Made by a program: the position numbers and the translations under genes
Notes under the pieces: model-generated
What the model saw: the letters and a program-made list of their open reading frames with translations, nothing else
Told to the model about the DNA's origin: nothing
The model's database searches: none
Part shown: positions 1 to 64,000 of the stretch, piece after piece
How positions within the stretch are numbered: position 1 is the stretch's first letter
Layout of the letters: each line of letters opens with the position of its first letter
From: Candidatus Nomurabacteria bacterium
GTDB taxonomy: Bacteria > Patescibacteriota > Minisyncoccia > Phycocordibacterales > UBA5272
Assembly: GCA_029288775.1 (NCBI GenBank)
Contig: JARIGQ010000006.1
Coordinates: 64,120 to 128,119 of the forward strand
Length of the DNA: 64,000 nt
Direction: 5' to 3'

Positions 1-21
1 ACCAGGTATACTGGCCTTTAT

Positions 22-789
22 ATGAAAATGCTCACGAAACATGCAAGTAAAGTCCCTGCGGTGACACTTGGATTTTGGATTATTAAAATTTTATGTACCA
101 CCCTTGGTGAAACAGGGGGAGATGCAGTTACGATGACATGGAATTTCGGGTATCTTCTTGGAAGTGTCTTTTTCTTGATGATGCTTATTGTTTTGGTTGT
201 CTTTCAGACCAAGGCAGAAAAGTATCACCCTTGGCTTTACTGGGCAACCATTATTGCATCTACGACCGCAGGCACAACCATGGCAGATTTTTTTGATAGA
301 TCTTTAGGTATTGGTTATACCGGAGGCTCTCTTATTCTTGTGTCTTGTGTGCTTGTCACACTTTTAGTATGGAAATGGGCTGCGGGAACGATCTCCGTCG
401 ATACGGTAACTACACCGAAGGTAGAAATCTTCTATTGGATTGCAATTACCTTTTCTCAGACCCTTGGTACAGCTCTTGGAGATTGGATGGCTGATACAAA
501 TGATTTTGGTTATTTGAAAGCAGCATTAGTATTTGGTGCTGCACTCCTTGTACTTGTTGCTTTATATTATTGGACATCTATTTCTCACGTGTGGCTATTT
601 TGGACGGCGTTTATCCTTACTCGGCCACTTGGAGCCACTATAGGTGATTTTTTGGATAAGCCGATTGCTCACGGCGGCTTAAATATCAGTCGACCTATGG
701 CCTCCCTTGTACTTATGGTTGCAGTGGGGCTGCTTATAGCCACTCTACCTCAAAAGGCAACTCAAGCGAGGGTTGGCTACGCAAGTTAA
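22..789 (+). CDS. polytopic membrane protein with internal repeats (GETGGD / LGTALGDW / LGATIGDF)
   Basis: 255-aa ORF, multiple hydrophobic segments, repeated G-D-containing motifs; no recognised catalytic motif. Confidence 0.45.
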   Translation: MKMLTKHASKVPAVTLGFWIIKILCTTLGETGGDAVTMTWNFGYLLGSVFFLMMLIVLVVFQTKAEKYHPWLYWATIIASTTAGTTMADFFDRSLGIGYTGGSLILVSCVLVTLLVWKWAAGTISVDTVTTPKVEIFYWIAITFSQTLGTALGDWMADTNDFGYLKAALVFGAALLVLVALYYWTSISHVWLFWTAFILTRPLGATIGDFLDKPIAHGGLNISRPMASLVLMVAVGLLIATLPQKATQARVGYAS

Positions 790-840
790 AGATACCTCGA
801 AGCTTTTTGAGGTCAAGGTAGCCTTGCTACACTACCTAGT

Positions 841-1503
841 ATGGTACTTTCTCCGTCCGATACTGTATTCGTTGCAACTAAGCACAAAAAAGAACAGATC
901 GTTAAACCGCTTTTTGAGCGGGAATTTGGCTGTCATGTTGATGTACTGGAAATAGATACCGATGCATATGGAACATTTACTGGAGAAAAGAAACGAAGAG
1001 GTGCACAGATGGACATTGCCAAAAAGAAAGCGTTTGATGCAGCACGACGATTTGGTAAGAGATTCGTGCTTGCAAGCGAAGGGTCCTTTTTTCCTGACCC
1101 AAACTCATTCGGATTTCTCATTCTTAATGTTGAAGTTGTAGTCCTTTATGATGCACATGCCGACTACTTTTATATAGGAGAGCATGTGACACATGATGTC
1201 TGTGCAAAGAAATCCGATATACGTTCTTTGAATGATTTTTATACTTTTATAAAAGATATGCCCCAGGACCAGCAATATATTCTTTCCTATCGCACTCTTT
1301 TCCTTCTAGGAAAAAAAGTTTTTATCAAGCATGCATTAGTTCAGCAAGTACCGGAAATACTTACATCATTGCTTTCTAGGCGTGGCGTTATGAATATTGT
1401 CATAGAAACAGATATGCGTGCCCATCGCAATGCGCTTAGGAAGCACGCCATTCAAAAGGCGACCGAAAAACTGATTGAACATCTCCGCACAGTTAGCGCA
1501 TAA
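841..1503 (+). CDS. hypothetical protein
   Basis: 220-aa ORF, host-like AT-rich composition, no motif recognised. Confidence 0.4.
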   Translation: MVLSPSDTVFVATKHKKEQIVKPLFEREFGCHVDVLEIDTDAYGTFTGEKKRRGAQMDIAKKKAFDAARRFGKRFVLASEGSFFPDPNSFGFLILNVEVVVLYDAHADYFYIGEHVTHDVCAKKSDIRSLNDFYTFIKDMPQDQQYILSYRTLFLLGKKVFIKHALVQQVPEILTSLLSRRGVMNIVIETDMRAHRNALRKHAIQKATEKLIEHLRTVSA

Positions 1504-1517
1504 TTCTTTGTTATACT

Positions 1518-1871
1518 TTGTCTATGAACCCGATGTGTCCAACGTGCCATCTCCCCATTCTTCCGGAATATTATTTCTGCCCAAATTGTGGCACTAATCT
1601 TCGTCCTGCTCCGTTACCGATGACCTTCGTTACCCTTTTTTCACTCTATGCGCATAGTCTTATTCTCCCGTTTCTTGCTTTCATTACGATTTCTAAGTGG
1701 AAGGGGAGTATGTATCTCAAATCTGCTGATTCACAGGCTAAACGTGTAGGAATGATAGCTCTTGTCCTTCTCATTCTCTCCACTGTGGGTATGGTTTGGA
1801 GTACGTACGCATTAAGTAAATCACTATCTGCATCTTTAAATGAAACGCTCTCAGGGAGCCTTGATGAATAG
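1518..1871 (+). CDS. zinc-ribbon (CPTC...CPNC) membrane protein
   Basis: N-terminal CxxC-x14-CxxC followed by two hydrophobic helices. Confidence 0.4.
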   Translation: MSMNPMCPTCHLPILPEYYFCPNCGTNLRPAPLPMTFVTLFSLYAHSLILPFLAFITISKWKGSMYLKSADSQAKRVGMIALVLLILSTVGMVWSTYALSKSLSASLNETLSGSLDE

Positions 1872-1945
1872 TGTCACACATGTTCACCTACGCTGTTATT
1901 TAAAATAGGTAGCCTTCAGCTCCCTATAACTTATTCTCTACCATT

Positions 1946-2419
1946 ATGTTCAAATCTTCTTTGTTTATAGGTACAACGGTTGGGTTTCTTGCGCTTGTAG
2001 GGGTCGCTTCCGCTCAGACTATTGGTGCTGATATGCATCTTTCCATGACCACTTCTTCTTACCCTGCAATGGCAACATCTACTCAGGCGAAAATTTCTTG
2101 TGTCGGAACTGCGGTTGCTGCACGAGAAGCTACTCTTCAGTCAGCAATGACTACACATTCTCAAGCGGTAAATGCGGCGTATGCAGCGCGCGCAACTGCT
2201 CTTAGTCATGCCTATGCTGCAACTTCTACAGCAGAAGTTAACGCAGAAGTGAAAACTTCTTGGTCTACTTTTTCTGCTAGCATCAAATCTGCCCAGAAGG
2301 GTTGGCGTACCGCAAAGCAAAACGCATGGAGCACTTTCCGTAGTGCTTCCCACGCCTGCAAGGCACCTGCTTCTATAAGTGATGAAGCAAAGGCTGGTCT
2401 TGAGGTGATTAGTCAATAG
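1946..2419 (+). CDS. secreted Ala/Ser/Thr-rich protein
   Basis: signal-peptide-like N-terminus (FLALVGVASAQ), low-complexity Ala-rich body. Confidence 0.4.
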   Translation: MFKSSLFIGTTVGFLALVGVASAQTIGADMHLSMTTSSYPAMATSTQAKISCVGTAVAAREATLQSAMTTHSQAVNAAYAARATALSHAYAATSTAEVNAEVKTSWSTFSASIKSAQKGWRTAKQNAWSTFRSASHACKAPASISDEAKAGLEVISQ

Positions 2420-2465
2420 ACTTCTTCTCCAGAGAGAAAGTACAAAAGCGCCTCACGGCGCTTTT

Positions 2466-2747
2466 GTGTATACTTTGTATATGAACGAAACTACATGCCA
2501 TCATCTTACTCACATTCAGGATGTCACCCCAAAAACAAAAGGGTGTGAAGAATGTGAAAAAATAGGGGACACTTGGGTAGAACTTCGTTTATGTCTCAGC
2601 TGTGGCCATGTTGGCTGTTGTGATTCTTCTAAAAACAAGCATGCCACAAAACATTTCAAGGCAACCGGGCACCCAATTATGGAATCCTTTGGTGATAATC
2701 CTGGTAAACCGTGGAGATGGTGCTATATAGATGAACAACACGTATAA
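2466..2747 (+). CDS. UBP-type zinc-finger protein
   Basis: CEECEK...CLSCGHVGCCDSSKNKHATKHF...GHP pattern of zf-UBP. Confidence 0.6.
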   Translation: MYTLYMNETTCHHLTHIQDVTPKTKGCEECEKIGDTWVELRLCLSCGHVGCCDSSKNKHATKHFKATGHPIMESFGDNPGKPWRWCYIDEQHV

Positions 2748-2753
2748 ATAGAA

Positions 2754-3254
2754 ATGAATATTTTTCTCATTGTCGTTAGTCTTTACTTTCTGTATGCTGC
2801 TTCTACACCGTATGAATTTCATTTCATAGATGGTGCAAATCTTCTTATTCACGAAGGAGGCCATGCTGTGACGCGTCTTTTTGGAGAATTTATATGTGTG
2901 CTCTCGGGATCAGGATTTCAGGTGCTTGTTCCTCTTTTATTCTGCGGATATTTTTACATGCAACGAGAAAAAGTTGCAGCATGGATATGTTTACTGTGGG
3001 CTGGAGAAAGTTTACACAATGTGAGTATTTATGCAGGTGATGCGCAGACCATGGTACTTCCACTTGTAGGTGGAGATGGTACTTTCCATGATTGGAATTA
3101 TCTTCTCACAGTGACAGGCCTACTTCCTTATACGGATGTTGTAGCGCTTACTTTGCGATGTAGTGCGTGGATAGTCATCCTCGCCGCATGTACGATGGTG
3201 TGTTTATCTGCTTTTGAGGCACCTCTACCAAAGCCGGTAGAGCGCCCTTTTTAA
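2754..3254 (+). CDS. membrane protein, unknown function
   Basis: 166-aa hydrophobic ORF. Confidence 0.35.
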   Translation: MNIFLIVVSLYFLYAASTPYEFHFIDGANLLIHEGGHAVTRLFGEFICVLSGSGFQVLVPLLFCGYFYMQREKVAAWICLLWAGESLHNVSIYAGDAQTMVLPLVGGDGTFHDWNYLLTVTGLLPYTDVVALTLRCSAWIVILAACTMVCLSAFEAPLPKPVERPF

Positions 3255-3892
3255 AGAAGTTTTTTCCAAGTCTTACCAATGCTCATTCCTATCGCAGCGC
3301 CAATAAGTGCCCCGGCTATGAACTCAGAAAACCAGTGAATAGAAAACGATACCCCAATACCTACGTACAGAGCTAAAAGAAAAACCATTATTTTTAACCA
3401 CATGCGCTTAGTGGTTGTAATTACGGCAAATGCCATCGAGAATGCAACAGCTGTATGCGAGGAAGGCCATCCCCAAAATATTCCATGCTGAAGAAAGCCA
3501 AAATGGAATCCGTGGCTTCCATCAACAAGCAGATTGTGGCGATCTGGTTGAACACGACCAGTGAATGCTTTATAGAAAGAAGAAATAGCCCAACCCAAAA
3601 AGGCTGATTGGAGTATCATCCATCCGTATTCTTCTTTCATTTTCTGTTTACGGGCGGCTTCTATTCCAATAATGATAAAGGGCATGAGTATGGGGAGAAT
3701 AAATCCGCCACTTACTGCAAGGTGAAAGATTGAGGCGTACGGAAACGTCTGCATAAAAACAAAGTATTTCCAGTCAAAATCACTCCTGACAATAACGTAG
3801 GTAAGCATACATGCAAGCACCTGGAGCATCAGCAACTTACCACTATAGAATGTACGCAGAATATGAGGAATAGTTTTTAAAAAGTGCCGCAT
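3251..3892 (-). CDS. PAP2 family (phosphatidic acid phosphatase type 2) membrane phosphatase
   Basis: KxxxxxxRP-like, PSSHT and SFSIHWFSEF(I)AG motifs match the PAP2 C1/C2/C3 boxes; polytopic. Confidence 0.65.
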   Translation of the reverse strand: MRHFLKTIPHILRTFYSGKLLMLQVLACMLTYVIVRSDFDWKYFVFMQTFPYASIFHLAVSGGFILPILMPFIIIGIEAARKQKMKEEYGWMILQSAFLGWAISSFYKAFTGRVQPDRHNLLVDGSHGFHFGFLQHGIFWGWPSSHTAVAFSMAFAVITTTKRMWLKIMVFLLALYVGIGVSFSIHWFSEFIAGALIGAAIGMSIGKTWKKLL

Positions 3893-3903
3893 GGTAAGGA
3901 AAA

Positions 3904-4584
3904 GTGATAAGGTGTATAGTTACTAGACAGTATATGGAAAATCTTCTCAAGAAGCACGTTATCTTTTGGACGGACCGGAAGATTATTTTTCACCTCATCG
4001 TTTCCTTGGTTCTATTTGCTCTCAGCCTTTTATTTACCTATGTAGCAACCTACATGACTCGATCGTATGTTGGATATGTAGTACCCGATATATTACTGGA
4101 TAATCTTCCCGTTTTTAATGTCAGTATTATTTTCTTCCAAGCCGCCTTTTTATTTGTTCTTATCCTTGTCGGTATTTTATTGTATGAACCTGCTTTTATT
4201 CCTTTTACATTGGAAAGTACTGCGCTCTTCTTTCTTGTGCGGTCTATCTTTATGGTAATGACGCATCTGACGGCACCGAATGTTGAGTATTATAACTACG
4301 TCGAGCATGAACATCATACTAAGGAAGTTCTCTTTACTATTAGTTCAGGAAATGATCTTTTCTTTTCTGGTCACGCTGGGTATCCGTTTTTACTAGCTTT
4401 TATATTCTGGAGAATAAAAAAGCTTCGCTTATTTTTTCTTATATGTTCCATACTCGGGGGAACTACTGTTATTTTGGGGCACCTTCACTACTCCATTGAT
4501 GTCTTTTCCGCGTTTTTCATCGCATTTGGAGTACATGAGATAAGTAAAAAGTGGTTTAAGCATGAATATGCACTCATGAAGTAG
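3904..4584 (+). CDS. PAP2_C / sphingomyelin-synthase-like phosphotransferase
   Basis: FFSGHAGY and HYSIDVF motifs (SGH + HYxxDV) in a 6-TM protein. Confidence 0.55.
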   Translation: MIRCIVTRQYMENLLKKHVIFWTDRKIIFHLIVSLVLFALSLLFTYVATYMTRSYVGYVVPDILLDNLPVFNVSIIFFQAAFLFVLILVGILLYEPAFIPFTLESTALFFLVRSIFMVMTHLTAPNVEYYNYVEHEHHTKEVLFTISSGNDLFFSGHAGYPFLLAFIFWRIKKLRLFFLICSILGGTTVILGHLHYSIDVFSAFFIAFGVHEISKKWFKHEYALMK

Positions 4585-4588
4585 TACT

Positions 4589-5167
4589 ATGAATATTGCT
4601 GCTCTTCTCCTCAAGTATAAATATGCCATTCTTATTCCACTTTCTATTCCTTTTGGTCCAGAAGTGAATCTCCCTGCTTCCTTTTTTGCTTCCTTGGGAT
4701 ACTTCAACGTATATGTGGTTTATATAATTGTTGTGATAGGGGATGTGATAGGGGATGGATTGTGGTACTGGGTGGCCCGTGTAGGTAGATCGCATTTTAT
4801 GACGAGTGTTGGTAGTCGATTAGGTCTTAGTGAGGAAAGAATTAAAACAGCCGAGAAGAATATCAATGCTCATTTTTATAAAACCATGTTTTTGGGAAAA
4901 CTTACTAATATTGTGATGCTCCCCATAATCGTGACCTGTGGATTACTTAGAGTGGATTATAGAAAATTTCTTTTAACTGCACTAGTACTAGATATTGTCA
5001 AAGATTGTATATTTACTTTTATTGGGTATTATTTTGGATCTTCATACAAGATTATTATTGCCCATGTTAATAACTTTTCTATTGTGGCTACTTTATTTGT
5101 GGCACTCTTTATTTTGTTACTAGTTGCAATACAAAACTTCAGGAAACGTTTTTCAAGTGTTATATGA
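4589..5167 (+). CDS. DedA/VTT-domain membrane protein
   Basis: LIPLSIPFGPEVNLPASFFAS...GDVIGD...WYWVAR pattern typical of the DedA (SNARE-associated) family. Confidence 0.6.
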   Translation: MNIAALLLKYKYAILIPLSIPFGPEVNLPASFFASLGYFNVYVVYIIVVIGDVIGDGLWYWVARVGRSHFMTSVGSRLGLSEERIKTAEKNINAHFYKTMFLGKLTNIVMLPIIVTCGLLRVDYRKFLLTALVLDIVKDCIFTFIGYYFGSSYKIIIAHVNNFSIVATLFVALFILLLVAIQNFRKRFSSVI

Positions 5168-6264
5168 AAAAGATTGCATTTAATTGGGATTATTTTTATC
5201 CCGTTTATAAGGAAGGAGCGCTTGTTAAGAAAATTGAAAAAAGAATTCAAAGAATTTCATGTAGTAATAAGCGTGTACTTATTATTGTTCCCGCTCTTGT
5301 GGGTGATTTTGTAGCCACTGTTCCTGCTATTTTTGACTACATTGAAAGGAATTCAGAAGAGCATGTAGATCTTATTGTGACTCCTCTTCTTAAAAACCTT
5401 GCCGCAAAAATACGAGGCGTTCAGCATGTGTATGGGGCAAAATCTGTCGCTGAAAGAGAAGGAGAAAATTATGTACCAGATCTCCTTACGCCGGTAGCAT
5501 ATGAAAAAATCATTATTTTGCGCGCCAGTGCAAGTGTACTTAATTCAGTGGCGCCTCACTTGATGGCAGAAAAGGTAGTAACATTTAATTGGATGGTATT
5601 TACATACGGTGTGATTGAATTGTTTTTAAAAAATATTGTTCGCAAAAAGCCAAAGCAATGGAAAGATTTTTGTTTTGAGCTTTTAGGAGGAGTAAAAAGA
5701 AAAATTCCTTTTGAAAAAATGTTTACTATTTCTCATTCTGATTATGAATCCATACTAGCTTTAAATCTTCGCAAGGAAATTAAAAAGATAGTTATTCACA
5801 CTGGCGCAAGTTGGCATATGATGAGATGGGAGAATGATCGCTGGGTGGAGCTCTTAAAAAAGATTCATGAGTCAGGAGAGTATCACTTTATTTTTATAGG
5901 TTCACAAAAGGATATCGCAGACTATGAATATATTAGTTCTCGACTTCCCTTTGAGACAACTTCCTATATTTCTAAAGTTGATTTATGGATGCTTACACTT
6001 CTTTTTACTAAAATGGATTATTTTTTAGGTATCGATAGTGGACCAGGGAACATTGCTCATCTTGTGGGCTTGCGTAGCATTATCATCTATGGTCCGGGTC
6101 CTCATACCTTTATGTCGGATGACGAGCATGATGTTGTACTAGACAAATCTAGAGGAAGAGGATTATATCAACGCTTTTTTGTAAAAAAGAAAGGATTCAT
6201 TCACAAAATAACTTCAGACGAAGTTTTTGATTCTTTCAAAAATTGTAAACCAAAGAACATATAA
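5164..6264 (+). CDS. glycosyltransferase family 9 (heptosyltransferase-like)
   Basis: VLIIVPALVGDFV... and C-terminal IGSQKD...GIDSGPGNIAHLVG...IIIYGPG pattern of GT9. Confidence 0.6.
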   Translation: MKKIAFNWDYFYPVYKEGALVKKIEKRIQRISCSNKRVLIIVPALVGDFVATVPAIFDYIERNSEEHVDLIVTPLLKNLAAKIRGVQHVYGAKSVAEREGENYVPDLLTPVAYEKIIILRASASVLNSVAPHLMAEKVVTFNWMVFTYGVIELFLKNIVRKKPKQWKDFCFELLGGVKRKIPFEKMFTISHSDYESILALNLRKEIKKIVIHTGASWHMMRWENDRWVELLKKIHESGEYHFIFIGSQKDIADYEYISSRLPFETTSYISKVDLWMLTLLFTKMDYFLGIDSGPGNIAHLVGLRSIIIYGPGPHTFMSDDEHDVVLDKSRGRGLYQRFFVKKKGFIHKITSDEVFDSFKNCKPKNI

Positions 6265-6312
6265 AAAAGATACATTATCTTCAACTCCTCTTATTATCCA
6301 AGTAAGAAAAAA

Positions 6313-6642
6313 TTAGAGATGTTTTTCTCCAAAGGTTCTCATATCTTCTATAAGCCGCTGTAGTTTTTTGCCTTCTTTTGTTAATGCATATTCCACACGG
6401 GGAGGCTTTTCTTTGAATTCTTCTCGCGTAATAAGATGGTGTTCTTCTAAAACTTTAAGCTTATTTGCAATAGTGCGTGAAGAAATAGGGGAAAGGGAGG
6501 CGGTAAGTTCGCCGAATCGTTGAGTACCCGTAAGTAAGTCCCGCACAATAAGCAGGGTACAAGGATCGCCTAAAAGTTCCGCAACGCGGGCAATGGGACA
6601 TATATCGGTATCGTGCTTCTGCATGTGCACAGTATATAACAC
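6313..6642 (-). CDS. HxlR-family winged-helix transcriptional regulator
   Basis: CPIARVAELLGDPCTLLIVRDLLTGTQRFGEL...RTIANKLKVLEEHHLITRE...EYALTKEG is the canonical HxlR signature. Confidence 0.8.
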   Translation of the reverse strand: MLYTVHMQKHDTDICPIARVAELLGDPCTLLIVRDLLTGTQRFGELTASLSPISSRTIANKLKVLEEHHLITREEFKEKPPRVEYALTKEGKKLQRLIEDMRTFGEKHL

Positions 6643-6693
6643 TTTACAAAGTAAAGTAACTAATTTACACTGAACCTATTACTTACTTTAATT

Positions 6694-7233
6694 TTGGAAA
6701 CTATGAAAACTTTTATTGCATTTTCGGGAAGTTTGCGAAAAGACTCGTTCAACACCAACCTTTTAAAAGCTGCTCAGGAGCTTGCTCCCGAAGGAGTAAC
6801 GATTGAAATGGTAGATATTTCTACCTTTCCACTTTATAACCAGGATGAGGAAGGAACATATCCTGCTCAGGTGCAAGCGGTAAAAGATAAAGTGCTTGCC
6901 GCGGATGGAATTATTTTTGCAACTCCTGAATACAATCGCTCTATTCCGGGTGTGCTTAAAAATGCCATTGACTGGATTTCACGCCCATATGGCACGAATC
7001 CGTTTGCAGGGAAACCAACGCTGATTATGAGTGCTTCCGGGGGGCCGCTTTCGGGCGCGCTTGGTAACTATCATCTTAAGCAAGTGATGCTTTATTTGGA
7101 TGCGCACATTCTTGGCCAACCGGAGTTTTTCCTAGGCGGAGCCGGAAGCAAATTCGGTTCAGATGGGAAACTTACCGATGAAGATACCAAGGCTCATATC
7201 ACAAAGGCTCTGCAAGCTCTTATCAATCGATAA
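6694..7233 (+). CDS. NAD(P)H-dependent FMN reductase
   Basis: FSGSLRKDSFNTNLL...ATPEYNRSIPGVLKNAIDW; divergent from the HxlR regulator, a classic pairing. Confidence 0.75.
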   Translation: METMKTFIAFSGSLRKDSFNTNLLKAAQELAPEGVTIEMVDISTFPLYNQDEEGTYPAQVQAVKDKVLAADGIIFATPEYNRSIPGVLKNAIDWISRPYGTNPFAGKPTLIMSASGGPLSGALGNYHLKQVMLYLDAHILGQPEFFLGGAGSKFGSDGKLTDEDTKAHITKALQALINR

Positions 7234-7295
7234 GCCGACACAAAGCTAAAAAGCAGTCCAAGTGGGCTGCTTTTTGCAATGGTATACTCGATTGC

Positions 7296-7745
7296 ATGTA
7301 CGAGAACCCTATCTGTTTTTATGAGCATGAATATTATGTCTTTTCAAATTTCTCATCTTTTATGCTTTCGTGGAAAGGGAAAGACTATATGACCTCTGAA
7401 CACGTATACCACTCAGAGCGATTCAATGAAGAGGAAAGAAAGGAAGCTATACGTTCTAGGCGATCAGCCCACGATGCATATACCTATGCTCAGGAACATA
7501 AACCTCTTCAGCGATCTGATTGGAATGAGATTAAGGTATCTGTCATGAAAGAGATTCTCCGCGAAAAGGTGAAACAGCATCCGTATGTGCTTAAGAAACT
7601 TTTGGAGTCTGTAGATCGGCCTTTGGTGGAAGATTCCTGGCGTGATGATTTTTGGGGTTGGGGACCCAATAAAGATGGTGTCAACATGCTTGGAAAACTG
7701 TGGATGGAAGTTCGTGATGAAATACGCGCCGAGGAGCACTTGTAA
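7296..7745 (+). CDS. NADAR (YbiA-like, DUF1768) domain protein
   Basis: FYEHEYYVFSNFS...SEHVYHSERF...DFWGWGPNKDGVNMLGKLWMEVR matches the NADAR fold signature. Confidence 0.65.
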   Translation: MYENPICFYEHEYYVFSNFSSFMLSWKGKDYMTSEHVYHSERFNEEERKEAIRSRRSAHDAYTYAQEHKPLQRSDWNEIKVSVMKEILREKVKQHPYVLKKLLESVDRPLVEDSWRDDFWGWGPNKDGVNMLGKLWMEVRDEIRAEEHL

Positions 7746-7750
7746 GCAGT

Positions 7751-8143
7751 ATGAAAGATTCTTCGCTTCCTCAAATACATATCGATAAATATCCAAAACT
7801 CGTAAAAGAGGGAGTGTTTATTTTAGATGATGAAGTCTGGAGTACTCAGAAGCGCATCGCCCGCATTTACGGCCGCAGTATTCCGACCATCAATGATCAC
7901 TTAAAAAAGATTTATAAAGAAAAAGAATTGATGCGAGGAAAAAGTGAGCGTGAGCTTATGATTACCCAAACAGAAGGTAAGAAAAAAGTATCACGAAAAG
8001 TGTTTGTATATAACACTGACGTTGTTATTGCTATCGGGTTTCGCGTGAAAGGAGAGTGGGGGAAGGAATTTCGTATCTGGGCACGAGAAATTGTTCGCGC
8101 AAGCTATGACCCTAAAGATCAGATCAAGCATTTGATGAAGTAA
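7751..8143 (+). CDS. RhuM-family protein, N-terminal half only (truncated)
   Basis: VVIAIGFRVKGEWGKEFRIWAREIV matches the RhuM N-terminal region; the ORF stops at about 130 aa where full-length members are about 330 aa. Confidence 0.5.
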   Translation: MKDSSLPQIHIDKYPKLVKEGVFILDDEVWSTQKRIARIYGRSIPTINDHLKKIYKEKELMRGKSERELMITQTEGKKKVSRKVFVYNTDVVIAIGFRVKGEWGKEFRIWAREIVRASYDPKDQIKHLMK

Positions 8144-8146
8144 GCT

Positions 8147-9718
8147 TTACAAAAAGGTGCGTATCGCGTGCTTAAGTAAAAATTCTTTCTGAATAGCAAT
8201 TTTCTTTCCAGGGTTAAAGATACCTGCTGGATCCCATGCCGCTTTAAGCTTCTTGAATACTTCTCGAGTTGCTTCATTGAACACAAATGGGAGAGCGGTG
8301 GTACGCTCTAAACCATCACCACCAACTGCACTTATTCCGCCTTTAAAGTGGGCAACAATACCACAGACCAACTCGCGAAATTCCTGCAAATCACGTTCAA
8401 AGGTTTGGCTTTTGCCATCAAAGGAGGCGGTAAGTGCTATGTGTCCGCTCCCGGCATATCCCGATAAGGTATACAGAAGTCCGGACTTAAGGAGTGCTTC
8501 ATCGAGTGCTTGTATGCAGGCGCTATAGCTATGAATGGGAACAATCAATCCTTCCGCTGAAGTAGCTATCATGTGAGCACCTTTGGTGTAGGTGGTAAAA
8601 AGGCTGTGAAGAAAAGTGTGTGAGGAGAGCTTATAGACATTTTTTTCTGGAATAGCGTATTCTTCGCACGGAAAAGGAAGTGCTTTAAGGAACATTTTAC
8701 CTTTTTTGGAAGCCTGTTCCGCATCAGTATCTTGGAATGTGGTCAAAAGATAGTAAGGGGTTTCGGGTATTTCTGGACGCAAAAGAAGCGGGTGGAATGT
8801 ATCCGTCATATGTCTGAAGGCATGGTCAAACATATACAACGCCTCTGCGTGATGATGCTTTGCGATGGTAACGGATGTTTCCAGGAGTGAATTTTCGGGG
8901 ATGGTAATAAGAAGGGTGTGGTTGTGTGGTTTTCGTGGCACTACGCGAAATGTAACGGAAGTAATGACAGCAAGAGTTCCTTCACTTCCTACTAATTGAT
9001 CTAAAAGCTGACGCGGCCCAATCGAAGTATTCCAGAGTGAATATCCGGTGGCGTCATCACTTTGTTCCCGTCGAGCCGCGCGAAGAGTTGGGCCGTGCTC
9101 AGAAAGGAGAGGGAATATCGATTGATAGATTCCCAAAAGGCGACCGCTGGGAGTGATGCCGTCTTTAATTGCATGTTCTTCACCTGAGTCGACAACTATT
9201 GTCATTCCTTCTATCCATTCACGAATGGTTCCTGCATAGAATGTACTTCGTGTAGCACTTTTGGTAGCCACAAGTCCTCCAACAGTTGCTCGACTGTCTT
9301 CGGGTTGAAGTACTGGTATTTCCAAATTCCATCCCGCAAGTTTTAATCGAAGCTCGTCGATGGTTACTCCCGCATCAACGGTAACCGTGTGATCCATCAT
9401 ATTAACGTGTCTAATATGAGAAAAATAGCGGGTCATGTCGAGAATAATTCCTTCGCCAAGCGCCCCACCGGATGCCGCAGTTATCCCGCCACACACAGTA
9501 AGGGGAATGCTATATTCTTTCGCAAAGGCGATGACATGCTTGATATCGCTTGTCGTCTTTGGGTAAATAACTGCCTGTGGACGAACTTGATATGGTGAAC
9601 CGTCTGTCGCATGCGCTTGAAGGGAGAGCTGTGAGCAATCTATGTCTCCAGAAATAATATTCGCAACATGCGAAAAAAGGGGCGGCACGCCAGAAAACAT
9701 ACTAGAGACCGTTCGCAT
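8147..9718 (-). CDS. FAD-linked oxidase (FAD_binding_4; GlcD / D-lactate dehydrogenase-like)
   Basis: PKTTSDIKHVIAFAKEYSIPLTVCGGITAASGGALGEGIILDM... FAD-binding PCMH domain and C-terminal oxidase domain. Confidence 0.65.
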   Translation of the reverse strand: MRTVSSMFSGVPPLFSHVANIISGDIDCSQLSLQAHATDGSPYQVRPQAVIYPKTTSDIKHVIAFAKEYSIPLTVCGGITAASGGALGEGIILDMTRYFSHIRHVNMMDHTVTVDAGVTIDELRLKLAGWNLEIPVLQPEDSRATVGGLVATKSATRSTFYAGTIREWIEGMTIVVDSGEEHAIKDGITPSGRLLGIYQSIFPLLSEHGPTLRAARREQSDDATGYSLWNTSIGPRQLLDQLVGSEGTLAVITSVTFRVVPRKPHNHTLLITIPENSLLETSVTIAKHHHAEALYMFDHAFRHMTDTFHPLLLRPEIPETPYYLLTTFQDTDAEQASKKGKMFLKALPFPCEEYAIPEKNVYKLSSHTFLHSLFTTYTKGAHMIATSAEGLIVPIHSYSACIQALDEALLKSGLLYTLSGYAGSGHIALTASFDGKSQTFERDLQEFRELVCGIVAHFKGGISAVGGDGLERTTALPFVFNEATREVFKKLKAAWDPAGIFNPGKKIAIQKEFLLKHAIRTFL

Positions 9719-9980
9719 AAATACTTTGGCCGTTGTAATAGAGAAGGAAGAAAGCTATGCACAGGAAAAAAATAATACACAAAGCAAAGAAAAGCCGTCT
9801 GAAGGCGATATAAGATGGGGTTTCTGAAGGGGAGATGTCATTCATAGATTCATTCTTCATGTTCTTTTTAGTATAGCCTATAAAAGGTATCCTTTTTCTT
9901 TAAACCTGTCCACAGCAAATGCTTCAAAAGAAGAGCTATACTATGCGTATACAAGTAATCATAATTAATAACTACTACGC

Positions 9981-12044
9981 ATGAAATCGATCGTTCCTTT
10001 TCTTACAAAACTTTATCAATATGTAACAGTGTTTTTGGTGGTTGCTTCCCCGCTCTTTTTTATTCCGGGAACCAACTTCGCTCCTGAGGTGACGTACTAC
10101 ATCACCGTTTCTGTGCTTTCTGCTATTGCGCTTCTTTCGTATGCGCTCGTAGCAGTGATTACGCGCTCCTGGCACAGTGTGTCCCGGCTTGAATTCATTT
10201 CCTACTTTACATTTGCAGGCGCTATTGTCCTCTCGGTGCTTGTGGCGGACAATCACCGCATCGCGCTTTTTGGAGATGCGTTTAATCCGCTTTCGGGAGC
10301 AGCGCTTCTTTCGCTTCCTGCAATCATGTACCTCGTGCGAACCCTTCCGGATGGAATGCGTACTAAACTCAAGTATGTTCTTGCAAGCATCCTTGGGGTT
10401 GCAACGTTCTTGTTCGTTCTTCTCATGACGATTAATGGAACGTACGTTTCAATGCTCTCTAATGTGTTCTCTGGATTCTCCACTGCGGTTTCGTTCAGTG
10501 CGTACATCGGTATTTTCGTGGTAGCAGCTTTCTTCTTTACCAAGAAAGCAAAGATTAAAATGTGGCAGAAAGGGGTGATTGTGGTTACTGCCCTTGTGTT
10601 CCTCGCATGGCTTGTCTCTTTGTCTCTTACCTATGTTCGTCCTAATTTCACTTCATCGTTCGTAGTTGCTCAAAATGTGCTTCTTCACGATGGTCTCTTT
10701 GGTATCGGTGCTGGAGATTATGTGCGCAGCTGGCAGCTCTACCGCCCTCAGGCCGTGATTACTTCTCCTTACTTCGCATACGATTTCAGCGAAGGGTTCA
10801 GTACAGCTACGACACTTGCAACAACCATCGGTATTGTCGGTCTTCTCGCATTCCTTATGCTTACGTTGTCTGCACTGTACAGCACATGGCGAAGCTATAG
10901 AAGGATACATGAAGGGGAAGATCATATGGTAACAGGCCTTCTCGCTCTTGTGCTTCTGTATTTGTCGATTATTTCATGGGTGCTTCCGCTTTCGTATGCA
11001 ATGCTTGTGGTATGGATGGTAGTAGGAGGTCTTGGTCTTGCTAAGGCACAGCTTACACAGTTCCATCCAAGTAAGAAGCTTGGCTTCTTGTTTGTTCCGC
11101 TCGCTGTACTCCTTGTTATCCATGCTGGTATGACAGTACAGAAGGCCCGTGCCTTCCTTCTCTTCGGTCAGGCTCAAATGCAAATGACGAACTCAGGTCC
11201 AGTTGATCAGGTAGGTGATTTGCTTACAAAAGCTGAATCAATTTACTCGTACGACGGATTTAATCGTGCTCATGTTGAGTACATGATTGAAAAGGAGCGT
11301 TTGCTTGTGGCGACTACAACTATGGAGCAAGCCGCTCTTCAGCAGGCGTATCTCACCAATGTACAGGCGGCTGTAGATACTGGACTTGGAGCAGTGGCTA
11401 TTAACAAGACAAATTATCAGAACTACGTATCTCTTGGAAGAGCTTACGAACTTGCAATTCCGTTCCAGAAGGATGATGCATATAAGCACGCACGAGATGC
11501 GTATGAACAAGCTACCAAGTTGTATCCTAATAATCCCTACTTGTATGTTATGCTCGCTCGCCTAGAAGCTGCGGCTGGTACCAAGGAAGGGGTTCGTACT
11601 GATTTGACTCAAGCGCTTAAGACTAAGAATAACTTTGCTGATGCGCTTTACCTTATGAGCCAGCTTGAAGCTTCAGATCAAAAGATCGATGAAGCGATTA
11701 ATTACGCAATTGAAGCTGTAAAGAATGCTCCGCAGGATCCACTCGTGTACATTCAAGCAGGTTTGCTCTTATATGGAAAGAAGGATTATCAGGATGCAGT
11801 TATTGCACTTAACACTGCTCTCTCGCTAGATCAGAATAACGCTACGATCGCATACTTCCTCGCCCTTTCGCTTCGTGATGGAGGACGTCCAGATCTTGCA
11901 AAGACCCTTGCTGACGAGCTTGCAAAGCGCGACCCAACCAATTCAGATATTCAAGCTTTGGTAAAATCTGTAGAGAATGCTTCCGCGCCAAGCTCTGTTC
12001 CAGCAGCTACCAAAGCAACCACCAAAACGTCTGTTAAGAAATAA
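9981..12044 (+). CDS. polytopic membrane protein (O-antigen-ligase-like) with C-terminal TPR repeats
   Basis: about 400 aa of TM helices followed by about 280 aa of TPR-like repeats (YELA...AYKHARDAYEQATKLYPNNPY...). Confidence 0.5.
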   Translation: MKSIVPFLTKLYQYVTVFLVVASPLFFIPGTNFAPEVTYYITVSVLSAIALLSYALVAVITRSWHSVSRLEFISYFTFAGAIVLSVLVADNHRIALFGDAFNPLSGAALLSLPAIMYLVRTLPDGMRTKLKYVLASILGVATFLFVLLMTINGTYVSMLSNVFSGFSTAVSFSAYIGIFVVAAFFFTKKAKIKMWQKGVIVVTALVFLAWLVSLSLTYVRPNFTSSFVVAQNVLLHDGLFGIGAGDYVRSWQLYRPQAVITSPYFAYDFSEGFSTATTLATTIGIVGLLAFLMLTLSALYSTWRSYRRIHEGEDHMVTGLLALVLLYLSIISWVLPLSYAMLVVWMVVGGLGLAKAQLTQFHPSKKLGFLFVPLAVLLVIHAGMTVQKARAFLLFGQAQMQMTNSGPVDQVGDLLTKAESIYSYDGFNRAHVEYMIEKERLLVATTTMEQAALQQAYLTNVQAAVDTGLGAVAINKTNYQNYVSLGRAYELAIPFQKDDAYKHARDAYEQATKLYPNNPYLYVMLARLEAAAGTKEGVRTDLTQALKTKNNFADALYLMSQLEASDQKIDEAINYAIEAVKNAPQDPLVYIQAGLLLYGKKDYQDAVIALNTALSLDQNNATIAYFLALSLRDGGRPDLAKTLADELAKRDPTNSDIQALVKSVENASAPSSVPAATKATTKTSVKK

Positions 12045-12899
12045 ATGAATCTGCATGAGATAGAAGCAACAATCAAGGAGCTCTCGCTACGCCATCAACC
12101 GCTTGACGAGATTACCCTTGTGACACTTCTCCGTGCAGGAGGATGGGAGGAAAAAGATATAGAAGACGCAAAGACACTCTTCCGCGGGGGAGTGTCTTCT
12201 GCTCTTAAAGGAAGAACATGGACACAGCAACAAATACGCGAGGATACGGAAAAAGCCCTTCCTAATGGTAATGATTCAAGCCATCTCCTTATGGAACGCA
12301 CGGAAGATGTTCCGAGTGTTATTGGTTCTGAAGAAGCGAAGGGAACGGAAATGTCTCATCATGTGGATCCGGTATCACTGATAGAGGTGAATCACATCGT
12401 AGAAAAAGATGCTATTCCTCATAATTTGCCCTTACGCCCATTTGAGACATCAGAACATGTGTGGCCTTTCTCACGGTATCGCGACGTATTTTATGGGGGA
12501 GAAGATGATCATTTGCCTCCATCAGTTACACCCCACATTGCTTCACCGCCTCCTCCACCAGAACCTGTAGCACCTCCTGTGCCCATCCCGGAGCCTGTAC
12601 AAAGTATTCCCGTAGTGCCTCCTCCTGTAGAAACGCCTGCGGTTGAAGTTCCTCCTCAAGAAGAAGAGATAGAAATTCCTCCTCCGATTGCAGAACCAGT
12701 GTATGTAGAACCGGTAGTAGTTACTCCTGTAATTCCTCCGGTTTCTCCTGCGCCTGTAGAGCTTCCTTTACCTACGCCGACCAAACCCTCGTCGCCTTCA
12801 AAGAGTCATATCGACGAAAATCTTGTTATCCTGGCGTGTTTCATGCTTTTCCTCGTGCTCCTTCTCCTTGGGTATATGTACAGCAATGGGCGACTGTGA
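12045..12899 (+). CDS. proline-rich tail-anchored protein
   Basis: ATG immediately after the upstream stop; PxxP/PVxP repeats; C-terminal hydrophobic anchor. Confidence 0.4.
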   Translation: MNLHEIEATIKELSLRHQPLDEITLVTLLRAGGWEEKDIEDAKTLFRGGVSSALKGRTWTQQQIREDTEKALPNGNDSSHLLMERTEDVPSVIGSEEAKGTEMSHHVDPVSLIEVNHIVEKDAIPHNLPLRPFETSEHVWPFSRYRDVFYGGEDDHLPPSVTPHIASPPPPPEPVAPPVPIPEPVQSIPVVPPPVETPAVEVPPQEEEIEIPPPIAEPVYVEPVVVTPVIPPVSPAPVELPLPTPTKPSSPSKSHIDENLVILACFMLFLVLLLLGYMYSNGRL

Positions 12900-12982
12900 T
12901 GTATTTCCTTTTGAAGTGTTGTCACAAGTTTGTGCTTTAGCTGTTATTACCATTACTAGCAATCAATTAAGAACCTATATCT

Positions 12983-13777
12983 ATGAATAAACATTTGGAT
13001 ATCAAACAGTACGCTTGGTACGCGGGTACGCTCGCCCTTGCGGGATTATTTATCATGTCGCTTGCAATCGCAGGCGCGCAGCTTTCTTCTATGAAGCACC
13101 CACTTGGACAGCAGGGGACAATCACTGTTTCAGGTGATGGAGAAGTAGCTGTTAAACCAGATATTGCAACCATTACGTTTACCGTAAATGAGACCGGCAC
13201 GACAGTTGCAAACGCTCAAGATGCGGTAGAAAAGAAAGTTATTGCTGCAATTAATGCACTTGCGCAATTTGGTGTAGACGAAAAGGATCGCAAAACAGTT
13301 TCGTATAATGTGTATCCACATTACGAAAATGTACCGATTATGTCAGCTATGGGGATGGGTGTTGCAACCTACCCATCAACTAATCAGAAGATCACTGGGT
13401 ATGACGTAAGTGAGACGGTAGAAGTTAAGATTAGAAAGATTGACTCAGCTGGAGATGTTCTTGGAGCGCTTGGAGCTGCAAATATTACGCAGATCTCTGG
13501 TCCTAACTTCACCGTGGAGGATCCAGATAAGGCACAAGAAAAAGCTAAGGAAGAAGCTATTGAAGCGGCTCGTGCAAAGGCAAAAGAAACTGCTCGTGCG
13601 CTTGGAGTTGATTTAGGAGAAGTAGTACAGTTCTCAGAAGATAATGGTGGCTACCCGATGCCGATGAGCTATGCTAAGGATATGCGAGCACAAAGTGCGC
13701 TCGGTTCTGAGGTTACGCTTCCTTCAGGGGATAGTACGATTAAGTCTCATGTGACGATCACGTACAATCTAGATTAA
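12983..13777 (+). CDS. SIMPL-domain (DUF541) periplasmic/surface protein
   Basis: signal anchor + ITVSGDGEVAVKPDIATITFTV... SIMPL signature. Confidence 0.7.
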   Translation: MNKHLDIKQYAWYAGTLALAGLFIMSLAIAGAQLSSMKHPLGQQGTITVSGDGEVAVKPDIATITFTVNETGTTVANAQDAVEKKVIAAINALAQFGVDEKDRKTVSYNVYPHYENVPIMSAMGMGVATYPSTNQKITGYDVSETVEVKIRKIDSAGDVLGALGAANITQISGPNFTVEDPDKAQEKAKEEAIEAARAKAKETARALGVDLGEVVQFSEDNGGYPMPMSYAKDMRAQSALGSEVTLPSGDSTIKSHVTITYNLD

Positions 13778-13800
13778 ATAGAGAAAATATCTGCATAAGA

Positions 13801-13827
13801 AAACCGCCTGGAAGAGGCGGTTTTCTT
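13801..13827 (+). terminator. intrinsic terminator (AAACCGCC-TGGAAGA-GGCGGTTTTCTT)
   Basis: perfect GC stem followed by a T-run directly after the SIMPL gene stop. Confidence 0.7.
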
Positions 13828-13828
13828 A

Positions 13829-13857
13829 TTGACAATAGCGTTTGCTTCCTGTATAAT
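13829..13857 (+). promoter_or_regulatory. consensus sigma70-type promoter TTGACA-17-TATAAT upstream of secE
   Basis: TTGACA at 13829-13834, 17-nt spacer, TATAAT at 13852-13857. Confidence 0.65.
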
Positions 13858-13916
13858 GAGTCTATCAGAAATGCCCGTCGGGGGCGTTTTTTAGAATAAG
13901 ACACTTATAGACCCAT

Positions 13917-14099
13917 ATGAATCTTTTCAATTATCTCAAGGAGACCAAGGCTGAGCTTAAGGAAGTAACATTTCCGAGCATGTCTCAAACGATTCTTTTT
14001 ACTACTGCGGTGATCGTGATTTCTCTTGCGGTTGCAGCGCTTCTTGGTGCGGTGGACTTTGGTCTTCGTGAAGGTCTTATCAAGCTTCTCGCACGCTAA
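13917..14099 (+). CDS. secE: preprotein translocase subunit SecE
   Basis: 60-aa single-TM protein immediately upstream of nusG; typical SecE C-terminus. Confidence 0.8.
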   Translation: MNLFNYLKETKAELKEVTFPSMSQTILFTTAVIVISLAVAALLGAVDFGLREGLIKLLAR

Positions 14100-14119
14100 T
14101 CTTTAATTTATAACTATTT

Positions 14120-14665
14120 ATGGCCAAGCAAGAATTTACAGGAGAGCGTCATTGGTATGCAATCCACACCTATAGTGGGTATGAAAATGCGGTAATGCGT
14201 AATCTTAAGCAGCGCATCGAATCGCTCGGTATGGAGAACAAAATCTTCAATGTGATTGTTCCTATTGAAAAGAAGATCAAGGTAAAAGGAACTAAGCGTG
14301 TAGAAGTTGAGGAAAAGATTTATCCAGGATATGTCCTTGTAGATATGATTGTGGACGATAACTCCTGGTATGTAGTGCGCAATACGCCGCGGGTTACAGG
14401 ATTCGTTGGTGCGGGGACAACGCCTGTTCCACTTATGCAATCTGAAATCGACTTCCTTTTCTCTCGCATGAATACTGGAGAAGTTGAGCATGATATCTCT
14501 ATGGATGTAGGGGAACTTGTTGCTATTACCGATGGTCCGTTTAAGGATTTTGAAGGAAAGGTATCCGAAGTAGATAAGGCACGTGGAAAGCTCAAGGTCT
14601 TGGTAAATATGTTCGGTCGCGAGACGCCGGTTGAACTAGACTTCCTCCAAGTAAAAAAGATTTAA
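14120..14665 (+). CDS. nusG: transcription termination/antitermination factor NusG
   Basis: NGN domain (HWYAIHTYSGYENAV) + KOW (GELVAITDGPFKDFEGKV). Confidence 0.9.
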   Translation: MAKQEFTGERHWYAIHTYSGYENAVMRNLKQRIESLGMENKIFNVIVPIEKKIKVKGTKRVEVEEKIYPGYVLVDMIVDDNSWYVVRNTPRVTGFVGAGTTPVPLMQSEIDFLFSRMNTGEVEHDISMDVGELVAITDGPFKDFEGKVSEVDKARGKLKVLVNMFGRETPVELDFLQVKKI

Positions 14666-14830
14666 AAGTCATCTATTGTCCATTTTCTTTGTTACGGGTC
14701 CCAGTCGGTTCGTCAACGTAGCACTAACTACGTCTCCTCGCCGACAATCCCGTGCCGCGAAACTGGAAGCAATAGCTTACTTTTAAGGCTTGAAAATAAA
14801 TAGAATTAGTGGTAGAATAACGAAACTTTT

Positions 14831-15244
14831 ATGGCAGCAAAGAAAATTACAAAATACGTGAAGGTGCAGATCGAGGCGGGTAAGGCTATGCCTGCGCCTC
14901 CACTTGGTCCTGCACTTGGACAAGCGGGTGTGCAGATTGGAGACTTCGTACAGAAGTTCAACGCTGCAACCAAGGATATGCAGGGACGTCTTTCAGTGAA
15001 GATTTACGTGTACGAAGATCGTACGTACGATTTCGTTATCAAGACTCCTACTGCAACTTCACTTGTGATGAAGGCTGCAAATGTAGCTAAGGGAAATTCA
15101 AAAGGTAATGCCGGAACTATTTCACAGGATAAAATTCGTGAAATCGCAGAGCTCAAATTGAAGGACCTTACTGCCCACACGGTAGAGCAGGCAATGAAGA
15201 TTATCGAAGGAACTGCACGTTCAATCGGTATCAAGGTAAAGTAA
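14831..15244 (+). CDS. rplK: 50S ribosomal protein L11
   Basis: KVQIEAGKAMPAPPLGPALGQAGVQIGDFVQKFN... canonical uL11. Confidence 0.95.
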   Translation: MAAKKITKYVKVQIEAGKAMPAPPLGPALGQAGVQIGDFVQKFNAATKDMQGRLSVKIYVYEDRTYDFVIKTPTATSLVMKAANVAKGNSKGNAGTISQDKIREIAELKLKDLTAHTVEQAMKIIEGTARSIGIKVK

Positions 15245-15255
15245 TATTTCACAAT

Positions 15256-15291
15256 AAAAGCAAAAAGCCGCAATCTTGCGGCTTTTTGCTT
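15256..15291 (+). terminator. intrinsic terminator after rplK
   Basis: AAAAAGCCGCAATCTTGCGGCTTTTTGCTT hairpin + T-run; rplA/rplJ/rplL do not follow. Confidence 0.7.
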
Positions 15292-15363
15292 GAAAGCGTA
15301 GTCTAGTTCCTAGACTTGTTGCAATTCGCTAACAAGAGCCACATTTGCAAAGAGAGGGTTCTC

Positions 15364-16503
15364 ATGGAATATCCTGGTAAAGGTGCGTTTAGTAAGTCCG
15401 ACTTGCAAGATTTGATTGCCGCAGAGCGGATTAAGACGCTCCCAGGCTTCGAAGGGAAGCATGTTGGGCCTGCGTCGATTGATATTACCGTCTCAAGCGA
15501 GGAGGTATATCAAGTCTCTCAGCTTTTGCGGCCCAGCGGCAAGCGCCGCGAGAAGGTGAGAGACATGCTTAAAAGCTTGGATGCCAAGCGGGTGAGGATG
15601 GGTTCGGTCCTTGGTACTGGTCACAAGTACGTTGCTAAGGCAACCGTAAATGGTAACTTCCCCGCAGGGTTATACGGGTATAGTAATGCCAAGTCCACAA
15701 GTGGGCGCAACATGTGTCTGTGCCGGACGATCGCCGACGAGGTCGAAGGGTTCGATACCCTTGATCGCCGTTGGGAAAATTGGACGGGAGAAATTTGGTT
15801 GACGATTGAACCGTTTGTGTTCCCTATCGTTCTTACGGATAAGGAGTGTTACGCACAAATCCGCATGTTCGACGGAGATACTCGGTTCCATGAGTCCGAC
15901 CTGAAGAAGGAGTTACAAAAACGAGATTTCCTTTTTAAGCAGGACGGGAGCCGGTACAACTTAGGCGAGCTCGAGTTGACAACAGGTGACGGCACGATTT
16001 TTACCACCCTATACGCGAAGGCGGGTAGGTTGGTGGGATTCAAGGCGAAGCGCACGCTTGAGCCGCTCAATCTGACTGCGCGCGGACTTCACCCAGAAAG
16101 CCATTTCATTCCGGTCTATGCCGAAAAGGACCCCACGGATCCTGATGGGGGAATGGTCACGCTTGAGGCAGGGCATTTCTACTTGCTCTCGACCAACGAG
16201 GTTCTTGATGTTCCAGAGCATCTTTGCGCAGAGCTGGTTGCACTCCATCCGCGCCTTGGATTGTTCTTCTCCCATTTTGCTGGGTTCTTCGATCCGGGAT
16301 TTAAGGGAGTACCTACCCTTGAAGTGACACCCATCATCAGGACTACTTTGCGTCACCGTGAGGCCGTCGGGTGCTTCCGTTATGAGCGGATGCGTTCAAA
16401 GACGGAGTCATACGCGGTTGTCGGTAACTACAGTGGGCAAAAGAGAACCACGCTTCCGAAGCAGTTTCATCTGCCCAGAGATTGGCACGATGCCATGGCC
16501 TGA
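15364..16503 (+). CDS. long-form 2'-deoxycytidine 5'-triphosphate deaminase-like protein (PF06559-like, dUTPase-fold C-terminus)
   Basis: C-terminal HFAGFFDPGFKGVPTLEV matches the HYAGFFDPGF signature of long DCD proteins; 52-55% GC; AGAGAGGG SD 5 nt before the ATG at 15364. Confidence 0.55.
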   Translation: MEYPGKGAFSKSDLQDLIAAERIKTLPGFEGKHVGPASIDITVSSEEVYQVSQLLRPSGKRREKVRDMLKSLDAKRVRMGSVLGTGHKYVAKATVNGNFPAGLYGYSNAKSTSGRNMCLCRTIADEVEGFDTLDRRWENWTGEIWLTIEPFVFPIVLTDKECYAQIRMFDGDTRFHESDLKKELQKRDFLFKQDGSRYNLGELELTTGDGTIFTTLYAKAGRLVGFKAKRTLEPLNLTARGLHPESHFIPVYAEKDPTDPDGGMVTLEAGHFYLLSTNEVLDVPEHLCAELVALHPRLGLFFSHFAGFFDPGFKGVPTLEVTPIIRTTLRHREAVGCFRYERMRSKTESYAVVGNYSGQKRTTLPKQFHLPRDWHDAMA

Positions 16504-16556
16504 AGAGGCAGTAAGAGCTCCGAGAGGGGCTCTTTCTTTTTTGCTACACTGAGCGT

Positions 16557-16976
16557 ATGAAATTGAAAGTGAAAAGATTACATCCACAGGCTAAACTTCC
16601 TACACGTGCACACCATGATGATGGAGGTTTAGATATTTATTGTTGTGAAGAAGTAACGCTTCCTCCACATACTACTGTAAAAATTCCTACAGGCATTGCC
16701 TATGAATTGCCGGTTGGTTATTGTGCATTTGCATGGGATAAGTCTTCTATTGGCGCGAAAGGATTAAAAACACTTGGAGGCGTATTGGATGCGGGATACC
16801 GCGGGGAATTATTCATCCCGATGAGAAATCTCACTAATGAAAGTTACACGTTTGAAGCAGGACATAAAATCGCACAGATGGTAATTCAAAAAGTAGAACT
16901 CTGGGAGGTAGAAGAAGCGCACGAACTTTCTGAAACCGCTCGCGGAGAAGGAGGATTTGGAAGTACAGGGAAGTAA
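16557..16976 (+). CDS. dut: dUTP diphosphatase
   Basis: GVLDAGYRGEL and RGEGGFGSTGK motifs; AT-rich host-like composition. Confidence 0.85.
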   Translation: MKLKVKRLHPQAKLPTRAHHDDGGLDIYCCEEVTLPPHTTVKIPTGIAYELPVGYCAFAWDKSSIGAKGLKTLGGVLDAGYRGELFIPMRNLTNESYTFEAGHKIAQMVIQKVELWEVEEAHELSETARGEGGFGSTGK

Positions 16977-17423
16977 TTATCTTTTACTTAGCTCTCTTAT
17001 TGTGCCTATATATAACTGCTCGTAGGAAGTACCTTGAATGTTCTTATCTTTGGGGCCCAGGTGTACTTCTGTTTTTTCATCAATCCCCATCTTCATAAAT
17101 TGAGGCAAGATTTGTAGCACTTCTTGTCGTACCTTTTCATTAAATGCAAATCCTGCACCTTTGTAGCAATAGAGTCTATTTTCCTGCTTAAGAAAAAATC
17201 CGCGTATGTGTTCTTCTAAAAAACTGTGTAGAGAAGACTCCTCAACCCATCCTTCATCTTTGAACCATTCGATATGTGAACTTTGAATATTAGGAGGAGC
17301 AACTTCAAGCGCTCCATCTTTTATACAGAACATAATTCTCGATGTGTGGAAATCAATATCTTCAGGCCTTGTTTTGAGGAAATTTAAATCTGGAGCATCT
17401 TTCATGTCTAAAGTATAAAGCAC
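16977..17423 (-). CDS. hypothetical protein (host-like composition)
   Basis: 148-aa AT-rich ORF between dut and the GC-rich block; start may be the internal Met (MKDAPD). Confidence 0.4.
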   Translation of the reverse strand: MLYTLDMKDAPDLNFLKTRPEDIDFHTSRIMFCIKDGALEVAPPNIQSSHIEWFKDEGWVEESSLHSFLEEHIRGFFLKQENRLYCYKGAGFAFNEKVRQEVLQILPQFMKMGIDEKTEVHLGPKDKNIQGTSYEQLYIGTIRELSKR

Positions 17424-17471
17424 TTAAAGAAAAAGGCCCGCCAAGGGGCGGGCCTCGACTCGTTGACCTGA

Positions 17472-18533
17472 TCAGTCTTCGAGTGAAAGGATGAATTCGA
17501 CCATCTCCTGGTCACCACGGCAGCCCACGAGGAGTTGCTCCTTGGAGACCAGCTTGGTGAAGTCTCCTTCGTTGGGGATGGTTTTTCGCAGCTGGGTCCA
17601 GACGCGGGAGTAATTCCCCCACGAACCGTCGGGGTCGCCGTCCTCACGTGGGCGCACCGGGTGCTGCAGGGGAGACATGTGCCCATTCCCTTTCAGGTCT
17701 TGGGCCAGTTCGAGATCCTTCGCGAGTGCCCGGACGCCGTTATGGGTCAGATAGCTGGTCCGCGCGCATTTGCCGGCGGAGGCCCATGCGAGAACTCCTT
17801 CTTTCGGTTCCTCGGCACGGTCTTCCGGACGTATGTACGGAAGGTGCCATTGCCCGATTTGGAGTTCCGTGGGCTTGCTGTTCATCATCGCGTGAGCGAT
17901 GACGATGCCGAAGTCGTTGGCTTCAGGTTGCGCGTGTTCGCTGTTGCGGAGGCCGAAGAAGTTTCTCCAGTGCGTAGCAGTCACGATGACCGTGTGGAAC
18001 GAGTAGGGCTCGATCACGCGGTTGGCATGCTGCTTGTGGAGGCCTTGGTCCTGCTCGAACAGGAAGTGGGAGAGTCCGTACTTCCGGACGAGCTCGTCCA
18101 CCTGTTCGCACAACCATGCACCCTTGGCTGCCATGCCAGCTTTCTCGCTTGCTGCCAGGATTTCCTTGTGGCCGCCAGCCAGGTAGAACGCCTGGATGAC
18201 GGCGATGTCCCGGCCGACCAGCCAGTTGGCTACAGCCTTCTTCTGGTCGGAATCCGACAGGGATTCGCCGGCCTGCATCCCGGCCTTGTTGACCCCGAAC
18301 GAGTTGGGGACGTAAGGCCGTTCAAGCACGGCGATCAGCCGCTTGATCGTGGGCATGGCGCGCGAGCTTGCCGAGTTGCGCGAAAAGCGCGTGTGGGTGT
18401 TGAACTCTGCGAGGTAGGGTCGAGGAAACTCGACTTCCACCGAGCAGATTCGCGATCCGCGAAAAATGCTGTCGCAAATCATCTTTGCGGTGGCGCTTAC
18501 CTCGCGGTAAACGGACGGCGGGGTATAATCCAT
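17472..18533 (-). CDS. unknown 353-aa protein of the GC-rich deoxynucleotide island
   Basis: about 60% GC; AAGGAGAT SD 5 nt upstream; own terminator. The opposite-strand 345-aa ORF is an R/V/G-rich shadow. No TS, ThyX, radical-SAM or MTase motifs recognised. Confidence 0.5.
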   Translation of the reverse strand: MDYTPPSVYREVSATAKMICDSIFRGSRICSVEVEFPRPYLAEFNTHTRFSRNSASSRAMPTIKRLIAVLERPYVPNSFGVNKAGMQAGESLSDSDQKKAVANWLVGRDIAVIQAFYLAGGHKEILAASEKAGMAAKGAWLCEQVDELVRKYGLSHFLFEQDQGLHKQHANRVIEPYSFHTVIVTATHWRNFFGLRNSEHAQPEANDFGIVIAHAMMNSKPTELQIGQWHLPYIRPEDRAEEPKEGVLAWASAGKCARTSYLTHNGVRALAKDLELAQDLKGNGHMSPLQHPVRPREDGDPDGSWGNYSRVWTQLRKTIPNEGDFTKLVSKEQLLVGCRGDQEMVEFILSLED

Positions 18534-18738
18534 GAGATCTCCTTTTCCGTGATGGGGTGGAATGAGCTGTAACCAGCTTATCTAAATGTACAAGTTTGGA
18601 ATAGCTTTTACTAGATTGACAGAACGCGTGTTCTGTTCGTTTGTGGAGTTTCTTTCTTTTACATACACTCGGATAAAAGTTCTTTCTCTCAAGAAGGAAC
18701 ATCCTATTAACTATGCGCCTGCGGGCGAGGAGAGTGAC

Positions 18739-19437
18739 ATGGCCAAGGCTATTATTGCGATCGAAGGGTCTGACGGCGCCGGCAAGGAGACGCAGGCGGG
18801 ACTGCTTATGAAGTTCCTCCAGTCGCAGGGATATACCGTGGGGACGGAATCATTTCCCCGTTACAACAAATCGGTCGGCGGTATCTTTTTGTATGATGCC
18901 CTTAAGGGACCGGAGAAGGAGAAGTACGCCTTCTCGAAGCTTGATCCATATGACGCGAGCAAGCCCTACGCCATGGATCGTTCGGAGTCCCGCGGCATCA
19001 TCGAAGATCTCGTCGCGAAGCACGATGTGGTTGTCTTCGATCGTTACGTTGAGTCGAACTTGCTCCACCAAGGGGGCAAGCTCGCTACACCTGAAGAGCG
19101 TGTAGAATACGCGAATTGGTTGTTCCGGGAAGAATACGAAGGCAAGCGCGGTATCCCGCGCCCTGACTTCGTGATCTACCTCAAGATCCCGTTCTGGCTT
19201 TCGCGCGCCCGTGCGGAGCGGCGGTCGGCAAACGGCGGCCCCGCACTTGATGCGGTCGAGTCCGACATGGATTACGTGCGTAAGGGCCACGAAGGCGGCA
19301 TCTTCTATGCCGAGCATTTCGGTTGGGAAGTAGTGGAAGGCTTGGAGGACAAGCGCGAGCTCACCCCGGATGAAGTTCACCAGAAGGTGATCCGCCAGAT
19401 TACCCCTCGTCTTCTCGAAAAAGGGATCGAGATCTGA
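18739..19437 (+). CDS. thymidylate-kinase-like P-loop kinase (P-loop present, TREPGGT motif absent)
   Basis: IIAIEGSDGAGKETQ P-loop, DRYVESNLLHQGG (DRY/lid-like); GAGGAGAG SD before the ATG at 18739. Confidence 0.6.
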   Translation: MAKAIIAIEGSDGAGKETQAGLLMKFLQSQGYTVGTESFPRYNKSVGGIFLYDALKGPEKEKYAFSKLDPYDASKPYAMDRSESRGIIEDLVAKHDVVVFDRYVESNLLHQGGKLATPEERVEYANWLFREEYEGKRGIPRPDFVIYLKIPFWLSRARAERRSANGGPALDAVESDMDYVRKGHEGGIFYAEHFGWEVVEGLEDKRELTPDEVHQKVIRQITPRLLEKGIEI

Positions 19438-19557
19438 AGTAACACTATGGAAACCGGCCCACGGGGCCGGTTTTTTCTTTTCTCGACACATAAGGGAATG
19501 ATGTGATAGGGTGTCGTTAGTACATCCGTACTTTTTCTTTTGCGAAGGAGAAGATTC

Positions 19558-20127
19558 ATGAAGGGCAAGTTCATCGTCTTTGGCGGGGTGAAGTCCCCCT
19601 GGCCCACCATCGAGGTGGTTCAGGAACACGTTCGTTCGAGCGGTGTCGAAACCGTGATCACCAGAGAACCTGGAGGTACGCCCTTTGCGGAGAATATCCG
19701 CAAGCTCCTCCTGGAAGGTGATCATGGTGGCGATTACGGAATCGTGCGAAGCCTCACTCGTGCTGCGCGTATCGAACATGAGCGCAAGGTTGTGGAACCG
19801 GCGCTCGAGCGGGGAGAGCATGTGCTCTGCGATTCCACCGACTATACCAAGTTCCACGAATGGGACACGGTCGTTTCCGAGCAGAGCTTGATCCATTCAG
19901 GTTTCGATCGCGAATGGTTGGTTGGCAAACCGACAATGCTCATCCTGTTCACTCCCTCCGAGATGGATCCGCGGCTCAGGACCATCTTCAACAATGTGGG
20001 GTACACGATGAACACAGGATTCATTTCCTGGGAGACTCTTGTGTACTACGTGGATCCCGGCGACATCCATTCGGTGGAAACGATGTTGGAAGCCTTGAAG
20101 GACCATCTTGCTTTCGAAATCGCCTGA
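19558..20127 (+). CDS. thymidylate-kinase-like protein with degenerate P-loop (TREPGGT present)
   Basis: ITREPGGTPFAENIRKLL dTMP-binding motif but FGGVKSPWPT in place of the G-x-x-G-x-GK-S/T P-loop; AAGGAGAAG SD before the ATG at 19558. Confidence 0.5.
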   Translation: MKGKFIVFGGVKSPWPTIEVVQEHVRSSGVETVITREPGGTPFAENIRKLLLEGDHGGDYGIVRSLTRAARIEHERKVVEPALERGEHVLCDSTDYTKFHEWDTVVSEQSLIHSGFDREWLVGKPTMLILFTPSEMDPRLRTIFNNVGYTMNTGFISWETLVYYVDPGDIHSVETMLEALKDHLAFEIA

Positions 20128-20203
20128 TCACTTCTTGGCCACAGCCCCGCTTGCGCGGGGCTGTTTTCTTTTTAATACTCAGCAAATAAGGTAGTATAGA
20201 TGC

Positions 20204-21904
20204 ATGAATTCCTATTCGGTTATCTATGAGGCGCTTGTAGACCTCTGCAAAAAACAGGGACTTATTGCCTCGTTTTCGCTTGATCAGCCCGACTTGGCGG
20301 AGCATGGTGATTATGCGACCAATATCGCTTTTACGCTTTCTAAATCACTCGGCAAATCTCCAAAAGAAACTGCAGACACCATTGCCATAGAGTTAGCAGC
20401 TTCACTTGAAGACACAATTGAAAAGATAGAGGTTGCTGGCCCTGGATTCATTAATTTCTTTTTGAAGGACGATGTTCGTACGGATGAAGCCGAAGCAGTT
20501 GCGGTAAGCGATATAGTAAATGAGAAAGGAAAAGGGAGCGTGCTTGTGGAATATACCGATCCAAATTGCTTCAAGGTATTTCATATCGGCCACTTGATGG
20601 CAAATACAATTGGTGAAGCAATAGCACGGCTCTATGAAGCAAGTGGGTATGACGTCCTGCGTGTATGTTATCCCTCCGATATTGGGTTAAACGTTGCCAA
20701 GGGTGTGTGGGGTGTTATGCAATTAGCCTCCGAAAAGCCCGATGAAAGTGCTTCGCTTAAAGAAAAAGTTGCTTTCTTAGGGAAAGCTTACGCGTATGCT
20801 CATCAAAAGTATGAAGAAAGCGAAGAAAATAAGCAGGCGATTGTAGAGGTGAACAAAGCTATCTATGCCGGAAACGACGCACAAGTAATGGGGGTGTATG
20901 CGGAAGGTCGGGCGCTTTCTTTGGAATATTTTGAAACCCTGTACGCAATGCTTGGAACAAAGTTTGATGCATACGTATATGAATCTGAAGTTGCAGATCC
21001 AGGAAAGGTGATTGTGAAAGCGTACATGGGAAGCATTTTTGAAGAATCTGAAGGAGCAATTGTATATAAAGGGGAGCAAGACGGATTACATACCAGAGTG
21101 TTTATTAATTCTGTGGGACTCCCTACATATGAGACCAAAGATATTGGCAACTACGAAAGGAAACTTTCTCTTCTTCCAAATGCGGATAGATATGTGGTAG
21201 TAACCGCCCAGGAGCAGGCCGAATATTTTAAGGTGATCAACAAAGTGGAAGAAAAACTCCACCCTGAGCTTACCGGAAAGCTGGTGCATATTAGTCATGG
21301 CATGATGCGTCTTGCATCCGGTAAAATGTCATCCCGAACAGGGAACGTAATTGGTGGGGAAGATTTGATTGATAAGATCAAGGAAGTGCTTTCTGCGCGA
21401 TTGGAAGATATGAAGGTAGAGGAAATAGATAAACCAAAACTTCTCAACGATATTGCAGTTGGTGCAGTGAAGTTTTCCATACTTAAGCAAGCACCGGGAA
21501 AAGATACGGTATTTGATTTTGAAAAATCTATCTCGTTTGAGGGGGACTCCGGTCCGTATTTGCAGTATACGCACGCTCGTATATGTGCGCTCTTGGATCG
21601 GGCGGAGGAGGTGGGGATTGATATTGAAAGCTATGCAATAGAACATCCAGAACGAGAACTTGAACAGGTAATCATTGGTTATAATCAAGCACTTGAAAAG
21701 GCATGTACGGAACTTGCCCCTCAATCAATTTTGCAACATCTTCTTAAGCTTACGCGCGCATTTAATAATATGTACGGCCGCGAGCAGATCATTCGCGATG
21801 ATAAGGAATTAAGTGCGTATTATATGATGCTTACGCAAGCGACAAAAAACATTTTAGGTCACGGACTTTCGACGCTTGGTATTGTGGCTCCGGAGAGGAT
21901 GTGA
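20204..21904 (+). CDS. argS: arginine--tRNA ligase
   Basis: 566 aa, HIGH-region FHIGHLMANTIGEAI and C-terminal DALR anticodon-binding region. Confidence 0.9.
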   Translation: MNSYSVIYEALVDLCKKQGLIASFSLDQPDLAEHGDYATNIAFTLSKSLGKSPKETADTIAIELAASLEDTIEKIEVAGPGFINFFLKDDVRTDEAEAVAVSDIVNEKGKGSVLVEYTDPNCFKVFHIGHLMANTIGEAIARLYEASGYDVLRVCYPSDIGLNVAKGVWGVMQLASEKPDESASLKEKVAFLGKAYAYAHQKYEESEENKQAIVEVNKAIYAGNDAQVMGVYAEGRALSLEYFETLYAMLGTKFDAYVYESEVADPGKVIVKAYMGSIFEESEGAIVYKGEQDGLHTRVFINSVGLPTYETKDIGNYERKLSLLPNADRYVVVTAQEQAEYFKVINKVEEKLHPELTGKLVHISHGMMRLASGKMSSRTGNVIGGEDLIDKIKEVLSARLEDMKVEEIDKPKLLNDIAVGAVKFSILKQAPGKDTVFDFEKSISFEGDSGPYLQYTHARICALLDRAEEVGIDIESYAIEHPERELEQVIIGYNQALEKACTELAPQSILQHLLKLTRAFNNMYGREQIIRDDKELSAYYMMLTQATKNILGHGLSTLGIVAPERM

Positions 21905-21944
21905 TCTTACTTGCACAACTTTTAAAGTGCGATAGTATACGTAT

Positions 21945-22140
21945 ATGGCGATGACGGGAGTAATCACCCCTGAGCTTCGGGAAGAAAGTCGAAAGGCAAG
22001 TAGAACCCAGTGAATGAGGTCCAAGAAGGGAAACCGACGAGGACAAATCAAGGTGGTACCACGGGAATCTTTTGAAACTCGTCCTTGGAAAGCAATATCA
22101 AACATTGCTTCTCAAGGACGAGTTTTTATTTTTAATTACA
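21945..22140 (+). promoter_or_regulatory. T-box riboswitch leader with terminator, upstream of ileS
   Basis: AAUCAAGGUGGUACCACGGG (22046-22066) matches the T-box consensus AGGGUGGNACCGCG; followed by the terminator CTCGTCCTTGG...CCAAGGACGAG + T-run (22078-22140); promoter TTGCAC-16-TAGTAT at 21910-21937. Confidence 0.55.
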
Positions 22141-22145
22141 AACAT

Positions 22146-25100
22146 ATGAACGATACACCCAAATCAATAAACGAAAAGGAACTAGAAACGCTTGCGTTCT
22201 GGAAAGAACATGCGATTTTTGAAAAGTCGGTGGAAACGCCAGCCGGGGATACACCCAAAGGATCCTTTTCATTTTATGATGGTCCACCATTTGCAACAGG
22301 TACTCCGCATATGGGGCATATTTTGGCTGGAACAATTAAGGATGCAATTCCGCGGTACCAAACGATGAAAGGTAATTCCGTCCGCCGTGTATGGGGATGG
22401 GATTGCCATGGGCTTCCAATTGAAAATTTGATTGAAAAGAAGCTCGGTCTTCAGTCAAAGAAAGATATTGAAAGCTTCGGTATAGATAAGTTTAATCGTG
22501 ACGCGTTTGAGTCAGTGCTTCAATATGAAGAGGAATGGAAGAAGGCAATTCCTCGATTGGGTCGTTTTGTAGATATGGAGCATCCCTACAAGACGATGGA
22601 TTGGAGTTATACCGAAAGCGTATGGTGGTCATGGAAAACTTTGTATGAAAAGGGGCTTGCTTACGAAGGGAACAAAATGATGCATATTTGTCCTCGTTGC
22701 GAGACACCGCTTGCACAATCTGAAGTAGGACTTGAATATCATGATGTTACTGACCTTTCGGTGACGGCAAAATTTGAGCTAGTGGATGAACCGGGAACAT
22801 ATGTACTTGCGTGGACAACAACGCCGTGGACTCTTCCGGGGAATACGGCACTTGCTCTAAAAGAGGATGCTCACTATGTAAAGGTTTCCATTGAAGGAAT
22901 GGGAGGGCTGTATGTGCTCGCTCAAGAAAGAATAGAAGAGGTGCTTAAAGAAATGAAGTACGAAGTGCGGGATACTTTTGTTGGCAGTTCACTTATCGGT
23001 AAATCATATAAGCCTGTATTCCCTTATTTTATAGACAAGAATATTGAAAACAAGGAACAGATCTGGAAGATTTGGCATGCAGAATTCATTACTCTTGATA
23101 CTGGAACTGGTATCGCCCATGAAGCTCCTGCTTTTGGTGCCGAAGATATGGATCTTGCAAAAGCACACACCATTCCCGTGATCAAGCATGTGAAGATGGA
23201 CGGAACGTTTACTGAGGATGTGACAGATTTTGCTGGCATGAAAGTGAAGGTTAAGGACGATACGCAATCTGCTGATATTGAGATCATTAAATATTTGGCA
23301 CACAACGGTTTGCTTTTCGAAAAGCATAAAATCGTCCACTCCTATCCACTCTGCTGGCGATGCAAGACTCCGCTTCTTAATTACGCGACATCGTCTTGGT
23401 TTGTGGATGTGCCAAAGATGAAGGAAAAGCTTTTAAATGAAAATCAAAAAATTGGTTGGACTCCAGACCATATTCGCGAGGGGCGATTTGGGAGATGGCT
23501 TGAAGGCGCACGGGAATGGGCCGTATCACGCTCGCGTTATTGGGGTGCGCCGCTTCCTGTGTGGAAGTCCGCTTCAGGTGACGTGAAAGTCATTGGCAGC
23601 TTAAAGGAGCTTGCGACCCTTTCTACAAAAAAGTCGAAGAATACTTATTTTGCAATTCGACACGGTGAAGCAAAGAGTAATATCGATAATATGCTCGATA
23701 GTTATGGTGATAAGAATAATCATCTGACGGATTTGGGTAAGGAACGCGCACGACATGCGGGACATTTTGCAAAAGAACAGGGAATAGATCTTATTATTCA
23801 TTCACCACTTCTACGTACGAGGGAAACGGCAGGCATCATTCATGAAGCGTGCGGCGCCTCCACAGTGGAAGATGTTCGACTGCAGGAATTCCAAGGAGGA
23901 ATCTTTTCTGGAAAACCTATTCACGAGCTCCGTTCATTTCAGCATTCCTCGACTTTCACCTTTGACTCCAAAGTGGAAAATGGAGAATCATATCGCGAAG
24001 TTATGCATCGTGTCATGTCACTTCTTCATGAGTGCGAAACAAAGTACAAAGGAAAGAAGATTCTTTTTGTGACTCATGGTTCTCCACTCTGGATGCTTCA
24101 AGCGGGAGCAGAATTAAAGACCGATGAGGAGCTTTATGGGGAAATTGCTTCCCATGAAGATACGTCTCCTGCCCACGCGCACGTCATTCCGATTAAGCCG
24201 CTTCTTGTGCCTCGAGATGAAACTGGTGCAATTAACCTTCATCGCCCGTATATTGATGAAGTTGAGTTAGAGATAGAAGGGAAGCTGTATAGGCGTATTG
24301 GAGATGTCTTTGATTGCTGGTATGAATCAGGCTCCATGCCGTTTGCGCAACTCCATTACCCCTTTGAGAATAAAGAGGTGTTTGATAAAAATTTCCCGGC
24401 AGACTTTATTGCTGAAGGGTTGGATCAGACCCGTGGGTGGTTCTATTCGCTGATTAATCTAGGGGTGGGCCTGTTTGATAAGGCTCCTTATAAGCATGTC
24501 ATTGTAAATGGTTTGGTGATGGCTGAAACTGGGCAAAAGCTCTCTAAAAGTGAAAAAAATTATACCGATCCCATGGAGCTTGTGGCGCGCTATGGAGCGG
24601 ATGCGGTGCGTTATGCTTTGCTTTCTTCACCAGTTGTAAAAGGGGAGAATGTTCAGTTTGGTGATAAAACAGTAGAAGATGTATATAAGAAGGTTATTCA
24701 GCGTTTGGAAAATGTCGTGTCTCTTTATGAAATGAATAAAGATACCTCCTACGAAGCAAACCCTGCTTCTCGTAATGTGCTTGATAGATGGATCGTCTCT
24801 CGTGTACATGAGCTCGTAGCAAGGGCAACTAAAGGATATGATACGTATACGCTTGATGAAGCAACCTACCCGCTTGATCAGTTCGTAGATGATTTGTCTG
24901 TATGGTATGTACGTCGCAGTCGAGATCGTCTTAAGGGGGATACCGGGGAAGAGGACAAAAGACTCTCTTATGAAACACTCACGTATGTATTGATCACGGT
25001 TGCTAAAGTGATTGCTCCCGTTATGCCATTTTTAGCGGAACGTTTGTATCAAACGGTGTGTACAGCTCGAGAGTCGGTGCACCTTGAAAGCTGGCCAGAG

Positions 25101-25574
25101 AGCGGAGTAATAGAGGAAGATGTTCTTACAGAAATGAGAAAAGTGCGGGAGGTTGTAACTCAAGCGCTTGCCAAGCGTACCGAAAGTAAGATTGCTGTCC
25201 GTCAACCGCTCGCGAAACTTACTGTTAAAGAAACAATCCATAAGGAGTATGAAGCAATTCTTCTTGATGAACTTAATGTTAAAGAGCTTGCAATCGATTC
25301 TTCGCTTGCCGAGCCATGTGTACTCGACACTGCACTTACTGAGACGCTCAAGCAAGAAGGCGACGTACGTAATCTTATGCGTGCAATTCAGGACGCTCGC
25401 AAGGAAAAGGGTCTTACCCCTAAGGATACAGTGACGCTGAGTGTTTCGTATACTGTACCAGATGCATTTAGGGACATGCTGATGGCTACTTGTCGTGTAG
25501 TTGCAATTGAAGAAGGTGAAGGTCCGTACGGAGCGGAAACATCTCAAGGAAGAATAACCTTCGATCTTCGTTAA
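22146..25574 (+). CDS. ileS: isoleucine--tRNA ligase, eukaryote-like type 2, with an inserted histidine-phosphatase (PGAM-like) domain
   Basis: FYDGPPFATGTPHMGHILAGTIKD is nearly identical to the human IARS motif; WTTTPWTLPGNTALAL editing domain; KLSKS; about 190-aa insert (RHGEAKSN...LLRTRETA...VTHGSPLW) between the catalytic core and ...GDVFDCWYESGS. Confidence 0.9.
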   Translation: MNDTPKSINEKELETLAFWKEHAIFEKSVETPAGDTPKGSFSFYDGPPFATGTPHMGHILAGTIKDAIPRYQTMKGNSVRRVWGWDCHGLPIENLIEKKLGLQSKKDIESFGIDKFNRDAFESVLQYEEEWKKAIPRLGRFVDMEHPYKTMDWSYTESVWWSWKTLYEKGLAYEGNKMMHICPRCETPLAQSEVGLEYHDVTDLSVTAKFELVDEPGTYVLAWTTTPWTLPGNTALALKEDAHYVKVSIEGMGGLYVLAQERIEEVLKEMKYEVRDTFVGSSLIGKSYKPVFPYFIDKNIENKEQIWKIWHAEFITLDTGTGIAHEAPAFGAEDMDLAKAHTIPVIKHVKMDGTFTEDVTDFAGMKVKVKDDTQSADIEIIKYLAHNGLLFEKHKIVHSYPLCWRCKTPLLNYATSSWFVDVPKMKEKLLNENQKIGWTPDHIREGRFGRWLEGAREWAVSRSRYWGAPLPVWKSASGDVKVIGSLKELATLSTKKSKNTYFAIRHGEAKSNIDNMLDSYGDKNNHLTDLGKERARHAGHFAKEQGIDLIIHSPLLRTRETAGIIHEACGASTVEDVRLQEFQGGIFSGKPIHELRSFQHSSTFTFDSKVENGESYREVMHRVMSLLHECETKYKGKKILFVTHGSPLWMLQAGAELKTDEELYGEIASHEDTSPAHAHVIPIKPLLVPRDETGAINLHRPYIDEVELEIEGKLYRRIGDVFDCWYESGSMPFAQLHYPFENKEVFDKNFPADFIAEGLDQTRGWFYSLINLGVGLFDKAPYKHVIVNGLVMAETGQKLSKSEKNYTDPMELVARYGADAVRYALLSSPVVKGENVQFGDKTVEDVYKKVIQRLENVVSLYEMNKDTSYEANPASRNVLDRWIVSRVHELVARATKGYDTYTLDEATYPLDQFVDDLSVWYVRRSRDRLKGDTGEEDKRLSYETLTYVLITVAKVIAPVMPFLAERLYQTVCTARESVHLESWPESGVIEEDVLTEMRKVREVVTQALAKRTESKIAVRQPLAKLTVKETIHKEYEAILLDELNVKELAIDSSLAEPCVLDTALTETLKQEGDVRNLMRAIQDARKEKGLTPKDTVTLSVSYTVPDAFRDMLMATCRVVAIEEGEGPYGAETSQGRITFDLR

Positions 25575-26140
25575 TGGCAATTGAAAAGCATACAACTGAA
25601 GCGATAGTTATAGAGCATTTTGATCAAGGAGAACATGACCGGGTATATAAGTTATTTACTCGTGACTTCGGTTTGGTCATGGCTCATGCTAAAAGTGTTC
25701 GCAAATTAGAGAGTAAGCTCCGTGCCCACATACAACCGCGCAGTGTTACCCTGGTAACGCTTGTGCGTGGAAAGGAGGTATGGCGGCTTGTCGGTGCGCA
25801 AGAAGAAAAAAGCAGAGATACGTTTGGGGGTCTTGGGCTTATGGAAGCCTCGCTTCTTATTAAGCGCCTTATTCGCGGAGAGGGGGCACATAAATCTCTG
25901 TATGCTCGAATCTTGGAATTTGCTTCTGTGGAGTCTTCGCTCGACAAGCAAAAAGCACGTTTACTTTTATATTACTTCATGTTGGTTGAGCTTGGGTATG
26001 CTGATGCTAAAGTGATAGGGGCTAAAGATCTTAAAGAATATATTTCTTGGAATATGCAGGATATGTATACTCATCTTCTTCTTTCGTTTGAGGGTGTACG
26101 GAAACACGTGTATGAAGTGTTAAAAGAAATCCAATTGTAA
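25574..26140 (+). CDS. recombination protein RecO-like (short)
   Basis: EAIVIEHFDQGEHDRVYKLFTRDFGLVMAHAKSVRK...WRLVGAQE resembles the RecO N-terminal OB fold; start overlaps the ileS stop. Confidence 0.5.
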   Translation: MAIEKHTTEAIVIEHFDQGEHDRVYKLFTRDFGLVMAHAKSVRKLESKLRAHIQPRSVTLVTLVRGKEVWRLVGAQEEKSRDTFGGLGLMEASLLIKRLIRGEGAHKSLYARILEFASVESSLDKQKARLLLYYFMLVELGYADAKVIGAKDLKEYISWNMQDMYTHLLLSFEGVRKHVYEVLKEIQL

Positions 26141-26173
26141 GTTAAGAAGGCTTATTTTTGCTATACTTACAGT

Positions 26174-28039
26174 ATGGATAACCAGGAAGATGAGGGGGCT
26201 CTGGAGTCACTTGAGTCAAAACTGTACGACCCTCGGGGAAAAATTGAAAACCTTACCTTTCACCACGTGCGAGACAGAAAGGAGAAAGAGCTTCCTACTT
26301 CATGGGGAGATGACGCTTTGGTTATACACGAATCAGAAGCTGAGAGCGGTCTTTCCTTTGGTGCCAAATTTTTAGTAGGAGCAGTCATTCTGCTTATCTT
26401 TGTGCTTGGTTTTGCAGCGTGGCGTGTTTTTTCAAATCGTAATGTTGTTTCAGATAAGAATATTGATCTTTCTTTAAACGTTGCGCCGTATGTGGATGGT
26501 GGAGAATCCACGCCACTTGTAGTGAACCTTACTAACAAAAACAATGTTCCTCTTGAAGAAGCCACTCTTACCCTCATGTATAAGCAGGGAATAAGCGCGG
26601 AAGATGAAGAGGAAAAAATTCAAGAAAAGGAATCCTTGGGAACTATTAATTCCGGAGAGTTTAAGCAGCAAGATTTTGATATTCAGTTGTATGGGAGCGA
26701 AGCCGAAACTCGTGACGTAACAGTAAAATTGGATTACAAGGTAAAGGGCTCCAACGCAGTGTTTAGTAAAACTGGCGTAGCGCATGTTGTACTTAAGACA
26801 CCGCCACTTTCCATTCAGGTGAGCGGACCGAAATTACTTTCCGTGGGTCAGACTGGGACATATGTCTTTACGGTGTATAACACTACTGCAACCACAAGTC
26901 AGCCGGCATTACTTCAAGCGACACTTCCAACCACGTTCCATTTAAGTGAACAATCTCCAGTGCCAAGTAATGCAAGAAATGAACTTTGGCCTATAGCGGC
27001 TCTAGCTCCCGGAGCGACAACTACTATTTCCATTACCGGAAGTTTGGGAGGCAACCAGGGTGAAACTGGCACCATAAAAGCGGCGGTTGGATCTCCTGGC
27101 GCTCAGCTTGCGTCGCTTGGTGTCGTCTATTCGTTGCAAACTTTTGATATCTCATTGAGAACCTCTCCACTCTCCACTTCATTTTCATTAGATACTCTAC
27201 GAGGCACAAGTGATACTTTGCTGTATGGTGACCGTGCAACTATTTCTATTCATTACAAGAATACGAGTTCGGACCCCATTCACGATACTCGTCTTGTGCT
27301 TTCCATTTCTGGAAACGCGCCGCTTATGAAAGGTGTTACTACCGATCGTGGGTATTATGATTCTTCGCAAGGAACCATTACCTGGGATAAGGCAACAGAT
27401 CCTCAATTCGGTGTCCTTGACCAAGGAGAAGAGGGAACGCTCATTGTAACCATTCCCATCGTGTCTTCTGGATCTAATTCTCCAAAACTTGAGCTTACCT
27501 TGGCAGGTGAGGGGACGCTTGCTTCACCGGATGATGTCACGACAACTATTTCTAAAACTTATGTTGTCCAAGGGAGTGCTAGTGTTTCCGGATCGGTGCA
27601 TTATAAAAATGCTCCGTTCCAAAATTCCGGACCCATTCCGCCACAGCCGAATGTGGACACTACGTATTCACTTCATTTTGGGGTTTCGGCTCAGAACGCG
27701 CTTCAAAACACCACTGTGTCTTTCATCTTACCGGCGTATGTAACATGGAAGAATCTTATCACTGGGGGCGCTAATGTGGCATACGATACCGGCACACGCA
27801 CGGTCACTTGGACAGTCGGCAATCTAGAAGCAGGAAAGACAACTGCAGTAGATATTGGCGTTTCGGTACGTCCTTCACAGGTGCATGTGGGTTCCATGCC
27901 ACCAATTACAAGCGGCATAGTACTTAATGCAGACGAAGTGGTTTCAAAGGCGCATATTAAGACCACACTCTCGCCTTTGACTACCTACATAAGTGGGGAA
28001 ACTTGGCCTACGGACCCTTCTACTGTGGTAGACAAATAG
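26174..28039 (+). CDS. membrane-anchored surface protein with repeated beta-sandwich (DUF11/CARDB-like) domains
   Basis: N-terminal TM, then about 550 aa of Thr/Ser/Gly-rich repeated modules. Confidence 0.4.
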   Translation: MDNQEDEGALESLESKLYDPRGKIENLTFHHVRDRKEKELPTSWGDDALVIHESEAESGLSFGAKFLVGAVILLIFVLGFAAWRVFSNRNVVSDKNIDLSLNVAPYVDGGESTPLVVNLTNKNNVPLEEATLTLMYKQGISAEDEEEKIQEKESLGTINSGEFKQQDFDIQLYGSEAETRDVTVKLDYKVKGSNAVFSKTGVAHVVLKTPPLSIQVSGPKLLSVGQTGTYVFTVYNTTATTSQPALLQATLPTTFHLSEQSPVPSNARNELWPIAALAPGATTTISITGSLGGNQGETGTIKAAVGSPGAQLASLGVVYSLQTFDISLRTSPLSTSFSLDTLRGTSDTLLYGDRATISIHYKNTSSDPIHDTRLVLSISGNAPLMKGVTTDRGYYDSSQGTITWDKATDPQFGVLDQGEEGTLIVTIPIVSSGSNSPKLELTLAGEGTLASPDDVTTTISKTYVVQGSASVSGSVHYKNAPFQNSGPIPPQPNVDTTYSLHFGVSAQNALQNTTVSFILPAYVTWKNLITGGANVAYDTGTRTVTWTVGNLEAGKTTAVDIGVSVRPSQVHVGSMPPITSGIVLNADEVVSKAHIKTTLSPLTTYISGETWPTDPSTVVDK

Positions 28040-28077
28040 CTCGTGCTAAGGCGAGCGCGCCGTGGTAGGATACAGGT

Positions 28078-29127
28078 ATGAAAGAAACAGTCTCCGTTTC
28101 CATAAGCTCGGGAACAATTGTGAAGACCATTTTATGGCTCACTATTTTTGCTGGTCTTTTCTATGTGCGTGATTTTGTGATTGCGCTTTTTGTTGCAGTA
28201 GTACTTGCTTCTGCTGCGGAAATACCAGTTCGCGCTCTTATGCGCCTTGGTCTTCCCCGTGGGATTTCTGTGGCATGTCTTTTTCTTTTCTTTGTAGCAC
28301 TTATTGCTGCCGCTTCTTTCATATTCATTCCACCACTTGTGGATGATATGGCTCGTTTTGTTCAGACACTTCCACAAGTGCTTGATTCCGTGCGTATCTT
28401 TGGTCGTGATATGGGATTCAAAGATCTTTCGTTATATGTTCAGGACCTCTCCAGGACTATAGACAAAGGACAGATTCTTACGGTGCTTAAAAATACGTTT
28501 TTTGGGGCAAGTGGTGTATTTGTAACCTCTGCGCGAGTGGTTGCAAGTGTATTTAACCTTGTGCTCACGTTTGTGCTTGCGTTTTATCTTGCTCTTGATG
28601 AAAAAGGGGTACAGAAATTTTTACGTCTCATTGTTCCCAAGGAGCATGAAAATTATGTAGAAGACCTTTGGATGCGTTCGCAGCGGAAAATTGGCTTGTG
28701 GATGCAAGGACAACTCCTCTTGTCGCTTCTGGTTTCGCTATTGGTATATATTCCAATGCTCATTCTAGGTATGCCGTATGCAGCTCTCTTAGGTGTGCTT
28801 GCTTTTATTGGCGAACTTATTCCCATTGTTGGCCTTACATTTGCGGCCATCCCTGCGCTTTTTTTAGCGTGGACGCATGGCGGCATGACACTCCTTGGTA
28901 TCGTTGCGCTTATTCTCTTTATCATTGGCCAGCTTGAAAATCATGTGCTGTATCCGCGCGTAATGAACAAGATGGTTGGTGTTCCTTCAGTGATTGTCAT
29001 CATTGCCTTGGTGATGGGGGCCAAGTTTGCAGGTATTTGGGGGGTGATTCTTTCGGTTCCGGTGGCAGCCATTTTCATGGAAGTGGCAACCGATCATAAT
29101 AAGCGCAAGCAAGGCTATATAGGCTAA
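28078..29127 (+). CDS. AI-2E family transporter (UPF0118)
   Basis: 8-TM protein with FVIALFVAVVLASA...P and C-terminal GELIPIVG / SVPV motifs. Confidence 0.7.
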   Translation: MKETVSVSISSGTIVKTILWLTIFAGLFYVRDFVIALFVAVVLASAAEIPVRALMRLGLPRGISVACLFLFFVALIAAASFIFIPPLVDDMARFVQTLPQVLDSVRIFGRDMGFKDLSLYVQDLSRTIDKGQILTVLKNTFFGASGVFVTSARVVASVFNLVLTFVLAFYLALDEKGVQKFLRLIVPKEHENYVEDLWMRSQRKIGLWMQGQLLLSLLVSLLVYIPMLILGMPYAALLGVLAFIGELIPIVGLTFAAIPALFLAWTHGGMTLLGIVALILFIIGQLENHVLYPRVMNKMVGVPSVIVIIALVMGAKFAGIWGVILSVPVAAIFMEVATDHNKRKQGYIG

Positions 29128-29129
29128 CT

Positions 29130-30596
29130 ATGGATAAGCGTCCTTTTTTCATCACTACTGCTATCGCATACGCAAATGGTGCTCCGCATGTCGGGCATGC
29201 TTTTGAGTTTCTTTTGGCTGACGCAATCGCTCGCTATAAGCGTTTGGAAGGAAACGACGTTTATTTCATTACAGGTATGGATGAGCATGGACAGAAAATA
29301 GAACAGAAAGCCAAAGAACAAGGACTTGCTGTACAATCTTTTGTAGATGGATATGCGGAGGAGTTTAAGTCGCTTGATCGTGAATTGGGTATTTCGTATG
29401 ACTTTTTCGTACGCACAAGCGATATGGAGAAGCATTATAAGGGTGCCCAAGCATTATGGAAAAAGATTGCCGAAAAGGGGGATTTGGAAAAACGTTCCTA
29501 CAAAGCGCTCTATTGCGTAGGGTGTGAGGAGTTCAAGACCGAAAAAGATTTGGATGCGGAAGGACGTTGTCCACTTCATTTGAAAGTGCCGGAAGTAGTA
29601 GAGGAGGAAAATTATTTCTTCAAGCTTTCTCAGTACACTGAAATAATTAAGGATAAGATATTAACTGATGAAGTAAAGATTTATCCGCAGTCGAGAAAGA
29701 ACGAGATTTTAGCACTCCTTGAGCGGGGACTTGAGGATGTCTCTTTTTCTCGACCTACGACAAAAGTAGCCTGGGGGATTCCAGTTCCTGGTGACGATTC
29801 GCAGGTCATGTACGTATGGTGTGATGCGCTTGCAAACTATATTACTGCAATCGGCTACGGCACGGATACGTTTCGCGAAGATTTGTGGAGTAATGCCACG
29901 CATGTCATTGGTAAGGATATCCTTCGTTTTCATGCTGCTATTTGGCCAGGTATGCTTCTTTCAGCCGGACTTGCACTTCCTAAAAATATTATTGTTCACG
30001 GACATATCACCTCGGGCGGTCAGAAAATGAGTAAAACATTAGGTAATAGTATTGATCCAAAAGATGTTATTGAGCTCTTTAAACCTGTTGCAGGTGAGCT
30101 CGCTGGAGAAGCCGCGCGTTTTGTTTTACTTCATGAGGTCCCAAGTTTTAATGATGGTGATATTACGCTTGATTCCATCAAAAGCGCATACACAGGCCAT
30201 TTAGTAAACGGCCTTGGGAATCTTACGAGTCGTATTATGAAATTATGCGAAGTTCATAAAGATAAACTGACAGCACTCCCGTTTGAATTCAATGATAATT
30301 ATCCACATGAAGGGGATATTTGGGAATCTTTCACTGATTTTGATCCTAATCAAGCCCTCCATCTTGTAATGGATTATACAAAGCTTTTGGATGAAACTAT
30401 TCAGAAAGACGAAGCTTTCAAAGTAATTAAGCAAGACGAAGCGCGCGGATTAGAACTCATCAATGAACATAAGAAAAGATTAATGATGATTGCAACCATG
30501 CTGTATCCTTTTATTCCAAAAACTTCTCAAATTATTCTTGATTGTATTCGCGAAAACAAAATGCCTGAGAAGCCGCTGTTTGCACGGCTTCCATAG
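29130..30596 (+). CDS. metG: methionine--tRNA ligase (minimal core form)
   Basis: FFITTAIAYANGAPHVGHAFE HIGH region, CPLH zinc knuckle, KMSKTLGN. Confidence 0.9.
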   Translation: MDKRPFFITTAIAYANGAPHVGHAFEFLLADAIARYKRLEGNDVYFITGMDEHGQKIEQKAKEQGLAVQSFVDGYAEEFKSLDRELGISYDFFVRTSDMEKHYKGAQALWKKIAEKGDLEKRSYKALYCVGCEEFKTEKDLDAEGRCPLHLKVPEVVEEENYFFKLSQYTEIIKDKILTDEVKIYPQSRKNEILALLERGLEDVSFSRPTTKVAWGIPVPGDDSQVMYVWCDALANYITAIGYGTDTFREDLWSNATHVIGKDILRFHAAIWPGMLLSAGLALPKNIIVHGHITSGGQKMSKTLGNSIDPKDVIELFKPVAGELAGEAARFVLLHEVPSFNDGDITLDSIKSAYTGHLVNGLGNLTSRIMKLCEVHKDKLTALPFEFNDNYPHEGDIWESFTDFDPNQALHLVMDYTKLLDETIQKDEAFKVIKQDEARGLELINEHKKRLMMIATMLYPFIPKTSQIILDCIRENKMPEKPLFARLP

Positions 30597-30597
30597 T

Positions 30598-30957
30598 ATG
30601 AAAAAGATCTATAACAAACTAGTGCGCGATAAGATGATAGACATCTACAAGCATGATGTTGAAAATAAAATAAGCGCAAGCGGGTATAGTGTTCGCTATA
30701 TGGAACGCGAGGAGACATTAGAGCGCTTGAAGGATAAGCTCTTGGAAGAAGCTCAGGAAGTGTTCGAAGCCTATGGAAAGGAAGATAAGACACATCTGAA
30801 AGAAGAGATAGCGGATGTGATTGAAGTAATTGATGCCATTTTGTATCATAATGACATTTCGTTAGAGGAGGTTTTAGTACTTCGTGATGCTAAGAAAGAA
30901 AAACGAGGGGGATTTGAGAAAGGCTTATTTTTGGAGAGCATAGATTATTTTGACTAA
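30598..30957 (+). CDS. MazG-like house-cleaning nucleoside-triphosphate pyrophosphohydrolase (small form)
   Basis: YNKLVRDKMIDIY...EEAQEV...EEIADVIEVIDAI pattern; ATG 1 nt after the metG stop. Confidence 0.55.
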   Translation: MKKIYNKLVRDKMIDIYKHDVENKISASGYSVRYMEREETLERLKDKLLEEAQEVFEAYGKEDKTHLKEEIADVIEVIDAILYHNDISLEEVLVLRDAKKEKRGGFEKGLFLESIDYFD

Positions 30958-30960
30958 ATC

Positions 30961-31569
30961 ATGGAAGAGAACAAGCAAGGTTTAATAGATATTGCTAAAC
31001 TGGTGTTTTCTTTCGCACGGGTTCATCGAGTCACGCTTCAGGAAGATGGCAAAACTCCGGAATCTGATACCGATCATACCGTCATGTTATCGGTATGTGC
31101 CTGCGCCCTTGCTCAAAAATTATATCCAGCTCTTGATATTGGAAAAGTAGCCCAATTTGCTATTGTACATGATCTTGTTGAAGCTTATGCCGGTGATACT
31201 AATACCTTTAATATTACGGAGGAAGAGCGTCATAAAAAAGAAGAGAGAGAAAAGCAGGCTTTTGAAAAGATACAGCAGGAGTTTCAGACTGTTTATCCTT
31301 GGATACCTTCTACAATAGCTTCCTATGAAGCTCTTGCTTCTGATGAAGCTCAATTTGTAAAAGCTGTAGATAAATTGATGACCAAACTTACTCATAGGAT
31401 CAATCAAGGGGCCTATTTGAAGAATGAAGGAAAAACAAGAGAAGAAACCAAAATGCATTATGATACTCAAGCACAAACTGTTGAAGAAAAATATGGCGAC
31501 AAGTTCCCCGAAGTGGTGACGTTGTTAAAAGAATTAACGGATGATATTTTACGAGAAACCTATGCATAG
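30961..31569 (+). CDS. HD-domain hydrolase (YfbR-like 5'-deoxynucleotidase)
   Basis: ESDTDHT ... HDLVEAYAGD metal-binding motifs. Confidence 0.6.
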   Translation: MEENKQGLIDIAKLVFSFARVHRVTLQEDGKTPESDTDHTVMLSVCACALAQKLYPALDIGKVAQFAIVHDLVEAYAGDTNTFNITEEERHKKEEREKQAFEKIQQEFQTVYPWIPSTIASYEALASDEAQFVKAVDKLMTKLTHRINQGAYLKNEGKTREETKMHYDTQAQTVEEKYGDKFPEVVTLLKELTDDILRETYA

Positions 31570-32374
31570 CAACTATATTGATGTTCATTCACATATTCAT
31601 GACAAGGTATTCGATGCAGATCGGGATCAGCTTGTCTTGGAAATGAAAGAAAAAGGGTGTGCCACGATTACGGTAGGCACGGATTTTATTGAAAGTAGTA
31701 AAGCTAAAGAAGTTGCAGAGAAATATAATAATGTATGGTTTACGGTTGGTATGCATCCGGTGGATAATCGTAATGAAGCTTTTGAAAAGGAAACGTATCG
31801 TGAGCTCCTCATACATCCCAAATGTGTAGCACTAGGGGAATGTGGGTTGGATTATTTTCACATCAAAGAATTTGAAGGCAATAAGGATGCGGAAGTGGAT
31901 CGTCAACAGCGGCTTTTTATGGAACAGATAGAGCTTGCGGTTGCATGTGATAAACCGCTTATGTTGCATGGACGTCCGGATGAGGGAATGGATGCCTATG
32001 AAGATATGCTTTTTATTTTGGGAAATGCCAAGAAAAAGCATGGCGAAAAACTACGCGGTAACGCTCACTTTTTCGTGGGAACGGTTGATATCGCAACGCA
32101 GTTCAACGATCTTGGTTTTACGGTTTCTTTTTCTGGTGTCATTACCTTTGCCAAAATGTATGAAGAGGTGGTCCGAGTGGTTCCACTAGAAATGATGCAT
32201 GCTGAAACTGATAGCCCGTATGCAACCCCAGTGCCGCATCGAGGGAAAAGAAATACACCACTCTATGTGGAACATATCTATGAAAAGATTGCAGAAATAA
32301 AAGGTCTTGATAAGGAAGAGGTGAGAGAGCAATTGGTTAAAAATGCCCACAGAGTCTTTGGTTTGACATTTTAG
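31541..32374 (+). CDS. TatD-family metal-dependent hydrolase
   Basis: IDVHSHIHD, GECGLDYFH, LMLHGR, ETDSPY motifs; start may be the Met at 31562. Confidence 0.8.
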   Translation: MIFYEKPMHSNYIDVHSHIHDKVFDADRDQLVLEMKEKGCATITVGTDFIESSKAKEVAEKYNNVWFTVGMHPVDNRNEAFEKETYRELLIHPKCVALGECGLDYFHIKEFEGNKDAEVDRQQRLFMEQIELAVACDKPLMLHGRPDEGMDAYEDMLFILGNAKKKHGEKLRGNAHFFVGTVDIATQFNDLGFTVSFSGVITFAKMYEEVVRVVPLEMMHAETDSPYATPVPHRGKRNTPLYVEHIYEKIAEIKGLDKEEVREQLVKNAHRVFGLTF

Positions 32375-32423
32375 CCTTAAACAGGCAGGATAAGGACAGT
32401 TGCAACTTACCAAAAGGGTCCGT

Positions 32424-32804
32424 ATGGAAACCGAGTCCAAGACCCCGGAGGCATTCTGTGGGGTCATCGCTGCCAAGTATGTCAGAGGCGAGGGAATAGA
32501 TGTGGTGCTTGCTGAAAGTGAGTATCGCATCCACATTGCTTCATCCAAGGATGAAGGCTTGAAATACCTCCCTGAAGGAGAGCGACGGCATTTTGTGGTG
32601 GAAGGTGGGCGGATCATTGCTGTTTATATCCGGCCTCGCATCCAGCTACTGAAGCTTGCCGGGGCTAGACTTCCTCTCCAGGACAGTCTCCTGTGGTCTC
32701 TGAAGCCCATTTATCCACGCGGTATTGGCAGGCTTCAGAGAAAAACAGGGAAGAGGAGTCGCAGGCTGCGCCTGTATCTTTTGCAGCATGATCTCCAGAG
32801 ATGA
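32424..32804 (+). CDS. GC-rich small hypothetical protein (coding status uncertain)
   Basis: 127-aa ORF in a 52% GC block with a weak AAAGGG SD and strong terminator (32806-32830); could alternatively be a structured RNA. Confidence 0.3.
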   Translation: METESKTPEAFCGVIAAKYVRGEGIDVVLAESEYRIHIASSKDEGLKYLPEGERRHFVVEGGRIIAVYIRPRIQLLKLAGARLPLQDSLLWSLKPIYPRGIGRLQRKTGKRSRRLRLYLLQHDLQR

Positions 32805-32861
32805 AAGGCCCGCTTCGGCGGGTCTTTTCTAATGCAAAAAATCGTGGTATAATAGCACCCT

Positions 32862-33368
32862 ATGACAGAAATTAATGAAACCATGGTGGATAACCGCGTA
32901 TACGAAATTTCTTTCATCTTTGATAACAAAATTGATGAAAGCGCGGCGCTTGGGAAAGCTGAACAGCTCAAGCAGTCTATCGCTACCCTTGGAGGTAGCT
33001 TCATTTCAGAAGAGACTCCGTATATGCGTGAGCTCGCTTACGAAATGATTCGCGTTCAGAATAATGTGAATGTTCGTTTTAATGAAGGATATTTCGGATG
33101 GATCAAGTTCGAAATGGACGCCGACAAAGTTAAGGAGTTCGAAAAGGCAATCAAGCTTGATGAGCAGGTGGTACGCTATATTGTCGTAAAGACAGTACGC
33201 GATAACACGGTCTACACCAAGCGCGCTCCAGTTATTAAGGCTGAAGTGCTTGCTTCAAATGAAGATGATGCAATTATTGACACTACAGGCGAGCCAGATA
33301 GTATCGATCCCCTCAAGGAACCGGAAATTGCTGAAGTTTCTGTGGCTGCTAGCGAAGAGATAAAGTAA
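32862..33368 (+). CDS. rpsF: 30S ribosomal protein S6 (C-terminally extended)
   Basis: VYEISFIFD...MRELAYE...GYFGWIKF; the -10 TATAAT is 10 nt before the ATG. Confidence 0.9.
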   Translation: MTEINETMVDNRVYEISFIFDNKIDESAALGKAEQLKQSIATLGGSFISEETPYMRELAYEMIRVQNNVNVRFNEGYFGWIKFEMDADKVKEFEKAIKLDEQVVRYIVVKTVRDNTVYTKRAPVIKAEVLASNEDDAIIDTTGEPDSIDPLKEPEIAEVSVAASEEIK

Positions 33369-33413
33369 GGAGTACACTTAAGGCAACCATTATAAGCGCC
33401 TCATTTATACCTT

Positions 33414-33875
33414 ATGTATCTCAACAAAGTCTATCTTTACGGAAATCTTACTCGCGATCCAGAGATGAAGTCACTCCCTTCAGGATCGAAAGTTACCCAG
33501 TTCTCTCTTGCAACTAATCGTGTGTACAAGGATCAGTCCGGCGCACGACAGGAACAAACCGAATACCATAATATCGTTGTATTCGGACGTCAGGCAGAAA
33601 CATCAGCTCAGTACTTGAAGAAAGGACAAGGGGTGATGATTGAAGGTCGCATTCAGACAAGGAGCTGGGATGACAAGACAACGGGTGAGAAGAAGTATCG
33701 TACTGAAATCGTAGCTGACGCCGTTCAGTTTGGTCCAAAAGGTGGTAACGGTGGAGGGGAAGGAGGATTTATTCCAGCTACACCTGCCGCTTCAGCGCCA
33801 ATCACGGGAGGAGCCGATCTCGATACGATTGATTACGGAGATGCTAATGTAAATGTCGACGACATTCCATTCTAA
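33414..33875 (+). CDS. ssb: single-stranded DNA-binding protein
   Basis: OB-fold N-terminus, Gly-rich linker, C-terminal DDIPF tip. Confidence 0.9.
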   Translation: MYLNKVYLYGNLTRDPEMKSLPSGSKVTQFSLATNRVYKDQSGARQEQTEYHNIVVFGRQAETSAQYLKKGQGVMIEGRIQTRSWDDKTTGEKKYRTEIVADAVQFGPKGGNGGGEGGFIPATPAASAPITGGADLDTIDYGDANVNVDDIPF

Positions 33876-34023
33876 ACAAATAAAATTATTTCATCTGCTG
33901 CGTAAGTGAAGAAATTTTCTCAGTCAATGTACTAGATGTACATTTTCCTCAAAAATTCTTCACTGCCTTGCATCTAAAACAATTTTCTCCGTTTAGACCA
34001 GTGACTAATAATTACAAACTACT

Positions 34024-34227
34024 ATGCATAAACAAGATTATTTCAACCAGAACAATATCAAGTTCATCGATTATAAGGATACAGAAATCCTTGCGAAGTT
34101 CTTGAACCCGCACGCGCGTATTCTCAATCGTCGCAAGACTGGCCTTACCGCCAAGAATCAGCGATCGCTTGCAAACGCAGTAAAACGTGCACGATTTATG
34201 GGGCTTCTCCCATACGTGTCTCACTAA
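34024..34227 (+). CDS. rpsR: 30S ribosomal protein S18
   Basis: [51 protein letters not shown]. Confidence 0.9.
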
Positions 34228-34303
34228 GGAAAGTAAATGTAAAGCAAATATCCGCCGCAAGGCGGATATTTGCTTTTAAAGAAAAGATGTATACTTTAGA
34301 AAT

Positions 34304-34795
34304 ATGAATGAAAATGCACCACAACCAGAAAGTACTGAGCCAAGTTTTGTAGACCTCGTAGAACAACCATCTACTACTCCACTCACTGAAGAACAAAAGG
34401 ATGCTAAGTATATGGTTCTTACTCCAAATTTAGAGACCAACCTGAGTATAATGAAATCTCGAGTGGAAAAAAGTATCGATGATCTGTTCCTCATCCTCAA
34501 AAACCCTCATATCCAAACTGCCGAAAATGAAATAGAACGTATCGTTGATCATATTGCGAATGATCTTGGGTCTTTGATGACGTTACAACAAAAAAATGGA
34601 GAAAAAGAAGCCACGGTAGCAGGTCTGGTTCCAGCTTTTGAAAAATTAAATGATCCGCTACTTCAGCCGCTTCGCGCTGCTCTTCTTTCCTATAAGAATT
34701 CTGATTACGGGGCTCCGCTTGATGCAGTTAAAGTGTTAACTGAACAGCATAAAGCGCTTGTTAACCGGACTAAGGCTGAGCGTTCAGGTGTCTAA
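34304..34795 (+). CDS. hypothetical protein
   Basis: 163-aa acidic ORF flanked by terminators (34236-34275 and 34812-34848). Confidence 0.4.
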   Translation: MNENAPQPESTEPSFVDLVEQPSTTPLTEEQKDAKYMVLTPNLETNLSIMKSRVEKSIDDLFLILKNPHIQTAENEIERIVDHIANDLGSLMTLQQKNGEKEATVAGLVPAFEKLNDPLLQPLRAALLSYKNSDYGAPLDAVKVLTEQHKALVNRTKAERSGV

Positions 34796-34879
34796 GAAAA
34801 GATACACCATACTAGCAAAAAATCCGCCTTTTAAAAAGGCGGATTTTTTGCTAGTATTACACCTATTGATTATAAGCTA

Positions 34880-35503
34880 ATGACTATTGCCATGCACCCA
34901 AAAAAGGAACGAACATTTGTAATTCTTAAGCCAGACGCGATTCAGCGTGGGCTTGTAGGGGAAATTATTAAGCGCTTTGAGCAGATCGGTCTTAAGATCG
35001 TTGCTATGAAGATGCATCGTGCAGATGAAGAAAAATTGTGGAAGCACTATAATAAGGACGATGCATGGTTCCTGAAAAAAGGTGAAAAGATTGTTGTTAA
35101 TCGACAAGGCTTGGGGCTTCCTATTGAAAAGGAGCCGATCGAATATGGTCGCGATATTATTGGGGTAGTGGTGAAATATATGCGTGCAGGACCTGTTGTG
35201 TCGCTTGTACTTGAAGGTAACAATGCAGGTAATGTAGTGAAGCGTCTTGTTGGCGGTACAGAGCCAGCAACGGCGGATACAGGAACTATACGTGGAGACT
35301 TTGCGCTCGATTCATATTATTTGTGTGATGTGGATGGCTCTCGCGGTATGCGTAATCTTATTCATTGTACCGATCCTGCAGACGGAGATGATGCAGCAGA
35401 GCGTGAGATTGGCTTATGGTTTACGGAAGATGAAATTATGCAGTATAAGCATATTGCAGAAGCTATGCTCTATGATGTCGACCTCGACGGCATGATGGAA
35501 TAA
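34880..35503 (+). CDS. ndk: nucleoside-diphosphate kinase (with insertion)
   Basis: ERTFVILKPDAIQRGLVGEIIKRFEQIGLKIVAMK ... RNLIHCTD (catalytic His retained). Confidence 0.8.
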   Translation: MTIAMHPKKERTFVILKPDAIQRGLVGEIIKRFEQIGLKIVAMKMHRADEEKLWKHYNKDDAWFLKKGEKIVVNRQGLGLPIEKEPIEYGRDIIGVVVKYMRAGPVVSLVLEGNNAGNVVKRLVGGTEPATADTGTIRGDFALDSYYLCDVDGSRGMRNLIHCTDPADGDDAAEREIGLWFTEDEIMQYKHIAEAMLYDVDLDGMME

Positions 35504-35772
35504 TCTTATAAGAATTATTTCTTAGAAAAGTAAAAAGAAAAAGCAAGTAACCTTGCTTTTTCTTTTTCTCAAAGGAAGGCGAAAATCCATTTGTAAAGCT
35601 CTTGGAGCTTGAGTGGGCGAAGGGGAAGGATGTTTCTACCAAGAAAATACCTTTATTTTCAAGGGTTTTTTATGGGATGGCCACTTATCCACATAAGTCC
35701 CAGAAATTTGATTTGACAATGCTTGCAAACTTTTCTGTGAAAGAATATACCTAACTATAGGTGCTGATGTTT

Positions 35773-35936
35773 CCATCTGCATATACCGTTTTCCGGGCTT
35801 CATGGAATATTGAGATTTGGTCGCGGCCATATCCGTTTCCTGCCCACTTGAGCTTCATATCCAGATGGACGTTCAATTTAGCACCTCGCCTATGGAAAGA
35901 GCCGCATAAAGTTCCATACTTCTCATGCGGTTTTTT
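35773..35936 (+). ncRNA. candidate structured RNA, copy 1 (closing stem CCATCTG/CAGATGG) plus intrinsic terminator
   Basis: paralogous to copy 2; conserved core CCGGGCT..ATGGAATATTG.G.T..GGTCG.GGCC...TTTCCTGCCCAC.TGA; terminator GCCGCAT...ATGCGGTTTTTT. Confidence 0.4.
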
Positions 35937-36024
35937 CCTAAAAAAGTTTTGTAAGATTTCCGGTACTCAATCGTCCTACCAAAGCGATTGTTTTTTATTT
36001 TAAGATATTTATACTAAGAGTGGA

Positions 36025-36181
36025 GGACCAGGAAATTTTTCTGGATACCGCATCTCCGGGCTATGGAATATTGGGTTAAGGTCGAGGCCTCAACCTTTTC
36101 CTGCCCACCTGACATTTTGATCAGGAAGATGCCCTGGTCCTCTGTTTAAGAGCCGCCCCTCTGAAAAGAAGGGCGGTTTTT
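36025..36181 (+). ncRNA. candidate structured RNA, copy 2 (closing stem GGACCAGG/CCTGGTCC) plus intrinsic terminator
   Basis: same conserved core; compensatory CGG..CCG -> AGG..CCT change; -10-like TATACT just upstream; terminator CCGCCC...GGGCGGTTTTT. Confidence 0.4.
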
Positions 36182-36199
36182 GATGGTATACTTTTTAGC

Positions 36200-36559
36200 A
36201 TGAAGCAGATTATCATCTCCGTCCTCTACCTTGTTATAGTATTTCTGGTATCTCAGTTTATTTTCGAGCCTTCACATCTTTACTATGAGCTCTGGTGGTT
36301 GGATATTCCTATGCACATTATGGGTGGGTTTGGAGTTGCGTCACTTGTGGTTGCTGTTTCTGAATATTATAAAAAACCTGTTTCCTTGTCTAAACTTTTC
36401 CTTGTCTATGCAGTCGTTGCTATCACATGGGAAGTGTATGAATATGCTCATGATGTAGTGACGTATACAACGTGGAATGGATGGTTTGATACGGTTAAAG
36501 ATTTTATAGATGGAACCATCGGTATGTATCTTGCCTATCTTCTTATTAAGCATAAATAA
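36200..36559 (+). CDS. small membrane protein (possibly VanZ-like)
   Basis: 119 aa, 3-4 TM helices; TATACT -10 is 7 nt before the ATG. Confidence 0.35.
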   Translation: MKQIIISVLYLVIVFLVSQFIFEPSHLYYELWWLDIPMHIMGGFGVASLVVAVSEYYKKPVSLSKLFLVYAVVAITWEVYEYAHDVVTYTTWNGWFDTVKDFIDGTIGMYLAYLLIKHK

Positions 36560-36564
36560 TTTAT

Positions 36565-37938
36565 ATGGCAACATTTACAGTTACATTTGCGGGCGGAGCC
36601 CAGATGCCGACCGGCTCAAATTTTCTTCTTCAAATGGGTGGGAAGAAGATTCTTATAGATTGCGGCATGGTGCAAGGCGAGAAGTATACGATTCCTATCA
36701 ATTATGAAAAGTTTTCATATGATCCGGCATCGATCGATATCCTTATTGTTACTCACGGTCATTTGGATCACGTGGGGAGAATTCCCAAGCTCGTTAAGGA
36801 TGGTTTTAAAGGGAAAATTATAAGTACCGCTCCTACGAGGGAAATAGGAGAGCTTATCATGCTTGATAGTTTGGGTGTTTTTGGAAAAGAAGCAGCTCAT
36901 CAAGGCATAGAGCGGCTCTATGAAGAACAGGATGTATTGCGGGCGGTTCACTTATGGGACACAGTACTTGAATATGAAAAGCCTTTTTCCTATCAGACTG
37001 ATGCCGGGGAAGCAATTATTACTTTGCATGACGCAGGCCATATCTTGGGAAGTGCCATCATTGAAATTGCTTTTCAGGGAAAGCGAATCGCGTTTACAGG
37101 TGATCTTGGTAACACGCCTTCTCCGCTTATGCGTGATACGACTCCGCTTCGTAATGTCGATTATCTCATCATGGAAAGCGTGTATGGGGATCGCAATCAT
37201 ACCGATAAGGATAAGCGCATAGAAATTCTTAAAGAAGCAGTTGTGTCGACCATTCAAAAAGGGGGTACGGTGCTTATTCCTGCTTTCTCTATAGAGCGTA
37301 CTCAAGAGATGTTGCAGGCCTTCAATGAGCTTGTAGAGCACAAGGAAATACCCTCTGTTCCGGTATACCTGGATTCGCCGTTAGGTATTAATGTCACCAA
37401 AGTCTACAAGAAGTATGAAGGGTGGTTTAATGAAAATACGGAGAAGATTATTCAATCCGGAGATGATATTTTTGCCTTTAAAGGGCTTATTCAAACGCCT
37501 TCTCCGGAAGAAAGTAAAAAGATAAATGATGACCACGGCTCTAAAGTGATTATTGCAGGATCAGGCATGTCCAATGGTGGGCGTATTGTTCATCATGAGG
37601 CTCGTTATTTGCCGGATGAGAAGAGTACAATCTTGATTGTCGGTTATCAGGCGGTAAATACGCTTGGGCGCCGTATAAGTGACGGAGAAAAGCAAGTGAT
37701 TATCCATAATCAACCAGTACAGGTACGGGCCAAGGTGGTGACTATTCATGGTTTTTCTGCGCACAAGGATTCTGACCATCTGTATGAATTTGTAGATTCC
37801 ACAAAGGAGAGTTTGAAAAAGGTGTTTGTGGTTTTAGGTGAACCAAAAAGCGCATACTATCTAGCTCAACGTATTCATGAAGGTTATGGACTTGATGTGG
37901 TAGTTCCTGAAAAGGGGAATACCGTAGAACTTGATTAA
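36565..37938 (+). CDS. MBL-fold beta-CASP family RNA-metabolising hydrolase
   Basis: ILIDCGM...HGHLDHVGRIP (HxHxDH), beta-CASP and C-terminal RNA-specificity region. Confidence 0.75.
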   Translation: MATFTVTFAGGAQMPTGSNFLLQMGGKKILIDCGMVQGEKYTIPINYEKFSYDPASIDILIVTHGHLDHVGRIPKLVKDGFKGKIISTAPTREIGELIMLDSLGVFGKEAAHQGIERLYEEQDVLRAVHLWDTVLEYEKPFSYQTDAGEAIITLHDAGHILGSAIIEIAFQGKRIAFTGDLGNTPSPLMRDTTPLRNVDYLIMESVYGDRNHTDKDKRIEILKEAVVSTIQKGGTVLIPAFSIERTQEMLQAFNELVEHKEIPSVPVYLDSPLGINVTKVYKKYEGWFNENTEKIIQSGDDIFAFKGLIQTPSPEESKKINDDHGSKVIIAGSGMSNGGRIVHHEARYLPDEKSTILIVGYQAVNTLGRRISDGEKQVIIHNQPVQVRAKVVTIHGFSAHKDSDHLYEFVDSTKESLKKVFVVLGEPKSAYYLAQRIHEGYGLDVVVPEKGNTVELD

Positions 37939-37955
37939 TTGCTTTTAAGAATCAA

Positions 37956-38576
37956 ATGTATCCACTGCCTTTAGAGAAAGGCCTACGGTATACTGAAACA
38001 ACTATGAAAGGTCAGAGAATAACGATAGGCGTCTCAGGCGCCGCTGAAATTGCCCATTGTGGCCCTACGGTAATTCCGGTAGCCAAGGAGCTAGGCCGTG
38101 AAATTGCTCGCCAGGGGGCACAAATTGTCACAGGAGCTACGTCAGGCTTTCCTATGTATTCTGCAGAAGGAGCCAAAGAAGCAGGGGGCTTTTCTTTTGG
38201 TCTTTCGCCCGCGGCTAGTAAAAAAGAACACGAAGAAACCTATCGTTTGCCGCTTAAGGCAATGGATGCCGTGGTCTATACCGGGTTTGGTTTTCCGGGG
38301 CGAGATCTTATGATGGTGCGCTCGGCAGACGCAATGGTTATTGGTTGCGGACGTATAGGTACTATTCATGAATTTACAGTGGCATGGGAGGCAAATATGC
38401 CGATTGGCATCCTAGTAGGAGACTGGCCTACGGATGAAGTGATTCATAACATTATAGATAATAGCAATCGCACCAATCCGAACGTTATTTTTGAAAGCGA
38501 TCCAAAAGTAATGATTGAAAAGCTTATCTCTATGGTAAAGTCAAAAGAATCTGAACCATCTGATCTGCGCCTCTAA
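37956..38576 (+). CDS. LOG/TIGR00725-like Rossmann-fold protein
   Basis: ITIGVSGAAE...GATSG...GCGRIGTIHEF resembles the LOG-family PGGxGTxxE region. Confidence 0.45.
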   Translation: MYPLPLEKGLRYTETTMKGQRITIGVSGAAEIAHCGPTVIPVAKELGREIARQGAQIVTGATSGFPMYSAEGAKEAGGFSFGLSPAASKKEHEETYRLPLKAMDAVVYTGFGFPGRDLMMVRSADAMVIGCGRIGTIHEFTVAWEANMPIGILVGDWPTDEVIHNIIDNSNRTNPNVIFESDPKVMIEKLISMVKSKESEPSDLRL

Positions 38577-38617
38577 TAGCAACTAAAAACCGCAAGCTTG
38601 TGGCTTGCGGTTTTTAG

Positions 38618-38965
38618 TTATGCGTTTACCGTATCAATGATTCGCTTGAAGCTTGTAGGATTTTCTGCTGCAAGCTCTGCGAGCATTTTGCGGTTGATCA
38701 CAATGCCTTTCTTTGCTGCTTTGCCAATAAAGACGCTATAGGTGATTCCGTTTTCACGAAGTCCTGCGTTGAGGCGGGTGGTCCATAGACGACGCATATC
38801 GGTTTTCTTGTCCTTACGGTGAGCAAATGCATAGGCACCTGCTTTGCGAAGGGCTACCTTTGCTTCAATTTCCTTCTTGCTTCGTCCGAAACGGAAGCCT
38901 TTCGCGCGCGAAAGAACATTTCGGCGGTGCTTCATCGCAATTTTGCTTCGTTTTACGCGTGACAT
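38618..38965 (-). CDS. rplT: 50S ribosomal protein L20
   Basis: MSRVKRSKIAMKHRRNVLSRAKGFRFGRSK canonical bL20. Confidence 0.95.
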   Translation of the reverse strand: MSRVKRSKIAMKHRRNVLSRAKGFRFGRSKKEIEAKVALRKAGAYAFAHRKDKKTDMRRLWTTRLNAGLRENGITYSVFIGKAAKKGIVINRKMLAELAAENPTSFKRIIDTVNA

Positions 38966-39006
38966 GGTGAGTGATTAAAAAACTGGTAAATGCTTATAGA
39001 TAACGA

Positions 39007-39195
39007 TTATAGAAGACCAGGGAGAAAGCGCGACTTTTCCTTACCTGTCATGGCGAATTCCTGTCCACGCTTAGCATTAAGCTGCTTGCGGCGGGAAGCC
39101 TTGGCATTGAAGTGGTTAAGGCCTGGCTTGCGTGCAATGATCTTGCCGTTCTTCGTCACCTTGAGGCGCTTAAGGAATGATTTGTTGGTCTTCAT
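39007..39195 (-). CDS. rpmI: 50S ribosomal protein L35
   Basis: MKTNKSFLKRLKVTKNGKIIARKPG... Confidence 0.9.
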   Translation of the reverse strand: MKTNKSFLKRLKVTKNGKIIARKPGLNHFNAKASRRKQLNAKRGQEFAMTGKEKSRFLPGLL

Positions 39196-39261
39196 GATGT
39201 TTCCGTACCTATAAAGATAGTTTCGCTATTCTAGCACGTATTTTGCGCCAGATCAAGGCTT

Positions 39262-39774
39262 TTAGCGGGCCTTTTCAATAACGATCATCATCGACTTAGG
39301 GATCTTCTTCAAAGGTTCAGCTACCTTGTACTCTGCGGGTATGACCGCCAAGATACGCTCCATGCGTTCCTTAAGGAAAGCTTCTTCCATGTATTTGGTT
39401 CGTCCTTTGAGTTGGAGTTCAATTTTGACCCGATGACCTTCCTTGATCCATTCTGCCGCCTGCTTTGCCTTAATCATAATGTCATGTTCCCCAATGGAGA
39501 CCGAGATCTGAATGTTTTTGGTTTCCGTAACGTGGGCACGAGCCTTTACCTCTTTCTGTTTCTTCGACATTTCATAGGTGTATTTACCATAATCGGCAAT
39601 ACGTGCTACAGGCGGGTCTGCTTGCGGAGAAACTTCTATGAGATCTAAACCAGCAAGCTTAGCTTGCTCGAGGGCGTCTTCTTTGGTGAGAACGCCGAGA
39701 TTTTCGCCTTGAGCTCCGATGACACGGAGCTTAGGTGCGCGAATGTTATTGTTGATGCTTACTTTGTCTGCCAA
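39262..39774 (-). CDS. infC: translation initiation factor IF-3
   Basis: INNNIRAPKLRVIGAQGENLGV...DLIEVSP... canonical IF3 N- and C-domains. Confidence 0.9.
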   Translation of the reverse strand: MADKVSINNNIRAPKLRVIGAQGENLGVLTKEDALEQAKLAGLDLIEVSPQADPPVARIADYGKYTYEMSKKQKEVKARAHVTETKNIQISVSIGEHDIMIKAKQAAEWIKEGHRVKIELQLKGRTKYMEEAFLKERMERILAVIPAEYKVAEPLKKIPKSMMIVIEKAR

Positions 39775-39888
39775 AATGGTTTATTGATTAGGAATTAGTA
39801 GGTTAATACTACCAAATTAAGAGGTAGAAGACAACAAGGTGGGTGAGGTGTCAAAAAAACAGCGCCCTGCGGCGCTGTTGCTTCAACC

Positions 39889-40185
39889 TCAATCCTTGGT
39901 GTAGCTCGGAGGGTCGGTATTCTTCTCCGGCCAATGAACGGTGTAGCCGCGTTCTTTCCACCACTTTTCCGCAATAGGAGTGATGTAAGTGTCCCACTGC
40001 CGAACGAGGCCATACACCCTTTGTTTATCCACCTCGCGCATTACTTCGAAGCAGTCTGGGTGGTTACGCATGTTATTGTTTCTTATCCACTCCAATCGAA
40101 GCTGTTCGGCGTACTCTCTCCATTCTCGATCGTGCTGACGGAATTCGGCTTCCTGTGTTTGCTGCGTGGAGGCTTCAGTTTTCAT
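39889..40185 (-). CDS. GC-rich small hypothetical protein next to the ssrA 3' end
   Basis: 98 aa, about 55% GC, AAGGAGTT SD 6 nt upstream, own terminator at 39852-39882. Confidence 0.4.
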   Translation of the reverse strand: MKTEASTQQTQEAEFRQHDREWREYAEQLRLEWIRNNNMRNHPDCFEVMREVDKQRVYGLVRQWDTYITPIAEKWWKERGYTVHWPEKNTDPPSYTKD

Positions 40186-40299
40186 CGCTTAACTCCTTAT
40201 CTTAATCTGGAAGCACTCTAGTTCTTTTGATGGCGATTGTCAAAAGCTGCCTTTCGATTTCTCCACAAATGAAAAAACTCCCGCGGGAGTTTTTTCATT

Positions 40300-40686
40300 T
40301 GTGGAGATGGGCGGAATCGAACCGCCGTGTATATCGGTATGAAGCATGCATCTACTGTGCGTAGTTTGCTTTGTATGCCTGTATGCCATAGAAGCAAACG
40401 AAAGCGACATACAGGGTGCATGGATTAGTTCATTGCGCACCTCATGCGGAGTGCGCAACTACATCTGCTGTCATTATGCCGTACTCCTTCCCGCAGATGC
40501 GAAAGGGGACGACACCAGGTCGGCGTAAATTACGCGAACGCTGGAACAAGTCCATTCACGTAAGGTGATGGAATTGCCGCTGCAGTTTTGTTTGCAACAT
40601 GGATGGCAGAATGTTAACGAGTACTCTGCCTATCTCGGCATAGCACATACGTCATGGTCGATATATCAAAGCCAAAGATCATCCCC
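40300..40686 (-). ncRNA. ssrA: tmRNA (ssrA)
   Basis: minus strand 5'-GGGGAUGAUCUUUGGCUUUGA..UCGACC and 3'-GGCGGUUCGAUUCCGCCCAUCUCCA with a G3:U70 acceptor pair; putative tag ORF GCA AAC AAA ...GCG UUC GCG UAA (ANKTAAAIPSPYVNGLVPAFA); starts 2 nt after the smpB stop. Confidence 0.75.
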
Positions 40687-40687
40687 A

Positions 40688-41122
40688 TTATTCTCGTAGA
40701 CGCGTTTCGCGACGAGCAATTTCTTCTTTCACCTTTTCGCGTTTGTCGTGCTTCTGCAATTTTTTGCAAACAGCAACTTCACACTTGATCAGGTTTCTCA
40801 TAGAATACAATGAAATTGGGTGTAATGTCAAGGATTCTCGTGCTTCCTCTATGGCCAACTTTTGTAGCTCTCCTTTAGTAAGAAGAAGTTTGCGAGTGCG
40901 GTGTTCATCGTAAGATTTAGGTGTGTTAGCCGGCTGAAAGGGAGGTATATACGCTCCTACCAAAAACGCTTCGCCTCCACGAATAATCACTTTACTTCCT
41001 TCCAAGGAACCAAGTTTTTGGCGAAGTGATTTTACCTCAAAGCCTTCTAATTCTATGCCGGCAGAATAGGTATCGAGCACGTCGTACGTCATGCGCAATT
41101 TTTTATTTTCTACCAATTTCAT
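40688..41122 (-). CDS. smpB: SsrA-binding protein SmpB
   Basis: GIELEGFEVKSLR...LVGAYIPPF...LLLTKGELQKL canonical SmpB. Confidence 0.85.
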   Translation of the reverse strand: MKLVENKKLRMTYDVLDTYSAGIELEGFEVKSLRQKLGSLEGSKVIIRGGEAFLVGAYIPPFQPANTPKSYDEHRTRKLLLTKGELQKLAIEEARESLTLHPISLYSMRNLIKCEVAVCKKLQKHDKREKVKEEIARRETRLRE

Positions 41123-41155
41123 GGCCTCATTGTAGCATGTGCTAGTATTGATACT

Positions 41156-43066
41156 ATGGCTAAAGACACTAAGAAACAGCAAGGTAAATCAGGCTCTGGA
41201 AATAAATTTTCAGCGGTTAAAAAGGTGGGTGGCTTTTCACAACAGCTCATAGGAACGCTTATTATCTTTCTTTTTTTGGCGTGGGGGTATTCGCTCGTTG
41301 AAGACAAGGCTGCTACAGAAACGATTCCACTTTCGGAATTCGCTTCTCTGGTGACGAGGAACCAGATACGTTCGATACGTGTTCAAGGAGACACGCTTTT
41401 AGCTACTAAGACAGATAATTCTTTGGTATCGAGCAAGAAGGAGACCGGAGCTTCGGTTTTGGATACGCTTCGCAATTATGGTGTGAGTACTTCAACCCTT
41501 GCTTCTACTACTATTACAGTAGAGAGCGTGCGTGGTCTCTCATTCTGGGGATCTATTATTCCAATTGCACTCCCCATCCTTTTCTTCGGTTTTATGATTT
41601 GGTGGTTGGCCCGCGGTATCAAGGGGGCAAATATGCAGGCGCTTTCATTTGGGCAATCCCGCGCCAAGATGATTCATCCAGATGATGGGAAGCAAAAAGT
41701 TACATTCAAAGATGTAGCAGGTGCAAAGGAAGCCAAAGAAGAACTTATGGAAATTGTGGAATTTCTACGCAGTCCCAAGAAGTTTTTGGATATCGGTGCG
41801 GTGATCCCCAAAGGTGTACTTCTTATGGGTGCACCAGGAACGGGAAAAACCATGCTTGCGCGTGCTGTTGCAGGAGAAGCAGGTGTGCCATTCTTTCACT
41901 TGTCAGGCTCAGAGTTTGAAGAAATGTTCGTGGGAGTGGGGGCATCGCGTGTCCGAGATCTCTTTGATATGGCAAAGAAGTCTGCGCCGTCTATTATTTT
42001 TATTGATGAAATTGATGCCGTTGGACGCGCGCGTTCGCCTTCTATGGGGGGTCAGGGTGAAGCCCGTGAGCAAACGCTCAACCAAATTCTTGTAGAGATG
42101 GATGGATTTGAACAGACTGAGAACGTGATCGTCATGGCTGCAACTAACAGACCTGATGTGCTTGATCAAGCTCTTCTTCGTCCAGGGCGATTTGACCGTC
42201 GAGTAACACTTGATTTACCTGATCGTAATGACCGTGAATCAATTCTTCAGGTTCACATCAAGGCAAAGCCGCTTGCTGAAGATGTTAATCTTCGCGTCAT
42301 TGCTGAACGTACTCCAGGATTTTCAGGGGCTGATCTGTATTCACTGATGAATGAAGGAGCAATCTTGGCGGCACGTGAAGGAAGGAAGTCGGTTGCACAG
42401 TATGATCTCATTCGTGCAATAGAAAAGGTCATGCTCGGCCCTGAACGCAAAAGTCATGTGCTTTCACCGGAAGAGAAGAAGCTTACTGCATACCATGAAG
42501 CCGGACATGCCTTGGTTGCGTCGGTATTACCAAATGCGGACCCTGTACATAAGATTTCCATTATTGCTCGTGGACGTGCCGGAGGATACACGCTCAAGCT
42601 CCCGCTTGATGATAGGCGGCTGATGAGCAAAGGTGCATTTTTGGATGATATCGCTATGTCGCTTGGAGGATATGTTGCGGAGAAGGAAGTCTTTGGGGAT
42701 ATTACGACCGGCCCATCAAATGATCTTCAGGTGGCGACAGGTTTTGCTCGTGATATGGTGACTAAATACGGTATGTCTTCGCTCGGGCCGATTGCGCTTG
42801 TGGGAGATGGGCGCGCGTTCTTTGGAGGAGGGTTGTATGGAAAGGAATACAGCGAATCATTTGGTCAAAAGATTGATGAGGAAGTAAAGCGTATCATGGA
42901 CGAAGCGTGGGAGCGTGCGCGAGTGATTATCACGGAAAAACGTGCGGCACTCGATGCAATTGCAGAAGAGCTTATCAAGGTGGAAAATATCGAACGCGAA
43001 GAATTTGAAAAGATTCTTATCATGCATGGCATTAAGCCAAAACGAAAAGAAGAAGTGTTTGTGTAA
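41156..43066 (+). CDS. ftsH: ATP-dependent zinc metalloprotease FtsH
   Basis: [33 protein letters not shown] zinc motif. Confidence 0.9.
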
Positions 43067-43107
43067 AAAGAAAGGCCGCCGTGAGGCGGTCTTTTGCTGC
43101 GGCGGGC

Positions 43108-43335
43108 TTACGTCGCAGCGTTCACGAAGCCGATGGCCTGGACAGTGGTCAACGACCGGGACTGCATGCTCCAGTTGCATGCCTGCGGCAGATTGGCAGC
43201 AGGGTTGTGCCAGTGGCCGGCACAGGAGTTCTGGGTGATCTTCCCTTTCGAGGGACAGCGGTCGTTGTTGATCTTCTTGTGGCAGTCGCTGTGGCCAGGG
43301 ACGCAGTTGCATTCCCGGAGTTTTCTTTCGTCCAT
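43108..43335 (-). CDS. GC-rich cysteine/histidine-rich small protein
   Basis: 75 aa with 7 Cys and 5 His (CNCVPGHSDCHKK...CPSKG...CAGHWHNP...C), about 60% GC, AGAGGAGT SD. Confidence 0.35.
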   Translation of the reverse strand: MDERKLRECNCVPGHSDCHKKINNDRCPSKGKITQNSCAGHWHNPAANLPQACNWSMQSRSLTTVQAIGFVNAAT

Positions 43336-43461
43336 CTGGGGACTCCTCTACTGTTAGTTTAAGAACAGAGGTTTATGATACCTCCATTTTCTATCCTACG
43401 ACTTTGAAAGTTTTCTGTAAAGATGTCATACGCACTCTTTTTTGTTATAGTTTGTAGCAAT

Positions 43462-43534
43462 GCATCCATAGCTCAGTTGGTAGAGCCGTCGTCTTATACA
43501 CGACTGGTCCCTGGTTCGAGTCCAGGTGGATGCA
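43462..43534 (+). tRNA. tRNA-Ile with anticodon UAU (AUA-decoding)
   Basis: cloverleaf folds cleanly: acceptor GCATCCA/TGGATGC, D GCTC/GAGC, anticodon stem GTCGT/ACGAC with loop cTTATAc, T-loop TTCGAGT; CCA not encoded. Confidence 0.75.
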
Positions 43535-43561
43535 CAAAAGTACGTTTGCTATACTGTGTGC

Positions 43562-43927
43562 ATGTTCAATATCTGGCCCTATCTTCTTCGCCTTGCGGTT
43601 GCATTGGAATTTATTTATCCGCACGGCATTGCTCTCATGCAGGGGGCTAAGAAAGTGAAGCTTGCTGTGTTTGCGTGTGTGAATGAGTATATTCCAACGA
43701 CTATTGCTTTTACTCTGTGGCATTCTTTCTTTGTTATCTTGGGAATACTTATTCTTATTTGGCCGCGTCCTATTTTGCCACTTATTATTGCACTCATTAT
43801 TCTCTCTTCTGAGCTTTATATTAATTTTGCACAGCATAGCTATACGGTCATGAATATGCTCCTCTTTATTTTGCTTCTCGTGACACTCGCGCTCATCATC
43901 TATCACTCTCGTCCGCAGTTCAGGTAA
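43562..43927 (+). CDS. membrane protein, unknown function
   Basis: hydrophobic 121-aa ORF (Met at 43562). Confidence 0.4.
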   Translation: MFNIWPYLLRLAVALEFIYPHGIALMQGAKKVKLAVFACVNEYIPTTIAFTLWHSFFVILGILILIWPRPILPLIIALIILSSELYINFAQHSYTVMNMLLFILLLVTLALIIYHSRPQFR

Positions 43928-43928
43928 C

Positions 43929-46091
43929 ATGCGCCTGAATGATCCCATTTCCTCATTAGGTCGCATCAACGAAACGCATGCTGATGCTTTCAAGCGTTTA
44001 AAGATTGCCACACTCCGTGATCTTCTTTTTCACTTTCCTGTTCGCTATGCGGATTCGCGTGAAGTGACTGCGGCGACGAATCTCGAAAAAGGCAAACCTG
44101 TTACCGTCTATGGCATCATGGAGAAGGTGCAAGTACGTAGAAGTTTTAAGGGTCATATTCCTATGACGGAGGCGCGCATTGCGGATCAAACAGGGGGAGT
44201 GCGTGCGGTGTGGTTCAACCAGGCGTACATCGGCAAAATGTATCCGGATGGAACGCGCGTAAAAGTAAGCGGGATAGTACATGAAGATAAAAAGGGGTTT
44301 TCCCTTTCCAATCCATCGATTGAGCGGGCGCCGGATATCATTCCAGATGCAGACAATTCGCTCTTCCAAGAGCATGTAGCCCCTGAATTTCTTATTCCCG
44401 TGTATCGGGAAACTAAAGGGATCACGAGCAATTATCTTTATACGCTTATCAAGAAGGCTGTAGCAGGGGGCATTCTAGACACTGTTGAGGACCCCATACC
44501 GCCGCACATCTCAAAGAAGCTCAGCTTGCCCGAGCTCAAGGATGCACTTCTTTTTATTCATTTTCCAAAAGAAGAAAAATGGACAATAGCTGCTCGTAAA
44601 CGTTTCGCTTTTGAGGAAATTTTTTATATGCAGCTCAAGCAGCAAAAGGAACGCATGCTTGCCAGAAACTCGCTTGCGTATACAGTGACTGCGTCTGACG
44701 AAGACGTAGGAGATTTTATGGATTCTTTTTCTTTTGTTCCAACACAGGCGCAAAAAGATGCAGTTGCTTCTATTCTTAAAGATCTTAAGGCGAACTTCCC
44801 CATGGGACGATTGTTGGAAGGGGATGTGGGAAGCGGTAAGACGTTTGTTGGAGCTACGGCGGCATATGCAACGCTTCTTACCGAAAGTAGTAAAGGCGGT
44901 CAATCACTTCAAGTGGCCTATATGGCGCCTACGGAAATCCTTGCAAAGCAGCATTTTGAAAGCTTCATTCAGTATTTTGAAGGCACAGGAGCAGAAATCG
45001 GTTTGCTTACAGGAAGCGGGTGTAAAAAATTCCCAAGTAAGTCTGATCCGTCAGGGTATACGGATATTTCACGAACGCAACTTATCAAGTGGCTTGAAGA
45101 GGGTCGTGTTTCTATTGTTGTTGGTACCCATGCGCTTATTCAAAAGTCTGTGACCTTTGCACATCTTGGACTCGTGATTATCGACGAGCAGCATCGGTTC
45201 GGTGTAAAACAACGTAAAGCCCTTGCAGAGAAGAAGGGTCGCACACGACGCGAACTTCCTCATCTTTTGTCTATGACAGCAACGCCTATTCCGCGTACGC
45301 TTGCGCTTACTATGTTTGGGGATTTGGATCTTACTGTGATTGATGAAATGCCAAAGGAACGCAAAAAAATTATCACTGAAGTCGTTGCTACGTATAAACG
45401 CAAAGACGTATATGAACATATGCGAAATGAGTTAGCGGCTGGTCGTCAGGCTTATGTCATTTGTCCTCGCATTGACGAGCAGGACGAAGAAGAGCAACAA
45501 AAGAGAATGCTAAAGAGCGTGAAAGAAGAGGCTAAGCGGTTAGGTGAAGAAATCTTCCCTGAGTTTGTTGTTGATATCCTGCACAGCAAAATGAAGAAAG
45601 AGGAGAAGGAAGAAGTGATGCAGGATTTTTTGGCAAAGAAATCCAATATTTTGGTTGCTACTTCAGTGGTTGAAGTGGGGGTGAATGTTCCGAATGCTAC
45701 CGTGATGATTATTGAGCATGCGGATCGGTTCGGTTTGGCTCAGCTCCATCAGCTTCGCGGTCGGGTAGGAAGAAGTCATCACCAGTCATATTGTTACTTA
45801 TTTACCGAAAGCGATGGTGAAGCTACCATGCGCCGTCTCAAGCATCTTGTTGAAGCAAAGAATGGTTTTGAATTGGCTGAACTTGATATGCAATCACGCG
45901 GCATTGGAACACTTATGGATGGTAAGCAGTGGGGGATGAGCGATTTGGCAATGGAAGCAATCAAAAACCCTAAGCTTGTAGAAATTGCTCGTGCTGAAGC
46001 CAAAGAATTGATTGAACATGATCCCGATTTGGAAAGTTATCCAGATTTGGCAGAACTGGTACTCAAACGCGAGACGGTGCATATGGAGTAG
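43929..46091 (+). CDS. recG: ATP-dependent DNA helicase RecG
   Basis: wedge/OB N-terminus, GDVGSGKT Walker A, DEQHRFG, QLRGRVGR motifs. Confidence 0.85.
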   Translation: MRLNDPISSLGRINETHADAFKRLKIATLRDLLFHFPVRYADSREVTAATNLEKGKPVTVYGIMEKVQVRRSFKGHIPMTEARIADQTGGVRAVWFNQAYIGKMYPDGTRVKVSGIVHEDKKGFSLSNPSIERAPDIIPDADNSLFQEHVAPEFLIPVYRETKGITSNYLYTLIKKAVAGGILDTVEDPIPPHISKKLSLPELKDALLFIHFPKEEKWTIAARKRFAFEEIFYMQLKQQKERMLARNSLAYTVTASDEDVGDFMDSFSFVPTQAQKDAVASILKDLKANFPMGRLLEGDVGSGKTFVGATAAYATLLTESSKGGQSLQVAYMAPTEILAKQHFESFIQYFEGTGAEIGLLTGSGCKKFPSKSDPSGYTDISRTQLIKWLEEGRVSIVVGTHALIQKSVTFAHLGLVIIDEQHRFGVKQRKALAEKKGRTRRELPHLLSMTATPIPRTLALTMFGDLDLTVIDEMPKERKKIITEVVATYKRKDVYEHMRNELAAGRQAYVICPRIDEQDEEEQQKRMLKSVKEEAKRLGEEIFPEFVVDILHSKMKKEEKEEVMQDFLAKKSNILVATSVVEVGVNVPNATVMIIEHADRFGLAQLHQLRGRVGRSHHQSYCYLFTESDGEATMRRLKHLVEAKNGFELAELDMQSRGIGTLMDGKQWGMSDLAMEAIKNPKLVEIARAEAKELIEHDPDLESYPDLAELVLKRETVHME

Positions 46092-46119
46092 TTTCAGTAG
46101 GAAGGCAAGAGGAAAGAGT

Positions 46120-46469
46120 TTAGAGGAGTTTCTTTATTAAAGAGTGAATCATTTTTGCTATTTCATCAATTTCTTTTGAAAGAGGTTTCAAATCAGTTTT
46201 GGAAATATATCCAAGTTCGAAGGCTATGATTTTTTGAGTTTCAAGTTCTGCTAAAGAGCCCAACGAGATATGGAGAAATGTTTAAAGTCCTTATTTGTAG
46301 ATCTCTTATTTCCTTCTGCAATGTTAGACGCTATTGAAACTACCGCTCTACACATTTGGCCTACAAGGCTGTACTTTTATGATGCGGGGAATTTTTCTGT
46401 AAGCATATAAATGCTTTTAGCGATTGCTACAGATCTCTGCCAGACAACCAGGTTTTTATATTCAGTCAT
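46120..46469 (-). pseudogene. four-helix-bundle protein (23S rRNA intervening-sequence protein family) pseudogene
   Basis: minus-strand translation MTEYKNLVVWQRSVAIAKSIYMLTEKFPAS*KYSLVGQMCRAVVSIASNIAEGNKRSTNKDFKHF then (+2 frame) FLHISLGSLAELETQKIIAFELGYISKTDL...: one in-frame TAA and one frameshift. Confidence 0.55.
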
Positions 46470-46516
46470 TCTCTCTTAACTCTAGACTCTTTCCTCTTAT
46501 CGCATTACTGCACAAT

Positions 46517-48229
46517 TTACCCTTCGTTGTTTTTTGAGGTAATAATACGAATGGTAGAAGTTGAAGTTGCTCCAGAACAGGAAAGTGTAAAGTCTGTAGT
46601 GAAGCTCATCTGGAGTGTTTTCTTTCCAAGCGCTTTGTTGGCTGAAGTAGGGGAGACACTATGGAGAGCGGATGCCATTGCTCGTGAGGCACCATACGGG
46701 TCATTGCTATCGGTGGTGCTTGAAGCGAAGGTGGTATTAATTGATGCCGCGTCCGTGATTTGTGCTTGACTACATGATCCTCCAGTACATACAGGGACTG
46801 CTTTCACTGTACAGGACATAGATGGATTTAGGATAGACCACGTAAAGGTAACTTTGCCACCTTTTTCTACAGTACGCGGAGTAGCGTTAAGTGAGAGACC
46901 TGAGGGTTGGGCATTAGGGCTATAATAAACCACTTTCGTGTCAGTTCCGTTCGTGTTTTCACAAGAATAGCTGTAGTTTCCTTCAGTAGAAGGCAACAGA
47001 TAGTGAACTGCGCCTGTGTAGTTTTGCTTATTTACAAGCGTTACTCCATCACGCGAGATTGAATAGGTTTGAGTGGAGGCATTACATGTAAAGTCGAGAT
47101 AGCATGGAGAAGAATAGTTGCAGCTTAATCCACCGCCGGTAATAGAAGGAAGATTAGGTGCACAAGCATTACCATTCCAGGAAGAATTAGAAGCACAAGA
47201 TACAGTGATGGTTTTTGAATCCAAGACGACATTATTGTGCTTGAGGTTGAAGGTATAGCTACCTGTTCCTTGCAGGTTAATTGTTGTAGCACCGCTATTA
47301 CCTGTTCCGCCTGCTATTGTTCCAAAAGGACTATACCCTCGCTCTACTGTTACTGTGTTTGTTGCGTTCTGCGTTGTCCAGCTGATTGGAACCCCAGAGC
47401 ACGTTGCGCTGCTTGCAGGAATGGTACATGTTGAGGTAATGCTAAGCGATCCAGTCACCGTAGGACTAGATACGGTAATTGCTGTCCACGTTCCGCAATT
47501 ATTAGTTTCATTTGATTCGACAATTACTCCAGCATTAGAAGCTGAGCTTTTATCGGCACAGGCTCTAATATAATAGGTACCCGCTGAAAAGACTTTTTGA
47601 AGAGTTGCAGTATTGTTTGTAGACATTGCAAGCGGAGCATTGAATACAGATGTACCAATATCTGTTACTCCAACCCCGTTACCATTTACGTCTACACTTG
47701 TGGCTTGTTGGAAGAGATTAGTGAATCCGCTTCCCGTGCTTCCTCCTCCAATATTATAGATAGTTGCCGACAGGGTGGTTGTGCTATTGGCAAGACTTGT
47801 GGTAGGAGTAATTCCGCTAGATACAAGATCCGGGGTTGCGCTGACGCACTGAGTTCCATTCCAAACCAAAGGTGTAAGGCAGTCGTTTACTTGGAGAGTT
47901 GTCTGGCCAAAAGCGTCTTGAGCACCGTTTATGTTGTAGTGTCTGCAATAAAAAGTATAACTACCTACCTGTTTAGGTACAATTGAAACACTTCCTGAAG
48001 ATGATGACCCTCCAGCGGTGATCCAGGTAGTGTAAACGGTATCCCCTGAACTAGGGTAATCGGTACTAGGGCTACATGAAAGACCATTAGTTACTCTCCA
48101 ATTTAAAATAGCGGTATCACCCCGGTAAACAGTTTTGTCTGCTGGAAGGGGACCACCTCCTGCAAAAAGCGAAATGGGAAATAACCCTACAACGGTTAAA
48201 AGGAGATATAACCCTATTTTTGTTTTCAT
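46517..48229 (-). CDS. large secreted Ser/Thr/Gly-rich surface protein
   Basis: signal peptide MKTKIGLYLLLTVVGLFPISLFAGGG; 570 aa of low-complexity beta-rich sequence. Confidence 0.5.
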   Translation of the reverse strand: MKTKIGLYLLLTVVGLFPISLFAGGGPLPADKTVYRGDTAILNWRVTNGLSCSPSTDYPSSGDTVYTTWITAGGSSSSGSVSIVPKQVGSYTFYCRHYNINGAQDAFGQTTLQVNDCLTPLVWNGTQCVSATPDLVSSGITPTTSLANSTTTLSATIYNIGGGSTGSGFTNLFQQATSVDVNGNGVGVTDIGTSVFNAPLAMSTNNTATLQKVFSAGTYYIRACADKSSASNAGVIVESNETNNCGTWTAITVSSPTVTGSLSITSTCTIPASSATCSGVPISWTTQNATNTVTVERGYSPFGTIAGGTGNSGATTINLQGTGSYTFNLKHNNVVLDSKTITVSCASNSSWNGNACAPNLPSITGGGLSCNYSSPCYLDFTCNASTQTYSISRDGVTLVNKQNYTGAVHYLLPSTEGNYSYSCENTNGTDTKVVYYSPNAQPSGLSLNATPRTVEKGGKVTFTWSILNPSMSCTVKAVPVCTGGSCSQAQITDAASINTTFASSTTDSNDPYGASRAMASALHSVSPTSANKALGKKTLQMSFTTDFTLSCSGATSTSTIRIITSKNNEG

Positions 48230-48314
48230 CTACTTAGTATAGCTGTGCTCTTTAATAAAAAAAGAGCTCAATTAACAGTTGTCTGTCAATTGAGCTCTTT
48301 GTGATTGCTGCTGG

Positions 48315-48980
48315 TCAATTGCTAAAGGCCCTGATCAGTCGGATGTCTTCATCAGCAGCGCGCGTACCGGCGCGCACCGTGATTGCATTTCCGGTCGTCG
48401 GTTGATAGATGGCCGCAGTCCTGGTTTCGTTCGAAGAACCCAGGCCGGCGTACACCCAGCTGCCGTCCGAGAGTTGAACCCCGGTCGTTCCGGCAATTAC
48501 GACGCCATTCACTGTGATCGTCACTGATTCACCGAAGTTGAAATCGGTTTCGGGTCGTGTTGTTCCCTTGAAATCGAGAAACTTGTTGGTGCTTGGGTCG
48601 AGCCGGACGTCCACCATCTGGTTTGTAGTGATCGAAGTGCATTTTATCTGGCGCGTACCGTCATCCAGTACGGTGTTGTCCTTGAGGGTTCCGCAGTTGA
48701 TGAACGGTCGGGTACCAGCGAAGCTGGTACCGTTCACGACAGGGGTGTAATCCCCCGGCGTTTTCCCCAGCCTGTACAAATACCCCCCAGTCCAAATCCC
48801 GTAGACGACCTCCTTGTATTTCGCCACGGGCACCTGGGCGGTGGAGTTGGATGTCGTGTCCGTCGTGGCAGATGCCGTTGACGGTGTCGATGCTGAGGGC
48901 GCGGAACCTCCGCCACCTCCGCCGCATGCAGCGAGGGCTAGAGCGGCTGTCGCCGCCAAAATCACGAGGATGTTCCTCAC
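48315..48980 (-). CDS. GC-rich lipoprotein (GTG start) inserted into the 5' end of a host gene
   Basis: lipobox LALAAC-GGGGGG; GAAGGAGAT SD 5 nt before the GTG at 48980; about 58% GC; the upstream in-frame AT-rich 45 codons reaching 49115 are paralogous to the N-terminus of 49160..49732. Confidence 0.5.
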   Translation of the reverse strand: MRNILVILAATAALALAACGGGGGGSAPSASTPSTASATTDTTSNSTAQVPVAKYKEVVYGIWTGGYLYRLGKTPGDYTPVVNGTSFAGTRPFINCGTLKDNTVLDDGTRQIKCTSITTNQMVDVRLDPSTNKFLDFKGTTRPETDFNFGESVTITVNGVVIAGTTGVQLSDGSWVYAGLGSSNETRTAAIYQPTTGNAITVRAGTRAADEDIRLIRAFSN

Positions 48981-49159
48981 GAGTATCTCCTTCTGCCCGA
49001 GAGGGCGGTTGGTGTGAAAATGCGAATGAGGGTGTCCAGTTTTCTTTTGGTCTTGCAACCAAAAACCAAAAGGACTACCTTTTATTATTTTGCGCCATTT
49101 TTTTGACTTTGTCAATTTTTCTAATAATTATGTAAAGACACTGAAAATGGTATGTCAGT

Positions 49160-49732
49160 TTAATTGAAATACACTTGTACAGATGGTGCTGGGGGTGGTG
49201 AGGGTGGAGTATAACAGCTTACAGAAGCCTGATTTGCGGGTCCAAAGGAATTAAGATATCTATTGTATCCAGCATATGAATCATAGAAAGATTTACACTG
49301 AGCCCAAGCTTGAGCATCCGTACCAGCTGGAATATTTATTGTAGGATAAGATCCATAATTGATGAGCCATACGCTACATGTCCATGCGGATGCATAATAT
49401 TGAGGAGAAGGACTGTTTACACTAGAAGGGGCGGAGTTATATCCCGTGCCGGCAAGATACCACGGCAAGTTTGAACCTTGAGGGTCGATATGATAATAGC
49501 CGCTTTCGCAGCTTGCTGGTACTACTGAACCTGCTTCTTTACCTAAAGCAGAATGTTCTACAAAGGAAAGTTCTCCAGCAGGTACGTTTCCTCGCGTAAT
49601 AAGGAAGGTTGCAATAAGAATAAAGCAAGAAACAAAAAGTGCGCCTATAATTTTATAAGGGCCTTTATGTGTATGGAAATGGCTATGAATATGGCTCCTG
49701 ATACGTTTCATACTATAATCGTACCACGTCAA
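49160..49732 (-). CDS. membrane-anchored hypothetical protein with HSHFHT N-terminal motif
   Basis: MKRIRSHIHSHFHTHKGP + TM + Pro/Ser/Tyr-rich extracellular part. Confidence 0.4.
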   Translation of the reverse strand: MTWYDYSMKRIRSHIHSHFHTHKGPYKIIGALFVSCFILIATFLITRGNVPAGELSFVEHSALGKEAGSVVPASCESGYYHIDPQGSNLPWYLAGTGYNSAPSSVNSPSPQYYASAWTCSVWLINYGSYPTINIPAGTDAQAWAQCKSFYDSYAGYNRYLNSFGPANQASVSCYTPPSPPPAPSVQVYFN

Positions 49733-49759
49733 AAGAAGGGTGTTCTTTTCTTATACACA

Positions 49760-50512
49760 TCAGTACCCTTTTTGCTGAATGAGTTGTAAATTGGAAGCTA
49801 TTGATGATTTAAATCCGTCTAGCCCTTGAGCGTAGATTCTCGGATCGTTCCCCGGATAGGACTGAGCCCAGAGTTCTGGCGTGTATGCGTCAGTAATCCT
49901 TTTTGCATTCTCAAAGGCTGTTTTTGCTTGTCTGTATTTCTCCTTATTCATCAGAAGTGTGCCGTACATATTTTGAATCCATGGGTTATCTTGGCTGTGA
50001 TCCAGGATGGGTTGTATGGTAGCTAATGCACCGTCTATATCTCCTATTCGAAATTGAAGCCATGCTTTATCGTTCCTTGCTGCCCAACTCATAGGAGCGG
50101 CATCAATGAATTTTGAAAATGCTTCAATAGCTTCTGGTTCCCGATTAAGATACCCATACGTAAGCCCTAAAATATAATAGGTGCGTACATTGTCAGGGTA
50201 TAAAGCTAATTCTTTTTTGGCCTCTTCTAGAGATTGCTCTAGTTTGCCTTGTATAAAATAAGTTCGCGAAAGCTGATAGTGCGCAAATGCTACAGGAGTT
50301 CCAAATACCGGATACGCTGCGTTTACAAAGAAGAATTGTGCAAAGGTAATATTATAGAGTGTTGAGTAGGTACCAAAAAAAGTATTTCCTAAAGCTTGCG
50401 AGAGAGGGGATTGAACATATAAAAAGAGGACTATTAAAAAGATAGCTACAATACTTTTTAATTTGAATAATTGAAAATACTTCATTTGGAATAGAGGAGG
50501 GTATTTCGCCAA
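49760..50512 (-). CDS. TPR-repeat protein with N-terminal membrane anchor
   Basis: TM then TPR-like repeats (AYP..G, YYILGLTYGY, AIEAFSKFI...). Confidence 0.5.
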   Translation of the reverse strand: MAKYPPLFQMKYFQLFKLKSIVAIFLIVLFLYVQSPLSQALGNTFFGTYSTLYNITFAQFFFVNAAYPVFGTPVAFAHYQLSRTYFIQGKLEQSLEEAKKELALYPDNVRTYYILGLTYGYLNREPEAIEAFSKFIDAAPMSWAARNDKAWLQFRIGDIDGALATIQPILDHSQDNPWIQNMYGTLLMNKEKYRQAKTAFENAKRITDAYTPELWAQSYPGNDPRIYAQGLDGFKSSIASNLQLIQQKGY

Positions 50513-51207
50513 AAAAGATTAGCTTCCATGTATGCTGAAAAACCTTCAGGCCCAAGAAGATCTCGAGTCTTTTGAAAAAGAAACCCAAGAATACTGTGTA
50601 TTATTTTTTCTCTCCGAGAATAGTAAGTTTTGGGTAAAACATCAAAAATAATGTGAATGCGAGAATTTGTACTTAGATTTTTTACACTATGTACTTTTTT
50701 GTTTGCAAACCACCAAATCTCACCTTCTTTTAAGATTTGCTTCTCTTCGCCAGATGTGAACTCACTTCCATGGTTTGCTTGAAGTACTACATGATATCTA
50801 TCTCGTGCTTTATAGTATTCTCCAAAATCAAAATGGGGAAGTACCTCTTTATCTGGAGGGAGGAGAACTATGCTGACACGCTGCAGAATGCCTTTTTCTT
50901 TCTTTGCTATCTTTTTGAGAAATAAAAAGGTTTTAGGAAAGTAACCACAATTTTTAGTTTTATAGATAAAAGTACAATGATTACCTCCTTCTTCTCTGTA
51001 GGTTTCATTGATACGATAAGTTGCGTACAGATCTAACCATCCACTGTAGGGATGGTTAGAGCAGTAATTCGTTTCCTTTACCCATTTAGCTCTACGCTGC
51101 GCTCCTAAATCTTCTTCTATATACCCATTGCGAATAGCATGGGTAAGCTCTTCGAGAATAAATGTAGGATCAATGGTATCAATAAGACGGAAATTTTTCA
51201 TTTCCAA
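50482..51207 (-). CDS. aspartyl/asparaginyl beta-hydroxylase-like cupin (2OG/Fe oxygenase)
   Basis: LPPDKEVLPHFDFGEYY...HVVLQANHGSEF...EGEIWWFANKKVHSVKN (HxD...H). Confidence 0.45.
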   Translation of the reverse strand: MEMKNFRLIDTIDPTFILEELTHAIRNGYIEEDLGAQRRAKWVKETNYCSNHPYSGWLDLYATYRINETYREEGGNHCTFIYKTKNCGYFPKTFLFLKKIAKKEKGILQRVSIVLLPPDKEVLPHFDFGEYYKARDRYHVVLQANHGSEFTSGEEKQILKEGEIWWFANKKVHSVKNLSTNSRIHIIFDVLPKTYYSRREKIIHSILGFLFQKTRDLLGPEGFSAYMEANLFWRNTLLYSK

Positions 51208-51224
51208 AAGTATATCAGCAATGA

Positions 51225-52415
51225 TTACTTTTTAATCGCTTCTCTAAAAGGAGGGTAGAGAGTACCTAAGGCAGTTAGATTAGGCACTATATTGGTATCC
51301 TTATTTTTAATAGCATTTTTAGCATACTCATAAAACCGTTGAGTGCTTGTTGCTCCTTTATTTTCTACGATAGGTTTAAGGAGGGAAATAATAGTATCCT
51401 TTTGATCTTTAGTTTCAGGAGAAATAGAATGTAAATAGGTAGCGAAGTTATACCTGATAAACGGAGCAACAGGATCTCGTTGATCGTTTGCGATAGAAAT
51501 CGCCTGGAAAAAGTAGGGGGCTGGGTCTTCCGTTTGTTCACCTGCTTGCCTTAAGTATTGAAGGGCCATACCCTTGTGCATTGTTATATAAGGATACATC
51601 CACTGTAAGTCTGTTTTGTTTACAGTTTCAGGCAGACTTGTATCGCTAAAAATAATATGTTGTTTTGCTAAAGCCACGTACTTTTGTACATCATCCGTTT
51701 TGCTTTGAGCTTTAGCTTCGGCAGCTTTTTTAGCATATAAAAAGGCTAACATCGCTTCAGAATCTGCCAGTGGATGATATGAGCTACTTATCTCATACAT
51801 GGCTATCATGGCTTGATTTCGGTTGGTGGCTTGTACAAGTTGAAGCAGTAGAGCTTGGCTTGTACTTGCGCTTGCAAGTGTATTGGCTTCTCCTTGAATG
51901 TTCGGAAGAAGTGAAGGATCAAGGGTAGATCCAACTTTTGTTGCAAGAATGTTCATGATTAAAGACTTCGTAAGGTTGTTTGTTCGTGAATCTTTCAATA
52001 GAACAAATAACGCTTTTATACCTTCAGGGCGGTCAAGGCTAAATTGTAGGTGGGCAATTTGATATTGAACAAAAGAATACTCCTCGTCATTACTGGTTGG
52101 AACCTTCTTCATTAATTCCAACGCTTGTGCGTAGTTTCCTTGCCCCATACTATCCCATGCTTCTTTAAAAGAAGGCTGCCCCTTGTAGAGGGTGTTTATA
52201 TCTTTATTTAGGTTTATAGTCTCTGCTGTATTCGGCTGCTTATACCCTGTATACAAGCGATATCCCCAGATTCCACCAAGGATAAGAAGTACGATAAAAA
52301 TCGTACTCAGTATAAAAGTTTTTTTATGCAGTGAAAGGAGAGATGTAGAAGGTGTTTGATCCATATAGCTTCTAGTGTAGATTATCTTTATTTTATAAGG
52401 AAAAAAGTTATACAC
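51225..52415 (-). CDS. membrane-anchored helical-repeat protein, unknown function
   Basis: N-terminal TM, about 350-aa alpha-helical body. Confidence 0.4.
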   Translation of the reverse strand: MYNFFPYKIKIIYTRSYMDQTPSTSLLSLHKKTFILSTIFIVLLILGGIWGYRLYTGYKQPNTAETINLNKDINTLYKGQPSFKEAWDSMGQGNYAQALELMKKVPTSNDEEYSFVQYQIAHLQFSLDRPEGIKALFVLLKDSRTNNLTKSLIMNILATKVGSTLDPSLLPNIQGEANTLASASTSQALLLQLVQATNRNQAMIAMYEISSSYHPLADSEAMLAFLYAKKAAEAKAQSKTDDVQKYVALAKQHIIFSDTSLPETVNKTDLQWMYPYITMHKGMALQYLRQAGEQTEDPAPYFFQAISIANDQRDPVAPFIRYNFATYLHSISPETKDQKDTIISLLKPIVENKGATSTQRFYEYAKNAIKNKDTNIVPNLTALGTLYPPFREAIKK

Positions 52416-52524
52416 AGGTCTATTGACTTTTTATTAATAGTATGCTATATTTCAGATGGTATGTTTGGGCAATTCCGCCCGTTTCGTCAACCGGCGCATT
52501 AAGCGCCACAACCAGGAGTGTGTC

Positions 52525-53004
52525 ATGATTTCTCGCATGTTGTCCCTGATCGTGGCGTGCGCTTTCGCGTGCGTCTCCGCTTTCGCTCAGTCAGGCGAAG
52601 ACACCAAGGCCTCCGGCGCCGCACCCGCTTCGGTGGAAACAACGGTGAACAAGAACCCGCTGCCGATCGTAAGCACCTATTACATGAGTTCAGGTGCGAG
52701 AACTGGGGTGGACATCCGAATTTCTCCCATTCCCAACGCAGAAGGTGTTCCGAAGGCGAAGCTCTACATGGGTGGAGCAACATGGATCCGTTGCCTTTAC
52801 GGCGAAAAAGAAGTCACAGCAAGAGAGGAGGGCGATAAGTTCATCCTCCAAACCGAAGGTGGCTACCCTGCCAACCTTTCTGGTAACGAAAGTTACTGTC
52901 GTGGATTGACTGTGAAGGTCACGCTTCCCCGAGGGGGTGGACTTTCCGTTATCGATTTTACTTCGACGGAAGGGGGAGGTTCTCGTGCTACCTTCCGTTA
53001 CTGA
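52525..53004 (+). CDS. GC-rich secreted protein
   Basis: signal peptide MISRMLSLIVACAFACVSAFAQ; about 57% GC; CAGGAGTG SD; terminator at 53014-53045. Confidence 0.45.
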   Translation: MISRMLSLIVACAFACVSAFAQSGEDTKASGAAPASVETTVNKNPLPIVSTYYMSSGARTGVDIRISPIPNAEGVPKAKLYMGGATWIRCLYGEKEVTAREEGDKFILQTEGGYPANLSGNESYCRGLTVKVTLPRGGGLSVIDFTSTEGGGSRATFRY

Positions 53005-53045
53005 ACAGGGGTTCCTGTGAAAAAAGCCACGTTCGCGTGGCTTTT

Positions 53046-53291
53046 TTAATCCCCAGTAGGACCATCTCCTGCAGCCCCTGCATCTCCACCTACACCAGTT
53101 CCCGAGTCTGCACCAGATACACCGCCTTCAGTTCCTCCTCCTGTATTGGTATCTGTTACAGGGACATCAGCGTGCGCTTGTTCTATAGCGGTATTCCCTC
53201 GTGTTTGTAATATAAAACCAAGCACTCCCAACATGCCAAGCAATGTAAGCTTATAAATGCTTTTTATTGCTGAAGTAGTCTTTTTCGCCAT
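53046..53291 (-). CDS. small membrane-anchored Gly-rich protein
   Basis: 81 aa: TM followed by a GG(T/S/D)G-rich tail. Confidence 0.35.
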   Translation of the reverse strand: MAKKTTSAIKSIYKLTLLGMLGVLGFILQTRGNTAIEQAHADVPVTDTNTGGGTEGGVSGADSGTGVGGDAGAAGDGPTGD

Positions 53292-53354
53292 TACCAGTAG
53301 TATAGCTCTTTTTCAGATATAAGGTGTGGAAAACATTCAGGTATACTCAAGAGT

Positions 53355-54176
53355 ATGTCTTACTTGCAAAGGGTGTTTACCTCCATACGACTTAAGCAAA
53401 AACTCCTTGAGGAGAATCTATCGCTTGAAAGCTATCTGAAGCCGCATGCCTTGCAGCCGAACGTCATCCAAGAACCGTTTCCGCATATTGTGATCGACAA
53501 CTTCTTTCATGAGGGTTTTGTAGAAAAGGTATCTGCATATTTTAATGAACTCCTTTCTAAAGGGTTAAGCGAAGATCCTTTGGTCCGGGATAGATTCCAC
53601 CCATTCAATGAAGCTCAGCCTTATGATGGATATGTGTATGCTCCGAGTCCGTCTGGTGACGAGCCTTTAAAACTTTTCTTTTCCGTGGTTTGGAATCAGT
53701 ACTTTTCGAAACTTTTTGGTAAGCCGACAACCTTTGGTACTAATCTAACTTTTCATCATCACCCGCCAGGAAACCGGACAGGATTCATTCATAGCGATTA
53801 CACGAGCTTCCTTTTTCCGCAGCAGAAAATACTTACAAACGGAGTGCATGTACTGCAATTCAAACCTACCCATATACATACTCCTCTCGAAAGAAACTTT
53901 GAACCACTTAAACAAAAAAGAACCATTGCTCTTTTGTACTACTTCAATAGCCCAGAATGGAAGGAAGGGGATGGGGGAGAGACCGGTATGTATCTTTCTG
54001 CAGAAGATAAAGAGCCGCTGAAGAAAATTGCTCCGCTGGATAATCGTTTGTTTGCCTTTGATATTAGTCCGAACTCTTTGCACGCTTTTCAGGAAAATTT
54101 AAAGGAAAGAAATTGTCTTGTGCAATGGTTCCATATAGATGAAGCATGGGCTCTCAAGCGCTATAGTAAGGTATAG
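53355..54176 (+). CDS. 2OG-Fe(II) oxygenase superfamily protein (prolyl-hydroxylase/PhyH-like)
   Basis: FHHHPPGNRTGFIHSDY H-x-D motif with a distal His. Confidence 0.45.
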   Translation: MSYLQRVFTSIRLKQKLLEENLSLESYLKPHALQPNVIQEPFPHIVIDNFFHEGFVEKVSAYFNELLSKGLSEDPLVRDRFHPFNEAQPYDGYVYAPSPSGDEPLKLFFSVVWNQYFSKLFGKPTTFGTNLTFHHHPPGNRTGFIHSDYTSFLFPQQKILTNGVHVLQFKPTHIHTPLERNFEPLKQKRTIALLYYFNSPEWKEGDGGETGMYLSAEDKEPLKKIAPLDNRLFAFDISPNSLHAFQENLKERNCLVQWFHIDEAWALKRYSKV

Positions 54177-54233
54177 GTTGCTATTAAAACCTTATTTGGA
54201 GGTTGTTTTTTCTATGGTAGAATTCAGGTCACT

Positions 54234-55523
54234 ATGAACCAGAAAATCAAGGCGATGTGGGTAATTGTGGCAGTGGCGGCAATCGGCCTCTTTTTAGTAA
54301 AAGGGGGAAGTAAGTTCAGTCTCGGCTTGGATCTTGCTGGTGGATCGGCACTTACGTATGTTATTCATACTGAGCAGCTTCCGCCAACAGAAGACGTGAA
54401 TGATGCGGTAAACCGCCTTCGCGATCTTATCGAGCGGCGCGTGAATCCAAACGGAGTTTCCGAAGCAACGGTGGTGACAAGCTACAGCAATCTTACCAAG
54501 ACGCATAAGCTTGTTGTTGAGCTTCCAGGCATTACTAATATCGAAGACGCAAAAGCAGTTATCAAGGCAACTCCGGTACTTGATTTTCGCACCGAGCGTC
54601 CCGGTGTTACTGCAAGCTCTTCATTGACCGTAGATGAAGCTTTTGAAAAGACGGCACTTACCGGTCGTTACATAGACAATGCTCAGCTTGTATTTGATCC
54701 AGCAACAAATCGTCCGATGGTGTCGCTTCAATTCAATGCGGAAGGTGCCCAAATGTTTTCTGAAATTACCAAAGCAAACATCGGTAAGCGTGTAGCTATT
54801 TTCCTTGATGGAGCTCCGATTTCCGTGCCAACAGTGCAGCAGCAAATTGACGGAGGAAAGGCGGTGATTTCTGGAAGCTTTACAGTAGACGAAGCAAAAG
54901 AGCTTGCGCTTCGTTTGAAGAACGGTGCGCTTCCTGTGCCAATTAGTGAAGAATCTTCTACGGTAATTAGCCCAACGCTTGGTTCTTCTGCGGTGCAGAC
55001 TGGTGTGAAAGCAGGAGTAATCGGCTTTGCTCTCGTTGCACTCTTTATGATCCTCTGGTACCGCCTACCGGGAGTTATGGCGACCCTTGCGCTTATTGCA
55101 TACTCGGTGATTATGCTTGCGATTTTCAAGAATCCAGTATTTCCGGTAACGCTTACATCAGCTGGTATTGCAGGATTCATCATTTCGGTTGGCCTTGCGG
55201 TGGATGCAAACGTGCTTACCTTTGAACGCATGAAAGAGGAGATTAGAAACGGCAAAGGGCTCATTGATGCTATCAATGTCGGCTTTGCTCGCGCGTGGAC
55301 ATCCATTCGTGATTCGCACTTGGCTGCCCTTATCGTTTCAGTGATTCTCTATATGATGGGAACTTCTGTAGTTAAGGGATTTGCTGTCGCATTTTTCTTA
55401 GGTGCGGTCGTATCACTTATCTCTGCCCAGCTTATTACCCGTGTATTCATGCGGGCAATTGCAACTAAATCCGGAAGCAGATTTGTGCGATTCTTATTCA
55501 GCTCTGGTTTTCATCTTAAGTAA
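54234..55523 (+). CDS. secD: protein translocase subunit SecD
   Basis: LGLDLAGGSALTYV... periplasmic domain + 6 TM. Confidence 0.85.
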   Translation: MNQKIKAMWVIVAVAAIGLFLVKGGSKFSLGLDLAGGSALTYVIHTEQLPPTEDVNDAVNRLRDLIERRVNPNGVSEATVVTSYSNLTKTHKLVVELPGITNIEDAKAVIKATPVLDFRTERPGVTASSSLTVDEAFEKTALTGRYIDNAQLVFDPATNRPMVSLQFNAEGAQMFSEITKANIGKRVAIFLDGAPISVPTVQQQIDGGKAVISGSFTVDEAKELALRLKNGALPVPISEESSTVISPTLGSSAVQTGVKAGVIGFALVALFMILWYRLPGVMATLALIAYSVIMLAIFKNPVFPVTLTSAGIAGFIISVGLAVDANVLTFERMKEEIRNGKGLIDAINVGFARAWTSIRDSHLAALIVSVILYMMGTSVVKGFAVAFFLGAVVSLISAQLITRVFMRAIATKSGSRFVRFLFSSGFHLK

Positions 55524-55529
55524 ACGAGT

Positions 55530-56390
55530 ATGTTTATCATCAAATACAAAGCATTCTTTATTGGGCTCTCAGTGATACTTGTTGCAGCAACGGCAATTCT
55601 TTACGGCGTGTATGGTCTCAAGCGCGGTATCGATTTCACCGGCGGTTCCATTGTGGACGCAGCAGTTGTGGGAACGTCTACACTTAACCTCCAAGCTTTC
55701 CAAGGTACCGGAGTAGAGGTGTATAGCACAGGAGAAGGAACCTATCGTTTTCTTTCAAGTAAGCCATACGAAGAAGTTGCACCAATTATTTCTCAAAAAG
55801 CTACTGCGGTACTTCAGATTACCCAGGCACAGAGCGTAGGACCAACGCTTGGAAAGGAATTGACGCAAAAGGCAATCATCGCGCTCATTGTGGTTGTGCT
55901 CGCGATCTTAGCGTTCATTGCTTTTTCATTCAGAGAAGTGTCACACCCGCTTCCATCATGGAAGTACGGGGTGGTGGCTATGGTTACGCTGCTTCATGAC
56001 ATCATCGTGCCGACAGGAGTGTACGTTCTTCTTTCACATCGCTACGGCGCAGAAGTAGACACACTCTTTGTGATCGCCCTGCTTACCATCATCGGTATTT
56101 CCATTTCGGATAAGATTGTGGTGTTCGACAGAATTCGCGAGAACTTGAAGAACAGTAGTGCTAAGCGTGCTTTTGAGGATGTGGTAGGGGACAGTCTTCG
56201 CCAGACGTTCACTCGTTCAATCAATACCTCGGTAACGGTAGTGCTCGCGCTCCTTGCACTTTACTTCTTCGGTCCGGTGACCACGAAGTATTTCACGCTT
56301 ACGCTTATTGTGGGTATGATTGTAGGAACGTATTCATCCATCTTCGTAGCAAGTCCGCTGCTTACGGTGTGGAATAAAAGAAAAGCATAA
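55530..56390 (+). CDS. secF: protein translocase subunit SecF
   Basis: GIDFTGGSIV... + 6 TM; directly after secD. Confidence 0.85.
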   Translation: MFIIKYKAFFIGLSVILVAATAILYGVYGLKRGIDFTGGSIVDAAVVGTSTLNLQAFQGTGVEVYSTGEGTYRFLSSKPYEEVAPIISQKATAVLQITQAQSVGPTLGKELTQKAIIALIVVVLAILAFIAFSFREVSHPLPSWKYGVVAMVTLLHDIIVPTGVYVLLSHRYGAEVDTLFVIALLTIIGISISDKIVVFDRIRENLKNSSAKRAFEDVVGDSLRQTFTRSINTSVTVVLALLALYFFGPVTTKYFTLTLIVGMIVGTYSSIFVASPLLTVWNKRKA

Positions 56391-56444
56391 AAGAATCCTG
56401 TATAACAAAAGACGCTCCCAGGCGTCTTTTGTTATACTTCACTA

Positions 56445-57089
56445 ATGACATCTTCCTTTTTAGAAGGATTGGAATTTTCAGTTATTTTTTTTGGGTTGGG
56501 GCATTTTGCAATAGCATATAAATATATCTACACAGCACATAAGAGGAAAGTATTGTTTGCTTCGTTCGTCATGCTTTTTTCCCTCTTTGCACTCTATGCT
56601 TTTTATACGTCTGTTTCAGTAAGAGTTCTTTTCTTAATAGCCAATGCACTCTTTGCTCTTCATCATGCATATGATTCTTATAAAATTTTTCGCTCGTCAT
56701 TTATTTCCTTTCTGTGGCTCTTCTTAGGAATTATTTCCACACTCCTTTCATATATTTCTTTTTTTCTTTTTCTTATACCCCAAAGCATACCCACTCTCTT
56801 CCTTTCGGTGATGGTGCTTTACCATTGTTATATGTGGTACGAATATTACTATCGAAAATTTACTGGGGAAACACTACGAAATTATAGTATTGATATCATA
56901 GTGATTCATGTGGCATTGGTCATCCTCTTACTTGCTTCCAAGAGAGATGTATATGCTGGTCTATCTATTTTATTTTCATACAAGTTTTTCTACCTCCAAA
57001 CTATTAACCATGTTCTATTTTCCTACTACAAAAAACTAACCCATATTACTCACAGGTACGGTAAAACAGCAGTTCTCTATTTTAAATAG
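56445..57089 (+). CDS. membrane protein, unknown function
   Basis: 214-aa polytopic ORF. Confidence 0.4.
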   Translation: MTSSFLEGLEFSVIFFGLGHFAIAYKYIYTAHKRKVLFASFVMLFSLFALYAFYTSVSVRVLFLIANALFALHHAYDSYKIFRSSFISFLWLFLGIISTLLSYISFFLFLIPQSIPTLFLSVMVLYHCYMWYEYYYRKFTGETLRNYSIDIIVIHVALVILLLASKRDVYAGLSILFSYKFFYLQTINHVLFSYYKKLTHITHRYGKTAVLYFK

Positions 57090-57146
57090 CAAATAATGCT
57101 GTATTTGTGTGCCCGGATATTTTTCGTGGTTTGCTATACTTAAATT

Positions 57147-57704
57147 ATGTTAGACAATACGGCACTTGTTCAGTCGGCTAATTATTGGTTTGCAACAATC
57201 GCTCTCATTGGGCTTGCGTTTGTGGCAATTTGGATCGTGGATCTTTTTTTTGGCGCACTTTGGATGCCGAATTGGAAAAAAAGAATGTACGCGGGATTTG
57301 AGAATTTTGTATTACCTTTTGGGTTTTTCATTTCACTTTTTGCAACGCTTGGGTCGCTGTACTACCAATTCCATCTTGGTATTCAGCCGTGCGAACTATG
57401 CTGGTTTGCGCGTATTTTCATCTACCCGCAAGTCTTTATCTTTGGTATGGCGTGGTACAAAAATGATCGCCGTATCTTTGATTATCTGATGATGCTTTCT
57501 GTGTTTGGAATTATCATCGGCCTCTATCATCATTTTCTTCAAATGGGGTATGATTTGTATAAGCCGTGTGGCACAGGACTCTTTGTTGATTGTTCGGTGC
57601 CAACGTTTGTAGAGTATGGGTTCATGACGTATCCGCTTATGGGAGTAGTAACGAACGCGCTTACATTTTTGACGGCGTATTCCGCAAAGAAGTTTCAAAA
57701 GTAA
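57147..57704 (+). CDS. disulfide bond formation protein B (DsbB/BdbC-like)
   Basis: 4 TM with CELCW and CGTG...C cysteine pairs in the two periplasmic loops. Confidence 0.6.
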   Translation: MLDNTALVQSANYWFATIALIGLAFVAIWIVDLFFGALWMPNWKKRMYAGFENFVLPFGFFISLFATLGSLYYQFHLGIQPCELCWFARIFIYPQVFIFGMAWYKNDRRIFDYLMMLSVFGIIIGLYHHFLQMGYDLYKPCGTGLFVDCSVPTFVEYGFMTYPLMGVVTNALTFLTAYSAKKFQK

Positions 57705-57744
57705 TGTGCTAAGATAGTGGGGTCTTGTACAAAGGAGGTGCCCC

Positions 57745-57942
57745 ATGGCCCAGGAAGACGTGACGGAAGACAGGTGCAAGGATTGCGGGTCTGAGTTGGA
57801 CTTCAACGACCCGCATCCGCCGCGGTTCGTGGTTACCAAGAAAGGCTACGTGTGTGGTGACTGCTTGTCCGACGCGATAAGCGACGCCATCGACCAGCAC
57901 CCCATTGGTCGGCCGATGGCCACCAAGGTCAACAACACCTGA
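57745..57942 (+). CDS. GC-rich zinc-ribbon small protein
   Basis: CKDCGSEL...CGDC; about 58% GC; AAGGAGGTG SD; terminator at 57945-57975. Confidence 0.4.
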   Translation: MAQEDVTEDRCKDCGSELDFNDPHPPRFVVTKKGYVCGDCLSDAISDAIDQHPIGRPMATKVNNT

Positions 57943-57974
57943 AAACCGCAAGCCGTCCGGCTTGCGGTTTCTCT

Positions 57975-58613
57975 TTATAGCCCTTTGAGGAGTTCGAGCT
58001 CTTTTTTGGTAAGCGGCTCTTTATAGAGCTCGTTTACAAGCCACAAGCCGCTTTCTTTTATTTTTTCTTTTGGTGAGTATAGTCCAAGCCATTTCGAGGA
58101 GGGGGTACATATCTTACAGTGTGATACGGTGGAAATGATTTTGGATTCCAATAAGAGACGTTTGTCTTTATCATCAACTTGAATCACAGCAAAGAAAAAG
58201 TTCTTCTGCATATAGTCGGATATTTCTTTCTCAATGTGTTGTTGTTTTCCTTGGTCTACTTTGTGTCCGTGGGTATCGCGGGCAATCTTGGTTGTCATAT
58301 CCATTTCCCATATAGCAAGGTAGGGATCACGACCTTTGTTGAGGAGACAGCGCCCGATATTTTTTCGAAAGATACTGCGATCCTTGTTGGAGTTTAGAAA
58401 ATGCTGACGCAAACGCGAACGAAGCTGATTGTTACCTGTGTGCGTGCCTATGCGGACGATGCGATTACTTCCATGACCTGTCTCGCCCTTTTCAAATAAA
58501 ATATAGATGCCGTTTTCGGGAATGTTAGATTCATCATAAGGAAAGTGAAAGAGGGGAAGGGTGTTGGTCCACGAGGTAAGGTCCGTGCAAAGATTAGAAT
58601 AAGGTTTGTTCAT
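57975..58613 (-). CDS. GIY-YIG nuclease superfamily protein
   Basis: GIYILFEKGE-x10-RIVRIGTHTG...LRSRLRQH matches GIY-x10/11-YIG...R...H/E. Confidence 0.55.
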   Translation of the reverse strand: MNKPYSNLCTDLTSWTNTLPLFHFPYDESNIPENGIYILFEKGETGHGSNRIVRIGTHTGNNQLRSRLRQHFLNSNKDRSIFRKNIGRCLLNKGRDPYLAIWEMDMTTKIARDTHGHKVDQGKQQHIEKEISDYMQKNFFFAVIQVDDKDKRLLLESKIISTVSHCKICTPSSKWLGLYSPKEKIKESGLWLVNELYKEPLTKKELELLKGL

Positions 58614-59046
58614 AGGTTTCTTTTCTATGTGCTGAAGCTAGCTTTTTCTTAAGCCATCCTAACTGTTTACCTATCCCCAAACCTTTGAGTGGTACTTTTG
58701 CATTTCTACAAAGGGGAAGCAAAAACTTCCTGTAGTTTTCTCCCGCTAAGAAAATAATTTCGTCGTTACGAAAATCTATTTTCCCTTCCGTTTGATCGAT
58801 CACATCAAGTGCCCAGTCTTTGAGTTCGTGCGATTTCTTAGTATTGAGTGTTTCGTTATAGGTATCGATTTCTTTTTCCGGATCTACTAGGCCATATTTT
58901 GCCGAAAGAATGTAAATTGCATCTGGTTTGAGAGACTCCGCATACGTATAGTTCATCGTAAAGAGGGGGCTAATATACAAATCCTTGGCTTTGGCACGCC
59001 TATCTAGCTTTGTGCTTACGCAGGAGATAAGGACGATGCGGCTCAT
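58594..59046 (-). CDS. small uncharacterised protein coupled to the GIY-YIG gene
   Basis: 150 aa; N-terminal RIVLISCVSTKLD strand-loop motif; 20-nt overlap with the downstream GIY-YIG gene. Confidence 0.4.
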   Translation of the reverse strand: MSRIVLISCVSTKLDRRAKAKDLYISPLFTMNYTYAESLKPDAIYILSAKYGLVDPEKEIDTYNETLNTKKSHELKDWALDVIDQTEGKIDFRNDEIIFLAGENYRKFLLPLCRNAKVPLKGLGIGKQLGWLKKKLASAHRKETYEQTLF

Positions 59047-59053
59047 ACGCCGA

Positions 59054-59728
59054 TTATACTCCTATGCCTTGTTGTTCGCACCATGTAATACACTGCTCAA
59101 GTACCTCATCGCGACTCATAGAAGAGGAGTCGATTACAAGTGCGTCATCGGCAGGATAGAGTGCGCCAACTTCTTTGTTTTTATCACGCTCGTCGCGCAG
59201 AAGGAGTTCTTCGTAAATTTGTTCAAGGGTCTTACCGGTATGGGCTTTTTCTTCTTCTACAAATCTGCGTGAGGCTCGAATAGCAGGATCGGCATCGAGA
59301 TAAATCTTTGCTTGTGCTTGGGTAAATACGCGCGTGCACATGTCTCGGCCTTCCGCTACAAGTCCTGGTGCCTTGGCCATACGAAGCATGGTTTCATCGA
59401 GCGCTAAACGTACTTCGGTGATACTGCTTACGATCGATGCCGGGCTGCCATAGGTTTGGGTAGAAAGAATTGGCCAAATATCATCTCCATTGACGAGCAC
59501 TTTTTTGTCTTCAAAAGTAACTTCCAAGTTCTTGGCGATATTAACAAGAAGTTCCACATTGTCGAGCTCTACTCCGCTTGCTAGTGCTTCATAGGCAACC
59601 AGGCGATAGAGTGCGCCTGAGTTTAAATAGTTAAATCCGAAGTGCTGCGCCAGGCGATAGGCGATAGTACCTTTGCCGGAAGATGAGGTCCCGTCTATGG
59701 CTATTATCGGGATTTCGGGACGTTCCAT
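59054..59728 (-). CDS. cmk: cytidylate kinase
   Basis: IIAIDGTSSSGKGT P-loop, NSGALYR, DGRD motifs. Confidence 0.85.
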   Translation of the reverse strand: MERPEIPIIAIDGTSSSGKGTIAYRLAQHFGFNYLNSGALYRLVAYEALASGVELDNVELLVNIAKNLEVTFEDKKVLVNGDDIWPILSTQTYGSPASIVSSITEVRLALDETMLRMAKAPGLVAEGRDMCTRVFTQAQAKIYLDADPAIRASRRFVEEEKAHTGKTLEQIYEELLLRDERDKNKEVGALYPADDALVIDSSSMSRDEVLEQCITWCEQQGIGV

Positions 59729-59824
59729 ACGCTTTGGAGTATACCTGGGCAGAAGCCTTTTTTCCAAGAAAGTGGGGATATTCTACCTAATGCGAAAGAA
59801 ACCCTATAAATCCTTGATAAAATG

Positions 59825-59853
59825 CTTGACTTCCCGACCTTTTAGGTATAGAA
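59825..59853 (+). promoter_or_regulatory. putative rRNA promoter TTGACT-17-TAGAAT
   Basis: about 190 nt upstream of the 16S 5' end. Confidence 0.45.
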
Positions 59854-60044
59854 TAGGGGTCTTCGCGAGCTTCAGGGTAACTTGTAGCAAACGGAGAATT
59901 TCAGTAGTAAATTGTCAAAGCAAGAGCAGCTGCGGAAGATAGATCAGAAAACTCTCAAATGTTTCTGATTACAAACGTCTTCTGATGACGCTGCAAACAT
60001 TACACACATTGTGCATTTTTGTTTTTCTTTTGTCACACTCTATT

Positions 60045-61592
<1,548 letters not shown>

Positions 61593-61820
61593 TGAAATCG
61601 GTCAACATACCTATTTAATAGGGTGTATGATTCTTGTCGAACTATTGTTTTCAATAGAGGAATTGATAGTGATCCTTAACACTATCCGCGTTACAGCGAA
61701 AGGTAACACAAGTCGCGCAAGCGCTAGAGTGTGACAAAAGAAAGATGTGAAATCTCAATGTGTGTAATGTAATGAAATAGCCCCGATCGCTACGCGATCG
61801 GGGCTTCTCCGTTTTCGGAT

Positions 61821-62234
61821 TCATGCCTGCTTCTTCCAGGGTGGGGGAGGGGCAATTGATTCCCCGGTGCGATCAGCTGGTTGCTTTTTGAAGAGTAGGT
61901 TGTTATTGCGCAACCGCTGGCCGTTTCCGCGAAAGAGCATCCATACCCGGCTTGGCGGTTTGTACCACAAGAGGCAGCCACAACTTTCCGCCAGACGTTT
62001 CTCGATCACAACTTCGGCGACCGCCCATTTGAGATCCAGTGTCGCTTCCTCTTTTGTTTGGAGGATGTGTGAACCCTGGGTGAATGGGAGATTGTGTGCC
62101 GAAAGGGTGTGGGCCATCGCTTGAAGCTGATCCACGTTGCCGGCAACTGCCCAGCTTGAGAGGCGACGCCTTTTCTGCTGTTCGGTTTCAGTGCGTTCCA
62201 CGGAGTATCTCCTTTTAATGAACGGATGTCTCAT
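61821..62234 (-). CDS. GC-rich hypothetical protein inside the 16S-tRNA-Ile spacer
   Basis: 137 aa, about 55% GC, terminator at 61788-61815. Confidence 0.35.
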   Translation of the reverse strand: MRHPFIKRRYSVERTETEQQKRRRLSSWAVAGNVDQLQAMAHTLSAHNLPFTQGSHILQTKEEATLDLKWAVAEVVIEKRLAESCGCLLWYKPPSRVWMLFRGNGQRLRNNNLLFKKQPADRTGESIAPPPPWKKQA

Positions 62235-62325
62235 TTTCCCTTATGGAGTAAGCTTTTGCAAGGTATTGACTTTTATATAAAAACGTGATATATTATATTA
62301 GTACCCATAACGGAGGAGTTCCTTC

Positions 62326-62568
62326 ATGAACCACCATTTTTCGAAAACGATGACGATCGGTGGAACCGACCGCCATCGCATGAACGCGATGGACTTCGGT
62401 CGCCCGGTGCCGGCCGGCAAGAAGCAGGCCGATTGGTCTGGGGTCATCATTGCAGGAGGGGTCATCCTCTTCCTCGTGGTCCTGGCTCTGCCGACGGTTT
62501 CGGAATCGTTCCGGCAACATACCGGCATCACGGGCTGGGTGGAATCCCTGCGGAATCTCTTCCGCTAA
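62326..62568 (+). CDS. GC-rich small membrane protein inside the rRNA spacer
   Basis: 80 aa with one TM; ACGGAGGAG SD 8 nt before the ATG; promoter TTGACT...; terminator at 62588-62622. Confidence 0.4.
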   Translation: MNHHFSKTMTIGGTDRHRMNAMDFGRPVPAGKKQADWSGVIIAGGVILFLVVLALPTVSESFRQHTGITGWVESLRNLFR

Positions 62569-62670
62569 TCCATCCCGGACCTTCAACCAAGCCTGCCTGC
62601 GCTTACGCGCGGCAGGCTTTTTCATTTGGTATTTTTGTGGTAGTATTGTGCTTACGTTTCAAATAATCAT

Positions 62671-62743
62671 GCGCGAATAGCTCAGCTGGTAGAGCACTCG
62701 ACTGATACTCGAGCGGTCCCAAGTTCGAATCTTGGTTCGCGCA
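62671..62743 (+). tRNA. tRNA-Ile (anticodon GAU)
   Basis: acceptor GCGCGAA/TTCGCGC, anticodon loop cTGATAc, T-loop TTCGAAT; usual 16S-23S spacer tRNA. Confidence 0.85.
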
Positions 62744-62796
62744 CATGGAAACAAAAAGACGGGCAACTAATTGAGCGCGTCTTTTTGTTTTTACTT

Positions 62797-62934
62797 ATGA
62801 ACCAAGATTCGAACGGGGAAAGGGGTCGGGAAAACGGATAAAGTTTTCCCGTGGCGGAAGAATGGAAACCGAGGGGTTTCCAAACCGAAATGAGTGATAA
62901 CGAATGGAGGTTGTGAGATTCTTGGTTCGCGCAC
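62797..62934. repeat. tRNA-Ile 3'-end-derived repeats: inverted copy (62797-62812) and direct copy (62917-62934) enclosing about 105 nt
   Basis: GAACCAAGATTCGAAC is the reverse complement of the tRNA T-arm/acceptor; GATTCTTGGTTCGCGCAC repeats tRNA positions 62727-62744. Confidence 0.45.
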
Positions 62935-62997
62935 CAATAGACAAAACCACTCGCATCTTGTAGAGTGGTTTTGTTCTTTGTCCTTGAGGGGGTTTCT

Positions 62998-63309
62998 ATG
63001 GATGGTTACAGAATTGCCGGAAAGGGGGATCTTCCCGACATCCTACATCGCTTGAAGTCGGGAGATCACAAAGGTGTCTTGGTGCGGTCGCTGTATCGTT
63101 CCGACACTGAACCGTATGCACTCCTCGAACTTTGTCGGGGACCTTTTACGCTTCAGGAGGGTATTCTTTCCGGATTTGCCAATAATGGGGAGCATGCATT
63201 GCTTCGCATTGCAGATAGTTCGCTGTCTCACGTGGAAATTAAGTTGGGCAACGAAGAGTGGTTTGGGCCGGAGCTCAGTTCGATCGTTCTTCTCATTCCC
63301 GCGAAGTAA
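62998..63309 (+). CDS. hypothetical protein (moderately GC-rich)
   Basis: 104 aa; GAGGGGGT SD; terminator at 63312-63340. Confidence 0.35.
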   Translation: MDGYRIAGKGDLPDILHRLKSGDHKGVLVRSLYRSDTEPYALLELCRGPFTLQEGILSGFANNGEHALLRIADSSLSHVEIKLGNEEWFGPELSSIVLLIPAK

Positions 63310-63346
63310 CCGCACGCAAAACCGCGTGCGGTTTTGTTTTTGAATA

Positions 63347-63375
63347 TTGACAAATAAATTTTAATATGTTACAAT
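63347..63375 (+). promoter_or_regulatory. promoter TTGACA-17-TACAAT (TG-extended)
   Basis: TTGACA at 63347-63352, TGTTACAAT at 63367-63375, 28 nt before the ATG at 63404. Confidence 0.5.
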
Positions 63376-63403
63376 GTATTTGTTCTTTTTTACGGAGATT
63401 TCC

Positions 63404-63613
63404 ATGTCTCACACAAAATCATTTGGCCACCGTTGCGCGGTCGTGCTTGCTTTCGTGATGTTCATCAGCATCATGGCGCAGCCTGCGCGAGACCTGTGGG
63501 TTTCGTACCAGGTCGCTTTCGCGGAAGATCCCGCTTTCATGTGGTTCTTCATGGAAGGCGGTATCACCATGACGATCTTCATTTACCTCCTTTGGCCACG
63601 AAGGACTCGTTAA
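63404..63613 (+). CDS. GC-rich small membrane protein
   Basis: 69 aa, two hydrophobic helices; ACGGAGAT SD; flanked by near-identical terminators (63312-63340 and 63622-63656). Confidence 0.4.
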   Translation: MSHTKSFGHRCAVVLAFVMFISIMAQPARDLWVSYQVAFAEDPAFMWFFMEGGITMTIFIYLLWPRRTR

Positions 63614-63719
63614 GTCTGAACCGACCGCATGCAAAACCGCGTGCGGTTTTGTTTTTATAATACGTCGTTTGTGTTTAGTGCTGTTGCTTTCTCTTTTATG
63701 GAGCATACACTTAGGGTGT

Positions 63720-64000
63720 ATGGACACAACAATCAATTATTGGGCAGTGCTAGGAGGGGCTATCTTTTTATTCATAATGGGAATGATTTGGTATGGGCCA
63801 TTGTTTGGCAAGCTTTGGAGAAAGATTGTAGGTGCTGAACATATGAGCAAAGAGGAAATGGCGAAGATGCAAAAGGAGATGATGCCTATGTATCTTATGA
63901 CCATTGTGCTTGGTTTTATTACAAGCTATGTTTTGTATACGTTCGTACATATGTCGGGCATGGGAATTTCTATGGGATTCTGGATTTGGCTTGGCTTTCA
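63720..64000 (+). CDS. DUF1761-family membrane protein (3'-partial, runs off the window)
   Basis: MDTTINYWAVLGGAIFLFIMGMIWYGPLFGKLWRKIVG... typical DUF1761 N-terminus. Confidence 0.5.
   Translation, partial: MDTTINYWAVLGGAIFLFIMGMIWYGPLFGKLWRKIVGAEHMSKEEMAKMQKEMMPMYLMTIVLGFITSYVLYTFVHMSGMGISMGFWIWLGF

Follow-up and report, generated by a model that had tools for sequence, protein, structure and literature searches.

The window, the whole 64,000-nt stretch of DNA analysed here (44.4% GC overall), carries two styles of start signal side by side: GC-rich genes are preceded by a Shine-Dalgarno (SD)-like motif and host genes are not, and the 16S rRNA encoded in the same window has no anti-SD. We consider it probable on balance that the GC-rich genes are moron-like cassettes with leaders, which belong to a flexible pool of genes that the lineage shares and are carried by a leaderless Parcubacteria host that lacks the anti-SD. 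A recent import of the cassettes from a distant donor that uses SDs is less likely.

Two start-signal styles within the window

We defined GC islets as intervals reaching at least 53% GC in 200-nt windows, and found eight:

15351-16550, GC islet 1
17401-20150, GC islet 2
43051-43350, GC islet 3
48301-49100, GC islet 4
52451-53200, GC islet 5
57701-58050, GC islet 6
61751-62650, GC islet 7
63401-63650, GC islet 8

All 13 GC-rich ORFs named by an earlier, sequence-only reading are present, with two adjustments of coordinates: the ORF at 43108(-) spans 43108-43335, and the one at 48315(-) most likely starts at GTG 48980. Their description as compositionally foreign to their neighbours is borne out by complete separation in GC3, which is 0.52-0.80 (median 0.67) in the 13 islet ORFs and 0.26-0.50 (median 0.39) in 57 host genes, with zero overlap (Mann-Whitney U = 741 = 13x57, p = 2e-8).

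The start signals separate in the same way. GGAG or GAGG lies 4-9 nt 5' of the start in 12 of the 13 islet ORFs and in none of the 57 host genes (Fisher p = 1e-12); the background inside islets is 5% of all positions (binomial tail 3e-15). Thus, the claim that every GC-rich ORF has an SD holds for 12 starts and fails for 61821-62234(-), which has merely AAGGGA. For some islet ORFs the motif guided the choice of start (an earlier ATG exists for 18739, 52525 and 63404, and the start at 48980 is GTG), and the enrichment is still far beyond chance with several candidate starts allowed per ORF. Among the family loci, a strong 5-mer SD motif precedes 9.8% of gene starts as compared to 1.3% of all ATGs, and genes of the SD class are enriched in GC3 (p = 2e-8). 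A terminator-like hairpin follows each of the 13 islet ORFs, as had been proposed; hairpins are also found at host genes and therefore do not distinguish the two classes.

Host genes show the leaderless pattern that the sequence-only reading had described. Among ORFs of at least 60 aa, TA[TC]A[AC]T occurs 6-9 nt 5' of the ATG in 25 cases, and no other distance up to 39 nt has more than two cases. Scored with a 5-of-6 match rule, a -10 box ends 5-10 nt upstream of the ATG in 25 of 58 host genes and in 0 of 13 islet genes, compared to 3/58 and 2/58 at other offsets and 4.6% of all ATGs. Of these 25 host promoters, 24 match TTGACA at no more than 3 of 6 positions, i.e. they have no -35 box, and 13 have an extended TG. 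Two examples are:

57127-57149, plus strand, dsbB: TGCTATACT, 6 nt, ATG; no -35 box
20184-20206, plus strand, argS: GGTAGTATAGATGC, then ATG; conserved across 9 genomes

With the promoter this close to the ATG (6-9 nt), the predicted transcription start is at or beside the start codon. Native genes would accordingly be expressed as leaderless mRNAs from a promoter that has no -35 and in many cases carries an extended -10 (TGnTATACT). The coexistence of two classes of expression signals in the window, the core observation of the sequence-only reading, is confirmed.

A chimeric assembly, with contaminant GC-rich fragments joined into an AT-rich contig, would also place two dialects side by side, and the source, like all close relatives, is most likely metagenome-assembled. 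However, the islets are only 0.25-2.7 kb long, lie embedded between host genes, have bidirectional terminators and promoter regions in common with these genes, and fill the same slots in independent assemblies from other samples. We regard such an artefact as extremely improbable.

A 16S rRNA without the anti-SD

The 16S rRNA gene lies in the window itself:

60042-61592, plus strand, 16S rRNA (Rfam SSU match, 1325 bits)

Its 3' tail (61580-61592) reads GAUUAAUUCAAUG and has no anti-SD CCUCC. In the alignment, GGAUUAAUUCAAUG of the window stands opposite the consensus GGAUcACCUCCUUu, and at the anti-SD position the same GGAUUAAUUCAAUG is found where the consensus has GGAUCACCUCCUUU. A search for CCTCC at and beyond the 16S 3' end of the window found none. 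The loss extends to four relatives with the 16S on the same contig (L026, L027, L029 and L030), so that all five 16S tails examined lack it, and these anti-SD-less relatives also have GGAG-led genes. The absence of the anti-SD had gone unremarked in the earlier reading, and it changes the meaning of the SD motifs: with no CCUCC on the ribosome, canonical pairing is not open to GGAG.

No rplA follows rplK in the window or in the relatives examined, in line with the published group lacking uL1. Anti-SD loss is already on record for Parcubacteria that overlap with this uL1-less group (Tsurumaki et al. 2022, RNA 28:1041; PMC9297842), and the window resembles these organisms in its 16S end without CCUCCU, in rplK without an adjacent rplA and in its Parcubacteria affiliation. 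The passages of that report considered here deal with the rRNA loss only; mRNA start signals and SD-like motifs retained on a subset of genes are absent from them, and the report nowhere uses the term "leaderless".

Two other known systems are partly similar to what we see in the window. Its layout of -10 box and ATG is like that of Deinococcus and Mycobacterium (GeneMarkS-2 "group C"), where a -10 box about 6-8 nt upstream of the ATG makes the latter the presumed transcription start, with no SD. These bacteria keep a functional anti-SD and use SDs on leadered genes, whereas here the anti-SD is gone and leadered genes still carry GGAG. Similarly, Bacteroidetes mostly initiate independently of SDs and keep them at a few genes such as rpsU, a conserved minority like the one seen here. 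Their anti-SD is retained but sequestered on the ribosome, so pairing can still take place, whereas in the present clade the complementary sequence is absent.

Small cassettes and their slots

A cassette would be a self-contained unit with a sigma-70-type promoter, a leader of about 25-65 nt in which GGAG lies 5-7 nt from the start codon, and an ORF that ends in its own intrinsic terminator. The predicted promoters have a -10 box and, in most small cassettes, a TTGACA-like -35; the TTGACA/TTGACT boxes contrast with 24 of 25 host promoters that have no -35. Recurrent slots would be rplK-argS, ftsH-tRNA-Ile(TAT), infC-tmRNA, the 16S-tRNA-Ile(GAT) spacer and the region that follows a duplicated tRNA-Ile 3' end. 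Outside the rplK-argS slot, the features are:

39858-40243, minus strand, infC-tmRNA cassette: promoter TTGACA-17-TAGAGT (40215-40243), AAGGAG, terminator 39858-39879; ORF of 98 aa, 39889-40185(-)
43076-43421, minus strand, ftsH-tRNA-Ile(TAT) cassette: promoter 43393-43421, AGAGGAG, terminator 43076-43089; Cys/His-rich ORF of 75 aa, 43108-43335(-), GC3 0.80
48261-49115, minus strand, lipoprotein cassette: promoter 49087-49115, GAAGGAGAT, GTG start 48980, hairpin 48261-48300; ORF of 221 aa with lipobox LALAAC followed by a Gly run
52423-53047, plus strand, signal-peptide cassette: promoter TTGACT-17-TATATT (52423-52451), CAGGAG, hairpin at about 53021-53047; ORF of 159 aa with a signal peptide, 52525-53004(+)
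57719-57970, plus strand, cassette 3' of dsbB: -10 TAAGAT, AAGGAGG, terminator 57943-57970; ORF of 65 aa with CxxC...CxxC, 57745-57942(+), GC3 0.80
61779-62612, GC-rich segment inside the 1079-nt 16S-tRNA-Ile(GAT) spacer, terminators at both ends
61821-62234, minus strand, spacer ORF 1: 137 aa, without a good SD
62326-62568, plus strand, spacer ORF 2: 80 aa, one TM helix; promoter TTGACT-17-TATATT, ACGGAGGAG
62671-62744, plus strand, tRNA-Ile(GAT), with a direct repeat of its own 3' end at about 62917-62935
62938-63333, plus strand, post-repeat cassette 1: promoter TAGACA-17-TAGAGT, leader with TTTGTTCTTT, GAGGGGG, terminator 63308-63333; ORF of 103 aa, 62998-63309(+)
63347-63648, plus strand, post-repeat cassette 2: promoter TTGACA-17-TACAAT, leader with TTTGTTCTTT, ACGGAG, terminator 63623-63648; ORF for a 69-aa membrane protein, 63404-63613(+)

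The content of these slots is variable. None of nine small islet ORFs matched the relatives compared, so it is only by position and signals that they are assigned to a shared pool. The 98-aa ORF had no Pfam, PHROG or phage match. The 221-aa lipoprotein (only a self-match among 5.8 billion proteins) and the 137-aa spacer ORF (no homologue) are ORFans, and for these two no donor can be named. Several small ORFans occupy slots that are filled in relatives too. Conserved slots with replaced content are seen at the Cys/His-rich ORF, the spacer ORFs and the tRNA-Ile repeat. The Cys/His-rich ORF has a positional counterpart in L027, the nearest relative, which shares its SD motif and is 33% identical. 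At the post-dsbB position L027 lacks a gene, and its 16S-tRNA-Ile spacer is only 138 nt long; spacer ORFs are also present in L029 and L030. The tRNA-Ile/repeat arrangement recurs in L027, each repeat matching the tRNA of its own genome. Promoter, leader and ORF start of post-repeat cassette 1 align with L027, and the ORF products have no detectable similarity. Furthermore, the terminator at 63623-63648 is a 97% copy of the one at 63309-63341. The repeated tRNA-Ile 3' end looks like an att-like scar before variable cargo.

Phage morons and small tRNA-linked islets are autonomous promoter-ORF-terminator units of deviant GC between conserved genes. The cassettes resemble them in autonomy, deviant GC, variable content and the direct repeat of a tRNA 3' end. 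In contrast, they are not set in a prophage or beside an integrase (a mobility gene of any kind, integrases included, was found neither within nor beside the islets), they are scattered through the chromosome, and some of their slots are both ancient and syntenic, as with the dTTP module.

The dTTP module and the origin of the cassettes

The largest islet is a dTTP-synthesis module between rplK and argS:

15364-16503, plus strand, dCTP deaminase (Dcd; Pfam DCD, DCD_N, DCD_C): GC3 0.59, SD-like AGAGGG, leadered, terminator 16513-16534
16557-16976, plus strand, dUTPase (Pfam dUTPase): GC3 0.28, TACACT 6 nt before the ATG
17472-18533, minus strand, ThyX-like (phage-type) thymidylate synthase (phrog_85, 2.5e-41; Pfam Thy1 score under the cutoff): GC3 0.76, AAGGAG 5 nt before the ATG, terminator 17433-17456
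18739-19437, plus strand, thymidylate kinase (Pfam Thymidylate_kin): GC3 0.69, SD-like GAGGAG, terminator 19449-19475
19558-20127, plus strand, second, divergent Tmk-like gene (Pfam Thymidylate_kin 7.8e-10, N-terminal half only): GC3 0.68, SD-like AAGGAG, terminator 20141-20164

The dUTPase gene is a host-style gene inside the module, with a leaderless-type promoter in 8 of 8 orthologues compared. Start class is a stable trait of the gene: dut and argS are always leaderless in the orthologues compared, while GGAG is retained at 5/5 thyX and 7/7 thyA orthologues with unconserved flanks. The motif is also found on AT-rich copies, for instance thyA of L014 (GC3 0.38) and the L029 ORF 19114-19566 (GC3 0.21), so the link between SD and high GC does not hold outside the window.

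The sequence-only reading had proposed recurrent import of small genes from a high-GC, SD-using donor; on such a model the import would be recent, the donor distant and the SD motifs vestiges not yet decayed. One part of this stands: the region is fluid, with mosaic identities (thyX 83% identical to the L022 copy, ArgS 37%; the closest Dcd among the relatives compared, at 72% identity, is that of L012, which has thyA and not thyX), the duplicated tRNA-Ile 3' end, and content that differs from that of L027 both at 57.7 kb and between 16S and tRNA. The islet GC3 (0.52-0.80 against a median of 0.39), the classical promoter/SD/terminator architecture, the two ORFans and the att-like repeat also suit such a donor. 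However, more than 10 relatives also carry dTTP genes in this slot, with conserved rplK-[dTTP genes]-argS-ileS synteny, and among the best 120 ThyX-like homologues listed (83-47% identity) the named sources are all Parcubacteria, Kaiserbacteria, Zambryskibacteria or Paceibacterota. Moreover, the motif is kept in anti-SD-less genomes and on AT-rich copies, and the GC-rich relatives L025, L026 and L027 are mostly leaderless themselves. The high-GC, SD-using donor is thus not supported, and we consider it unlikely.

Alternatively, the GC-richness may have arisen in place, e.g. by GC-biased gene conversion at recombination hot spots. Slot genes have 51-61% GC whatever the GC of the host genome (37-53%), and mosaic identities indicate recombination. 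At 0.76, the GC3 of the window thyX also exceeds that of the four homologues compared as nucleotide sequences (0.55-0.65), so transfer from the GC-rich relatives compared does not fully explain its composition. Against this, the same slot genes show no GC excess in L025 and L026, biased gene conversion has no direct evidence in the group, and the differing promoter and leader architecture is not accounted for. Such an origin appears improbable.

The persistence of an SD-like motif without the anti-SD is the point of greatest interest. GGAG may work as a translation signal whose reader is not the canonical 16S tail, giving a leadered, regulated route beside the leaderless one. This is consistent with the motif and its 5-8 nt spacing being conserved at thyX, thyA, tmk and dcd orthologues while flanks diverge, with the stable class of each gene, and with the ORF pair of L029 and L030 (19114/19616) in which motif and spacing are kept and flanks have diverged. 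In addition, the window shares with L029 and L030 a conserved hairpin with an AUCCUU loop in the 16S 3' trailer, in which three pairs changed on both sides with pairing retained. On the other hand, L027 and L026 have GGAG genes and no trailer hairpin, no motif complementary to the new 16S tail is enriched upstream of genes, one orthologue pair switches class (L029 12897-13490, L030 12911-13438), and frequent exchange could also maintain the motif. We therefore view a working signal as a tentative possibility.

In the reading of lineage-shared cassettes that we favor, the window is from a Parcubacteria (Paceibacterota/Nomurabacteria-like) genome, a member of the CPR and of the clade that lost the 16S anti-SD. 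The flexible pool, of about 51-61% GC, would be exchanged among related Parcubacteria, most plausibly by recombination between conserved flanks or at a tRNA site. The cargo consists either of genes for the thymidylate pathway (dcd, thyX-like, tmk) or of genes for small proteins that evolve fast and are secreted, membrane-bound or rich in Cys. Judging from sequence, cassettes would be expressed from mRNAs on whose leader the 30S subunit loads independently of an SD, and GGAG would be either maintained for some further function or re-seeded by exchange. In the window and its relatives, a set of GC-rich add-on genes keeps a docking motif for which the cell has no known reader.

Start and promoter signals in two gene classes

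The overall GC content of the window is 44.4%, and all 13 GC-rich ORFs singled out by the sequence-only reading (islet ORFs hereafter) exist. Their GC3 ranges from 0.52 to 0.80, against 0.26 to 0.50 in the 57 other (host) genes, without overlap, and they thus stand apart from host composition as claimed. With four islet starts chosen partly because of the motif, we found GGAG or GAGG 4-9 nt before the start in 12 of 13 islet ORFs and in none of the 57 host genes (Fisher p = 1e-12), the chance level for such placement inside islets being 5% of all positions. This enrichment is far too strong for a selection artefact. Hybridisation energies to the canonical anti-Shine-Dalgarno sequence (anti-SD) gave the same split. 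The statement that every GC-rich ORF has a Shine-Dalgarno (SD) motif therefore stands for 12 ORFs and fails for one, 61821-62234 on the minus strand. Another GC-rich ORF (32424-32804, plus strand, 126 aa, GC3 0.55), absent from the original list, lies upstream of rpsF; it has no Pfam match and merely a weak AAAGGG motif.

Host genes had been described as carrying a -10 box just before the ATG and no SD, and both elements were recovered. The sequence TA[TC]A[AC]T followed after 6-9 nt by the ATG of an ORF of at least 60 aa occurred in 25 host cases, with at most 2 at each other spacing. Likewise, a -10 box (5-of-6 match) ending 5-10 nt upstream was present in 25/58 host genes and 0/13 islet genes, as compared with 3/58 and 2/58 host genes at control offsets. 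Weaker variants (TAGTAT, TAGAAT), also seen by motif enrichment in relatives, occupy the leaderless-promoter place in argS, ftsH, nusG, secE and secD. Judged by box position and the absent SD, the host genes show a predicted leaderless signature. Their leaderless promoters have no -35 element (24/25 match TTGACA at no more than 3 of 6 positions), and 13/25 have an extended TG. Most cassettes (promoter, leader, GGAG-type motif, small islet ORF and terminator) instead have a putative TTGACA or TTGACT box, a 17-nt spacer, a -10 box and then a leader of ~25-65 nt. The two classes thus appear to differ in transcription signals as well as start signals. Neither this difference nor the anti-SD-less 16S rRNA described below was noticed in the sequence-only reading. 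A hairpin terminator follows each of the 13 islet ORFs, as proposed, but it does not mark the class, host genes having terminators too. The two-class dichotomy itself is real.

Two other readings of these signals were rejected. GGAG does not act as the -10-like box of an alternative promoter, since clear -35/-10 promoters are present another 25-65 nt upstream. Nor are the GC-rich stretches near rRNA, tmRNA and tRNA genes themselves RNA genes: the ORFs come with promoters, SD motifs, terminators and either signal peptides or transmembrane segments, and Rfam gives only two tRNA-Ile genes (anticodons TAT and GAT) and the following:

60042-61592, full-length bacterial 16S rRNA
40299-40686, minus strand, tmRNA

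Elsewhere, a stretch of ~700 nt (35500-36200) has no convincing ORF and no Rfam match above threshold, and contains a 50-nt direct repeat (at 35802 and 36063, 80% identical).

Islets and their slots among relatives

The closest relatives of ArgS, SecD and other window proteins are metagenome-assembled genomes (64-85% identity). Relatives of ArgS, SecD and ThyX with a source name are mostly Candidatus Paceibacterota, Nomurabacteria, Kaiserbacteria or Parcubacteria, which affiliates the window with Parcubacteria; several relatives of window proteins carry the depositor label 'uncultured Candidatus Saccharibacteria'. In family-level loci, 379 ORFs were called with a simple ORF-based procedure; 9.8% of their starts have a strong 5-mer SD in front, versus 1.3% of all ATGs. 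SD-class genes have a higher GC3 than the rest (p = 2e-8); many show little excess, and some are AT-rich, such as ORF 19114-19566 of the related locus L029 (GC3 0.21). One orthologue pair changes start class.

The largest islet and two of its genes are as follows:

15.3-20.2 kb, islet encoding Dcd, dUTPase, an unknown ORF, a phage-type ThyX-like enzyme, Tmk and a degenerate Tmk-like protein
17472-18533, minus strand, divergent phage-type ThyX-like thymidylate synthase (phrog_85 at 2.5e-41)
19558-20127, plus strand, second Tmk-like gene directly 3' of tmk, of which the N-terminal half alone fits the family

Within the 64 kb covered here, rplK is followed by dcd or thyX and not by rplA, as in more than 10 relatives. 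The order rplK-[dcd, dut, thyA or thyX, folA, tmk]-argS-ileS is kept throughout the family and also in a relative with 53% GC, and the islet is no recent insertion. Within this module dut is always AT-rich and leaderless, and dcd, thyX/thyA, folA and tmk have an SD-like motif in nearly every genome. The motif is present at 5/5 thyX and 7/7 thyA genes, where the flanks are unconserved and a -10-like box lies ~45 nt upstream. In AT-rich genomes these SD-type module genes exceed their neighbours in GC (GC3 0.46-0.65 versus ~0.30-0.40 in L022 and L023); in L025 and L026, which are GC-rich, they show no such excess. Identities form a mosaic: thyX of the window is 83% identical to the L022 copy, while ArgS (20204-21904) is just 37% identical to that of L022, and dcd is closest, among the relatives examined, to the copy in L012 (72%), a relative that uses thyA.

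The ThyX-like ORF reaches 24.4 bits against PF02511 (Thy1), under the gathering cutoff of 24.8; many of its homologues carry PF02511, and it reads as a divergent relative of ThyX. Among the matches listed, all homologues bearing a name, down to 47% identity, are from Parcubacteria. Thymidylate synthases of N4-like phages are distant relatives of the family, the ORF matching 1034 phage records at no more than 37% identity. The second Tmk-like protein, with GGVKSPWPT as its P-loop region, may be an inactive paralogue; its sole match among the relatives examined is the ordinary tmk of L025 (35% identity).

Several side observations concern the same region. In five relatives (L002, L008, L012, L013 and L023) the dcd 5' leaders have in common a small hairpin (GCCCC-GAAA-GGG and variants) with AGTTC after it; found ~30-45 nt before the ATG and 5' of the SD-like motif, it may be a conserved regulatory leader element. 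MetG (29130-30596) shares 31-32% identity with the copies of L023 and L005. Neighbours of argS and metG are mostly 50-94% identical, and the aminoacyl-tRNA synthetases show replacement by distant gene versions. L025 carries diversity-generating retroelement genes (bAvd and reverse transcriptase, 1372-2605) ~6 kb from its secE-nusG-rplK cluster.

The products of the small cassettes comprise a lipoprotein, a signal-peptide protein, a CxxC protein, a Cys/His-rich protein and two small membrane proteins; three more ORFs show no recognisable features. Searches of the small ORFs against Pfam and PHROGs gave nothing. The lipoprotein (against 5.8 billion proteins) and the 137-aa ORF (against 1.8 billion representatives) each matched itself alone and are ORFans, and tblastn of the 98-aa ORF against phage gave no match. 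In a tblastn search of nine small and three further ORFs against relatives' loci, including L027-L030, the small ORFs had no significant match. Several of the positions nevertheless appear to recur in relatives. In the nearest relative, L027 (SecD 83% identical), a GC-rich, AGAGGAG-led Cys-rich ORF lies between ftsH and tRNA-Ile(TAT) and shows weak similarity to its window counterpart (33%, E = 0.002), and a GC-rich lipoprotein has the same AACGGGGGG start as that of the window. ORFs in the 16S-tRNA-Ile spacers of L029 and L030 are 42% identical to each other. L027 has nothing corresponding to the 57745 cassette and, conversely, has cassettes absent from the window. That the islets are an assembly artefact is very unlikely, because the same slots are filled in independent assemblies. 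The proposed import of small genes from a high-GC, SD-using donor is unsupported, given the slot synteny, the Parcubacteria-only named ThyX homologues and the AT-rich SD-led copies; the original interpretation thus holds in part.

One slot adjoins a tRNA repeat. In the window (62727-62745 and 62917-62935) as in L027, the 3' end of tRNA-Ile(GAT) is directly repeated ~190 nt downstream, each repeat agreeing in sequence with the tRNA of its own genome. Variable cargo lies 3' of the second copy, not between the two. Here promoter, leader (TTTGTTCTTT), SD and ORF start are alignable between the window and L027, and the ORF products have no detectable similarity. As in a tRNA-integrated island, the repeat flanks compositionally deviating DNA; no integrase or recombinase was found among the islet ORFs in Pfam or PHROG searches. 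The 63404 cassette is flanked by two copies, 97% identical, of a 33-nt terminator hairpin (63309-63341 and 63624-63656), and the leader motif is common to the 62998 and 63404 cassettes and the L027 cassette at 17886. The near-identical terminator copies and the shared leader motif suggest that cassettes may be duplicated or exchanged along with their signals. Separately, the tRNA-Ile(TAT) gene, whose anticodon is unusual in bacteria, is at 43462-43535 in the window and 986-1059 in L027, in opposite orientations relative to the flanking ftsH and recG.

A 16S rRNA lacking the anti-SD

In the Rfam alignment the 16S 3' tail of the window, GGAUUAAUUCAAUG, stands opposite the consensus GGAUCACCUCCUUU. 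The CCUCC complement of canonical SD-led genes is missing from this 16S, and a search for a displaced copy (CACCTCCT and CCTCC) in the window, the 16S and its trailer found none at or after the 3' end. Four related contigs with GC contents of 37%, 41%, 49% and 49% have the same anti-SD-less tail. Because the 16S has no CCUCC, canonical SD pairing would be excluded, barring another rRNA copy or a mature 16S 3' end of unusual form, and it would follow that cassette translation must be independent of SD pairing. Published work (PMC9297842) already describes anti-SD loss in a subgroup of Parcubacteria overlapping with the uL1-lacking one; by term search of that article, 'leaderless' is never used and the SD sequence is mentioned in passing. 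Our literature search found no work linking leaderless genes with Parcubacteria.

A 46-nt inverted repeat (59997-60042 and 61725-61770), presumably the processing stem of the 16S, brackets the gene, with the 3' arm ~133 nt past helix 45. The rRNA operon appears unlinked or interrupted, as there is no 23S rRNA within 2.4 kb 3' of the 16S (61593-64000) and protein-coding cassettes lie between the 16S and tRNA-Ile(GAT). This spacer measures 1079 nt in the window, 1227 nt in L029, 1208 nt in L030 and 138 nt in L027. The 16S trailer (61593-61724) folds into hairpins kept in L029 and L030, one of which, with an AUCCUU(U)AA loop, still pairs at three positions where both sides have changed.

The retention of GGAG at orthologues in anti-SD-less genomes is the puzzle at the heart of the finding. 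One possibility is that a non-canonical reader exists; candidates would be an unprocessed 16S 3' extension such as the AUCCUU-loop trailer hairpin, another rRNA site or a protein. Conservation of that hairpin in three genomes offers a weak lead, but the two others, L027 and L026, have no 16S trailer with it. A motif complementary to the new 16S tail (UUAAUUCAAU) is not enriched upstream of genes (48 near versus 42 far, 220 genes). We regard it as rather unlikely that selection maintains GGAG in the conserved minority of genes with leaders and that a non-canonical partner reads it as a second, regulatable initiation route. Another possibility is that GGAG is continually re-seeded by exchange.

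A proposed flexible gene pool in a mostly leaderless clade

Taken as a whole, the cassettes look like a flexible gene pool circulating within an anti-SD-less, mostly leaderless clade. They would settle in recurrent slots, and exchange might proceed by recombination, either between conserved flanking sequences or using the tRNA repeat. The finding builds on known kinds, namely leaderless genomes, anti-SD loss and moron-like islets. Pairing of SD and anti-SD is textbook bacterial initiation, and anti-SD loss, a rare event, should erase SD motifs; yet in this ultra-small bacterial clade, with anti-SD loss and mostly leaderless genes, the same genes keep SD-like motifs across divergent relatives. 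The start-signal contrast provides a simple sequence marker of core versus flexible genes in these genomes and a warning for gene callers that assume one ribosome-binding-site model per genome. If GGAG is functional, an unknown recognition mechanism exists, and a true reader would give minimal cells a second, regulatable initiation route beside leaderless translation. If it is non-functional, its persistence would measure the exchange intensity, among CPR bacteria, of a flexible pool of expression cassettes whose cargo includes thymidylate synthesis and surface or secreted proteins.

Follow-up and report, generated by a model that had tools for sequence, protein, structure and literature searches.

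A probable dTTP-synthesis locus with a resident dut and exchangeable gene cassettes in Candidatus Nomurabacteria

The window (the whole 64,000-nucleotide stretch of DNA that was analysed) carries between rplK and argS what is, in our judgement, quite probably a dTTP-synthesis locus with a resident dut and two exchangeable cassette slots. Its function is ordinary and its evolution unusual: in this group of very small Parcubacteria, every gene of the locus except dut looks foreign and is swapped for unrelated equivalents even between near-identical genomes. Because the 353-aa protein encoded here belongs to the ThyX family, the block, as read from its proteins, is a complete dCTP→dUTP→dUMP→dTMP→dTDP pathway and not a hypermodification or defence module. 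Going by family membership and gene context, Dcd would deaminate dCTP to dUTP, the resident Dut would hydrolyse dUTP to dUMP, ThyX-353 would convert dUMP to dTMP with methylene-tetrahydrofolate and reduced flavin, so that DHFR would not be needed, and Tmk would phosphorylate dTMP to dTDP.

Layout, composition and signals of the locus

The features of the locus are, in order:

14831..15244, + strand: rplK (uL11), conserved left anchor, identified by Pfam annotation of the L001 and L002 orthologues; aa identity to relatives 89–92%
15258..15291, no strand assigned: rplK terminator, an inverted repeat without mismatches (16+16 nt), flanked on either side by T/A runs; left edge of slot 1
15364..16503, + strand: dcd, long-form dCTP deaminase, 379 aa; slot 1 cassette
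16513..16545, + strand: dcd intrinsic terminator, hairpin and T-run
16557..16976, + strand: dut, dUTPase, 139 aa, between the two variable slots; PF00692 and TIGR00576 above cut-off
16977..17423, - strand: AT-rich accessory gene of slot 2, encoding a hypothetical protein of 142 aa when read from the ATG at 17405
17433..17456, - strand: thyX-like terminator, 10-bp stem with 8 G-C pairs and a T-run
17472..18533, - strand: ThyX-family thymidylate synthase, 353 aa, with rearranged segment order
18534..18738, no strand assigned: intergenic region from which thyX (-) and tmk (+) diverge; holds both SD motifs
18739..19437, + strand: tmk, mycobacterial-type dTMP kinase, 232 aa
19449..19480, + strand: tmk terminator, G+C-rich hairpin and T-run
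19558..20127, + strand: tmk2, Tmk-like protein, 189 aa; PF02223 at 39 bits
20141..20172, + strand: tmk2 terminator, G+C-rich hairpin and T-run; right edge of slot 2
20204..21904, + strand: argS, conserved right anchor

A sequence-only reading of this DNA had described four GC-rich genes in a background of roughly 38% GC; the four genes are indeed GC-rich (GC 0.53–0.60, GC3 0.60–0.76), but the window has a GC content of 0.44 overall (0.41–0.47 locally), and the neighbouring genes have a GC3 of 0.28–0.43. Individual values are GC 0.528 and GC3 0.60 for dcd, 0.602 and 0.76 for thyX, 0.567 and 0.69 for tmk, and 0.546 and 0.67 for tmk2. The described interleaving with the AT-rich dut (GC 0.42, GC3 0.28) and one hypothetical gene (GC 0.37) was borne out, as was the presence of a Shine-Dalgarno (SD) motif 5–7 nt from the ATG of every cassette gene (AAGGAG for thyX, at 5 nt, and for tmk2, GAGGAG for tmk, and a weaker GAGGG, at 5 nt, for dcd) and of a separate terminator, a G+C-rich hairpin with a T-run, after each of the four. 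These hairpins with their T-runs lie at 16513–16534 (dcd), 17456–17433 on the reverse strand (thyX), 19449–19475 (tmk) and 20141–20164 (tmk2). No SD motif precedes the flanking SIMPL-family gene, secE, nusG, rplK, dut, argS or ileS. For dut, said to be leaderless, the missing SD and a -10-like hexamer near the ATG fit the claim as a reading of the sequence. Both the thyX and the tmk promoter presumably lie in the divergent intergenic region, where a scan for consensus promoters found none. An integrase, att-like repeats or a tRNA are not present at the locus, and neither thyA nor folA, nor relics of other cassettes, were found elsewhere in the window.

Exchange of cassettes between relatives

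The gene order secE-nusG-rplK-(dcd-dut)-TS-tmk-argS-ileS, where TS is a thymidylate synthase, recurs in L001, L002, L008, L013, L018–L023, L164 and L166, all comparison genomes being metagenome assemblies. The locus is syntenic across the Paceibacteria, with two hypervariable slots, one for dcd and one for the synthase and tmk. The clearest case is the pair L002 and L164, whose flanks are about 90% identical at the DNA level and whose proteins are 100% (NusG and RplK), 98% (Dut) and 97% (ArgS and IleS) identical, whereas their Dcd proteins share 26% and their Tmk proteins 54% identity; slot 2 holds ThyX-353 on the reverse strand in L002 but, in L164, a forward-strand gene for a Thy1 protein of 452 aa, and tmk2 is found in L164 and not in L002. 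The breakpoints are intergenic: DNA identity stops just past the hairpin equivalent to the rplK terminator and picks up again at the start of argS. In other relatives (Dut 58–78% identical) slot 2 contains ThyA (PF00303), accompanied by DHFR (PF00186) in L169, L172 and L177 and by tmk in L178. DHFR is found with ThyA in several relatives and never with ThyX-353, and its occurrence with ThyA but not with ThyX is the established pattern of the two synthase types.

Neighbour-joining trees based on simple distances gave conflicting affiliations. The ileS, argS and nusG+rplK+SIMPL trees joined the window with L002 (bootstrap 1.0, 0.995 and 0.83), whereas the thyX tree joined it with L001 (bootstrap 1.0). 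Together with the unrelated gene versions in near-identical genomes and the deviating composition, Arg/Lys usage and SD motifs, this conflict upholds the earlier proposal of lateral exchange around the resident dut, which is itself vertically inherited. Syntenic housekeeping orthologues in related CPR genomes, which the same reading had named as evidence against itself, were found in part: orthologues are in place in many related Parcubacteria, so the block is not a new island in a naive site and points instead to recurrent replacement within a conserved housekeeping locus.

In the mechanism that we propose, a conserved dut between rplK and argS would have a variable slot on either side, slot 1 accommodating a dcd and slot 2 a thymidylate synthase solution with a kinase and sometimes accessory genes. 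Each cassette gene would be its own transcription unit, with SD, terminator and the composition of a GC-richer genome, and could give way to divergent equivalents or to non-homologous ones (ThyX-353, tandem ThyX-452, ThyA+FolA), most likely by homologous recombination, with conserved rplK, dut and argS as the flanking homology.

That thyX can take the place of the non-orthologous thyA/folA has reportedly been seen before (Myllykallio et al. 2002; Stern et al. 2010). As in that case, unrelated dTMP solutions are scattered by lateral transfer and DHFR goes with ThyA, not ThyX; here, however, the alternatives share one fixed chromosomal slot and differ between genomes with about 90% identical flanking DNA, and dcd and tmk are swapped too. 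Lateral acquisition of thyA by Patescibacteria has been described (PMC12455944).

Proteins of the cassettes

The 353-aa protein, called unknown in the sequence-only reading, which also found no thymidylate synthase motifs in the block, is a ThyX-family member: it matched PHROG 85 (E 2.5e-41) and TIGR02170 (E 9e-6), missed the Pfam Thy1 gathering score by 0.4 bit (24.4 bits, cut-off 24.8), and its AF2 model (pLDDT 91) had only ThyX or PolB proteins as top Foldseek hits. In a profile search of the PDB, Thermotoga maritima ThyX was matched in two pieces of swapped order. Compared with canonical ThyX/FDTS (PF02511; TM0449, PBCV-1 A674R), the fold (Foldseek probability 1.0, all top PDB hits), the equivalents of the dUMP and flavin ligands and the gene context (dut and tmk, no DHFR) are common to both, but ThyX-353 has 353 instead of about 220 aa, carries the alpha1-alpha2 segment (GHxxPFEH) after the C-terminal helices and not between beta2 and beta3, has an insertion of about 100 residues after the ThyX motif, and reaches a TM-score to canonical forms of only about 0.5. 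The equivalents of TM0449 S30, H53, H79, S88, R90, R147, N169 and R174 are kept in 28/28 aligned homologues, and the T55 position is an invariant Ser; in the RHR motif R78 is replaced by an invariant Thr and R80 is variable, while Y91 is an Ala. With these substitutions an altered specificity, e.g., a UMP methylase activity as in PolB, is conceivable. Foldseek against the PDB retrieved no solved structure for this long form, and the searchable literature contained no experimental characterisation of it.

Full-length likeness (32–37% identity over 87–95% of the protein) links ThyX-353 to the PHROG 85 'thymidylate synthase' of phages (N4-like Pseudomonas phages ZC03/ZC08, Erwinia phiEaP8, Myxococcus Mx1, Brevundimonas phages), annotated there as thymidylate synthase, ThyX-like or hypothetical. 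Phages often carry the family, with members in 1034 of their GenBank records and on 432 contigs of IMG/VR that are 33–43% identical. The window protein, in contrast, falls into a cellular clade, with identities of 47–83% in Paceibacteria (47–50% in L018–L023) and 43–47% in Solirubrobacterales and other Actinomycetota, and the Paceibacterial sequences form one clade in the neighbour-joining tree, for which branch supports were not read out.

Dcd is the long form, as had been suggested, matching PF06559, PF22569 and PF22769 over their cut-offs. It shares the two-domain architecture of long-form dCTP deaminases over its full length with its best PDB relative (2r9q, Agrobacterium; E 8e-25) and keeps HxAGFFDPGF and the TLE Glu, but scores 148 bits, well under the NCBIfam equivalog cut-off of 283; this family is named by homology and we know of no assay. 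Dcd proteins that relatives encode at the equivalent site are 25–52% identical to it, and those Dcd relatives at 40–84% identity whose source is named are all from CPR (Patescibacteria, Paceibacterota or Gracilibacteria).

Both thymidylate-kinase-like proteins match PF02223, as had been proposed, although the second lacks a P-loop. Tmk (PF02223 57 bits; NF005923 E 8e-33) has, as read from its sequence, the intact motifs of mycobacterial-type dTMP kinases, i.e., a GxxGxGKxT P-loop (GSDGAGKET), DRY and an Arg-rich LID, but stays under the NF005923 equivalog cut-off (114 vs. 193 bits) and differs in being paired with a P-loop-less paralogue, a pairing for which we know of no described counterpart. 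Tmk2 has GGVKSPWPT where the P-loop is expected, CDS instead of CDR and a deleted LID, and it keeps TREPGGTP; in an alignment these losses were common to three full-length relatives (42–46% identical), and the tmk+tmk2 pair also precedes argS in L164 and L166. By these motifs, Tmk2 belongs to a small but conserved set of Tmk-like proteins that lack P-loop, DR motif and LID; it is predicted to be catalytically dead and is probably a paralogue without catalytic activity that may bind dTMP.

The hypothetical protein (142–148 aa) had no match in Pfam, NCBIfam, PHROG or PADLOC and no significant fold match in the PDB; it has 163 homologue clusters and an AF2 pLDDT of 95.8, and its gene is missing from L002 and L164.

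Foreign-like signature and alternative explanations

Cassette genes exceeded host genes in GC3 in 19/23 loci (Wilcoxon p 3e-4), are Arg-rich and Lys-poor, and are depleted in both A3 and T3. SD-like 5-mers were found across loci before 29/41 cassette genes but before 1/65 host genes (p 2e-15). The window also contains the small-subunit rRNA gene:

60042..61592, + strand: 16S rRNA, aligned to RF00177, model positions 1–1533

Its 3' end is GGAUUAAUUCAAUG (consensus GGAUCACCUCCUUU), without an anti-SD, CCUCC being absent. rplA, which normally adjoins rplK, is missing beside it. The 16S without CCUCC, the missing rplA next to rplK and the host genes without SD motifs match the uL1-lacking Parcubacteria with anti-SD loss of Tsurumaki et al. 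2022 (PMC9297842). Here, however, a gene subset, made up of the dTTP cassettes and a small number of GC-rich ORFans, keeps canonical SD motifs, which the term-matched passages of that paper do not report. Given the single Paceibacterial ThyX clade and the all-CPR named relatives of Dcd, exchange seems to take place within the CPR, neither the Dcd relatives nor the ThyX tree identifying a donor, and in that case the lasting GC and SD signature is hard to explain by import alone.

One alternative is a vertically inherited housekeeping cluster, in which selection would maintain GC3 and SD motifs (e.g., if dTTP genes were translated or expressed in a way of their own) and lateral exchange would be unimportant. 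Synteny kept across the class, the SD and GC3 excess even in the distant L018–L023, the single ThyX-353 clade, and a thyX-leader SD better conserved between the window and L002 than the remainder of the leader all speak for it. We nevertheless regard it as unlikely, as whole genes were replaced between L002 and L164 inside flanks of about 90% identity, one slot holds ThyA+FolA, ThyX-452 or ThyX-353 among close relatives, and the thyX tree contradicts the host trees at 100% bootstrap. Moreover, the resident 16S has no anti-SD with which to read the motifs, and the low GC3 of the highly expressed rplK (0.43) and nusG means that codon adaptation does not explain the GC3 pattern.

The sequence-only reading, partly supported overall, had favoured a phage-like thymidine-hypermodification or nucleotide-reprogramming module, in which a transferase and special kinases would yield modified dU/dT; the frequency of the ThyX-353 family in phages and the odd second kinase-like protein are in line with it. 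The supposed transferase, however, is a ThyX in which the dUMP and flavin ligands are conserved, and it closes the pathway and leaves no step over, Tmk carries the full dTMP-kinase motif set, aGPT-Pplase, 5-HMUDK and hydroxymethylase profiles had no family match at E ≤ 1, the slot of sister genomes holds ordinary ThyA+DHFR or canonical ThyX, and DNA polymerase, glycosyltransferase and other modification genes are absent nearby, which makes this module very improbable. We give still less credence to the dNTP-depletion logic also put forward, i.e., a defence island that would act against phages through a dCTP deaminase effector: such an enzyme is present and the region is hypervariable, like defence islands, but the six proteins gave no PADLOC match other than weak P-loop hits (E 6e-5 and 7e-3), and this Dcd is of the long housekeeping type (PF06559; 2r9q) within a complete biosynthetic pathway in a locus syntenic across the class. 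Equally hard to credit is an assembly or binning artefact that joined GC-rich fragments of another organism into an AT-rich contig. The exclusive use of metagenome assemblies and the sharp composition changes at gene boundaries would fit such an artefact, but the interleaved arrangement is repeated in many independent assemblies (NCBI, ENA, JGI, Logan), including contigs 614 kb and 179 kb in length, and in duplicates from separate samples (L002/L003/L004 and L164/L165), with the AT-rich dut in the middle every time.

Layout and predicted function of the locus

Between rplK and argS, two variable positions flank the resident dut: slot 1, which holds dcd, and slot 2, which holds the thymidylate synthase gene and tmk. 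Four genes of the window locus are GC-rich:

15364-16503, forward strand: dcd; GC 0.528, GC3 0.60
17472-18533, reverse strand: gene of the 353-aa protein (thyX); GC 0.602, GC3 0.76
18739-19437, forward strand: tmk; GC 0.567, GC3 0.69
19558-20127, forward strand: tmk-like gene (tmk2); GC 0.546, GC3 0.67

Shine-Dalgarno (SD)-like motifs were located 5-7 nt before the ATG of all four (a weaker GAGGG, AAGGAG, GAGGAG and AAGGAG, respectively), and a G+C-rich hairpin with a T-run followed each of them. Between them lie dut (16557-16976) and a small hypothetical gene (16977-17423, reverse strand), both AT-rich, while GC3 was 0.28-0.43 in the SIMPL-family gene, secE, nusG, rplK, dut, argS and ileS. 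The recomputed GC and GC3 values, motifs and hairpins thus agree with the sequence-only reading in that GC-rich genes, each with an SD and a terminator, surround an AT-rich dut; the background of ~38% GC it had assumed was too low, as the window has a GC content of 0.444 overall and 0.41-0.47 around the locus. Two long antisense ORFs, one overlapping thyX (17535-18572, forward strand, 345 aa) and one overlapping tmk and tmk2 (18850-19896, reverse strand, 348 aa), are by-products of the high GC, and a gene caller that prefers the longest ORF would choose the latter over the two real kinase genes.

As judged from family and motif matches, the block is predicted to encode the complete route dCTP -> dUTP -> dUMP -> dTMP -> dTDP, with no step missing. 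The product of dcd has the DCD_N + DCD_C architecture, with matches above cut-off to PF06559 (79.9 bits), PF22569 (67.2 bits) and PF22769 (95.8 bits), aligned to PDB 2r9q over its full length and possesses the catalytic Glu of the TLE motif (dUTPase-like fold); the NCBIfam equivalog cut-off was not reached. It is probably a long-form dCTP deaminase, and Dut is predicted to be a standard trimeric dUTPase. The small AT-rich protein (16977-17405, reverse strand, 142 aa) has 163 homologue clusters and no family match; its AF2 model was very confident (pLDDT 96), but a PDB fold search with this model gave no significant match (weak gelsolin-like similarity, TM-score <= 0.51). Its gene is missing from the same slot in two related loci, L002 and L164. 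CPR bacteria are thought to scavenge nucleotides, with dTTP still having to be made from dCTP or dUMP, and the locus indicates how a whole clade makes dTTP.

The locus therewith most probably functions as the ordinary thymidylate branch of deoxynucleotide metabolism; a resemblance to phage thymidine-hypermodification clusters and to dNTP-depletion defence logic had been noted from the sequence. A hypermodification cluster would contain its diagnostic enzymes. Here, the pathway is closed, none of the six locus proteins had a Pfam match at E <= 1 to dUMP hydroxymethylase, 5-HMUDK, aGPT-Pplase or other modifying families, all six were covered by dTTP-pathway families or by the unannotated small protein, and in sister genomes the slot holds ordinary ThyA and DHFR; we consequently do not regard it as a hypermodification cluster. 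Nor is it an anti-phage system based on dCTP deaminase, as PADLOC models returned no match for Dcd, Dut, ThyX, the tmk2 product or the small hypothetical protein (hyp148) and just weak P-loop matches for Tmk, and the locus is housekeeping and syntenic. An assembly artefact, which could have produced the interleaving of GC-rich and AT-rich genes, is opposed by the recurrence of this pattern in independent assemblies.

The ThyX-family protein and the two kinase-like proteins

The 353-aa protein, previously described as unknown in a block said to lack a thymidylate synthase, is assignable to the ThyX family, which places a synthase at 17472-18533. It matched PHROG 85 ('thymidylate synthase') at E 2.5e-41 and TIGR02170 at E 9e-6, the Pfam Thy1 model scored 24.4 bits on this protein alone (gathering score 24.8), and PF02511 matches were precomputed for most of its homologues. 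A profile built from 28 homologues matched T. maritima ThyX in the PDB at E 1e-10. The AF2 model (pLDDT 91) returned ThyX or PolB structures throughout the top 50 Foldseek matches in the PDB, with probabilities of 0.99-1.0 and TM-scores of ~0.45-0.58 on the target. A match of the N-terminal 74 residues to TALE repeats in the PDB search was dismissed as spurious.

Based on these alignments and on the model, this protein (hereafter ThyX-353) appears to adopt the ThyX fold with a rearranged order of segments. Three pieces could be placed on the reference TM0449 (native numbering), whose sequence as used here reproduces the pieces shown by the PDB profile match:

Residues 30-59 on TM0449 62-91: ThyX motif, gapless; H47=H79, S56=S88, R58=R90
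Residues 127-218 on TM0449 109-201: R172=R147, N191=N169, R196=R174
Residues 245-290 on TM0449 20-63: relocated piece; R258/S260=R28/S30, G284-H285...H291 = GH53xxPFEH

Given the order of these pieces, the alpha1-alpha2 segment, which lies between beta2 and beta3 in canonical ThyX, would follow the C-terminal helices in ThyX-353, which also carries a ~100-residue insertion relative to the canonical form. The RHRx7S(xR) motif reads T46-H47-x-x7-S56-x-R58: the equivalents of H79, S88 and R90 are conserved, R78 is replaced by an invariant Thr, R80 is variable and Y91 is Ala. The motif segment aligns weakly on its own, but its register agrees with the Pfam stretch (residues 33-216 on profile positions 62-185); hhalign returned the C-terminal segment alone. 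Conversion of dUMP to dTMP with FAD, NAD(P)H and CH2-THF is supported indirectly, as canonical ThyX or ThyA+DHFR takes the place of ThyX-353 at this locus in sister genomes.

This long form is present in Paceibacteria (47-83% identity), in Solirubrobacterales and other Actinomycetota (43-47%), and in 432 IMG/VR contigs and 1034 GenBank phage records (32-43%), where the annotation reads thymidylate synthase, ThyX-like or hypothetical. Nothing relevant emerged from literature searches on permuted ThyX or on ThyX in Parcubacteria. As ThyX is a drug target, its variants are of interest; the present analysis flags a large, structurally uncharacterised form that is common to more than 1000 phage records.

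Both downstream proteins match PF02223, in line with their earlier description as thymidylate-kinase-like, which holds in full for the first of them. This protein (57 bits) has the P-loop GSDGAGKET, the DR motif FDRYVESN and the LID arginines RARAERRS, and is most probably a dTMP kinase of the mycobacterial type, its motifs being intact; in most other Paceibacteria, such an intact tmk adjoins thyX. The tmk2 product (39 bits) lacks the P-loop, the DR arginine and the LID. FGGVKSPWPT stands in place of EGxxGxGKT, with the same loss in its three full-length relatives (P0122-P0124, 42-46% identical), and all four members have CDS instead of CDR and a deleted LID, while TREPGGTP and PALERG are retained in all of them together with new shared motifs. 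As the P-loop is absent, the PF02223 match does not justify listing it as a kinase. In the related loci L164 and L166, tmk2 occupies the same place, behind an intact tmk and ahead of argS. Given these shared features, the tmk2 product seems to be a paralogue that has been conserved without catalytic function and not to have arisen by random decay; that it acts as a dTMP-binding regulator is speculative.

Probable exchange of genes around a conserved dut

Many Parcubacteria/Paceibacteria genomes share the order secE-nusG-rplK-(dcd-dut)-thyX-tmk-argS-ileS, so that the genes have orthologues at syntenic positions and the proposal of a newly inserted island does not hold. rplA (uL1) is the usual neighbour of rplK. 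In the window (14831-15300) and in all syntenic Paceibacteria loci, the position after rplK holds dTTP genes and not rplA. Among the syntenic genes, the isoleucyl-tRNA synthetase (22014-25574, forward strand) contains an inserted histidine-phosphatase domain (His_Phos_1, RHGE...HSPLLRTRET, residues ~545-640), and the same Pfam pattern was observed in the orthologues of the related loci L001, L002 and L164.

The contents of the slots differ even between close relatives. L002 (614-kb contig) and L164 (179-kb contig) share DNA that is 89-92% identical across the flanks and dut; the similarity ends past the rplK terminator, is back for dut, ends again and is back at argS.

Comparison of the related loci L002 and L164 (amino-acid identity or content)
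nusG, rplK: 100%
dut: 98%
argS, ileS: 97%
dcd: 26%
synthase: ThyX-353 on the reverse strand vs. a 452-aa tandem Thy1 protein (ThyX-452) on the forward strand
tmk: 54%
tmk2: in L164 only

In other relatives (dut 58-78%, rplK 86-93% identical), slot 2 holds ThyA (PF00303), partnered by DHFR (PF00186) in L169, L172 and L177 and by tmk in L178. L177 encodes a Dcd 71% identical to that of the window, yet has ThyA+DHFR and no ThyX in slot 2, which indicates that the two slots vary independently. A nucleoside 2-deoxyribosyltransferase and a HIT-family protein were seen as accessory slot genes of L166 (3951-4388) and L001 (9165-9605, 10903-11619), the latter also with a GC-rich 238-aa protein lacking a Pfam match. 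Remnants of thyA, folA, ThyX-452, HIT or deoxyribosyltransferase cassettes were searched for in the window, and none was detected. NJ trees of ileS, argS and nusG+rplK+SIMPL joined the window to L002 (bootstrap 1.0, 0.995 and 0.83, respectively), and that of thyX joined it to L001 (bootstrap 1.0).

No integrase or transposase is present between rplK and argS, no flanking att-like direct repeats were detected at the locus (short imperfect repeats only), and the closest tRNAs, at 43462 and 62671, offer no insertion site. Cassettes were most likely replaced by homologous recombination through rplK, dut and argS. The tRNA at 43462-43535 (forward strand) is a tRNA-Ile with anticodon UAU, which is uncommon in bacteria, where AUA is usually read by a lysidine-modified CAU tRNA.

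The evolutionary behaviour of the locus is unusual: two cassette slots enclose a conserved dut where rplA formerly lay, and further unusual traits are the SD/GC hallmark without an anti-SD, the rearranged ThyX and the P-loop-less Tmk paralogue. The essential step is supplied at a single chromosomal address by modules that replace one another (two ThyX types or ThyA+DHFR), so that non-orthologous gene displacement can be followed here as a natural experiment, at close to strain resolution.

Cassette signature and its possible origin

Across loci, GC3 was higher in cassette genes than in host genes in 19 of 23 Paceibacteria loci and in 17 of 18 low-GC loci (Wilcoxon p 3e-4), with a median excess of +0.075 to +0.10 (~+0.3 in the window), and ThyA, DHFR and ThyX-452 cassettes had the same excess. 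A3 and T3 are both depleted in cassette genes, and Arg is about as frequent as Lys, vs. Lys 2-4.5x Arg in host genes; this codon and amino-acid usage corresponds to a GC-richer background. An SD-like 5-mer lies ahead of 29 of 41 cassette genes vs. 1 of 65 host genes (Fisher p 2e-15), and the SD motif is missing from most window genes. The 16S rRNA of the window (60042-61592, forward strand) is complete (Rfam model positions 1-1533), with the 3' tail GGAUUAAUUCAAUG vs. the consensus GGAUCACCUCCUUU; without the CCUCC anti-SD it cannot pair with an SD. A loss of the anti-SD in about half of the Parcubacteria, overlapping the group that lacks uL1, is described in PMC9297842, and the passages of that paper located by term search do not report SD persistence before one gene class. 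An rplK without adjoining rplA fits this uL1-lacking, anti-SD-lacking subgroup (PMC9297842). The puzzle is that a canonical SD is kept before one class of genes where the 16S anti-SD is lost. The spacer between the 16S rRNA and tRNA-Ile(GAU) genes (61593-62670) is unusually long (1.08 kb) and includes two GC-rich ORFs on the reverse strand (61821-62234 and 62293-62625), neither of which matched a family.

Several explanations of the signature were discarded. Codon adaptation to high expression would raise GC3 in rplK and nusG, where it is low. T avoidance in T-making genes is contradicted by an A3 depletion equal to that of T3 and by the replacement of Lys by Arg, and GC-biased gene conversion at a recombination hotspot by dut, the central anchor, being the most AT-rich. 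Direct transfer of ThyX-353 from phages is not supported, given that the best viral relatives are 33-43% identical, nor is a direct recent transfer from Actinomycetota, given relatives 43-47% identical.

The signature would be accounted for by import from GC-richer donors that use SD motifs, but the paceibacterial ThyX-353 sequences form one clade in the NJ tree and the closer Dcd relatives with a named source are CPR without exception, which makes import alone a difficult explanation. Pure vertical inheritance with selected GC and SD is kept alive by the deep conservation of the signature and contradicted by the whole-gene swaps and the tree conflict. A bolder and, in our estimate, rather improbable proposal is that the dTTP cassettes, together with a few GC-rich ORFs of the window, constitute a distinct gene pool actively exchanged among anti-SD-less Parcubacteria, with canonical SD motifs and high GC kept up by selection. 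If this were true, ribosomes would read SD-led mRNAs without the 16S tail, or a hidden source population with canonical ribosomes would exist; thymidylate synthesis would be under conflict-driven diversifying selection in these episymbionts (e.g., through inhibitors of Dcd, the synthase or Tmk that come from phages or the host), and the Tmk paralogue without a P-loop would serve the module as a regulatory sensor of dTMP.

Raised GC3 (0.55-0.63) was also noted in four other ORFs of the window, most of which have a plausible start preceded by an SD of the AAGGAG type:

32400-32804, forward strand: raised-GC3 ORF
39889-40185, reverse strand: raised-GC3 ORF
48315-49115, reverse strand: raised-GC3 ORF
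52456-53004, forward strand: raised-GC3 ORF

These had no Pfam match and no NCBIfam match near the cut-off, and could be members of the foreign-looking gene class that includes the dTTP cassettes. Elsewhere in the window, a tmRNA gene was recognized at 40299-40686 on the reverse strand (Rfam RF00023, 92 bits).

Follow-up and report, generated by a model that had tools for sequence, protein, structure and literature searches.

Two thymidylate kinase (Tmk)-like genes, the only ones within the window (the whole stretch of 64,000 nucleotides analysed here, from a CPR bacterium of the Paceibacteria/Nomurabacteria type), lie side by side, and their sequences indicate that they are not two halves of one active site. 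The first, gene A, is predicted to be a working dTMP kinase that does not need a partner, and the second, gene B, appears to be a genuine pseudokinase that descends from a canonical bacterial Tmk of the TREPGG type and, judged by its residues, cannot be a kinase. B has lost the ATP side of the active site, has kept the NMP side and is, as its substitution pattern indicates, maintained under purifying selection. Both open reading frames (ORFs) had been described in an earlier note on this DNA, and their positions and readings, together with the ITREPGGT and IRKLL segments of B, were confirmed. The features of the locus are as follows.

About 15361-16503, plus strand: dCTP deaminase (Dcd), long form (Pfam DCD_N, DCD and DCD_C).
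16557-16976, plus strand: dUTPase (Pfam dUTPase, 98 bits).
17472..18533, minus strand: ThyX-like thymidylate synthase, phage-type, divergent, 353 aa (phrog_85, E 2.5e-41).
18739..19437, plus strand: gene A (232 aa), predicted dTMP kinase with FPRY, as in the M. tuberculosis/eukaryote-like class.
18766-18792, 18853-18864 and 19039-19047, plus strand: gene A motifs, respectively the P-loop GSDGAGKET, FPRY and DRY.
19449..19475, plus strand: terminator-like hairpin and T-run immediately 3' of gene A (consensus scan and RNA fold).
19545..19550, plus strand: ribosome-binding site AAGGAG, 7 nt 5' of the B start codon (read from the sequence).
19558..20127, plus strand: gene B, predicted Tmk-derived pseudokinase, 189 aa.
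19582-19608, 19660-19683 and 19828-19836, plus strand: gene B motifs, respectively the former P-loop GGVKSPWPT, TREPGGTP and CDS instead of CDR; the LID is shortened.
20141..20164, plus strand: terminator-like hairpin 3' of gene B (consensus scan; 10-bp stem with 8 GC pairs, then a T-run).
20204..21904, plus strand: argS, conserved, bordering the variable slot on the right (Pfam tRNA-synt_1d, DALR_1 and Arg_tRNA_synt_N).

A and B share one reading frame over 18739-20124, with three stop codons in the spacer. Long antisense ORFs are present at 18850-19896 on the minus strand and at 17535-18572 on the plus strand, and are taken as presumed by-products of GC-rich coding sequence on the opposite strand. 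The RNA of the A-B spacer folds at -39.6 kcal/mol (z = -3.1), and a terminator-like hairpin lies between Tmk and B in every locus examined, in L001, L003 and L004 as a hairpin and U-run whose sequences differ. B looks monocistronic because it has a terminator-like hairpin of its own. The upstream dCTP deaminase and dUTPase genes are syntenic in L001, L003, L089, L091 and L172. The ThyX-like gene (Pfam Thy1 24.4 bits, slightly below the 24.8-bit cut-off) has a GC content of 60% and a GC3 of 76% and forms one GC-rich variable block with A and B; the same arrangement of the ThyX-like gene was also found in L089 and L091. The earlier suggestion that the pair might be specific for a modified dNMP was not borne out, as the neighbours encode the usual path to dTMP by way of dCTP deaminase, dUTPase and ThyX, and a modified-dNMP pathway was rejected because a modification enzyme is missing nearby.

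Gene A, which starts MAKAIIAIEGSDGAGKETQ, scores 58.1 bits against Pfam PF02223 (Thymidylate_kin; cut-off 27 bits). Its scores against NF005923 (114.5 bits versus the 193-bit equivalog cut-off) and TIGR00041 (51.5 versus 83.25) lie below the cut-offs, and it is therefore placed in a divergent subfamily and is not an equivalog match. It aligns end to end with PDB entry 1g3u (E 3e-19, approximately 29% identity), and in Foldseek searches with its AF2 model (pLDDT 96) the best matches were M. tuberculosis TMPK, with 1g3u at the top and target-normalised TM-scores of 0.79-0.83. The absence of TREPGGT from A, on which the earlier note had relied, is true of the literal string but does not amount to loss of the motif: the equivalent SFPRY (aa 38-42) occupies the same place and aligns with FPRY of 1g3u, with F39, P40, R41 and Y42 unchanged across 66 A-type sequences. 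Similarly, of the P-loop once called 'perfect', the lysine is there (K16, invariant in the same 66 sequences), but the loop reads GK-E-T, with Glu in the usual place of Ser/Thr, a feature that is family-wide among A-type proteins. A non-Ser/Thr residue after the P-loop lysine is shared with M. tuberculosis Tmk, in which the loop is GK-R-T, with Arg where A has Glu.

In M. tuberculosis Tmk, dTMP is contacted by Asp9, Tyr39, Phe70, Arg74, Arg95 and Asn100, the role of Tyr39 being described in the same study (PMC3619541). The equivalents in A are D12, Y42, Y77, R81, R102 and N107; five of them are invariant in the 66 A-type sequences, and R81 is found in at least 90%. In the same set the DRY residues (D101, R102 and Y103) are invariant or at least 90% conserved, and R158 and R162 of the LID (SRARAERR) are invariant, as are D171 and E174. 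A thus resembles M. tuberculosis Tmk (1g3u, NF005923) and the eukaryotic FPER-type enzymes in FPRY, DRY, the equivalents of Asn100, Asp9 and Asp163/Glu166 and an arginine-rich LID, and differs from the mycobacterial enzyme in having Glu for Arg14, His for Tyr103 and Tyr for Phe70, as a CPR-specific subfamily. To go by these residues, A is an ordinary, complete dTMP kinase of the mycobacterial/eukaryote-like class, with FPRY replacing TREPGG, and would belong to a large CPR family of mycobacterial-type Tmks; more than 160 A-type relatives were found in CPR bacteria. That alignment against Tmk families might reveal both proteins as ordinary Tmk variants had been allowed for from the start; this holds for A and not for B, which has no functional P-loop.

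Completeness of A bears directly on the proposal that A and B are degenerate paralogues forming an obligate heterodimer of complementary half-sites, active only together. The proposal drew on the adjacency of two Tmk-like genes, B without a P-loop and A without a literal TREPGGT, but we regard it as extremely unlikely. A has FPRY and every catalytic residue, and hence a full site of its own. Each subunit with the Tmk fold contains both substrate sites, so that a site split across subunits has no structural basis. A-type genes without B stand directly 5' of argS in the same rplK...argS slot in at least four loci (L091, L172, L173 and L174; A 53-60% identical to that of the window), and in L003 the Tmk neighbour of B is a complete enzyme of the canonical TREPGG type, not A-type; the terminator between the two genes also speaks against the proposal. 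Nor are A and B recent paralogues: their similarity is not significant (BLASTP E > 0.7) and neither family's profile recovers the other. A tandem duplication of A as the origin of B was rejected, as pairwise similarity is undetectable and the profiles are mutually blind.

Gene B starts MKGKFIVFGGVKSPWPT. Its match to Pfam PF02223 (39.2 bits, cut-off 27) is confined to aa 19-93, corresponding to profile positions 14-87 of 185, its hhalign alignment to canonical Tmks covers columns 1-94 only, and the first 94 residues are 40-50% identical to canonical bacterial Tmks. The lack of a P-loop reported for B was upheld, Walker A GK[ST] being absent from all six B-family members. The segment that replaces it (GGVKSPWPT in the window; AGTRPLGLR, GGVRPENTR, AGIAGDGRR, AGVVDRAGNDA and GGVIKDSRS in the five relatives) has a mean pairwise identity of 18%, no invariant residue and indels, and the P-loop lysine is kept in all but one of the 243 nearest canonical Tmk matches (of at least 150 aa). 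All six members have CDS at the position of the canonical CDR and so have lost the catalytic DRx arginine, which is described as essential for dTMPK catalysis (PMC12995831). The LID of B is 13-21 residues shorter than in the aligned canonical Tmks, with no invariant Arg in aa 132-159.

On the NMP side, T35, R36, P38, G39, G40, T41 and P42 of the TREPGG loop and the α3 arginine R71 are invariant in the B family, and identity per segment reaches 67% for TREPGGTP/α2, 62% for α3, 76% for β3 and 62% for α5. B is thus like canonical Tmks (E. coli 4tmk, P. aeruginosa 4e5u, V. cholerae 3lv8 and S. aureus 2ccj) in TREPGGTP, α2, the α3 arginine, β3 and overall fold, and unlike them in having neither the P-loop lysine nor its Ser/Thr, no DRx arginine, a short LID without conserved arginines, and a C-terminal half that is unrecognisable by sequence. 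Base recognition differs too: the thymine-stacking aromatic (Phe66 in S. aureus, Phe74 in E. coli) is Thr or Ile in B and the equivalents of Ser97, Tyr100 and Gln101 are lost, so that the base pocket is altered and its ligand is perhaps something other than dTMP. The other form of the original proposal, a kinase plus a substrate-binding pseudo-kinase, matches this anatomy of a destroyed ATP side and a conserved NMP side. The Tmk fold is retained in the predicted structure of B (AF2 pLDDT 83, pTM 0.83, from an input alignment consisting mostly of canonical Tmks), for which all 50 of the top 50 Foldseek matches were Tmks, the top 25 with TM-scores of 0.61-0.74 and bacterial Tmks with 0.65-0.74; region 98-120 was modelled with low confidence (pLDDT 61-64).

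The B family comprises six lineages only among about 15 billion proteins, and statistics on B are thin because six members are known; all six come from uncultivated organisms. A metagenome scan with the B-family alignment (patterns TREPGGTP and ERGxxVxCD) gave canonical Tmks and no new B member among the matches listed, and in a genome scan the L001 contig was the sole full-length match among those listed. A search with the C-terminal half of B alone returned no match, missing even its own family members, and a scan of viral contigs yielded N-terminal matches only. The best viral match, L175, was rejected as a B relative, being a normal active Tmk on a large viral contig, and the longer matches P0199, P0174, P0212 and P0169, considered as Tmk-pseudoTmk fusions, were ordinary Tmks with C-terminal tails. 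In the literature, no paper was found that joins pseudokinase or pseudoenzyme with thymidylate kinase in the sense that applies to B.

The loss of catalytic motifs, an evolutionary rate above those of A and ArgRS and the existence of close relatives without B would be expected if B were a functionless, decaying remnant of a displaced canonical Tmk. This is very improbable, given that the ORF is intact at approximately 190 aa in all six members despite saturation of synonymous sites between most pairs. The dN/dS of B ranges from 0.15 to 0.23 and is 0.187 at an unsaturated dS of 0.79, compared with 0.049 for A. The B-family alignment has 46 invariant columns, new B-specific ones among them, and B has its own terminator and a conserved ribosome-binding site (AGGAG, invariant in four aligned loci). 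The diverged C-terminal half alone has 17 invariant residues, many of them polar (S93, Y96, E108, S110, H113, R118, E119, K124, N146, D169 and H183).

The dTMP-synthesis cassette that contains B is GC-rich and hypervariable and lies between rplK and argS. Between L001, with B, and L091, without it, ArgRS is 98% identical and the flanking DNA 89-93% identical, whilst the ThyX-Tmk-B block has been replaced; nucleotide identity picks up again 40 nt 5' of argS. The trees of A and B are congruent and both conflict with the ArgRS tree. These comparisons indicate that the cassette is swapped between close relatives and that B travels with A.

As to what B does, we lean, with a confidence a little above even, towards a non-catalytic binder of an NMP or another phosphorylated ligand that acts as an accessory or regulatory factor. 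An ancestral canonical TREPGG-type Tmk would have become the non-catalytic B by losing its P-loop, DRx arginine and LID arginines, and the C-terminal half would have been rebuilt around invariant polar residues of its own. The NMP-phosphate loop TREPGGTP, α2, α3 with its base-contacting arginine and β3 would have been retained by purifying selection. The former NMP site of B may then still bind dTMP, dUMP or a comparable phosphorylated ligand without converting it, and B would serve the dTTP branch as an optional accessory, whether sensor, buffer or regulator, probably as a homodimer as in its ancestors. Its role appears independent of a particular partner: B has persisted while non-orthologous versions took the place of the neighbouring Tmk, ThyX and Dcd, and two unrelated ThyX types were found beside it.

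Several of these observations can be read otherwise. Conservation of TREPGGTP-α2-α3 could have a structural or dimer-interface cause instead of ligand binding, helices α2-α3 forming the canonical Tmk dimer interface. The constant adjacency to a Tmk and the tracking of the A tree also fit a physical partnership, in which B would be a non-catalytic regulatory subunit that binds and tunes the neighbouring active Tmk. Inactive paralogues that regulate active homologues are known as prozymes, and B resembles them in being a catalytically dead protein that selection has kept next to an active enzyme with which it shares its fold. It lies immediately 3' of an active-type Tmk in all loci carrying it, and α2-α3 fall within its best-conserved part. 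A precedent is PPK3 of Sulfolobus, a heteromer of adjacent dTMPK-fold paralogues in which rPPK3, without the DRx arginine, is inactive and activates cPPK3 (PMC12995831). We nevertheless consider such a partnership unlikely, as the partner comes from two Tmk classes (A-type, and canonical in L003), and L172 has an A 75-77% identical to B-associated A proteins with no B. Mycobacterial-type Tmks also dimerise differently from canonical Tmks, and the terminator and the undetectable similarity between A and B argue in the same direction. Moreover, the adjacency is not independent evidence because it is inherited from one ancestral arrangement. In contrast to prozymes, B is no duplicate of the adjacent gene A, is optional in close relatives and is transcriptionally separate from A.

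The Sulfolobus system also raises the question of whether A and B are themselves the catalytic and regulatory subunits of a PPK3-type polyphosphate kinase. In S. acidocaldarius, as here, Tmk-fold genes are adjacent and one is dead by loss of the DRx arginine yet maintained; the PPK3 subunits, however, have kept their ATP/ADP-binding residues and lost those that bind dTMP (PMC12995831), the opposite of B, and A retains all dTMP contacts. PPK3 is a distinct clade found amid polyphosphate genes, whilst A and B neighbour Dcd, Dut, ThyX and argS, a context of dTMP synthesis. The S. tokodaii structure 5h70 was missing from the PDB matches of A (E <= 0.001) and of B and the B profile (E <= 1), and we give this assignment next to no credence.

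Many of the invariant polar residues specific to B (S93, Y96, E108, S110, H113, R118, E119, N146 and H183) would suit a new catalytic site, or a surface for contact with another protein, just as well. B might have been rebuilt as an enzyme acting on NMPs (a nucleotidase, hydrolase or group transferase) that uses the phosphate loop together with the new polar residues of its C-terminal half. Ser93 stands at the exact place of the catalytic arginine that contacts the substrate phosphate, and some related loci have a Nuc_deoxyrib_tr-like (dNMP-handling) gene in the same slot. Set against this, searches of Pfam, NCBIfam, PHROGs and PADLOC showed no similarity of B to known hydrolases or transferases, its structure search gave Tmks only, and region 98-120 is weakly modelled; we hold a new enzymatic activity to be distinctly improbable. 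PADLOC defence models gave no match for B, Dcd, the ThyX-like protein or orf148. Doubtful, though with an appreciable share of our belief, is a broader reading in which B is a conflict- or regulation-driven accessory of the mobile cassette. It might then switch the neighbouring Tmk in the manner of a prozyme, or else sense nucleotides, act as a decoy for them or process dNMPs as a new enzyme, and in these latter roles be passed among CPR bacteria with alleles of thymidylate synthase and kinase.

Few pseudoenzymes of nucleotide-kinase descent have been documented. B mirrors rPPK3, the sole characterised case with the Tmk fold: rPPK3 still has its ATP site, whereas B has kept the NMP side and lost the ATP side. 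B has been retained by selection in CPR bacteria, ultra-small organisms with little that is dispensable in their genomes. Were B an accessory of the mobile cassette, it would be the first Tmk-fold pseudoenzyme with the NMP site kept and the ATP site discarded, and such a protein would be tied to a hypervariable island of essential nucleotide-metabolism genes. The swapping of essential Dcd, ThyX/ThyA and Tmk as GC-rich cassettes in relatives whose ArgRS is so nearly identical bears on core-metabolism exchange between CPR bacteria and phages, and may be as interesting as B itself. If B binds dTMP or dUMP, as the preferred reading of a non-catalytic NMP binder would have it, it would be a small natural module for nucleotide binding and might regulate the supply of dTTP in salvage-dependent organisms.

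Two open reading frames related to thymidylate kinase (Tmk) were located exactly where the earlier note had placed them, and a six-frame profile scan of the whole 64 kb found no further Tmk-like ORFs.

18739–19437 (+), gene A, 232 aa, N-terminus MAKAIIAIEGSDGAGKETQ: Tmk of the FPRY class
19558–20127 (+), gene B, 189 aa, N-terminus MKGKFIVFGGVKSPWPT, internal VITREPGGTPFAENIRKLLL: putative Tmk-derived pseudokinase

Both exceeded the Pfam Thymidylate_kin threshold, A covering profile positions 1–140 and B only 14–87 of 185. The database protein for A (P0265, 283 aa) begins at ATG 18586, 51 codons 5' of the usual start; the start at 18739, which follows a GAGGAG and whose equivalent is used by all A orthologues of 231–233 aa, is most probably the real one. 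The window is bacterial chromosome and contains a 16S rRNA gene, a tmRNA and two tRNA-Ile genes; besides the tRNA-Ile(GAU) beside the 16S rRNA gene there is a tRNA-Ile with anticodon UAU (43462–43535, +). Since Candidatus Nomurabacteria is the label of the nearest contig by synteny, and Paceibacterota or Minisyncoccia that of the A-type relatives, the host is a CPR/Patescibacteria organism.

Residues 5 to 192 of A aligned with Mycobacterium tuberculosis Tmk (PDB 1g3u; E 3e-19), with ESFPRYNKSVGG of A falling on LAFPRYGQSVAA of the mycobacterial protein. In this class FPRY thus stands in for TREPGG at the equivalent position, and the idea that this motif is missing from A was rejected. Mycobacterial Tmk contacts dTMP through Phe70 (stacking), Arg74 and Asn100 (base), Asp9 (sugar), and Arg95 and Tyr39 (phosphate) (PMC3619541); the equivalents in A are Y77, R81, N107, D12, R102 and Y42, respectively. 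Across 66 aligned A-type proteins all of these were invariant except R81 (at least 90% conserved), as were K16, the LID arginines R158 and R162, D171 and E174. The Walker A of A (18766–18792) reads GK-E-T, a Glu replacing the Mg-binding Ser/Thr normal in P-loop kinases; this Glu is nearly invariant throughout the CPR A-type family and is paralleled by the Arg that follows the P-loop lysine in M. tuberculosis Tmk (GK-R-T). The AF2 model of A (pLDDT 96, pTM 0.90) superposed best on M. tuberculosis Tmk, followed by the Plasmodium, human and vaccinia enzymes. More than 160 A-type clusters were found at E < 1e-10, and because A scored under the NCBIfam equivalog cut-offs we regard it as a divergent subfamily member. 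Judged from its residues, A is a complete, ordinary kinase with everything a Tmk needs, predicted to be active and very probably working as a stand-alone enzyme.

For B, a search of 5.8 billion clustered proteins returned only three full-length relatives (42–46% identity), beyond which matches were confined to the N-terminal half and to ordinary Tmks. One further member came from an exhaustive profile search across 1.84 billion representatives, with scores falling sharply thereafter from 209 to 91 bits, and a sixth was located by gene context in L089, a locus from a related genome. None of the six has a recognisable Walker A region, and the length of that region varies among them; in each, CDR has become CDS, and the LID, 13–21 residues shorter than that of the aligned canonical Tmks, contains no invariant arginine. 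ATP binding in the Tmk manner is impossible for B, and the catalytic arginine is gone. In S. aureus Tmk numbering (in agreement with the residue numbers in PMC10610096), B retains R36, E37, P38, R48 and R70 and is without K15, F66, R92, S97, Y100 and Q101. Only columns 1–94 aligned in a profile–profile comparison with 50 canonical Tmks, and the degree of conservation in the B family differs strongly from segment to segment.

Conservation along the B family, by segment (mean pairwise identity; invariant residues)
ex-P-loop: 18%; 0
TREPGGTP plus α2: 67%; 10/22
α3: 62%; 9/23
β3 / CDS: 76%; 5/11
α5 (E108, S110, H113, F116, R118, E119): 62%; 7/14

The AF2 model of B (pLDDT 83, pTM 0.83), built from an alignment of mostly canonical Tmks and poor at residues 101–120, keeps the Tmk strand and helix order and matches bacterial Tmks with TM 0.65–0.74. 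Selection has kept the NMP-phosphate loop of B and its α2–α3–β3 core. B is a Tmk-fold pseudoenzyme confined to six uncultivated CPR lineages and, as read from these features, is a true and rare pseudokinase; the literature searched held no description of a Tmk pseudokinase of its type.

Although most pairs have reached saturation at synonymous sites, all six members retain intact ORFs of about 190 aa. In the sole unsaturated pair, L001/L004 (dS 0.79), dN/dS was 0.187 for B and 0.049 for A, and an AAGGAG ribosome-binding site is conserved before B. B is therefore no decaying pseudogene; a relic would suit its faster evolution relative to A and ArgRS, but is very improbable given these signals, and in all likelihood B has a function but no catalytic activity as a kinase. 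A strong hairpin with a U-run lies 3' of the upstream Tmk at every B-containing locus examined, and B in the window carries its own terminator. A further element was seen:

19509–19527 (+), second, small hairpin, GTAC...GTAC, about 25–40 nt 5' of the B start codon

This hairpin, 3' of the upstream Tmk's terminator in 4/4 loci (window, L001, L003, L004), is possibly a 5' leader element of B.

The earlier note had read A and B as degenerate paralogues with complementary halves of an active site, forming an obligate heterodimer or a kinase and pseudokinase, perhaps specific for a modified dNMP. The BLASTP alignment of A and B was not significant (E > 0.7), B being far closer to unrelated proteobacterial-type Tmks (E about 1e-20), and neither family profile detected the other family; with A complete, the complementary halves fall away. 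In L003, B follows not an A-type gene but a complete Tmk of the canonical kind (DGMDGVGKGS, FTREPGGT, SDRS), and B is absent from four loci sharing the rplK-...-Tmk-argS synteny (L091, L172, L173, L174), where A is followed by a terminator and the argS promoter region; catalytic motifs are identical between A proteins with and without B. Together with the hairpin between the genes, these findings leave no room for an obligate heterodimer with a split site, to which we give almost no credence, and weaken a looser regulatory complex; B as an rPPK3-like regulatory partner of Tmk seems unlikely. The neighbourhood is one of dTMP synthesis and lends nothing to a modified dNMP. The kinase plus substrate-side pseudokinase does fit, A being complete and B keeping the NMP side without the ATP side. 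What the note observed is confirmed in part, and its reading is likewise supported in part.

A and B lie in a hypervariable dTMP-synthesis slot bounded by rplK and argS.

15361–20127, the slot, a mosaic of native dut and GC-rich Dcd and ThyX-Tmk-(B) (L001, 6066–10626; compare L091, 3057–6750)
17472–18533 (−), thymidylate synthase, 353-aa phage-type ThyX, GC3 0.76
16977–17423 (−), 148-aa ORF, 37% GC, immediately abutting the dut stop codon
22014–25574 (+), outside the slot, isoleucyl-tRNA synthetase, 1186 aa, with a His_Phos_1 (histidine-phosphatase) insert at aa 547–700 (105 bits)

The block at 17.4–20.1 kb has 55–60% GC against 44% window-wide, and a GC3 of 0.68–0.76 against 0.40 for argS and 0.28 for dut. 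Relatives repeat the contrast, Dcd, ThyX, A and B being GC-rich and Dut, rplK and argS native; across the mosaic, GC3 is 0.44–0.76 in Dcd and ThyX-Tmk-(B) against 0.21–0.40 in native genes. L001, with B, and L091, without it, share 98% identical ArgRS proteins, flanks of 89–93% DNA identity and dut at 90.6% nt, whereas their Dcd genes show no DNA similarity and L091 has, in place of ThyX-Tmk-B, another ThyX type in inverse orientation and an A allele only 51% identical; identity returns 40 nt 5' of argS. Dcd and ThyX-Tmk-(B) blocks are thus swapped for non-orthologous versions between genomes with 98% identical ArgRS, and B is optional, carried in a cassette. Among taxa with both genes the A and B trees agree, ((L001,L004),L089),W, while the ArgRS tree joins the window (W) with L089; A and B were therefore inherited or exchanged as a linked unit. 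Horizontal thyA acquisition has been reported for Patescibacteria (PMC12455944).

The window ThyX matched phrog_85 (E 2.5e-41) and fell narrowly under the Pfam Thy1 cut-off. L001, L003, L172 and L173 carry an unrelated ThyX of 449–456 aa, with two Thy1 stretches confirmed in L001 and L003, and the window protein had no significant BLASTP similarity to the 452-aa ThyX of L001. The 148-aa ORF had no match in Pfam, NCBIfam, PHROGs or PADLOC and is missing from L089, whose arrangement otherwise equals the window's. The His_Phos_1 insertion is also annotated in L001, L089, L091, L173 and L174. In L174 (1103–3767) the slot holds dCMP deaminase, dUTPase, DHFR and an inverted ThyA, replacing dCTP deaminase and ThyX, and therefore a whole alternative dTMP route at the same position. 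A nucleoside 2-deoxyribosyltransferase-like gene (Nuc_deoxyrib_tr, PF05014) lies between ThyX and Tmk in L003 (3951–4388) and L173 (2167–2583); it abuts the Tmk start in the former and overlaps it by 4 nt in the latter, which suggests translational coupling, and may encode a dNMP N-hydrolase-type enzyme.

Among known systems, Sulfolobus PPK3 (PMC12995831) comes closest as a pair of neighbouring Tmk-fold genes, one active and one inactive, though the likeness goes no further than the missing DRx arginine of the inactive protein. In PPK3 the ATP site is retained and the dTMP site lost, and the proteins form a clade of their own, encoded among polyphosphate genes (PMC12995831); the present pair shows the opposite pattern in a dTMP-synthesis setting, and PDB searches found no similarity of A or B to 5h70. 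We discount A and B as a PPK3 practically altogether. That B has become a neo-enzyme is quite improbable. Because Tmk class, ThyX type and Dcd were replaced beside B while B persisted, we prefer a partner-independent role and tentatively propose a stand-alone ligand-binding accessory protein: B would bind, but not turn over, a nucleoside monophosphate or a ligand of similar kind and, ligand-bound, may serve the dTTP branch in an accessory way, as its sensor, buffer or regulator. The tiny size of the family limits the interest of B; that essential dTMP-synthesis genes behave as a cassette adds to it somewhat.
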